Source of the DNA: Chiloscyllium plagiosum
Taxonomy: Eukaryota
Length of the DNA: 32,240 nt
NCBI RefSeq assembly: GCF_004010195.1
Contig: NC_057752.1
Location: 14,934,203 to 14,966,442, forward strand
Direction: 5' to 3'
Shown here: in pieces, positions 1-32,240 of the stretch
Numbering within the stretch: position 1 is the first letter of the stretch
Layout: each line of letters opens with the position of its first letter
Program-made: the position numbers and the translations under genes
The notes under the pieces: generated by a model
The model's input: only the letters and a program-made list of their open reading frames with translations
Database searches by the model: none
Told to the model about the DNA's origin: nothing

Positions 1-109
1 TCCAGTATGCTTTGTGCCTGCTAGTCAGTCACGCAACCAGTGCTTACCAGCTTTTCAGTTTTCACTCTCTTTTTTAAAGGTATGGAACATGCCTTCAACT
101 TCATAGCAG

Positions 110-343
110 TACCAACAGATTTAAGAACAATTTCTTCCTCACTGTTATCAGACTTATGAATGGGCCTCATATATTAGAGTTGATCTTTTTTCTGTACCTT
201 CTCTGTAGTTGTAACACTACATTCTGCATTGTTTCCTATTACCCTGATGTACTTATGTAAGGTATGATTTGTTTGTAGCACACCAAACAATACTTTTCAC
301 TGTATCTCAGTACATGTGACAATAATAAATCAGATCAAATGAA
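110..343 (+). mobile_element. Rex1/Babar-type LINE 3' end fragment
   Basis: Translates as TNRFKNNFFLTVIRLMN, similar to the Rex1 ORF C-terminus (compare 13830-13880). Followed by a 3' UTR ending catgtgacaataataaatcagatcaaat. Confidence 0.6.
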
Positions 344-429
344 ATCCGTGAGTTGTGACTGATGAGTACTCTTATTGAAGTTGAATTGATCGCCCAGACT
401 GAGAAGGGCATTGGGGAGGACTTGGTATC

Positions 430-1680
430 AAAGGCCAGTGAATATGTAACTAAAGAGCTGGTGTAGGAGGAAGGTCTTTCGATATCTAGATCATTGGGAA
501 CTCTTCCATGACAGGAGGGACCTGTACAGGAAGAACAGATTGCACCTAAACTGGAGCAGCACCAATATACTTGCAGGGAGGTTTGCTAGTGCTACTCAGG
601 AGGGTAAAGCTAGTGTTGCATGGGTGGGATTCGGCGCAATAGGTCAGCATGAGAAGTGATTTGAGGAGAATGTTGCGGTTAAGTCAAGTAAATCAGACAG
701 GCAGGGCCAGGTTAATGAACACAGCAAGACTGCCAGCCTGAAGCGTTTTTGTTTCACTGCAAGGAGCATAACAGGTAAGGCAGACGAGCTTTAGATCCTG
801 AATTAGTACGTGGAACTGCGATGCTTAGCCATTACGGAAACTCAGTTGGGAGAAGGACAGGATTGGCAGCTCAGCATTCCAGGGTTTCGATATTTCAGGT
901 GTGAGAGAGGATTATTGACTAAGGGGTATGTCACAGCTGCACTAAGAGAGGACATCTTGAAGGGCTCTTCCAGTGAGGCCGTATGGGTATAACTCAGGAG
1001 GAAGAAAGGTACAATCACTATGATAGGATTATACTAAAGGCCTCACAATAGCCAGCAGGAGATAGAGTAATAGGGTATGTAGACAATTTCATAAGTGTAA
1101 AAACAGTAAGTATAGTGGGTGAATTTAGTTTCCTCAATATTGACTGGGATTGCCTTAGTGCCAGGTACTTAGGTGGGCCAGAATTTGTTAGGTACATCCA
1201 GGAAGGTATTTTTTTTTTTAGATTACTTACAGTGTGGAAACAGGCCCTTCGGCCCAACAAGTCCACACCGCCCCGCCGAAGCGCAACCCACCCATACCCC
1301 TACCTTTACCCCTTACCTAACACTATAGACAATTTAGCATGGCCAATTCACCTGACCTGCACATCTTTGTGACTGTGGGAGGAAACCGGAGCACCCGGAG
1401 GAAACCCACGCAGACACGGGGAGAATGTGCAGACTCCACAATGTCAGTCGCCTGAGGCGGGAATTGAACCCGGATCTCTGGCGCTATGAGGCAGCAGTGC
1501 TAACCACTGTGCCACCGTGCCGCCCACTATTGTTGTGAAACAATTTCTAGATAGTCCAACCAGGAAAAGGGCCGGACTTGACCTTGTATTGGGGAATGAC
1601 CAGATGGTTGAAGTTTCAGTGTTTTGAGCATTTTAAGAACTGTAATCATAATTGTGTAAGTTTTAAGATAGCTATGGATG
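430..1680 (+). mobile_element. Decayed CR1-type LINE: ORF1 esterase C-terminus and ORF2 AP-endonuclease, interrupted by a SINE
   Basis: LYRKNRLHLNWSSTNILAGRFA (ORF1 SGNH end), then ARSITGKADEL, AITETQL, VGEFSFLNIDW and PTRKRAGLDLVL endonuclease motifs, with stops and frameshifts. Confidence 0.8.
1209..1527 (-). mobile_element. HE1-type tRNA-derived V-SINE, near full length
   Basis: On the minus strand: A box TGGCACAGTGG, B box GGTTCAATTCC, V-domain gggtttcctccgggtgctccggtttcctcccaca, HER1-like tail gggccgaagggcctgtttccacactg and an A-rich end. Confidence 0.88.
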
Positions 1681-1915
1681 ATTGATTAGATTAGATTAGA
1701 TTCCCTACAGTGTGGTAACAGGCCCTTCAGCCCAACCAGTCCACACCGACCCTCCGAAGAGTAACCCACCCAGACCCAATTCCCTGTGACTAATGCACCT
1801 AACACTATGGGCAATTAAGCATGGCCAATTCACCTGACCTGCACATCTTTGGCATGTGGGAGGAAATCCATGCAGACCTGGGGAGAATGTGCGAACTCCA
1901 CACAGTCGCCCGAGG
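1681..1915 (-). mobile_element. HE1-type SINE, 5'-truncated, (AATCT)n tail
   Basis: Same body and tail as 1209-1527; attag repeats at 1685-1700; tRNA head missing. Confidence 0.8.
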
Positions 1916-2312
1916 ACTTGTAGGAAAGCAATTGCTTTACTTGACCCTTTACTTAAACAAAACTTCCAGCTCCTGAGACTAACTTCCTAACTTTGGAGAA
2001 AGTGAAGCAAAGCCATAATACTCAGATAAACAATTCCTGACTTCATATTCTCATGGTTTTAATTTTTATTTCACTTTTTGAAACTCTGGCTGCCAATTTT
2101 CTCTCCAGGTAAGTGAGACGCCGACATCCTGGCCTTAATTTGTCTTCGTCCTGGTGCTTCCAATTTCTTCTAGATCCTAGCTCTTTCCTTAGATGAGTTG
2201 GAGTAAATTGTGCTTATGTTAGTTGGAGTTTAAAATACTATAATTTGAAATATTCTCTTTGAAATGTACAAGATTTTGAAGTGACTTGACAGAGTAGATA
2301 TTGATAAGTATT

Positions 2313-2543
2313 GTTGTGGTTCTGTTCGCCGAGCTGGGAATTTGTGTTGCAGACGTTTCATCCCCTGTCTAGGTGACATCTTCAGTGCTTGGGAGCCCCC
2401 TGTGAAGTGCTTCTGTGATGTTTCCTCCAGTATTTATAGTGGTTTGTCTCTGCCGCTTCCGGTTGTCAGAACAAATTCCCAGCTCGGCGAACAGAAGCAG
2501 AACAACGAGCACCCGAGCTACAAATCTCCTCTCAAACTTTGAA
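2313..2543. mobile_element. Penelope/Poseidon-type PLE non-autonomous foldback (two inverted pLTR pieces) with 13-bp TSD
   Basis: Inverted repeat ttctgttcgccgagctgggaatttgt / acaaattcccagctcggcgaacagaa; TSD attgataagtatt at 2300-2312 and 2543-2555. The same terminal sequence abuts the GIY-YIG ORF at 15952-16293. Confidence 0.85.
2348..2388 (-). ncRNA. Minimal hammerhead ribozyme motif (PLE family A)
   Basis: Minus strand GCA-CTGAAGA-T-GTCACCT(AGAC)AGGGGAT-GAAA-CG-TC-TGC: full catalytic core, GUC triplet, 3-bp stem I. Confidence 0.75.
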
Positions 2544-2861
2544 TTGATAAGTATTCCCCTTGGTTGCAAAATCTATAACATAGTCACACTGGATAAGGTG
2601 CTGATCATTTAAGACTGAGATGAGTAGATATTTCTTCTTAATTTTTGGCATTTTCTCCCTCAGAGGGTTGTGGAGACAGGTAATTTTTTTTTATCTCAGG
2701 GTTTCGAGGGATATGGGAAGTAGGTGGGAGTGGAGTTGAAGCCATGATCGTCTTGAATGATGGAGCAGGCTCAATGGACTGAATGGTCTACTCCTGCTCC
2801 TCTTTCTTGCATCTTAAATTTTTAAACTGTGCCCCAGTCCTAGAATCACTCAACATCTACA

Positions 2862-3182
2862 GGCAGCACAGTGACTCAGTGGTTAGCACTGCTGCCTCAC
2901 AGCACCAGGGACTCGGGTTTGATTCCCATCTCTGTCTGTGTGGAGTTTGCATATTCTCCTCGTGTCTGTGTGGGATTCCTCCGGGTGCTCCAGTTTCCTC
3001 CCACAATCCAAAGATGTGCAGGTCAGGTAATTGGCAATTCTAAATTGCCCATAGTGTTAGGTGCATTAATCAGGGATAAATATAGGGTAGGGAATGGGTC
3101 TGGGTGGGTTACTCTTTGGAAGGTCGGTATGGACTTGTTGGACCAAATGGCCTGTTTCCATACTGTAGGGTATCTAATCTAA
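2862..3182 (+). mobile_element. HE1-type V-SINE
   Basis: tRNA head (tgactcagtggttagcac...ggtttgattcc), V-domain, tail ending atctaatctaa. Confidence 0.85.
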
Positions 3183-3499
3183 CAGTCAGATAATGTTTCT
3201 TTTGTGACTTGAGCATGAACTAAATTCACAAATGTATGTTAAAACACAATCAGGTTATACAATCAAATGTAATTGCTGCGTCAGTTGTTTGAGCAATGAG
3301 GTAAGGAAAGGGTGTCCAGAGTTTAATTTTTGTGGGCTACGCAGATGTGCATCAGGGAGTGTCAGGTGTTGCATGTAAAGCTTAATTTGTTCTGAATAAT
3401 TCGCACATACTGCAAGTTGACATATTGATACTTGGGATTTGTCTGCTAATTAGGCTGCACTTTTCAAATCTTCAGATTCCACAATTCCATGAATATTTC

Positions 3500-3939
3500 A
3501 GGATTACAGGATGTGAATTGCATGGACCAGAAGGGCTGAATATGTTTGAGTTTTAAGGGAGGAAGGCTAAGGGAGGACCTGTTTGAGGTCTATAAAATTT
3601 TGAGGGGCATGGACAGGGTGAATAGAAAACAGATGTTCCCCTTACATTGACGGATCAATAGCAAGGAGCATACATTTAAGGTGAAGGGCAGGAGGTTTAG
3701 AGGAGATTTGAGGAAAGTATTTTCACCCAAATGGTAGTGAGAATCTGGAATGCACTCTCTGCAAGAGTAGTGAAAGGTATGAAACCTCACAACCTTGCAA
3801 GAAGTATAAAGGCGAGCATTTGAAATGTAATAACATTCAATGCTGTAAGCCAAGTGCTGGAAAGTGGGATTAGTGTTGTTAGGTTGGTGCAGACTTGATG
3901 GGATGAAGGACCTCTTCTGTGCTTTATAAATCTATGACT
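3500..3939 (+). mobile_element. Old CR1/HER1 3' end fragment
   Basis: RRLREDLFEVYKILRGMDRV and FKVKGRRFRGDLRK motifs followed by a 3' UTR. Confidence 0.75.
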
Positions 3940-4548
3940 TTGAGGCTATAATTTTGGGTCAAATTGAATGGAAGTGTTGATGTCTTGTGTTGCTGGTTTC
4001 TCCAGTCATGATTCTTGAATTGCTTAAAGTTCAATAGCAATGACTACCAATGGATCTGTGATATTTGTTTACTTCCCATTTACCTATCTCCTCAGAAACA
4101 TGATCAGCGGTTATTCAGCAAAACATTAGTATGTTTTACTTTGTGGCATGACGCCATGTAGTTCTGCTTATTTTAATGTATAAACAACCTGTCTGTATTC
4201 ACATGTACTGACCTTTAGGATGATGAGTGTGGACTTAAGAGCAACAATATGAGTCATCAGTGAAGTTTCTGTTGAACAGCCAGTGAGCACAATGGAATTC
4301 AAAAATCCAGTTTCATGGTCAAAAGCTGTCCATTCTTTCAGTTGTGAAACCTCCACAAACAAATAAGGATATTGCAATCATCTCTGAGGTCGGGGAAGGA
4401 GAAGCGTAAGGAACACTTAATGACACTTACCAATTAAGTGTCTTGTGTTACAAGTTGTAATAACCAGGTATTCTTTTTGTGGTTGAAAGACTGATATTGA
4501 CTCCCTGCTCCTTTTGCAGTAGTTTTTGCATCCACCTGATACTTGGTT

Positions 4549-6450
4549 TTAGAACATAGAACAGTACAGCACAGAACAGGCCCTTCAGCCCACGATGTTG
4601 TGCCGACCACTGATCCTCATGTATGCACCCTCAAATTTCTGTGACCATATGCATGTCCAGCAGTCTCTTAAATGTCCCCAATGACCCTACCTCCACAACT
4701 GCTGCTGGCAACGCATTCCATGCTCTCACAACTCTCTGTGTAAAGAAAGAACCAGCCTCTGACCCTCTATACTTTCCTCCAAAAAGCTTAAAACTATGAC
4801 CCCTCGTGTCATTTCTGCCCTGGGAAATAGTCTCTGGCTATCGACTCTATCTATGCCTCTCATTACCTTGTATACCTCAATTAGGTCCCCTCTCCTCCTC
4901 CTTTTCTCCAATGAAAAAAGGCAACCTCTCCTCATAAGATAAGCCCTCCAGTCCAGGCAGCATCGTGGTAAACCCCCTCTGAACCCTCTCCAAAGCATCC
5001 ACATCTTCCCTATAATAGGGCAACCAGAACTGGACTCAGTATTCCAAGTGCGGTCTAANNNNNNNNNNNNNNNNNNNNNNNNNNNNNNNNNNNNNNNNNN
5101 NNNNNNNNNNNNNNNNNNNNNNNNNNNNNNNNNNNNNNNNNNNNNNNNNNNNNNNNNNNNNNNNNNNNNNNNNNNNNNNNNNNNNNNNNNNNNNNNNNNN
5201 NNNNNNNNNNNNNNNNACCCATCCTTCAATCTCCTCATCCAAGTCATTAATAAAAATTACAAACAATCGAGGCCCAAGGACAGAGCCCTGTGGAACACCA
5301 CTCACCACAGACTTCCAGGCAGAATATTTTCCTTCTACTACCACTCGCTGTCTTCTGTTGGCCAGCCAATTCTGTATCCAGACAGGTAAGTTCCCCTGTA
5401 TCCCATTCCTCCTGACCTTCTGAATGAGCCTACCATGGGGAACCTTATCAAATACCTCGCTGAAGTCCATATACAAAACATCCACAGCTCGACCCTCATC
5501 AACCTTTCTAGTCACGTCCTCAAAGAACTCGATAAGGTTTGTGAGGCATGACCTGCCCCTCACAAAGCTGTGTTGACTGCATTTACTCAAGCCATGCTCT
5601 TCCAGATAGTCATAAATCCTATCCCTCAGAATCCTTTCTAACACCTTGCAGATGACAGACGTGAGACTTACTGGTCTGTAATTGCCGGGGATTTCCCCAT
5701 TTCCTTTCTTGAAGAGAGGAATTACATTTGCCTCCCTCCAGTCCTCAGGTACGACTCCGGTGGAGAGCGAGGATTCAAAGATCTTCGCAAGTGGCGAAGC
5801 AATTGCATTTCTCGTTTCCCAAAGCAGCCGAGGACAAATCTGGTCTGGGCCTGGTGACTTGTCAATCTTAATGTTTGACAAAAAATTTTCAGCATATCAG
5901 CTTCCTCTATCTCTATCCATTCCAGCATGCACACCTGCTCTTCAAAGGTTTCATTCACTACAAAGTTCATTTCTTTCGTAAAGACAGAAGCAAAAACCTC
6001 ATTTAGGGCTTCCCCTACCTCCTCCGACTCCACACACAAATTCCCTTTGCTATCCCTGATCAGCCCTACTCTTTCTTTGACCATTCTCTTGTTCCTCACA
6101 TGAGTGTAAAATGCCTTTGTGTTCTCCCTAATCCGTTTTGCCAAGCCTTTCTCATGCACCCTCCTGGCTCTCCTCAGACCATTTTTGAGCTCCTTCCTCA
6201 CCTGCCTGTAATCCTCTAGAGCTGAGCTTGACCCTAGCTTCCTCCACCTTATGTCAGCTACCTTCTTCCTTTTGACAAGAAGCTCCACCGCTCTCGTCAT
6301 CCAAGGTTCCTTTATCTTACCACTTCTTGCCTGTCTCAGAGGGACATGCAACAACAGCTCCTTAAACAGTCTCCACATGTCTATAGTGCCTTTACCATGG
6401 AACAATTGCTCCCAATCCATGCTTCCTAACTCATGTCTAATCGCATCACA
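4549..6450 (-). mobile_element. HER1-type CR1 LINE ORF2 (RT domain) and 3' tail, frameshifted, spans an N-gap
   Basis: ORFs 5722-6420, 5036-5881 and 4726-5247: [46 protein letters not shown]; tail (gttctat)n at about 4549-4565. Confidence 0.92.
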
Positions 6451-6579
6451 ATATCTGCTGGCTTAGCCAGGGATGCATACTTCGCATGAACAAATTTAAA
6501 AAAAATGTAAGTAACATGCATGTCCATGTTTTACCAAAGAATGGGAATCATCTGATTCAGTATCTGAAGGGCTAACAGA

Positions 6580-7187
6580 CTCCAGAGAAGAAATGTCTCC
6601 TTAGCTCCATTGTAAATGGAAGACACCTTATTTTGAAACTTCCCACCAAATTCTCAATTTTCTCACAGGCCTCTACACTGGCAAGCTCTCGGAATCTTAC
6701 ATGTCACAATAAGATCACCTCTCATTCCTGTAAAGTATAGTATGTGAATAAAGGCCCAATTTGTGCAGCAAATGCTGAGATTGCTGGAAAGGTTCAGCAG
6801 ATCTGGCAGCATCTGTGGAGAGAAATCAGAGTTAGGGTTTTGGGTCAAGTGACCCTTCCTCAGAACCTGAAACATTAACTCTAATTTATCTCCACAGATA
6901 CTGCTAGATGTTTTCAGCAACTTCTGTTTTTGTTTCTGATTTACAGCATCTGCAGTTCTTTTGGTTTTTATTTCCAATTTGTGCAACCTTTACTGAAAAT
7001 ATAACATCATCATAAATTGCCTATTAGTTCTTTTGTTCTCAAGTAAGGGGACCAAAAATATTTAGAGTACTTTTGTCTGATCAGTGACTTTGCTTTTGCA
7101 GAAAATTTCCCTGTTGGTGTACTCTACCTCCTCACAATAAAGGCCAACATTTCATTTGCCTTCCTAATTATTTGGTGTATCTGCATA
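6580..7187 (-). mobile_element. Older CR1 3'-half fragment (host of the PLE mini-element 6768-6973)
   Basis: QIHQIIRKANEMLAFIVRR and MRGDLIVTCKI on the minus strand. Confidence 0.6.
6768..6973. mobile_element. PLE-derived foldback mini-element (family C) with 12-bp TSD and a degenerate hammerhead
   Basis: TSD ccaatttgtgca at 6756-6767 and 6974-6985; inverted arms gcagcatctgtggagagaaatcagagtta / taactctaatttatctccacagatactgc; minus-strand CTGAGGA-A-GGGTC(ACTT)GACCC-AAAAC at 6836-6863. Confidence 0.75.
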
Positions 7188-7920
7188 GCCAACATCCTGA
7201 AATCACTTTTTATATCCTCGATCCTTTTCCTGGCTATATCATTAGTGCCAATATGTAACAAGATTTCTGGCTGTTCGTCCTCCCCTTTTAGAACCTTATA
7301 CACCCAATCGGAGACATCCTGGACCCTGGCACCAGGGAGGCAACATACCTTCCGGGAATCCCGATCCTGACCACAAAATCTCCTGTCGATTCCCCTAACT
7401 ATCGAGTCCCCTACCACGAGTACTTTTCTATTCTGCCCGCTTCCCTTCTTTGCCACAGTGTCAGGCTCAGTGCCAGAGAACTGACTGCTATGGCTTTCCT
7501 CTGGTAGGTCATCCCCCCAGCAGTATCCAAAATGGTATACTTATTGATGAGGGTAATGTCCACAGGGGAACTCTGCACTGTCTGACTGTCCCCTTTCCTC
7601 CCCCTAACTATAACCCATCTATCCTTGTCCTGAGCCTTAGGAGTGACCAACTCCCGGTAACTCCTCTCAATTACCCCCTCAGCCTCCCGAATGATCCGTA
7701 GTTCATCCAGCTCTAGCTCCAATTCCCTAACACGGTTTTCAAGGAGCCGGAGTTGGGTGCACTTCCCGCAGATGTAGCCAGCGGAGACATGTGCCATGTC
7801 TCCCACCTGCCACATTCTGCAGGAGGAGCAAGCAACTGCCCTGCATCCATATCCGACTTATCTGAACACCCACTCAGTACTAAAGTAGAAAGCTTAGTTC
7901 AAGTTGCTATAAAATTAATA

Positions 7921-8090
7921 ACAGGAGAAAGTGAGGACTGCAGATGCTGGAGATCAGAGCTGAGAATGTGTTGCTGGAAAAGCGCAGCAGGTCAGGCAGC
8001 ATTCCTGAAGAAGGGCTTATGCCCGAAACGCCGATTCTCCTGTTCCTTGGATGCTGCCTGACCTGCGCTTTTCCAGCAACACATTCTCAG
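7921..8090. mobile_element. 170-bp Neptune-type PLE foldback mini-element (family B) with 12-bp TSD
   Basis: TSD ataaaattaata at 7909-7920 and 8091-8102; ~40-bp inverted repeat 7959-8002 / 8051-8090; same terminal sequence as the RT-bearing PLEs at 19770-22131 and 23884-24975. Confidence 0.88.
8002..8035 (+). ncRNA. Hammerhead ribozyme motif (family B), cleavage triplet mutated to GCC
   Basis: CTGAAGA-A-GGGC(TTAT)GCCC-GAAA-CG-CC-GA; sister copies have GTC or GTT. Confidence 0.65.
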
Positions 8091-9129
8091 ATAAAATTAA
8101 TAGCAAACTTATATTCAATAGAGTAAGTTTAGAATGAACCTTACCTTATTAACCAGGTTAGAGGAGGAGGGCGGGTGGGAGACACTACAGTTGTACAGTC
8201 TCTGGTTTAGCCGCCTTTCTGATATATGTGGTCACTGCTTTCCTTCCCGGCTGCCTCTCTGGTCCTTGTCACTTCCTCCGCTGTTTTATCATCTCAATTT
8301 AATGCATGCACATATCCCCAGTGCTGCACTGATGTGTTAGCTGAAATTGGACACTTGGGGCCCTGGGGTGCAGTTCAAAACCCAGGAGGGTTTCCCAGTT
8401 TGGCCTGAGTACCACATTTCATTTCTAGTGTGGTAGTGGCAAAAACATCATGCAACCCTTCACTTATTAAATCAGAGTCGAAATTTTCAAGTTTTGAATT
8501 TCATTGAATCATGGGTTAATCTTCTGAATGCTGTGATCAAATGCACTTGAAGGATCAGGATGACCCTACTGGGGGCAGATACCATTTCACTGATAGAGTT
8601 GTGATCTCTATTATCATAGAGTTTCTGTATGCAGAACCACCAACAATAAATTTAACCTTTCAATTGGATTCTTTACTTTAAATTTAGCACAAAAATGTTC
8701 CAACCTGGAACCTTTTTAACTTGAATTATAGAGGTGTAAAATTAACAGAACAGCTTCCCAGACCAGCTGTTTCCCTGCACAAGTGGCTCTCATTACACGT
8801 AGAACTGCGTCAAACCTGGTACATGGTTCTCTTATAATATGTTGTGTAGTTTCATTTAGTTGCAGTGTTATGGAGGCATTAAAACAAATAATTCTAAAAT
8901 TATAAGCTTCAATGTGTGGAAACTGTGCAACTTATCAGTAATTATATACAGCCAAGTGTTAGCCCATTGGCCTCACCAGAAAAACGATTTCAGTGGGGTC
9001 TGTTTCCCATAGTGATGAGAAAGATTCCTGTTATGGGATGAAGCAACTAGTTGTTTGCAGACTGTTACTTTGAAAGAGTTAATTATTTCCTTTGTATTAA
9101 ATCATACTTTCATCTGGGCCAGCCAGTCT

Positions 9130-9390
9130 AATCTCACTCTCCTCCTCACTCCTCCTCACTCCTCCATATCTTTTAATATCCCATTTGCCTCCTCCTCACA
9201 CCCGAGATCCTTTAATATCCCACCCACACTTACCTCACACTTTCCCCGACTTCCATCACACCTTTGTGTCCACCCTGTTCAAGCCTGTCCACCCTGTTCA
9301 AGCACACATCTCGCTTCCAGCGCCCTTGTATATCCCATCCAGTCAAATACAATAATCCCTCCATCCTTTAATATTCCACTAAGTCTAATC
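9130..9390. repeat. Low-complexity pyrimidine-rich region with short internal repeats
   Basis: ctcactcctc x3, tttaatatccc-like x4, tgtccaccctgttcaagc x2. Confidence 0.45.
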
Positions 9391-10034
9391 TAATTCTTTG
9401 TTGTGATGAATTGGAATTTGTGTCCGCTCATGATAGTCTTGCTAATCATTTGAGGAAATCTCACAATTAATTTTAATGTAAAGTTTCAGAATCTGTCTTG
9501 GCAAAAACTGCAGCTCCTTGGATCTGCCTTTTTAACGGTTGCTCCTCATTTCTTCCTTTTAGTCCAGTTTAATTTTGTTGTCCACTGGACCACTCCTTAC
9601 TGACTGCCATCACGTTCACTACTGCCTTTTGTATTTTATCCTATGTTCTTTCCCCTTTCTGTTTGTGACCAGTAATCCTTGCTGAACTTTTGCTGACTTG
9701 TTCTTCCTATATTGCAACACTGCTTCCTTGAATCCTCATGGTTGAAATCAAGATTCATTGATACACTGTCTATGCAGACTCTTTTCGTAGTCTTAGAACT
9801 GTGGTCCCTGCCCAAACTTTGTATCTAGGAGTAATTTAATTGATTTCACCTTCTGTCTCTTTTTTTTTTAGTCGGGACGGGGTCCTGTGTTGTGGGGCTT
9901 GGGTTCCCAACTTAAGAAAAACACCCTTGTTTGTTGAGTATACCTGTTGAAAGAGCATATATTTTGCAAAGATTAGCCTTGGGTTTGTGCCAGTGGGAAC
10001 AAAGGTGCAAACAAATGATCACTGTATTTCAGAC

Positions 10035-10190
10035 AAAAAAACCCAAAAGTACTGTGGATGCTGGAAATTTGAAACAAAAAGAGAAATTGCTGGAAAATCT
10101 CAGCAGGCCTGGCAGCATTAGTGAAGAGAAATAGGGTCCAGTGACCTTTCTTCAGAACTGATTGTAGCTAGGAAAAGAATATTTTCAAAA
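10035..10190 (-). mobile_element. PLE family C terminal repeat; the element apparently resumes at about 11449-11555 after a HER1 insertion
   Basis: Reverse complement of the 6890-6973 arm (gatgctggaaatttgaaacaaaaagagaaattgctggaaaatctcagcagg); truncated hammerhead CTGAAGA-A-AGGTC(ACTG)GACCC on the minus strand at 10134-10155. Confidence 0.6.
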
Positions 10191-11448
10191 ATATTCCGAG
10201 GATTATGTGGGAAGCAAGAGAGGAAATTGCAGTACCGTTGGCAACGATCTTTTCGTCTTCACTGTCAACGGGGGTGGTACCAGGGGACTGGAGAGTGGCG
10301 AATGTTGTGCCCCTGTTCAAAAAAGGGAATAGGGATAACCCCGGGAATTACAGGCCAGTTAGTCTTACTTCGGTGGTAGGTAAAGTAATGGAAAGGGTAC
10401 TGAGGGATAGGATTTATGAGTATCTGGAAAGACACTGCTTGATTAGGGACAGCCAGCACGGATTTGTGAAGGGTAGGTCTTGCCTTACAAGTCTGATTGA
10501 ATTCTTTGAGGAGGTGACCAAGCATGTGGATGAGGGAAGAGCAGTGGATGTAGTGTACATGGATTTTAGTAAGGCATTTGATAAGGTTCCCCATGGTAGG
10601 CTTATGCGGAAAGTCAGGAGGCATGGGATAGAGGGAAATTTGGCCAATTGGATAGAAAACTGGCTAACCAGTCGAAGGCAGAGAGTGGTGGTAGATGGTA
10701 AATATTCAGCCTGGAGCCCAGTTACAAGTCGAGTTCCGCAGGGATCAGTTCTGGGTCCTCTGCTGTTTGTAAATTTTATTAATGACTTGGATGAGGGAGT
10801 CGAAGAGTGGGTCAGTAAATTTGCAGATGATACGAAGATAGGTGGAGTTGTGGACAGTGAGGAGGGCTGTTGTCGGCTACAGAGGGACTTAGATATGATG
10901 CAGAGCTGGGCTGAGGAGTGGCAGATAGAGTTCAACCCTGCCAAATTTGAGGTTGTCCATTTTGGAAAGACGCCTCACTTTAGGAAAGATGTGGGAGCTT
11001 TGGAGAGGTTGCAGAGAAGATTTACCAGGATGTTGCCTGGAATGGAGAATAGGTCGTATGAGGATAGGTTGAGAGTGCTAGGCCTTTTCTCATTGGAATG
11101 GCGAAGGATGAGGGGTGACTTGATAGAGGTTTATAAGATGATCAGAGGAATAGGTAGAGTAGACAGTCAGAAACTTTTTCCCCGGGCACAACCGAGTGTT
11201 ACAAGGGGACATAAATTTACGGTGAAGGGTGGAAGGTATAGGGGAGATGTCAGGGGTGGGTTCTTTACCCAGAGAGTGGTGGGGGCATGGAATGCGCTGC
11301 CTGTGGGAGTGGCAGAGTCAGAATCATTGGCGACCTTTAAGCGGCAATTGGATAGGTACATGGATAGGCGCTTAAGCTAGGACAAATGTTCGGCACAACA
11401 TCGTGGGCCGAAGGGCCTGTTCTGTACTGTATTGTTTTATGTTCTATG
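10191..11448 (+). mobile_element. 5'-truncated young HER1/CR1 LINE: open 391-aa RT ORF (10205-11380) with an internal in-frame deletion, plus 3' tail
   Basis: [46 protein letters not shown]; tail gggccgaagggcctgttctg...ttttatgttctatg. Confidence 0.93.
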
Positions 11449-11724
11449 GGGTGGGGGAAGTGTAAGTGTAGGTGGAAAAAGGGCCCAAAGAGAGAGAAAA
11501 ACAGTTGGACAGACAAAGGAATGGTTCACGGTCACTCTGGAGGAATGAATAGCTGTGCATTTTGGCAAATACCTTGTTAAACACCAGGAGTGATAGCGAA
11601 ATTAATGACAATGAATAAGGAAAAGCAAAAAAGATTGGAACTGAAATCCTGTCGGAGAGAAGAGCAGAACTACTTCAAGGTGGCCATACCAGGAAGCGAT
11701 GTGGCAATGGGTTAAACACTGAGA

Positions 11725-11791
11725 TAAAACACCAAAAGAGCAGTGGATGCTGGAAATCTGGAACAAAAACAGAAATTGCTGGAAAATCTCC
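11725..11791 (-). repeat. PLE family C terminal fragment
   Basis: gtggatgctggaaatctggaacaaaaacagaaattgctggaaaatctc, matching 10050-10101. Confidence 0.6.
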
Positions 11792-12349
11792 TGGCTAAGA
11801 AGTTGCCAGTTGAGTCTGTGGTTCATAGTTATGTTCCCAGTACAAAACTCAAGGGTTGCCACTGTAAAAGCCAACCTAAGAAAGTCAGTAAAGCTGAATA
11901 ACTGCTTAAAAAGAACAAAATCCTTCAAGTTAATTGGCTAAACAATTGCTAACTCAAAGCTAATCTTACTTACAAGCTTGTGATCAGGGCCATGCTTTAT
12001 ATTAAGTGAACAAGCAAAATGCTGTTTTAATTTCATGCAATTGGAGGATTTTTAGTGATTTGTGGAATGTGGTTCCAGTTTGAATTACCTTGCTATGAGA
12101 ATTCTCTCAGCATTGGCTATGATGTGAGAACAAATGGTCACTTTGAGAATGTAAGTGTGCCATGACTGGTTACAACTTCAGATGAATAAATCTACTACTT
12201 GTTGGGGAAAGATATACAAACAAAATACTTTATTATCTAGTCACTGATCTAGAAAGCAACGAAGAGTTATGAGTACCGAAAACATGCAGTTTCACTTCGA
12301 GGAACACAATACCATCACCCCCACCCTTTCATTCAGGAATCATTATTTT

Positions 12350-12439
12350 TAACAAAAACAGAAATTGTTAGATAAACACAGCAGGTCTAGCAACATCTAT
12401 GGTGAGAAAGAAGAGGTATCATTTTGAGTCCAATGACTC
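12350..12439 (-). repeat. Diverged PLE family C-like terminal fragment
   Basis: aacaaaaacagaaattgttagataaacacagcaggtctagcaacatctatgg...gagtccaatgactc (remnant of the stem II hairpin). Confidence 0.5.
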
Positions 12440-12588
12440 GACAGTTGTTTTGTTTGTTTTTTTTAATGAGTTAAGGGTATCAATGGATGTGGATCAAAGG
12501 GGGAGAAGTGGAGTTGAGGCAGGGATGGAAATCATGGACTCCAGTGGTATTCTCAGCACCTGACTCATGCACAGTGGGCCCCAGAGTC

Positions 12589-14122
12589 AAAACCCTACGC
12601 AGAGTCAACCCACGTAAGGCTGCTAGACCAGATAACATCCCTGACAGAGTGCTCAAAGGATGCTCTTACGTACTGGTGGATGTTCTCCTAGACATCTTCA
12701 ACATCTCCCTGAGCTGCACCATAGTTCTAACGTGCTTCAAGGCCGCTACCGTTGTCCCCGTGCCGAAGAAGTCTTCAGTGTCCTGTCTCAACGACTACCG
12801 CCCCATTGCGCTAACACCCATCATCATGAAGTGTTTTGAGAGGCTTGTGATGAGGCATATTAAGACCCTGCAGTTCACATCTCGTCCAAACCGCTCAACA
12901 GATGATGCCATTTCCAACACCCTCAAGCTGGCCCTCACCCACCTGGAGAAGAAGGACCCCCATGTCAGACTACTGTTCATAGACTTCAGTTCTGCATTTA
13001 ACACTGTCATTCCTCAGCACCTGGTTGGAAAGCTGAGTCTGCTGGGCCCAAATACCACCCTTTGTAACTGGATCCTGGACTTCCTGACTGGGAGACCTGT
13101 TAGTCTGGATTGGGATCAGCATCTCCAACACCATCACACTGAGCACGGGGGCCCCCAGGGCTGTGTGCTCAGTACACTGCTGTTCACCCTGCTGAGACAC
13201 AACTGTGCAGCAATGCACAGGTTGAATCACATCATCAAGTTCGCTGATAATATGACTGTAGTGGGTCTCATCAGCACGACCAATGAGTCAGCATATAGAG
13301 AGGAGCTGCAACTGCTAACAGACTGGTGCAGAGCCATCTGAATGTGGACAAGATGAAAGAGATGGTTGTTGACTTCAGGAGCGACCATTCTCCACTGGGC
13401 ATTGGCTTTCCTGTGGAGATGGTGAACAGCACGAAATCTTTTGGCGTCCACCTGGCAGAGAATCTCACCTGGACCGTCAACACCAGCTCCATAGCCAAGA
13501 AATCCCAGCAATATCTGTACTTTCTGCACAGGCTGAGGAACGCCCACATTCCCCCCCCCCACCACTTCCCAACCTCTCTGCATCTTACAGAGGGTTTATT
13601 GAGAGTGCCCTGAGCTGCTGCATCACTGCCTGGTTCAGGAATTGCCCTACAACGGATAGTAAGGGCAGCTGAGAGGATCAATGGGGTCTCTCTTCCCACC
13701 ATTACAGGCATTTACTCCACACATTTCATCCGAAAGGCTAACAGCATTGTAGAAGACCCCACACATCCCTCACTGAAAGTCTTCTCCCTCCTGCTGTCTG
13801 GCAGAAGATACTGGAGCATTCGATCTCTCACGGCCAGACTGTGCAACAGTTTCTTCCCCCAAGCCATCGGGCTGCTTAATACTGTATGATCAGACTCTTT
13901 TTCCATCTGGAACTCTTTGCACGACTTTGAATTGCTGCTAGAAAAATGTCTATTGTTTATCGTTTTTCTACTGTACTGTAACTTGCGTGTTTTGCACTTC
14001 TTATGCAGTGTACGGTTGTGTAGTTAATGCCGTCCATGTAGCACCCTCGGTCCTGGAGGAAGGCTGTCTCATTTTTAATCTATCAGTTGTATACGGTAAA
14101 AATGACAAATAAAAAAGCTACT
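12589..14122 (+). mobile_element. Rex1/Babar non-LTR retrotransposon, 5'-truncated RT and 3' UTR
   Basis: [70 protein letters not shown]; 3' end gacaaataaaaaagctact; candidate TSD cagagtc at 12582-12588 and 14123-14129. Confidence 0.9.
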
Positions 14123-14356
14123 CAGAGTCTCAGTCCCTGATAATTGATGCATGCCCTATCCTGTGCCCTGGTTTGAGGCACAAATTAGCCATGGTGTCAT
14201 TGAACAGTAGAGTGTATTTGGGCTGGATGGTCTCTTTCTGTCCCTATTACTCTAATGGTAATCAACACAACGCAGTGTTGCTAATAGGAATGATTTGCAG
14301 AGACTTTCTATTCATGTTATGCTAGTCCTTTTAAAGAGGACTATCCAAAGCATTTG

Positions 14357-14672
14357 GGGCGGCACGGTGGCTTAGTGGTTAGCACTGCAGCCTCACAGCA
14401 CCAGGGTCCCAGGTTCGATTCCAGCCTCGGATGACTGACTGTGTGGAGTTTGCACATTCTCACTGTGTCTGCATGGGTTTCCTCCGGGTGCTCCGCTTTC
14501 CTCCCACAGTCCAAAGGCATGCAGATCAGGTGAATTGGCCATGCTAAATTGTCCATCGTGTTAGGTGCATTAGTCAGAGGGAAATGGGATTGGGTGTGTT
14601 ACTCTTCGCAGGGTCGGAGTGGACTGATTGGGCTGAAGGGCCTGTTTCCACACTGTACGGAGTCTAAAAAAA
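14357..14672 (+). mobile_element. HE1-type V-SINE, full length
   Basis: A box TGGCTTAGTGG, B box GGTTCGATTCC, V-domain, HER1-like tail and A-run. Confidence 0.88.
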
Positions 14673-15084
14673 TGTGTGTGGAGAAAAAACAGCGCTTTGC
14701 TTGGAGCAGCATCAGCAACCATGAGGTGGGGAGGGACGCAGCAACCTGTGAATCTAGCATGGTGCAGGTTTGGGCCTCGTCTTTACAAGGCACTTAGCTT
14801 AGAACAGCAGCAAAAGGCGGGGAGGAAGACAATAAGCTGCAGGAACACTTCAGTGTGGCTCCGATCGACATCATAACTTCAAAAAGTGGCATAAGCTCTA
14901 GATTGGTGTAGACTGGTCACCTGACAATTGCTGGTTAACCCTTTCTTTTATCATGCAGATTTAAAGCAGTGGGAACTTAGTTGCAGTTAACCTTTTCATA
15001 ACCTTAGTGATAGAGTAGGAAGTCCAACAAAATAAGACTAATAATTCTAGTCTAAGACATTTAATTGTAAGTTCAAGAGACGTC

Positions 15085-15605
15085 AGGAGAGGCCAGCCGA
15101 GCGGAATGTGCAACTTGTCACGTGGGGAATCCTGGACACTGTCAATGCCTGAGATGACCACACGTGCAGGAGGTGTTCTCAGCTGGAGCTCCAGGTCTCT
15201 GTACCTGAGCAGTGGTTGGAGACACTGTGGCACATCTACAAGGCTGAGAGTGACATGGATAGCATGTTTAGAGAGGTGGTCACACTACAGCTCAAGGGAC
15301 TAGAGGGAAGAAGGCAATGTTTGTAAATGACACAAAATTTTAAAGAATTGTAAACTCTGAGGTGAATCGTATGGAACTCCAAAAGGACTTAAACAAGTTG
15401 GTGCATTGGGCGGATAGCTGGCACATGATATTCAATGTAGAGAACTGTGAAGCGATGATTTTCATTGGAAGAATGCTGAAAGACAATAGAATTGCAACTC
15501 TTATATACAAAGGGGATACAGGAGCAGAGGGACCTTTATGTACGTGTGCAAAGATCATTGAAGGTGGCACGACAGGTGGACAGAGCAGTTAATAAAGCAT
15601 ACAGT
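15085..15605 (+). mobile_element. Old CR1 fragments: ORF1 N-terminus (about 15085-15320) joined to an RT segment (about 15320-15605)
   Basis: DHTCRRCSQLELQVSVPEQWLETLWHIYKAESDMDSMFREVVT; then ELQKDLNKLVHWADSWHMIFNVENC. Confidence 0.65.
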
Positions 15606-15951
15606 GTCATAGAACATAGCAGGACAGCACAAAACAGGCCCTTCAGCCCTTGATGTTGTGCTGACCTTTTATCCTACTCTGAGGTCAAGCTAACCTACAT
15701 ACCCTACATACCGTTCATTTCACCTATCATCCAAGTGCCTAGCCAAGAGTTGCTTCAATGTCCTGAATGTATCTTACTCTACTATCACCGGTGGCAGTGT
15801 ATTCCATGCACCTGCCACTCTCTGTGTAAAGAGCTAACCTCTGACATCTCCCCTAAACCTTCCTCCAATCACATTAAAATCATGCCCGCCCCTGCTATGA
15901 TAGCCATTTCCACCCTGGGGGAAAAAAGTCTCTGGCTCTCCACTCTATCTA
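15606..15951 (-). mobile_element. HER1/CR1 3' end
   Basis: catagaacatag tail and IDRVESQRLFSPRVEM on the minus strand; similar to 4549-4860. Confidence 0.8.
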
Positions 15952-16293
15952 TGCTGTGGTTCTGTTCGCCGAGCTGGAAGTTTTTGTTGCAAACGTTTCG
16001 TCCCCTGTCTAGNCTTCCGGTTGTCAGTTTCAGCTGTCTGCTGTAGTGGCCGGTATATTGGGTCCAGGTCGATGTGTTTGTTGATGGAGTTTGTGGATGA
16101 GTGCCATGCATCTAGGAATTCCCTGGCTGTTCTCTGTTTGGCTTGCCCTGTAATGGTAGTGTTGTCCCAGTCAAATTCATGTTGCTTGTCGTCTGCGTGT
16201 GTGGCTACTAGGGATAGTTGATGTTCGTGGATGCGGATCGTTAGCTGTCTTATGTAGTGTATTGTGCAGTCCTTGCATGGGATTTTGTACACT
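15952..16293 (-). mobile_element. Penelope/Poseidon-type PLE: GIY-YIG endonuclease C-terminus and 3' pLTR (family A)
   Basis: YKIPCKDCTIHYIRQ..RIHEHQ..SLVATHADDKQHEFDWDNT...AREFLDAWH, followed by the ...AGGGGAC-GAAA-CG-TT-TGC hammerhead half (rest lost at the N at 16013). Confidence 0.85.
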
Positions 16294-17019
16294 NNNNNNN
16301 NNNNNNNNNNNNNNNNNNNNNNNNNNNNNNNNNNNNNNNNNNNNNNNNNNNNNNNNNNNNNNNNNNNNNNNNNNNNNNNNNNNNNNNNNNNNNNNNNNNN
16401 NNNNNNNNNNNNNNNNNNNNNNNNNNNNNNNNNNNNNNNNNNNNNNNNNNNNNNNNNNNNNNNNNNNNNNNNNNNNNNNNNNNNNNNNNNNNNNNNNNNN
16501 NNNNNNNNNNNNNNNNNNNNNNNNNNNNNNNNNNNNNNNNNNNNNNNNNNNNNNNNNNNNNNNNNNNNNNNNNNNNNNNNNNNNNNNNNNNNNNNNNNNN
16601 NNNNNNNNNNNNNNNNNNNNNNNNNNNNNNNNNNNNNNNNNNNNNNNNNNNNNNNNNNNNNNNNNNNNNNNNNNNNNNNNNNNNNNNNNNNNNNNNNNNN
16701 NNNNNNNNNNNNNNNNNNNNNNNNNNNNNNNNNNNNNNNNNNNNNNNNNNNNNNNNNNNNNNNNNNNNNNNNNNNNNNNNNNNNNNNNNNNNNCCAGGCC
16801 GACCAAACACTCCATCCATGCTAATCCCGTTTCCCTGCACTTGGCCCAAACCTTTCCTATCCATGGAAATGTCCAAATGCATTTTTTAAATGTCGTTAAT
16901 GTACTCTTCTCAACCACTTGTATTGGCAGCTCATTCCGTATGCGGACCACCCTTTGCATAAAAGAAAAGTTGCCTCTCGGGTTCCCTTTTATTCTTTCCC
17001 CTCTAACCTTAAACTGATT

Positions 17020-17556
17020 ACAGAATCATACAATCCCTACAGTGTGGAAATAGGCCATTAGGCCCAACAAGTCCACACCGACCCTCAGAGTATCCCACCT
17101 CGGCCCATTTCATACCACTCTACATTTACCCATGACTAATGCACCTGACCTACACTTCCCTGCATATTGTGGGCAATTTAGCATGGCCAATTCACCTAAC
17201 CTGCACATCTTTGGATTGTGGGAGGAAACCAGAGTGCCAGAGACCCGGGTTCAATTCCCGCCTCAGGCGACTGACTGTGTGGAGTTTGCAAGATGTGCAG
17301 GTCAGGTGAATTGGCCATGCTAAATTGCCCATAGTGTTAGGTAAAAGGGGTATGGGTGGGTTGCGCTTCGGCGGGTCGGTGTAGACTTGTTGGGCCGAAG
17401 GGCCTGTTTCCACACTGCATGTAATCTAATCTAATCACACAGACACAGGGAGAATGTGCAAACTCCACACAGACAGTCACCTGAGGCTGGAATTGAACCC
17501 AGATCCCTTGTGCTGTGACGTAGCAGTGCTAACTGCTGAGCCACCATGCCACCCCG
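17020..17556 (-). mobile_element. HE1-type SINE (outer copy)
   Basis: Tail at 17020-17100, V-domain, and tRNA head ggggtggcatggtggctcagcagttagcac ending near 17556. Confidence 0.8.
17236..17435 (+). mobile_element. HE1-type SINE (inner, opposite orientation, 5'-truncated, internally deleted)
   Basis: gacccgggttcaattcccgcctcaggcg...gggccgaagggcctgtttccacactg-taatctaatctaatc, lying inside the outer copy. Confidence 0.8.
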
Positions 17557-18423
17557 CCTCTTGTCCTTGATTCCCCAACCCTGGGAAAACGACTGAATGC
17601 ATTCAACCTATACATGTCTCCCATGATCTTATACACTTCGATAACATCCCGCCTAAGCCTTCTACACTCTAAAGAAAAAAGTCCTAGTTTGTCCAACTTC
17701 TCCCAATAACTTAGTTCCTTGAGTCCTGGCAACAGCCTTTAAATTTCTTTGGCATTCTTTCCAGTTTAATAACATCCTTCCTATAGCAAGGTGACAAAAA
17801 CTGAACACAATACTCTAAGTATGACCTCGCCAACATCCTGTACAACTGCAACATAACTTCCCAATTTCTCTTCTCAGTGCCCTGACTGATGAAAGGTGTG
17901 CTAAAAGCCTCCTTCACTGCCCTGTCTACCTGTGACTCCACTTTTAGAGAACCGTGCACCTGAACTCTGAAGTCCCTCTGTTCAACGACACTCCTTAAGG
18001 CTCTACCATTTACCATGAAACCCCTACCTTGATTTGACTTTCGAAAATGCATGTCCTCATACTTATCAATATTTAAGTCCATTTGCCATTTCTCGGCTCA
18101 CTTTCCCAGCTAATCAAGGTCCTGCTGCAATTTCTGACAACCTTCCTCACTGTCCACGATACTAATCATGCCTTGTACGTTTTCATCCAAATCAATGATA
18201 TAGATAGCAAACAACAATGGACCCAACACCGACCCCTGAGGCACTCCACCAGTCACAGGCCTCCAGTGGAAAAATGAAGTGTGTTTTGCTTCATATCAAA
18301 TAATTTGACCAATCAAATTGCATTGGATTGCAACACCTTGCACTTCTCTTTAAAATAAGAAAACATTAGGGTCTAGATTATCTTCTGAATATATTTTGAG
18401 GGGGTTTGGTCGGGTGCATAACA

Positions 18424-19112
18424 GGAGGAGTAATGATTCATTAGTGGAGGGATGATGGTACGTGATAACCAGCAGGAGGTTTCCTTGCCCGTGGTCAGGG
18501 TCAATGTTCAGGACTCCCAGGGAAGTTTCCTCCTGATTGCATATCACATTGCCACCACCTCAGTTGAGTCTGTCCTGCCAGTGGGACAGGACATATCCAG
18601 GGATGGTGGTGGTGGTGTCTGGAAGGTGTGATTCTGTGTGTGTGACTTTGTCAGGCTTTTGATTGACTAGGTTGTGAGACAGCTCTCCAGTTTCGCACTC
18701 GCCCCAAATGTTAGTAAGAATGACTTGCAAGGTGGACAGGACTGTTTCTGCTATTGTGTTTTCCAGTGCCTGAGCCAATGCCAAGTGGTCCATTCGGTTT
18801 CATTTCTTTGTTGAGACTTCACAGTGATTGATACAACTGAATAACTTACTGGGCGATTTCAGAGGGCAGTTGTTCATCAACCATATTGTTGTGGGTCTGG
18901 AATCACATGTAGGCCAGACCAGGTGAGGATGGCAGATTTCCTTTTCTGAAGGACATGAGTGAACCATAGGTTTTTCCAACAATTGACGGTGATTTCATGG
19001 TCATCAGTCGAATCTTAACTCCAGATTTTTCAAAATTGAATTTGAATTCCACCATCTGCCCAGATCACAGAACTAATAGTCCTGCAATAATACAACTAGG
19101 CCATTGCCTCCC
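18424..19112 (-). mobile_element. tRNA-headed Deu-like SINE sequence fused 5' of a LINE AP-endonuclease N-terminus
   Basis: Minus strand starts gggaggcaatggcctagttgtattatt (A-box-like), continues ggttcactcatgtccttcagaaaaggaaatctgccatcctcacctggtctggcctacatgtga, then KPDKVTHTESHL..IPGYVLSHWQDR..GGG..LLVITYHHP. Confidence 0.55.
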
Positions 19113-19117
19113 TATTA

Positions 19118-19550
19118 AATGATGAGGAACCTCAGTTACGTGGACAGATTGGGGAAGCTGGAAATGTTGTCCTTGGAGGAGATAAGGTTGAGAGGAAATT
19201 TGATCCAAGTGCTATAAGGCGTCTGGACAGAATAGATACGAAGGAACTATTTCCATGTGTAGAATGATCAAGAACCAGAGAACATAGTCTGAGGGTGATT
19301 GGAAAAAAAAAGCAAAGATAACATAAGAATAAACGGTTTCATACAGCAACTGATGAGAATCTGGAAAGCACTGTCTGAACGTTTGGTCGAGGCTGGTTCA
19401 ATTGAGGAGTTCAAAAAGGAGTTTGATAACTACCGTTAGGGCTACAGAGAACAGGCAAAAGGGTACTTGTAAAAATCCGATTGCAAAACGTCAGCAAGGA
19501 TGTCACAGCTGATTGGTGTCCGTCCATGTTGAAACCCATTGTATAATTCC
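19118..19550 (+). mobile_element. Old CR1 3' end fragment
   Basis: SYVDRLGKLEMLSLEEIRLRGNLIQV motif and downstream 3' region. Confidence 0.65.
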
Positions 19551-19828
19551 TTCAGTTTGAGCAAGGTAATTTGTAAGAAGTGAGGAATTGCCATAATCTA
19601 AGGTTTACTACTTATGCCATGTCGATTCAGTTATTCATAGCATCATAGAATCCCGATAGTGTGGATGCACACTATTTGGCCCATCAGTTACATACCACCC
19701 TCTGAACAGCATCTCAGACACACCCACCCTATCCCTGTAATCCTGAATTTCTCATGGCTAATCCACTGAGCCAAGAGTGTGCTGCTGGAAAAGCACAGCC
19801 GGTCAGGCAGCATCTGAGGAGCAGGAGA

Positions 19829-19862
19829 ATCAACGTTTCGAGCATAAGCCCTTCATCAGGAA
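19829..19862 (-). ncRNA. Minimal hammerhead ribozyme motif (family B), GUU triplet
   Basis: TTC-CTGATGA-A-GGGC(TTAT)GCTC-GAAA-CG-TT-GA. Confidence 0.75.
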
Positions 19863-22004
19863 TGAGGCTTGTGGGCCAAGGGGGGGGGGGGGGGAGAAGG
19901 GAGCTGAACGTAGGGGTGAAGGTGATAGGTCGGAGAGGAGGGTGGAGTGACTAGATGGGAAGAAAGATGGTCAGGTAGAACAGATCAAGAGGGTGGTGCC
20001 GAGTTGGAAGGCTGGATCTGGGATCAGGTGGGGGGAGGGGAAATGAGGAAACTGGGTGAAATCCACATTGACCCTGCGTGGTTGAAGTGTCCCAAGACGG
20101 AAGATGAGGCGTTCTTCCTCCAGGTGTCGGGTGGTTAGTGATTGTCGATGGAGGAGGCCCAGGACCTGCAGGTCCTAGGGGGAGTGAGAGACTGTGTTAA
20201 AGTGTTCACCTACAGGACGGTGGGGTTGTTCCATGTGTGTGTCCTGGAGATGTTCTCTGAAACATTCCGCAAGTAGGTATCCTTTCTCCCCAGTGGAGAG
20301 GAGACCGCATTGGGAGCAACAGATACAATAAATGGCATGTGTGGAAGTACAGGTAAATCTCTGGACGTGGAAGGAGCCTTTGGGGCTTTGCTTGGAGGTG
20401 AGGGGCATTTTGCAATTCTTGCGGTGGCGGGGGGGGGGAGGTGGTTGGGGAGGGCAGGTGTGGGTCTGACAAGGGAGTCCTGGAGGGATTGGTCTTTACG
20501 GAACACAGATAAGGGTGGGGACGGAAATATATCCCTGGTGGTGGGGTCTGTTTGTAGATGGCAGAAATGGCGGAGGATCATGCAATGTATCTGGAGTTTG
20601 GTGAGGTGGAAGGTGAGGACCAAGGGGGTTCTGTCCTTGTTGCGGTTGGAGGGATGCGGTTCAAGGGCGGAGGTGCGGGAAGTAGAGGAGATGTAGTTAA
20701 AGATGCCCTCCAGCACGTGGGAGGGAAAATTATGGTCTTTGTAGAAGGAGGCCATCTTGTATGTTCTGAGATAGAATTGGTCCTTCTGGGAGCAGATGCG
20801 GCAGAGATGGTGGAATTTGGAATAAGGGATAGCATTTTTACAGGAGACAGGATGGGAGGAGGTGTAATCCAGGAAGCTGTGGGAGCTGGTGGCTTTGTAG
20901 TGGATATCCATGCTGAGTCGATCACTGTTAATGGAGATGGGGAGGTCCAGGAAGGGGAGAGAGGTGCCCGCGATGGTCCAGGTGAATTTGAGGTCAGGGT
21001 GGAAGGTAACGGTGAAGTTGATGAACTGTTCAATCTCCCCGTGGAAACACAAGGTTGCGCCAATATAGTCCTTGATGTAGCAGAGGAAAAGGTGGGGAAT
21101 GCTGCCGGTGTAACTGTGGACCTTTATGGAATGCAGATTGGGGTGTGGAGGGAAATTTATCCCTGGTGGTCAGATCTGTTTGTAGGTGGTCGAAATGTCT
21201 GAGGACGATGCAATGTAGATCGGGGTGGGGAGGGAAATACCCAGTGTCACCCACATCATTCCCCACCTTTCCTCTGTTACATCGATGGCTGTATTGCCGC
21301 ACCTCGTGCTCCCACGAGGAGATTCAACAGTTCATCAACTTCACCCCAACCTTAAGTTCCTGGACCATCATGCACACCTCCCTGTCTTTCCTGGACCTCT
21401 CCATCTTCATTAACGTTGACGGACTCAACACGGACATCCACTACAAACCCACCGACTCCCACAGCTACCTGGACTAAACTTGCTCGCAACCTGCCTCCTG
21501 TAAAAACGCTATCCCTTATTCCCAATTCCTCTGTTGCATCTGCTCCCAGGAGGACCAATTCCACCATAGAACACACCAGATGGGCGCCTTCTTCAAAGAC
21601 TGCAATTTCCCCTCCCATGTGGTCGATGATGCATCTCATCCACTTCCCACACATCTGCAACCGCAACAAGGACAAAACCCCCTGGTCCTCACCTTCCACC
21701 CCATTGCCTAACCCTTACCACCCGATGTCTGGAGGAAGAACGTCTCATTTTCTGCCTTGGGACCCTCCAACCACATGGAATCAACGTAGTTTTTGCCAGT
21801 TTCCTCATTTCCCCTACCCCCATTTTATCCAAGATCCAACCTTCCAACTCGGCATTGTTCTCTTGATCTGTCCTATCTGTCAATCTTCCATCTCACCTAT
21901 CCGCCCCACCTTTCTCTCCGACCTATCACCTTCTCCCCCACCTTCATTTACCTATCGTATTCTTCCCCTACCCCCCCCCTTATCTCTCAGCCTCACAAGC
22001 CTCA

Positions 22005-22038
22005 CTCCTGATGAAGAGCTTATGCTCGAAACGTCGAT
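22005..22038 (+). ncRNA. Minimal hammerhead ribozyme motif (family B), intact GUC triplet, sense to SPRYD3
   Basis: CTC-CTGATGA-A-GAGC(TTAT)GCTC-GAAA-CG-TC-GA. Confidence 0.8.
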
Positions 22039-22781
22039 TCTCCTGCCCTTCAGATGCTGCCTGACTGCTTGTGCTTTTCCAGCAGCACTCTCTCGACTCT
22101 GATCTCCAGCATCTGCAATCCTCACTTGCTCCTAATCCACTGAACCTGCACATCCCTGGACACTATGGGCAATTTAGCATGGTCAATCCACCTAACTTGC
22201 ACATCTTTGAACTGTGGGTGGAATCCGGAGCACCCATAGGAAATCCATACAGACACTGAAAAGTGCAAACTCCACACAGATATTGACCTGAGGATGGAAT
22301 CGAACCCGGGTTCCTGGCACTGTGAGGTCGCAGTGCTAACCACTGAGCTAACTGTTAACCTCATGAAATCTCCTCCAGAAGATTCCTGTGGATCTCATCC
22401 CAGGGCAGTGATAGGGGCAATACAGTTCGGCTGAGTTCCTCCAAACTAAGTAGTACATTCAACCTGGGTTCCTACTCACCTAACACTGTGCAAGAACCAA
22501 CCACTGGAAAGTGTGAATGCAGAGCAAGGGCAAGATCATGTCGATTATAATCTAGACTCACCTGTGAAAAATGGCCACTTCACTCAAAAAGAGGAGAACC
22601 TGTGGAACTGTAATCCAGAAGAGAAAGGGTTCTTGAAAGGGACATTATGAAAGCTTCCTATTTGAGGCTCTGCATTTTATCAAAGTTGCAAATAAATGGA
22701 ACCGGAACAATTGTGTTTAAATTTGCTGATTTTGTATCCTCAGTCAATTTTCCACTTTCTTCTTTCTTGGTTTGTCTCCAG

Positions 22782-22931
22782 CTATTAGAATATAGCGGCA
22801 AAGGGAAGAGTATCATGGATGTTGGACTCGCACAAGCAAGATATCCCCTCAGCACCAGAAGCCATTACTTTGAAGTAGAGATCGTTGACCCAGGTGAAAA
22901 ATGCTACATTGCCTTGGGACTGGCAAGAAAG
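22782..22931 (+). CDS. SPRYD3: Internal coding exon of SPRY domain-containing protein 3 (150 nt, 50 aa: LLEYSGKGKSIMDVGLAQARYPLSTRSHYFEVEIVDPGEKCYIALGLARK)
   Basis: Polypyrimidine tract and CAG acceptor (ttcttctttcttggtttgtctccAG, AG at 22780-22781); AAG|GTttgt donor at 22932. The peptide closely matches my recollection of vertebrate SPRYD3 (LLEYLGKGKSIVDVGLAQARHPLSTRSHYFEVEIVDPGEKCYIALGLARK) and carries the SPRY HYFEVEI motif. Confidence 0.93.
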
Positions 22932-23883
22932 GTTTGTGGTACAAAATGTATTTTTCTTCTACTTTGTTAAATATTTATGCTAATTGAGGTTAGACGATGT
23001 CACTGCTCGTCAACGGAAGAGCCAGTGTCAACACCGAGTATGGTCCAGATTCCATCCTTTATTCTGCCCCATGAATATGCTTTAACTGAAACCTCAAAAA
23101 AGTAGCACAAGAACATTGGGGTAAATATCTTCCATTTTGTACACCAGCTGTATTCATTGCCTTTCTGAGTACTGTTGCAAATTTAGCACAAAAGCATATT
23201 CTAAACTAATCTGAGACATATGACTGATGTCCAATTTGACAATTCTGCTTGATAAAAGCGAAAGGTAATGAAAGTCTTGTGACACTAGATTTTTGATGTT
23301 TTACTCCCAGCCACTTCAAAGATCTGAGAGTCTCTTAGTAGTTTTTACTGAAAGAGAAACCTAGCTCTGCAGTGAAGACTAGTGCTGTACTCTATAAGAT
23401 AACAAGCCTGCAGTTAGCGCAGGTTAAATATTTGCTAGTCAGCTTAAAATGCTGAATTCACCTGTTGCTGTTCCAATTAGTACATTTTTAACAGCACATA
23501 ATGTTTAATCTGCGAAAAGTCCTTTGTGCTCAGCATATCACCTAGTTCTTGTGTGCTTGTATTGCTAAAGAGGGTTGGACTTGTATGCCTACTATTTGCC
23601 TCAGGCTTTGCCATGAGGGAAGTGATGGTCATATGTCTGATGGTGTATGTCTGAATCACCTTCCAATTCATGACCCAACTTCTGTCTTCAGGCATAAAAA
23701 CATCCTGTTGCAGGTATACAGTTGTAAGATAGTTAATGCTGGGCTTAGAGATTTTGGGTCTCTTACGAAGTCAAAGGATATGGAGAGGAAGCAGGAAAGT
23801 GGAGTTGAAGCTGAACATCAGCCATGAACATACTGCATGGCTTTCCATTGAAAGTGCCATATTGTTGGCTATTTTCTTCATTT

Positions 23884-24975
23884 GAGGAGAAAGTGAGGAC
23901 TGCAGATGCTGGAGATCAGAGCTGAAAATGTGTTGCTGGAAAAGCGCAGNNNNNNNNNNNNNNNNNNNNNNNNNNNNNNNNNNNNNNNNNNNNNNNNNNN
24001 NNNNNNNNNNNNNNNNNNNNNNNNNNNNNNNNNNNNNNNNNNNNNNNNNNNNNNNNNNNNNNNNNNNNNNNNNNNNNNNNNNNNNNNNNNNNNNNNNNNN
24101 NNNNNNNNNNNNNNNNNNNNNNNNNNNNNNNNNNNNNNNNNNNNNNNNNNNNNNNNNNNNNNNNNNNNNNNNNNNNNNNNNNNNNNNNNNNNNNNNNNNN
24201 NNNNNNNNNNNNNNNNNNNNNNNNNNNNNNNNNNNNNNNNNNNNNNNNNNNNNNNNNNNNNNNNNNNNNNNNNNNNNNNNNNNNNNNNNNNNNNNNNNNN
24301 NNNNNNNNNNNNNNNNNNNNNNNNNNNNNNNNNNNNNNNNNNNNNNNNNNNNNNNNNNNNNNNNNNNNNNNNNNNNNNNNNNNNNNNNNNNNNNNNNNNN
24401 NNNNNNNNNNNNNNNNNNNNNNNNCGAGGGAGTCACGGAGGGAGTGGTCTTTTCGGAACGCTGATAGGGGAGGGGAGGGAAATATATCCTTGGTGGTGGG
24501 GTCCGTTTGGAGGTGGCGGAAATGACGGCGGATGATACGATGTACATGGAGATTGCTGAAAATGTGTTGCTGGAACAGCGCTGCAGGTCAGGCAGCATCC
24601 AGGGAACAGGAGAATCGACGTTTCGGGCATAAGCCCTTCTTCAGGTTGGTGGGGTGGTAGGTGAGGACCAGTGGGGTTGTGTCCTGGTAGCGATTGAAGG
24701 GGTGGGGCTCAAGGGCAGAGGAGCGGGAAGTGGAGGAGATGCGGTGGAGGGCATCGTCGATCACGTCTGGGGGGAAATTGCGGTCTTTGAAGAAGGAGGC
24801 CATCTGGGTTGTATGGTATTGGAACTGGTCCTCCTGGGAGCAGATGCGGCGGAGACGAAGGAATTGGGAATATGGGATGGCGTTTTTCCAGAGGGCAGGG
24901 TGGGAGGAGGTGTAGTCCAGGTAGCTGTGGGAGTCGGTCGGTTTATAGTAAATGTCCGTGTTGATTCGGTCGCCC
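23884..24975 (-). mobile_element. Neptune-type PLE (RT C-terminus to pLTR), spans an N-gap
   Basis: TDIYYKPTDSHSYLDYTSSHPALWKNAIPYSQFLRLRRICS..PLVLTYHP; the terminus at 23884-23949 matches 7924-7990. Confidence 0.88.
24613..24644 (-). ncRNA. Minimal hammerhead ribozyme motif (family B), GUC triplet
   Basis: CTGAAGA-A-GGGC(TTAT)GCCC-GAAA-CG-TC-GATT. Confidence 0.75.
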
Positions 24976-25309
24976 GAGTTTTGTGGTTTGGTTTCTACAG
25001 GAACAGAGATGCACTTCATGTGGGCGCCAAGGGTATAGGAAAGACCACGTATCCTGGAAATTGAGTGAAGGAGGAGGAACCAGGACCTCACAGATGCTGA
25101 TATCGCACTTTCAATGTTTTGAAAAAGGGATTTAAAAGTTAAAAAAAAATAGTACTAAGACACACACAAAAATATAATAGACCAAGTGACCAAAGACTTG
25201 GTCAGAGAGGTAGTTTTATAGAGTGTCTTAAAGAAGGAAAGCGAAGTGAAGAGATGTCGGGAGAAAATCATGAGGCCTGGAAGCTGAAAGTATGGCCACC
25301 AATTGGAAA

Positions 25310-26095
25310 CAAGAAAATAACAGCAGGAGTGGGCCATTTGGCCCTTTGCATCTGTTTTGCTATTTAATATGATCATGGCTGATCTTCCAACTTGATTTCC
25401 TGTTCCTGATTTTTCCCCATAGCTTTGATCCTGTTAGCCCTACGAATTTTTTCTCACTCCTTCTTGAAAATATTCAACGTTTTGGCCTCAACCACTCTGT
25501 GATCGTGAATTCCACATGCTCACCACTCTCTGGGTCAAGAAATTTCTCCTCATCTCAGCCCTAAACAGCCTACCCTCTGGTTCTGGAGTCCCATTCATGG
25601 GAACAATCTTCCTGTGTTTATACTGTCTAGCCCTTGTTTGAATTTTATAGATTTCTGTGAGATTCCCAGTCATTCTTCTAATTCCAGTGAATATAGTCCT
25701 AACTAACTCAATCTTGCTTGATACTGTGTGTGTGTGTGAAAGAGAATAACAGATGCAGATCTCAGTCACTGTCTAAGAATATGGGATAGGCCATATGTCT
25801 GTCTTGCCATCCCAGGAATCAGTCTAGTAAATCTTTGTTGCATTTCCTCAATATCTAGAACATCCTCCCTCAGATAAGGAGACCAAAACTGAGCACAATA
25901 TTCCAGGTGTGGTCTCACCAAGACCCTAAGCAATTGCAGCAGGACATCCCTGCCCCTGTACTTGAATCCTCTGACTACAAAGGACAACAACATTTGCCAT
26001 ATTCGTGACCTGCTGCATCCAAGTCTCAAGGAACAATCTCCTTTCCCAATCTATCGCCATTCAGGTAATAATCTGCCTTCCTGTTTTCCCATTTA
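25310..26095 (-). mobile_element. CR1 3' half, inserted in an L2-like fragment (about 25185-25305 and 26096-26250)
   Basis: DVLLQLLRVLVRPHLEYCAQFWSPYLREDV, GNLTEIYKI, FRAEMRRNFLTQRVV; flanks resemble 27285-27560. Confidence 0.75.
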
Positions 26096-26329
26096 GAATT
26101 GGGAATACACAAGAGGACAGAATTACAGGAGCACAAATACCTGACTATTGTGCAGCTGGAAGAAACTATGGAGAAGCTGGGGAGTAAGGCCATAGAGGGA
26201 TTTGAAAACCAGGATGAAAACTTTGAAATCAAAACACTGTTTGATCTAGAGCGTTTGTGTTATTTTTGTGAGACAATGGGTCAGAAGATCCAGACCACTA
26301 AAGTATGGTTTACAGAGCTGGGGTGAGGA

Positions 26330-28140
26330 ACTAGGTTTGTGTTTGTGGGGCATTGCAGTGGCTCTGTGGAAGGTAGAATGTATTTCACAGGATGAAGTCC
26401 AGCTCATCAGGAAGGGGGCTAATGAAATAAATATTGTGAATAAAAGTAACGGGAAAATTCAAGAGTGTAGAAACTGATGAGCTAAATGTGGGTGAAAACT
26501 TCTCTGCAAAAGGAACTTGCATGTAGGAGGAATAAAGTAGAGGTAGAAAATCAAATTGATCTGTTTTCAGCAGGACAACGTTGTTCCCTTGGGCAGAATC
26601 CTCAAGGGGAAAAGGTGTAGCTTGGAAAAGACAAAGGGCCTGTATTGCAAGATTCCCAAGCGTGGGAAGTAAACACGAGGCGTTAGAAGTAGTGATGTCA
26701 CAAGAAGATATAGATTGAATAATACGAACAGAAACTTGGCTCCAAACTGAGCAGGAATGAAAAATAAACACGTGTGTGAATTTTTGTTTTAGGAGAGACA
26801 GAGTAGTTAAGAAAAATGGAGGAGGAGTAACAGCGTTAGTGAAGGTGAAAAAATGTTCTTTGTGTAGAGTGCTAGTGTACACAAGTAGTTCGAGCAGAAA
26901 TTGAGATTAAAGTTAAAAAGAATCTGTTACATTAGTGGGACTTTTCTCCAGACCTTCCAGTTATGGAAGGGCAATAGAAGAGGTACTCAGTAAACAGAGT
27001 AAGGAAGTAACAAAGGTATTGTTTGAAGAGATTTGAAATTACCCTCCTATTAATTGACGCAGGGAGGGAGAAAATGGAAGATAGAGGATTGAGTTCCTGC
27101 AACGTGTGCAGAGTTTCTTCTACAAACAGTATGTCCGGATGCCAGTAAGGAGAGAGACAGAATTCCAACAGCTGCAACAAAAACAGCTTGTATTTGTGCA
27201 ATAATGTTTAATGTCATAAATTGCCCCTCAGGAGGATTGTAAAACAAGACATCGCACTGAAGCACATAAGAAGTATTAGGTCAGATGACCAGAAACTTGG
27301 TCAAAGAGGTAGATTTGTGAGGAGTATTTTAGAGGAGGGGAGCAAGGTCGAGAGGCAGAGAGCTTTAGGAAGGGATATTCCAGAGCTTTGGATCCAGGCA
27401 GGTGAAAAAGTGACCACAAGTGGTGGAGCAATTAAAACTTGAGATGTTCATGAGGCAAAACCTAAAAGAGTACAGGTATCTGAAAGATTCTGGAACTGGA
27501 GGAAATTATAAAGAAGGGGAAAGGCAAAGCTAGAGTGATTTAAAAATTAAGAACGAGAATCTGAAAATAAAGAATTAATTGAGCCATGAGACTCCAAGAC
27601 TGCTGTCAGTTGAGACAGTAACAGCAGAATTTGGAATGGCCTCAGGTTTATGGAAGATGGATGGTGGCAGACTGGCCTGTAGTACGTTTGAATAGTCACA
27701 TTTGGAAATAACTAAGGCATTAAAATGAGTTTTTGGCATCAGATTAGCTGAAACAGGCAAAATTTGGGTAATGTTATAGATGTGAAAATAGGCAATCCTG
27801 ATGACGGGATATAGATGAAAACTCTGAGTCAAATATGATGTAGAGAGCTACTGGGGACAGGGATCACTAGGGTACTGGTGTGAGTATAGCTGAACCCTTG
27901 GGGAATAGTGAACATAATCTTTTAAAGATCAATCAAGAAAGAGAAAGTGAGTATAAAAATCGAAGGGAGACTCTGGAGATGGAGGTAATGAGGTAAATTG
28001 AAACACTGAAGATCATAGACTGCAGCATAAATAGACATGACGAAAATTGAGAATATTTTAAAATTTTCAGGTACAATAAATAAACAAGGTTGAAGAGAAG
28101 AGCATCAGGGAGTTATATGTACGATTTTTAAAAAACATTG
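26330..28140 (+). mobile_element. Very old CR1 (ORF1 end and endonuclease) interrupted by an L2
   Basis: DEVQLIRKGAN; IIRTETWL, FRRDRVVKKNGGGV, FLQRVQSFFYKQYVRMP, EPLGNSEHN remnants. Confidence 0.55.
27167..27835 (-). mobile_element. L2-type LINE 3' fragment
   Basis: AYFHIYNITQI..HFNALVISKCDYSNVLQASLP resembles the L2 RT C-terminal AYFHLRNI..IHAFVTSRLDYSN motif; 3' end aaatacaagctgtttttgttg. Confidence 0.7.
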
Positions 28141-28316
28141 ACATTGAGAGATCATATGAAAACAACATACAGTCATAGAGATATGCAACATGGAAACAGA
28201 CTCTTGGTCCATGCTGACCTGATATCTGAAAAAAACCAAGTCTCATTTGCCAGCGTTTAGCCCATATCCCTCTAAACCCTTCCTATTCATATACCCATCC
28301 AAATGTCTTTTAAATG

Positions 28317-28594
28317 CTGTGGTTCTGTTCACCGAGCTGGAAGTTTTTGTTGCAAACGTTTCATCCCCTGTCTAGGTGACATCCTCAGTGCTTGGGAGCC
28401 TCCNNNNNNNNNNNNNNNNNNNNNNNNNNNNNNNNNNNNNNNNNNNNNNNNNNNNNNNNNNNNNNNNNNNNNNNNNNNNNNNNNNNNNNNNNNNNNNNNC
28501 AGGGGACGAAACGTTTGCAACAAAAACTTCCAGCTCGGCGAACAGAACCACAGCAACGAGCACCCGAGTTACAAATCTTCTCACAAACTTTGAA
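28317..28594. mobile_element. PLE family A foldback (inverted pLTRs around an N-gap) with 13-15 bp TSD
   Basis: aatgtcttttaaatg at 28302-28316 and 28593-28607; arms 28315-28370 and 28500-28555 are reverse complements. Confidence 0.87.
28352..28391 (-). ncRNA. Minimal hammerhead ribozyme motif (family A), GUU triplet
   Basis: GCA-CTGAGGA-T-GTCACCT(AGAC)AGGGGAT-GAAA-CG-TT-TGC. Confidence 0.75.
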
Positions 28595-29636
28595 TGTCTT
28601 TTAAATGTTGTAATTGTACCAGCCTCCACCAGTTCCTCTGGCAGTTCATTCCATACATGCACCCTCTGCATAAACAAGTTGCCCCTCAAGTCCCTTTTAA
28701 ATCTTTCCCTTCTCACCTTAAATCTATACCCTCTACATTTGGGCTCCCCCACCCCAGGGAAAAGACCATGTCTATTTATCCTATCCTTGCCCCTCATGAT
28801 TTAATAAACCTCCTATATGGTCACCCCCTCAGCCTCCAGGGAAAATAAGCTCCAGTCTATTCAGCCTCTCCTTGTAGCTCTATGCCTTCAATCCTGGCAA
28901 CTTCCTTGAAAATCTTTTCTGAACCCTTTCATGTTTGACAATATCCTTCCTATAAGCAGGAAGACCATAATTGCACACAGTATTCCAAAAATGGCCTTAC
29001 CAATATCCTATATAGCTGCAACATGACCTCGCAACTCCTATATTCAATGCTCTGACAAATAAAGGAGAGCATACCAAACACTTTCTTCACTATCCTGTCT
29101 ACCTAAGACTCCACTTTCAAGGAACTATGAACCTGCATTCCAAGGTTTCTTTATTCAGCAACACTCCCCAGGATGTTACCCTTAAGTAAATATGTCCTGC
29201 CCTGATTTGCCTTTCCAAAATGCAGTATCCACATTTATTTAAATTAAACTTCATCTGACACCCATTGGCGCATCTGGTTACTTTGAGATAATGTTATTTA
29301 CTGTCCATATGCCACAAAATTTTGTGTCATTTGCAAACTTACTAACCATATCTCCTATGGTCGCATTCAAATCATTTATGTAAATGACAAAAAAGCAGTG
29401 GATCCAGCACCGATCCTTGCGACATACTGTTGATCACAATCCGAAAACCAACCCTTCACCACCATCCTGTCTCCTACCTTCAAGCCCATTTTGTATCCAA
29501 ATGGCTACTTCTCCCTGTACTCTGAGATCTAACGTTGCTAATCAGTCTACAATGGGGAACCTTGTCGAAAGCCTTACTGAAGTCCATATAGATAACATCT
29601 ACCGCTCTGCCTTCATCAATCCTCTTTGTTACTTGT

Positions 29637-29757
29637 TAGGAAGGAAGATGTGTTGGACATTTTGAACAACCATGGATGGGTACTTAATCTAGGTTAGAAG
29701 TTCGGCACAACATCGTGGGCCGAAGGGCCTGTTCTGTGCTGTATTGTTCTATGTTCT
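29637..29757 (+). mobile_element. Very short HER1 3'-tail insertion
   Basis: gttcggcacaacatcgtgggccgaagggcctgttctgtgctgtattgttctatgttct, nearly identical to 11388-11446. Confidence 0.8.
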
Positions 29758-29847
29758 CCAAAAAACTCAGCCATGTTCGTGAGACACGATTTCCCAAGCC
29801 TTTCCAAATACTTGTGAATCCTGTCCCTCAGAATCCACTCCAACAGA

Positions 29848-30027
29848 GGTCCAAAGATGTGCAAATTCAGTGCACTGGCCATGCTTAATGGCCTATAGTG
29901 TTCAGGCATATGTAGGCATGGGAAATGTAGGGTTACAGGGAAAGGGCAGGGGGATGGGTCTGAGTGGGATTCTTTTTGGAGGGTGAATTTGGACTGAATA
30001 GCCTGTTTTCACGCTATGGATTCTATG
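29848..30027 (+). mobile_element. HE1-type SINE 3' half
   Basis: gtccaaagatgtgca...ggccatgct...gcctgttttcacgctatggattctatg. Confidence 0.7.
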
Positions 30028-30877
30028 GAACTTATCCACAACTGATGTCAGACTCACCGGTCTATAATTCCCTGGCTTTTCCTTACCTGCTTTCTTAAAG
30101 AATTGCACCACATTAGTCACTCTCCAGTCTTTGAGCACCTGACCCATAGCTACTGATGATACAGCTATCTCAGCAAGGGCCCCAGCAATCATTTCCCTAC
30201 TTTCCCACAAAGTTCTGGGATGTACCTGATCAGATGTGTTTTAAGATGTCCAGCACCATCACCTCAGTACACTTTTCAAAATTATCACTATTTATTTCTG
30301 CAAGTGCTCTAGATTCTGTATCTTTCTCTACAAAAATACTCATTTATTATCTCACCAACCTTCTTCATTTCCACACATAAGACTGTCTTGTTGATCTTGA
30401 AGGGCCCCATTCTCCCTGTAGTTACTCTTTTTCCCTTAATGTATTTGTAGAATCTCTTTGAATTCCCCTTAACCCTATTTGCCAAAGCCATCTCATGTCC
30501 CCTTTTTGCCCTCCTGATTTCCCTCTTGACTATACTCCTACTGCCCATTTCTCCTTGAGGAATTCACTCGATCCTAGCTGTCTATAACCTGCCACATGCC
30601 TCCTTTTTCTTGACCAGAGTCTCAATTTCTCTAGTCATCCAGAATTCCCAACACCTCCCAGCCTTTTCCTTCACACTAGTGGGAACGTACTGCCTCTGGA
30701 CTCTTATCTCATTTTTGAAGGCCTTCCACTTTCCAGCCATACCTTGATCTGCAAATAGCATCTCCCAATCAACTTTTGAAAATTCTTACCTAATACCATC
30801 AAAATTGGCTTACCTCCAGTTTAGAACTTGAACTTTTTGATCAGGGCTGTCCTTTTCCATAACTACTTTAAAGCTAA

Positions 30878-30978
30878 AAGTCACACAACACCAGGTGATA
30901 GTCCAACAGGTTTATTTGGAAACACTGCCATTTGGAGCACTGCTCCTTCATCAGGTGGTTGTGGAGGTTAAGATCATG
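30878..30978 (-). mobile_element. ~100-bp solo element (family D) with a degenerate hammerhead and 12-bp TSD
   Basis: TSD ctttaaagctaa (30866-30877) / ctttaaaactaa (30979-30990); minus strand CAC-CTGATGA-A-GGAGC(AGT)GCTCC-AAA..GTG, then aataaa. Confidence 0.65.
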
Positions 30979-31549
30979 CTTTAAAACTAATAGAATTATG
31001 ATCACTGGCCCCAGAGTGCTCCCCCACTGACACATCAGTCACTTGCCCTGTCTTATTTCCCAAGAGAAGGTCAAGTTTTGTTCCTTCTCTAGCAGGTGTA
31101 TTCACATATTGAATAAGAACATTTTCTTGTACACACTGAACAAATTTCTCTTCATCTAAGCCCTTAACACTCTGGCAGTCCCAGTCTATGTTTGGAAAGT
31201 TAAAATCTCCTACCATTACAACCCTATCATTCTTCGAGAGATGTGAGATCTCCTTACAAATTTGTTTCTAAATTTCCCATTGACTATTGGAGGGCCTATA
31301 ATACAACCCCAATAAGGTGATCATCCCTTTCTTACTTCTCAGGTCCACCCAAATAATCTCATTGGACGCACCCTCAGGAATATCTTCCTTAAGTACAGCC
31401 ATAATGTTATCCTAACCAAAAACGCCACTCTCGCTCCTCTCTTGTCCCACCTTTCTATCTTTCCTATTGCATCTATACCCTGGGACATTAAGCTGTCTGT
31501 CCTGCATTTCCCTGAGCCAAATGCTGGTCCTGAACTCTGATCAAGAGGC

Positions 31550-31950
31550 CTTTAAAAGACTCCTTTATCTCAGATTTACCCTCAGACAGCCACCCCCATT
31601 CTCATTTCTGCACTTCCTGCTTAATACTGTTGCAATTAGCCTTTAACCAGTTTAGCTTTCTCACCCAGGGACCAGTCTTATCCTTATCCGAAACTATTTT
31701 AAAACCTATAGCATTATGATCACTGTTCCCAAAATACTCCCCTATTGAATCACATGACTAGATTCATTCCCAATACAAAATCGAGTACGGCATATGTACT
31801 AATCCAAGATTGAAACTCTTCTATCTTATCTGTTATACTCCTTGCACTGAAAGAAAGACCCTTCAGACTGGCAGTCCCAATGTGTTTATTAACCTGGCCC
31901 TGCCTGTTCGACTTAGCTGACTTAATCTCTACCTTCTCCTCAATCACAAT
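31550..31950 (-). mobile_element. CR1 endonuclease fragments
   Basis: FSARSITDKIEEFQSWIST, VLDFVLGMNL, FGNSDHNAI. Confidence 0.6.
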
Positions 31951-32240
31951 AGACAATAGGTGCAGGAGTAGGCCATTCTGCCCTTCGAGCCTTCACCAAC
32001 ATTCAATATGATCATGGCTGATCATCCTTAATCAGTATACTGTTCCTGCCTTATCTCCATAACCCTTGATTCCACTATCCTTGAGAGCTCTATCCAACTC
32101 TCTTAAATGAATCCAGAGACTGGGCCTCCACTGCCCTCTGGGGCAGAGCATTCCACACAGCCACCACTCTCTGGGTGAAGAAGGTTCTCCTCATCTCTCT
32201 CCTAAATGGTCTACCCGTATTTTTTAAGCTGTGTCCTCTG
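31948..32240 (-). mobile_element. CR1 3' end (second, younger family), runs off the window
   Basis: atagacaataggtgcaggagtaggccattctgcccttcgagcc tail; minus strand MRRTFFTQRVVAVWNALPQ. Confidence 0.8.

Follow-up and report, generated by a model that had tools for sequence, protein, structure and literature searches.

What the hammerhead-like motifs scattered over one shark locus are, and what brought them there, is the question raised by a 32,240-nucleotide stretch of the Chiloscyllium plagiosum genome (the window). Hammerheads in the ends of Penelope-like retrotransposons (PLEs) have been described since 2014 (Cervera and de la Pena, 2014, PMC4209133, in the part of the article available to us). 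An initial annotation listed eleven hammerhead sites in the window and sorted them into four families, A to D. All eleven coordinates hold: five sites are intact minimal hammerheads, two are family A half-sites beside runs of N, and the remaining four (B 8005, C 6835, C 10134, and D 30928) carry mutations. The sites are very probably the 3'-terminal modules of PLE insertions, and they fall into three sequence lineages, namely A, B together with C, and D. Such a module consists, in order, of a minimal type I hammerhead motif, a 4-base palindrome that stands in the place of helix III, a predicted cleavage site, and a tail of ~65-85 nt with an optional extension of ~35-40 nt. The motif lies ~75-190 nt downstream of GIY-YIG ORFs. 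The features are collected in Table 1, where the C-type copy at 12341 is one that was absent from the initial list.

Table 1. Hammerhead-bearing units and related features of the window.
Feature	Position	Strand	Flanking direct repeat	Content
A head-to-head pair, one insertion	2313..2542	both	13 nt, 2300-2312 / 2543-2555	(-) arm: intact minimal hammerhead 2352-2385, short tail, PLE 3'UTR; (+) arm: tail only, with tail extension
C head-to-head pair	6768..6973	both	12 nt, 6756-6767 / 6974-6985	(-) arm: decayed hammerhead 6835-6863, AAAA for GAAA (G12 to A), palindrome broken; (+) arm: 3' half of motif and long tail
B short head-to-head pair, ORF-less, forms long hairpin	7921..8090		12 nt, 7909-7920 / 8091-8102 (9 nt in the direct-repeat search window; full 12 nt read off the sequence)	(-) arm: tail only, extension present; (+) arm: begins 2 nt before CUGA, motif 8005-8032, ACGC for ACGU, U16.1 lost
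C solo copy	10036..10176	(-)		~20 nt of PLE 3'UTR, hammerhead remnant 10134-10155 with GAAA and cleavage site deleted, long tail
C tail-only fragment	11748..11790	(-)		
Decayed C-type copy, truncated inside hammerhead	12341..12437	(-)		helix II remnant and AAAAUGA left
A PLE 3' end	15945..16292	(-)		GIY-YIG endonuclease ORF remnant 16014-16292; single N at 16013 replaces 5' half and ~95 nt; hammerhead 3' half 15992-16012, then short tail
N run	16294-16793			hides remainder of family A ORF
B long head-to-head pair, 5'-truncated PLE copies	19770..22131		12 nt, 19758-19769 / 22132-22143	(-) arm: RT-thumb, linker, and frameshifted GIY-YIG remnants ~19990-21169, then intact hammerhead 19832-19859 and short tail; (+) arm: ORF remnants 21356-21990, intact hammerhead 22008-22035, long tail
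B tail-only fragment with extension	23906..23949	(-)		abuts N run 23950-24424
B short unit, ~97 nt	24549..24645	(-)		intact hammerhead 24617-24644 and short tail; nested in sense orientation in older PLE ORF copy (24425-24548 and 24646-25154)
A head-to-head pair	28317..28592	both	15 nt, 28302-28316 / 28593-28607	(-) arm: intact hammerhead 28355-28388, short tail; (+) arm: from 28500, 3' half of motif (28500-28515), long tail; 28404-28499 reads N
D solo copy	30866..30990	(-)		~28 nt of upstream PLE sequence; decayed hammerhead 30928-30954, AAAU for GAAA (G12 to A, A15.1 to U); beside LINE AP-endonuclease fragment

Sequence comparison supports reading the sites of families A to D as minimal type I hammerhead motifs of the PLE kind. 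When the consensus of each family is examined, as the initial annotation proposed, the genome-wide majority sequences of all four keep the full core (CUGANGA and GAAA). An extra unpaired base lies between A9 and G10.1 in every family (U in A; A in B, C, and D). Helix II opens with a G10.1-C11.1 pair in all four majorities, the family A copies of the window having G-U there after CpG decay. Its strands are complementary in all families, although the sequence is a different one in each, and it has 7 bp in A, 4 bp in B, and 5 bp in both C and D. Helix III is absent from all four families; a palindrome at 15.2/16.2 sits between A15.1 and U16.1, and H17 follows. The palindrome and the next base read ACGU then C or U in A, B, and C, as had been claimed, but AGCU then A in D. 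Helix I is short: 3 bp in A and in D, 4 bp plus 3 past a bulge in C, and 2 bp, a U-U mismatch, and 1 bp in B. Its positions 2.1/1.1 and 2.2/1.2 are paired in all four families by different bases. The recurrence of the core across four families is therefore upheld for A and B in the window and for C and D as genomic families, whereas the window copies of C and D are mutated.

GAAA follows helix II in 14 of 30 sampled C copies, with CpG-type decay in most others, and GAAAGC is kept in 35 of 40 D copies. For one helix II pair of family B the genome holds 44,357 G-C (a count obtained by subtraction), 830 G-U, 874 A-C, and 940 A-U versions; the A-U double variant, a compensatory change, would number 68 under independence, and its excess could stem from the amplification of one subfamily. 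The families are also not four unrelated ones, as first thought, since the tails of B and C are homologous (local score 26; shuffles reach at most 15). B and C are, judging from these tails, sister families.

The features agree with those of the minimal hammerheads of metazoan PLE pseudo-LTRs, as set out in the available text of PMC4209133: both core boxes, the unpaired base between A9 and G10.1, the G10.1-C11.1 pair, a helix II of 4-7 bp, no helix III, and a palindromic 15.2/16.2. Several consensus families per genome, a position near the ends of PLE ORFs, and an occurrence mostly as solo copies or as opposite-strand pairs 100-700 bp apart are further points in common. Helix I is short there too, at 4-5 bp (2 bp in D. 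virilis), but the 3-4 bp seen here, and the interrupted helix of B, weigh against the hammerhead reading.

Could the motifs have arisen by chance in hairpin-forming repeats, such as MITEs or microRNA precursors? Long inverted repeats are indeed present in the window, and Rfam returns a weak mir-2007 match at 7975-8076 (31.5 bits, where the gathering score is 100). This match merely reflects the hairpin of the short B pair, and the hairpins are two inverted PLE-end copies within one target duplication. The pattern CTGANGA-N6-30-GAAAC occurs six times in the window against 0.64 expected, a number reached in none of 100 shuffles. A strict descriptor of the minimal hammerhead was also applied, in which both core boxes had to be present with no more than one extra base, helix II had to begin with G and span 4 bp or more, 15.2/16.2 had to be palindromic, and U16.1 and H17 had to be in place. 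Five sites in the window fit this descriptor, whereas 50 shuffles and the window reversed give none; other loci, 296 kb in all, contain 100 such sites, and none once reversed. With the motif also at a fixed distance downstream of GIY-YIG ORFs, a chance origin is extremely improbable.

The hammerhead scan that had been suggested drew a blank when run with Rfam covariance models: in the window, no hammerhead (types I-III, HH9, and HH10) is reported at the gathering score or at E up to 10. Silence is expected of these models where helix III is absent, and they consequently provide no independent model-based support. For annotation, motifs invisible to the Rfam models call for a dedicated descriptor. 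As monomers, the motifs fold no more stably than shuffles (z -1.7 to +0.7), and their minimum-energy structures are not hammerheads.

The connection to PLEs is seen in the flanking ORFs. A GIY-YIG remnant lies directly upstream of the family A site near 16000, and RT-thumb, CxxC linker, and GIY-YIG sequences lie upstream of family B (window copies 19832 and 22008), whose ORF has shark relatives that are 70% identical and bear RVT_1. The GIY-YIG remnants were identified by reading their motifs and were not recognized by Pfam. These three sites are the only ones in the window that adjoin PLE ORF remnants; the attachment of A and B to GIY-YIG/RT ORFs applies to them but not to B 8005, which is ORF-less, or to B 24617, which is a nested unit. 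Families C and D, which the initial annotation took to be PLE-related, do prove to be so at other loci: a C copy lies ~190 nt downstream of a PLE ORF with CxxC linker and GIY-YIG (locus L033), and in locus L052 a D copy follows the remnant of a PLE ORF whose GIY-YIG part is lost. The three ORFs of the window in which Pfam does recognize an RT (5216-5896(-), 10172-11377(+), and 12475-13338(+)) have motifs that suggest LINEs of the CR1/L2 type and not PLEs.

Each head-to-head pair is a single insertion inside one target duplication of 12-15 bp. Direct repeats of 12-15 nt flank all five pairs, while random pairs from the window give at least 10 nt in 0.3% of 1,821 trials. In all five, the tail extension is found on one arm only. 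The repeats of the window are inverted, 5'-truncated copies and no direct pseudo-LTR pair (partial tandem) is present within the window, which corrects the initial annotation on its terminal repeats. Complex PLE insertions are similar in their head-to-head 5'-truncated pairs, heavy 5' truncation, and tail at one end, but they also show partial tandems (Craig et al., 2021, PMC8557442, as far as the accessible text goes). In the window, two steps of the PLE mechanism for which the evidence has come mostly from in vitro work thus find clear support in genomic sequence, namely the use of both target strands as primers (whole head-to-head pairs within one 12-15-bp target duplication) and the choice between two tail start sites (extension on one arm only).

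Solo units are likewise flanked by target duplications; elsewhere in the genome, a 94-nt unit has one of 12 nt, and others have 16, 14, and 12 nt. This arrangement bears on a further explanation, that the units are non-LTR retrozymes, i.e., tandem hammerhead repeats that spread via self-cleaved circular RNAs. Type I hammerheads of animals often reside in retrozyme repeats, which are related to PLE pseudo-LTRs (Cervera and de la Pena, 2020; Li et al., 2026 preprint), and retrozymes are reported in one chondrichthyan (Li et al., 2026 preprint), according to the sections of these sources at our disposal. Animal retrozymes and the units described here share type I hammerheads and short non-coding units related to PLE ends. 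The present units, however, are not tandem: they are solo or inverted, no head-to-tail array exists within the window, and, among 72 B-type copies, a same-sense neighbor within 500 nt is found for only 7 as against a head-to-head neighbor for 22. A retrozyme origin is accordingly very unlikely, and insertion as PLE ends is preferred. For the short units, a Pol III (A/B-box) origin was also considered and dropped, as nothing convincing was seen by eye.

The claim of a very high copy number is borne out. In the 3.56-Gb genome the exact core is matched 12,956 times in family A, 47,001 times in B, 2,822 times in C, and 28,171 times in D, and a 19-base word from the B tail occurs 209,519 times; the reversed pattern gives 0 for each of these counts. 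Copy numbers here are at least 10 times those reported for coelacanth (~4,000) and Xenopus (~9,000) in the consulted portion of PMC4209133, where sharks are not named. The C. plagiosum genome is thereby added to the hosts of Penelope-type minimal hammerheads, with copy numbers an order of magnitude above coelacanth and frog. A further difference from the minimal hammerheads of that portion is that B and C are here dominated by units of ~95-130 nt that begin at the motif.

Where the copies begin bears on whether the ribozymes cut the template. Among 63 tail-anchored B-type copies, which are tails in loci fetched for other families and hence not an unbiased genomic sample, 34 have their 5' ends 0-6 nt before CUGA (~5 of the 34 being a reference artefact). 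None of the 63 starts at the base after GUC, where fossils of ribozyme-cut RNA were sought, so the fossil record shows no ribozyme-cut templates. The pile-up is thus at the 5' edge of the ribozyme and not at the predicted cut site. Motif-bearing copies share at most 8 nt of upstream sequence in 8 of 8 cases in B and 24 of 30 in C. A sequence resembling a splice acceptor immediately precedes the C motif and leaves the free 5' ends unexplained.

The genomic copies appear, then, to behave as copies of uncut RNA. By analogy with the Anolis Poseidon element PAc, in which insertion proceeds in vitro even without cutting (Frangieh et al., 2024, PMC11167929), the PLE protein would cut both target strands with a stagger, and reverse transcription would be primed from both DNA ends, beginning at one of two internal tail sites. 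The outcome would be a head-to-head joint of two cDNAs in which a single arm bears the extension. To cut, the ribozyme would depend either on the PLE protein or on a dimer with another copy, paired through ACGU or AGCU; cutting might be dispensable for making the template. In PAc, too, the hammerhead precedes the internal region where reverse transcription starts, an optional 30-40-bp tail is explained by two start sites, both DNA strands are cut and extended (here deduced from sequence), the template is uncut RNA (here presumed), and no ends occur at the ribozyme cut site (PMC11167929). In PAc, however, the ORF starts inside the hammerhead, whereas here the motif is ~75-190 nt past the stop codon, with no long ORF beginning within it.

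Alternatively, the hammerhead sequence may be kept as a recognition module that has no ribozyme role. Both the pile-up of 5' ends and the scarcity of common upstream sequence would suit such a module, as would the anole element, whose catalytic mutants insert normally and yield no reads ending at the cut site (PMC11167929). Published minimal hammerheads also cut poorly in vitro (PMC4209133, from the text we could access). The anole motif nevertheless does cut when its protein is present (PMC11167929). Furthermore, the majority sequences of three unrelated lineages keep every invariant catalytic base while the helices covary, which is the pattern expected for catalysis. A purely recognition role is possible but doubtful.

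A related proposal, which we put forward only tentatively and regard as rather unlikely, is that the PLE transcript has the minimal hammerhead as its opening module, the promoter lying in the short 3'UTR or pseudo-LTR and the start 0-11 nt before CUGA. If so, the units of 95-130 nt with target duplications, of which there are hundreds of thousands, would be run-off cDNAs, produced whenever reverse transcription begins at the tail closest to the 5' end of the RNA. Cleavage by the ribozyme would in that case remove a capped leader of ~30-40 nt and could switch the RNA between messenger and template roles. Against this proposal, a TATA box is absent upstream in families B and C, and in family A TATAAA is found at -53 in 13 of 30 copies with no matching pile-up of 5' ends. 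Support comes from family D, in which TATAAA is located 36-46 nt ahead of CUGA, usually at -38 or -40, in 16 of the 17 copies that reach at least 27 nt upstream, and from the starts of B and C copies 0-8 nt before CUGA. The 13 short copies of family D start 1-13 nt before CUGA, ~30 nt past the TATAAA box.

The pattern CTGANGA-N6-30-GAAAC has six matches in the window where chance predicts 0.64, and none of 100 shuffles reaches six. A strict descriptor, which demands the two core boxes, no more than one extra base, a helix II of 4 bp or longer starting with G, Watson-Crick pairing at 15.2/16.2, U16.1 and H17, finds five sites; 50 shuffles and the reversed window yield none. Applied to other loci of this genome, 296 kb in all, it picks out 100 sites, and reversing those loci leaves none. 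All 11 sites of the initial annotation are real, and three fragments can be added to them (Table). The four minimal families, A to D, are told apart by helix II; the full core said to recur in all four is intact in window copies of A and B, but the window copies of C and D are mutated. The proposed Infernal check would have overlooked every site, since a scan with Rfam 15 gives no hammerhead match at the gathering score nor at E up to 10. Runs of N within the LINE and Penelope copies (5059-5216, 16013, 16294-16793, 23950-24424, 28404-28499) conceal parts of three window elements; the single N at 16013 takes the place of roughly 95 nt, among them the 5' half of a hammerhead.

Table. Hammerhead sites, inverted pairs and other repeat-derived matches in the window
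Feature	Position	Strand	Detail
Family A hammerhead	2352-2385	-	intact
Family A hammerhead	28355-28388	-	intact
Family B hammerhead	19832-19859	-	intact
Family B hammerhead	22008-22035	+	intact
Family B hammerhead	24617-24644	-	intact
Family A hammerhead	15992-16012	-	half readable beside N
Family A hammerhead	28500-28515	+	half readable beside N
Family B hammerhead	8005-8032		mutated: ACGC, U16.1 lost
Family C hammerhead	6835-6863		mutated: AAAA replaces GAAA, palindrome broken
Family C hammerhead	10134-10155		mutated: GAAA and cleavage site deleted
Family D hammerhead	30928-30954		mutated: AAAU replaces GAAA
Decayed C-type fragment	12341-12437	-	absent from initial annotation
Tail-only fragment	11748-11790	-	absent from initial annotation
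Tail-only fragment	23906-23949	-	absent from initial annotation
Head-to-head pair	2313-2542		enclosing direct repeat 13 nt
Head-to-head pair	6768-6973		enclosing direct repeat 12 nt
Head-to-head pair	7921-8090		enclosing direct repeat 12 nt by reading (9 nt by script within its search window)
Head-to-head pair	19770-22131		enclosing direct repeat 12 nt
Head-to-head pair	28317-28592		enclosing direct repeat 15 nt
Pfam RT match	5216-5896	-	
Pfam RT match	10172-11377	+	
Pfam RT match	12475-13338	+	
ALKBH8_N-type match	13299-13610	+	after RT fragment 12475-13338
AP-endonuclease fragment	30977-31267	-	beside family D copy

The majority letters of 8-30 sampled copies per family share one architecture: CUGANGA, an unpaired base, a helix II opened by G-C, GAAA, a 4-base palindrome and H17. 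The unpaired base is U in A and A in the other three families. The conserved core, CUGANGA plus GAAA, is thereby kept in every family consensus, as the hammerhead reading demanded. The helix II sequences are GUCACCU/AGGGGAC (family A, with one A-G inside the helix), GGGC/GCCC (B), GGGUC/GACCC (C) and GGAGC/GCUCC (D). The palindromic ACGT proposed for stem III is found as ACGU in A, B and C, but the D majority has AGCU. Helix I is short: A and D have 3 bp, C has 4 bp, and B has 2 bp followed, across a U-U mismatch, by 1 bp. The first two pairs of the helix are preserved in every family with differing bases. In the searches of Cervera and de la Pena (2014; PMC4209133), hammerheads of Penelope-like elements (PLEs) emerge with the same traits as A-D, namely a base between 9 and 10.1, G10.1-C11.1 and a palindromic 15.2-16.2, with several consensus families per genome. 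The letters after helix II are GAAAC in 11 of 30 C copies, AAAAC in eight, AAAAT in five, GAAAT in two and four others once each, while 35 of 40 D copies read GAAAGC. The C and D sites in the window are CpG-type decay of the family majorities, as is the G-U that window A copies have at 10.1/11.1.

Exact matches to narrow core patterns across the whole 3.56-Gb assembly number 12,956 for A, 47,001 for B, 2,822 for C and 28,171 for D, with reversed-pattern controls at zero throughout, bearing out the very high copy number that had been claimed. A 19-base word of the B tail (the 65-85 nt or so 3' of the predicted cleavage site) occurs 209,519 times, a count that mixes several subfamilies because a further B-like subfamily has the same word. 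Members of this subfamily (L039, L041, L060, L088, L025 and other sampled loci) have the loop UUUU (GGGC-UUUU-GCCC), and both their upstream 3'UTR and the extension that ends their tail differ. At pair 10.3/11.3, the B matches have G-C in 44,357 (47,001 minus the other combinations), G-U in 830, A-C in 874 and A-U in 940, the last against 68 predicted under independence. The pattern is a compensatory change, though the A-U excess may have its origin in a single amplified subfamily. Folded as monomers, five window copies show nothing remarkable (z -1.71 to +0.71) and no hammerhead shape; such predictions would be compatible with a motif unable to act alone and are not positive evidence for it. 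The families had been called unrelated. This holds for most pairs, whose tail alignments score no better than shuffles, but the B and C tails are homologous (local alignment score 26, shuffle maximum 15), making B and C sister families by their tails.

The link of A and B to GIY-YIG/RT ORFs stands for A 16000 and B 19832. Directly upstream of the former, on the same strand, 16014-16292 translates to the C-terminal part of a GIY-YIG endonuclease, an assignment made by motif reading, as Pfam gave the fragment no score. Upstream of the latter, an RT-thumb region is accompanied by a CxxC linker and a GIY-YIG domain with a frameshift (ORF 20213-21169(-) plus a second frame of 19860-20560(-)); this remnant stops about 180 nt before the hammerhead, and the ORF has 70%-identical shark relatives with RVT_1. 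B 24617 had to be rejected as a terminal repeat of the adjoining ORF: it is a nested unit of about 97 nt splitting an older PLE ORF, both halves of which are contiguous in the copy at 20540-20660. C and D were rightly taken to be PLE-related. At L033 an ORF containing a Cx5CxxC linker and GIY-YIG is followed, about 190 nt after its stop codon, by a C copy. At L052 a PLE ORF remnant, which matches the B-linked ORF at 35% identity across 241 residues and retains the linker but not the endonuclease part, has a D copy downstream. Motif anatomy, family-level conservation and position downstream of RT/GIY-YIG ORFs are direct observations. The C motif is preceded by a pyrimidine tract and then CAG, resembling a 3' splice acceptor (window 10156-10176(-); L019, L030, L031, L033). 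This brings to mind the Penelope intron of D. virilis, whose 3' end lies at helix I.

Five head-to-head pairs of inverted, 5'-truncated copies are each enclosed by a direct repeat (Table); random window pairs give at least 10 nt in 0.3% of 1,821 trials. In all five, the tail of one arm is of the short form and that of the other continues through an extension of about 35-40 nt. At another locus, a 94-nt B unit standing alone begins exactly at the C of CUGA within a 12-nt target duplication, and further copies outside the window have duplications of 16, 14 and 12 nt. Flanking repeats of at least 7 nt occur in 7 of 39 copies (control mean 2.1). Of 72 B-type copies anchored on the tail, taken from loci that had been picked for other families, 22 have an antisense tail within 500 nt upstream and seven a same-sense tail. 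The window pairs match the PLE hallmarks described by Craig et al. (2021; PMC8557442): strong 5' truncation, an adjoining copy that is inverted and truncated, and a tail of 30-40 bp that is often confined to one end. They also agree with the Anolis PLE, whose protein cuts and extends both target strands in vitro, reverse transcription beginning at two internal sites bracketing the tail (Frangieh et al., 2024; PMC11167929). A weak Rfam mir-2007 match at 7975-8076 (31.5 bits; gathering score 100) is due to a hairpin of about 42 bp from a head-to-head pair; such pairs, if transcribed, could give hairpin RNAs.

Among copies picked for having the motif, upstream reach (the stretch common to at least two other copies) exceeds 60 nt in 26/30 for A, is at most 6 nt in 8/8 for B and at most 8 nt in 24/30 for C, and in D is at most 13 nt in 13/30 and above 60 nt in 14/30. 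In a tail-anchored sample of 63 B-type copies, unbiased as to motif, 34 begin at -6 to -1, about five of these being long UUUU-loop copies whose start is a reference artefact. Seven begin within the CUGANGA box, seven in helix II or GAAA, two at +25, and 11 further 3' (one at +33, ten at +41 to +46), of which about seven are really family C. None of the 63 begins at +28, the first base after GUC. This distribution suggests that the templates were mostly uncut RNAs beginning at the 5' edge of the predicted ribozyme. The Anolis PLE agrees in having no ends at the cut site: insertion is normal in its catalytic mutants, and RNA-seq gives no reads ending there (Frangieh et al., 2024; PMC11167929).

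In family D, a promoter in the pseudo-LTR may start transcription at the hammerhead. TATAAA lies 36-46 nt before CUGA in 16 of the 17 D copies reaching at least 27 nt upstream (L039-L068), at -38 or -40 in 14 of the 16, and the 5' ends of short D copies fall 1-13 nt before CUGA, about 30 nt 3' of the TATAAA position, which together suggest transcription starting just before the ribozyme. Counting against a promoter, B and C copies have no TATA box before CUGA, and A has TATAAA at -53 in 13/30 copies (L069-L098) with no matching pile-up of 5' ends.

Target duplications enclosing whole pairs and the location of copy 5' ends are seen directly. The published work makes it most likely that both target strands would be cleaved with a stagger, that each of the two DNA ends would prime cDNA at internal sites of the tail, and that the two cDNAs would be joined head-to-head; the predicted ribozyme would most likely cut only with a partner copy or the element's protein. 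Hammerhead-bearing PLE ends are a known kind of phenomenon. Our literature search found no description of PLE hammerhead motifs in sharks; the genomes searched by Cervera and de la Pena (2014; PMC4209133) may include cartilaginous fish. A preprint reports retrozymes in one chondrichthyan (Li et al., 2026), and surveys of the whale shark and of vertebrates include Penelope elements but mention no ribozymes. What the finding adds is copy number, clean target duplications enclosing inverted pairs and the 5'-end distribution.

The three Pfam RT matches carry what we take to be the hallmarks of CR1/L2 LINEs and would not be PLE ORFs. Two, 5216-5896(-) and 10172-11377(+), are 74% complementary copies of a single family. 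Neither the RT fragments nor the ALKBH8_N-type match nor the AP-endonuclease fragment is part of the hammerhead elements. Several copies of a SINE-like repeat of tRNA origin, headed by GGCAGCACAGTG...GGTTAGCACTG, are present in both orientations (2862-2926, 14358-14422), with related repeats at 1218-1525, 1696-1907, 17028-17554 and 22132-22361.

Follow-up and report, generated by a model that had tools for sequence, protein, structure and literature searches.

Introduction

Several kinds of mobile element leave inverted or hairpin-forming copies in genomes. Twin priming of L1 produces an inverted segment that is joined at microhomology inside one TSD, the segments coming from different parts of one RNA. 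MITEs carry terminal inverted repeats that reach both ends, and their numerous copies are uniform, with one internal junction in common. Where a hammerhead ribozyme is part of an element, its triplet follows the NUH rule.

Penelope-like elements (PLEs) are the closest described system to the locus reported here. As far as the accessible portions of the published accounts go, EN+ PLE insertions show an inverted, 5′-truncated 3′ terminal repeat (pLTR), an optional tail of 30–40 bp on one end and a TSD (PMC3846280; Craig et al. 2021, PMC8557442). According to the available text of a study with purified protein, the PLE protein cuts and extends both strands at AT-rich sites, two start sites bound the tail, and ribozyme cleavage is not required (PMC11167929). 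The minimal hammerheads (min-HHRs) of PLEs were described, in the part of the work at hand, mostly as single dispersed motifs from truncated elements, with opposite-strand pairs already noted, and no cleavage was seen for a single minimal hammerhead (Cervera and De la Pena 2014, PMC4209133). A search whose reach left aside most subscription papers and Repbase found no publication on Penelope inverted repeats of the bamboo shark; titles and abstract beginnings yielded no paper on twin priming in the PLE mechanism, and the literature on shark Penelope hammerheads yielded nothing beyond a review.

Here we analysed a short foldback with a hammerhead motif in its loop, located in a stretch of 32,240 nucleotides from Chiloscyllium plagiosum (NC_057752.1, positions 14,934,203 to 14,966,442), which is termed the window; all positions are those of the window. 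The results make it highly likely that the foldback is an ordinary truncated and inverted PLE insertion.

Results

Structure and extent of the foldback

We found that 7960–8002 (43 nt) pairs with 8051–8090 (40 nt), and apart from three additional letters on the left side the two arms are exact reverse complements. The foldback consists of 40 paired bases, one 3-nt bulge and a 48-nt loop (8003–8050), and the loop is made up of 2 nt, the hammerhead core at 8005–8032 and then 18 nt. Folding of the strand 7921–8090 gave −89.9 kcal/mol with a z-score of −8.65, and none of 200 shuffles was equally stable. The preliminary description had begun the left arm at 7959; the pairing that it reported is real, and the start is moved to 7960, since the G at 7959 is unpaired with the A at 8091. 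The features are collected in Table 1.

Table 1. Positions of the foldback, its target site and the related structures in the window
Feature	Position	Strand	Details
Host CR1/L2-type LINE ORF1 pieces, including esterase domain	7124–7857	−	ORFs; PDB 4C1B match
Left TSD	7909–7922		14 nt, AT-rich target; 15 if the A at 7923, common to the element end, is counted
PLE tail	7923–7959	−	37 nt, this arm only; 37/37 identical to 23885–23921, 35/37 to 22097–22133
5′-truncated pLTR continuing from the tail, left arm	7960–8002	−	Aligns to 19768–19875, 21990–22133 and 24556–24645
Inversion junction	8000–8002		CAT fits both arms (3-nt microhomology); hammerhead preceded by CAT in copy 19855–19890
Tail-less pLTR from the hammerhead front edge	8003–8090	+	Right arm 8051–8090
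Minimal type I hammerhead core	8005–8032	+	CUGAAGA, extra A, 4-bp helix II, GAAA, loopless helix III
Right TSD	8091–8104		One substitution, G at 8103; LINE contigs resume at 8104–8105
204-bp foldback, older PLE-type family	6770–6973		14-nt TSD, one mismatch
Head-to-head PLE of about 2.36 kb, related family	19773–22133		Tail-less arm minus, tailed arm plus

The target site was examined in the window and in four public runs that were aligned to 7781–8230 at 90% likeness, namely the contigs of X3, X15 and X9 and the raw RNA reads of X21, with X3, X15 and X21 coming from organism A and X9 from organism B. An exact 12-nt repeat (7909–7920 and 8091–8102) is present inside a 15-nt match with one mismatch (7909–7923 and 8091–8105), and the chance of at least 14 of 15 letters matching at one fixed register is about 8 × 10−7. 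An empty site was found in run X3, in which contig record 10 covers 7810–7921 and then continues directly at 8104, and further LINE contigs end at 7921–7923 or begin at 8104–8105. Because the insert-free LINE contigs break at these positions, the TSD is read as 14–15 bp, with one later substitution in the right copy. These contigs are about 91–99% identical and, as judged from this identity, appear for the most part to be insert-free paralogues of the LINE. In addition, 7923 was the commonest family end among those listed, and hence the unit is taken to be 168 bp (7923–8090). A unit of 170 bp with a perfect 12-bp TSD, as proposed earlier, was thus rejected: the foldback, the hammerhead in its loop and the exact 12-nt repeat all stand, and the lengths of 168 bp and 14–15 bp, the latter with one mismatch, fit better and agree with the empty sites. 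That the unit is a single insertion was supported: one TSD bounds both halves, and an empty-site contig exists.

The target lies approximately 50–65 nt upstream of the LINE ORF1 frame at 7411–7857 (minus strand). The next LINE frame matches the ORF1 esterase (PDB 4C1B, E = 5.7 × 10−11), and the ORF1 N-terminal frame gave no match in Pfam, where 3 of the 7 window proteins were matched. HER1, the LINE in which the preliminary description placed the insertion, is the partner of the shark and ray SINE HE1 according to the accessible text of PMC3747384. In the stretches 7797–7855 and 8150–8200 we also observed an inverted 15-nt match between 7797–7811 and 8170–8184, and the depth of aligned contigs peaks at 7811–7840 and 8156–8185. 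The 5′ region of the LINE seems to have short motifs in common with a more abundant repeat.

Both halves correspond to the terminal repeat of one PLE family

Alignment within the window indicated that both halves are the PLE pLTR of one family, joined head to head. On the minus strand, 8002–7923 represents the last 80 nt of the pLTR, the final 37 nt of which (the tail) are absent from the plus-strand half. The latter, 8003–8090, is 92% identical over 90 nt to 24556–24645, with an identical 3′ end and starts at most 1 nt apart. It is without 3 nt (CTG) behind 8062, and the aligned sequence of the public runs has an insertion row at 8062. Copies of the pLTR were located in the window at 19768–19875, 21990–22133, 23885–23949 and 24556–24645. 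Furthermore, a minority letter is common to both arms (7964 G and 8086 C; at most 9–15% of the aligned sequence at 7964), which points to one donor.

A pLTR that is 80–86% identical to the unit ends the PLE body at 19773–21170. As atlas leads, the frames of this body pointed to PF26215 clusters (0.95) and a GIY-YIG cluster (0.96), PF01541 GIY-YIG being present on 18% of the members of the top cluster, and the two decayed PLE frames of the window body had no match in Pfam. The RT and GIY-YIG domain calls are leads that are backed by gene order. The RT-EN linker of the window PLE is frameshifted and decayed, and from its degraded Cys linker motif we take the element to be possibly of the Neptune type. 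Each hallmark of PLE insertions that was examined was found at the locus, namely the pLTR of an element with RT and GIY-YIG, an inverted 5′-truncated copy, a tail on one end and an AT-rich TSD.

Family ends and junctions in public runs

Across the four runs there were 270 joint rows, 15 of them listed (one being the empty site), and about 136,600 pieces, 24 of them listed. Copies with exactly the present junction would align without a joint and are outside the joint-row count, and the X3 counts are partial because of depth. The results revealed that loose ends gather before 7922–7924, mostly at 7923 (644, 897, 556 and 167 records in the four runs), where the flanks are AT-rich, and that loose ends also gather behind 7959 in all four runs. 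Among the 14 listed joints other than the empty site, 11 link nine different left ends (7946–7967) to 8000–8005, and for 5 of the 11 the left end falls within the tail (7946–7954), so that the left piece is tail only. A short insert of 2–4 letters lies between the two pieces in 4 of the 11, and 6 carry the entry 'between: not known'. The pile-up at 8000–8005 is partly forced, because the reference has no native sequence upstream of 8000. Past 8002, the left-arm sequence continues as normal pLTR in 213 reads of X21, 106 contigs of X9 and 33 contigs of X15.

The present junction was repeated at none of the five other well-matching pLTR loci in the window, and a 26-nt family pattern had no match in metagenome_contigs or in viral_contigs. 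Six of the 14 listed joints were found in the runs of both organisms, and several recur across contigs; these common joints may be old common insertions, recurrences through microhomology or true subfamilies. In a very large family, a near-fixed end together with a 3-nt microhomology can make identical junctions recur independently, and therefore common junctions count only if they come with private mutations and different flanks. Junctions that differ between copies had been named beforehand as the outcome that would speak against a self-propagating family, and the varied junctions fit that outcome among the listed joints, which leave the exact-junction copies outside the count.

The hammerhead core of this copy

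The conserved CUGAAGA was read at 8005–8011, and the core has CGCC where a minimal hammerhead has CGUC. Helix I of 8005–8032 has just 2 bp, a mismatch and 1 bp more. U16.1 is replaced by C at 8031, so that the triplet at 8030–8032 is GCC, as had been noted before, and an intact NUH triplet is absent. In the family, T stands at 8031 (GTC), with values for the four runs of 98.6%, 98.0%, 708 of 756 reads and 99.6%, and the min-HHR core (CUGANGA, helix II and GAAA, with a palindromic minimal helix III) is present. Because U16.1 is lost and helix I is weak, the ribozyme of this copy is, by its letters, very probably inactive. The same had been suspected earlier; in support, the C at U16.1 stands against T in 94–99.6% of the family, and a single minimal hammerhead was left uncleaved in published work (Cervera and De la Pena 2014).

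A search of the whole window against Rfam, with E up to 1, gave no match to a hammerhead model. A match to mir-2007 (31.5 bits, compared with a gathering value of 100) was rejected as a generic hairpin. Blocking of the hammerhead fold by the long hairpin was also considered and set aside: forcing helices I and II costs 2.8 kcal/mol here and 2.6–4.2 kcal/mol in two copies that are not foldbacks. We likewise rejected the cut site between 8032 and 8033 as a preferred 5′ end, since only 1 of the 14 listed joints falls nearby (8034, with 18 letters between) and no pile-up of ends was reported. Among the poly(A) single-cell reads of X21, 2208 were aligned, 2190 of them partly, and no pile-up of starts or ends was seen in this type of library, which would miss small circles. 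There is also an inverted 10-nt match between 7920–7929 and 8035–8044, by which the last letters of the tail resemble the sequence just past the cut site; it may be due to chance.

Other PLE structures in the window

Two further TSD-flanked foldbacks were found (Table 1). The one at 6770–6973 (6756–6987 with its flanks) has the same plan as 7923–8090 in mirror orientation; its shorter-ended arm begins 3 nt before a decayed hammerhead core, and its other arm is about 45 nt longer at the end. The one at 19773–22133 (19758–22146 with its flanks) contains RT-thumb and GIY-YIG-like coding remnants, its flanks match over 15 nt with one mismatch, giving a TSD of 13–15 nt, and its arms are only about 78% identical. 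Both have junctions unlike that of 7923–8090, and both consist of one shorter-ended and one longer-ended arm.

In addition, a 90-bp tail-less pLTR that starts from the hammerhead is present at 24556–24645 (minus strand) inside a PLE RT body, with the 3-nt TTG on both flanks. The two sides of this RT body are contiguous in another copy, and an assembly gap is situated at 23950–24424; either solo insertion or template switching could have produced the piece. The older PLE-type family has left further decayed ends on the minus strand, at 10030–10165, 11720–11795 and 12340–12450. An RT remnant of another LINE type (RVT_1, E = 2.2 × 10−20) occupies 12475–13711 amid many CR1-type fragments. An open frame at 22614–22970 (plus strand), which had no Pfam match, resembles a host exon in its second half (about 22800–22930), where there is presumably a SPRY-like motif. 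This suggests that the window lies within introns of a host gene.

Discussion

Our preferred reading is that the foldback arose by one very short EN+ PLE insertion in AT-rich DNA upstream of the LINE ORF1, and we consider this account, including the mechanism outlined here, to be well founded and probable. A minimal PLE insertion with 5′ inversion was one of the two origins offered by the preliminary description, and it is supported by the pLTR matches in the window, the 37-nt tail on one arm and the varied junctions. The GIY-YIG endonuclease would place a nick in each strand, with about 14 nt between the nicks, and reverse transcription would be primed from each of the 3′ ends. The top-strand cDNA would begin at the distal start site, at the end of the tail, and halt after 80 nt; the bottom-strand cDNA would begin at the proximal start site, which lies 37 nt inward of the distal one, and extend for about 90 nt until it reaches the hammerhead's front edge. 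The ends of the cDNAs could then anneal via CAT/ATG, with subsequent fill-in, and the hairpin would be a by-product that is remade at each such insertion. For the step with two cDNAs we lean towards its being correct; a demonstration of it for any PLE was not found in the accessible portions of the PLE mechanism literature. The front edge of the hammerhead, a preferred stop distinct from the ribozyme cut site, may correspond to the 5′ end of the RNA, and a stop at this edge recurs at 24645 and 6866. The two halves derive from nearly one and the same stretch, which would require two templates, a tandem RNA or the repeated use of one RNA.

The inversion could also have been produced, within a PLE insertion, by snap-back self-priming of one cDNA or by an antisense template, which we regard as unlikely. 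Such a route has a precedent, in that palindromes at head-to-head junctions are explained by self-priming on an antisense template in the accessible text of Arkhipova et al. 2013 (PMC3846280), and both the 3-nt microhomology and the common minority letter fit one arm having been copied from the other. However, the junction here is without a long palindrome, and the loop runs on into the tail-less arm, yet it is the other arm that has the 37 tail letters. A tail-less arm cannot template a tail and the left piece is tail only in five listed joints, which makes a simple snap-back less likely; an antisense RNA that extends into the tail could have served as the template instead. The window is dense in PLE stubs, and microhomology-mediated deletions are known in PLE copies from the available text of PMC3846280, so that two independent stubs, or a longer insertion that has collapsed by such a deletion, might be imagined instead. 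With one TSD around both halves and arms that are identical but for 3 nt, we give this origin almost no credence, and many other joints land at the start of the tail-less arm, a position that random later deletion would not favour.

The other origin offered at the outset was an independently amplifying unit. According to this explanation, the 168-bp foldback would be a non-autonomous unit whose hairpin RNA, with the hammerhead in its loop, is transcribed and then re-inserted by the PLE protein, giving a retrozyme-like or MITE-like family with one junction. The clean TSD and the retention of the tail, the region in which reverse transcription of PLEs begins, would suit such a unit; some listed joints occur in several contigs, with summed depths of up to 450 and in both organisms, and non-autonomous PLE derivatives do exist, as stated in the accessible parts of PMC8557442 and bioRxiv 10.64898/2026.07.22.740005. 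Against it, the junction recurs at none of the five related pLTR loci of the window while the runs contain many different junctions, and C at 8031 makes up at most 0.4–6% of the aligned sequence, which caps any family descended from this copy. Retrozymes would show a head-to-tail tandem of at least two units, each with a complete hammerhead, whereas we found no tandem array and no canonical hammerhead but one motif between head-to-head arms. Nor do the inverted repeats reach both ends as in a MITE, because the 37-nt tail is unpaired and lies outside the arms, and one terminus is thereby missed. A self-amplifying retrozyme or MITE-like unit is thus disfavoured by a structure that is monomeric, minimal and head to head with its tail outside the paired arms, and we rate it as very improbable. 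A broader form of the idea, in which some foldback stubs act as masters whose hairpin RNA is re-inserted whole, forming a monomeric head-to-head ribozyme class distinct from the tandem retrozymes, has in our estimate an equally slim chance; if it were true, the recurring joints in the runs would be such families.

The locus itself is of little weight, being a dead stub in a LINE and of a kind described for PLEs. Its value lies in giving a clean footprint of how the inverted repeats and tails of PLEs form. On opposite strands of the target, the starts of the two arms are separated by exactly one tail length, as the in vitro work of 2024 predicts if two cDNAs meet, and the tail-less arm halts at the hammerhead front edge, not at the cut site.

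When the preferred PLE insertion is set beside the described systems, it resembles L1 twin priming in being inverted, joined by microhomology and enclosed by one TSD, but here both segments copy almost the same stretch. The EN+ PLE insertions, in the accessible portions of PMC3846280 and PMC8557442, have in common with it the head-to-head pLTRs, a tail on one end, here of 37 nt, and a single TSD. The present copy differs in being 168 bp long without an ORF, in its TSD of 14–15 bp compared with 8–10 bp in rotifers, and in a junction of 3-nt microhomology in place of a palindrome of 18–38 bp. With the min-HHRs of metazoan PLEs, as presented in the part of PMC4209133 at hand, it has in common the type I core with an extra nucleotide before helix II, and the family likewise has a loopless palindromic helix III; helix II is 4 bp here as against 7–8 bp in the Schistosoma families, helix I is weak and U16.1 is lost, and that part names no sharks. 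The in vitro products of Poseidon PAc of Anolis (Frangieh et al. 2024, PMC11167929) are similar in their AT-rich target with ATT, in two ends that are one tail apart and in the lack of an end pile-up at the ribozyme cut site; formation of the inverted junction is not covered in the available text of that study. The non-LTR retrozymes (Cervera and De la Pena 2020, PMC7229834; Li et al. 2026) are also short, non-coding and PLE-derived with a type I hammerhead, but in the accessible parts of these sources (PMC7229834; bioRxiv 10.64898/2026.07.22.740005) their units are arranged head to tail in tandem, each unit has a hammerhead and circular RNAs are formed, whereas the present locus is monomeric and head to head with one mutated minimal motif. 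The kind of structure is therefore already known: the foldback is an ordinary product of PLEs and not a new mobile RNA.
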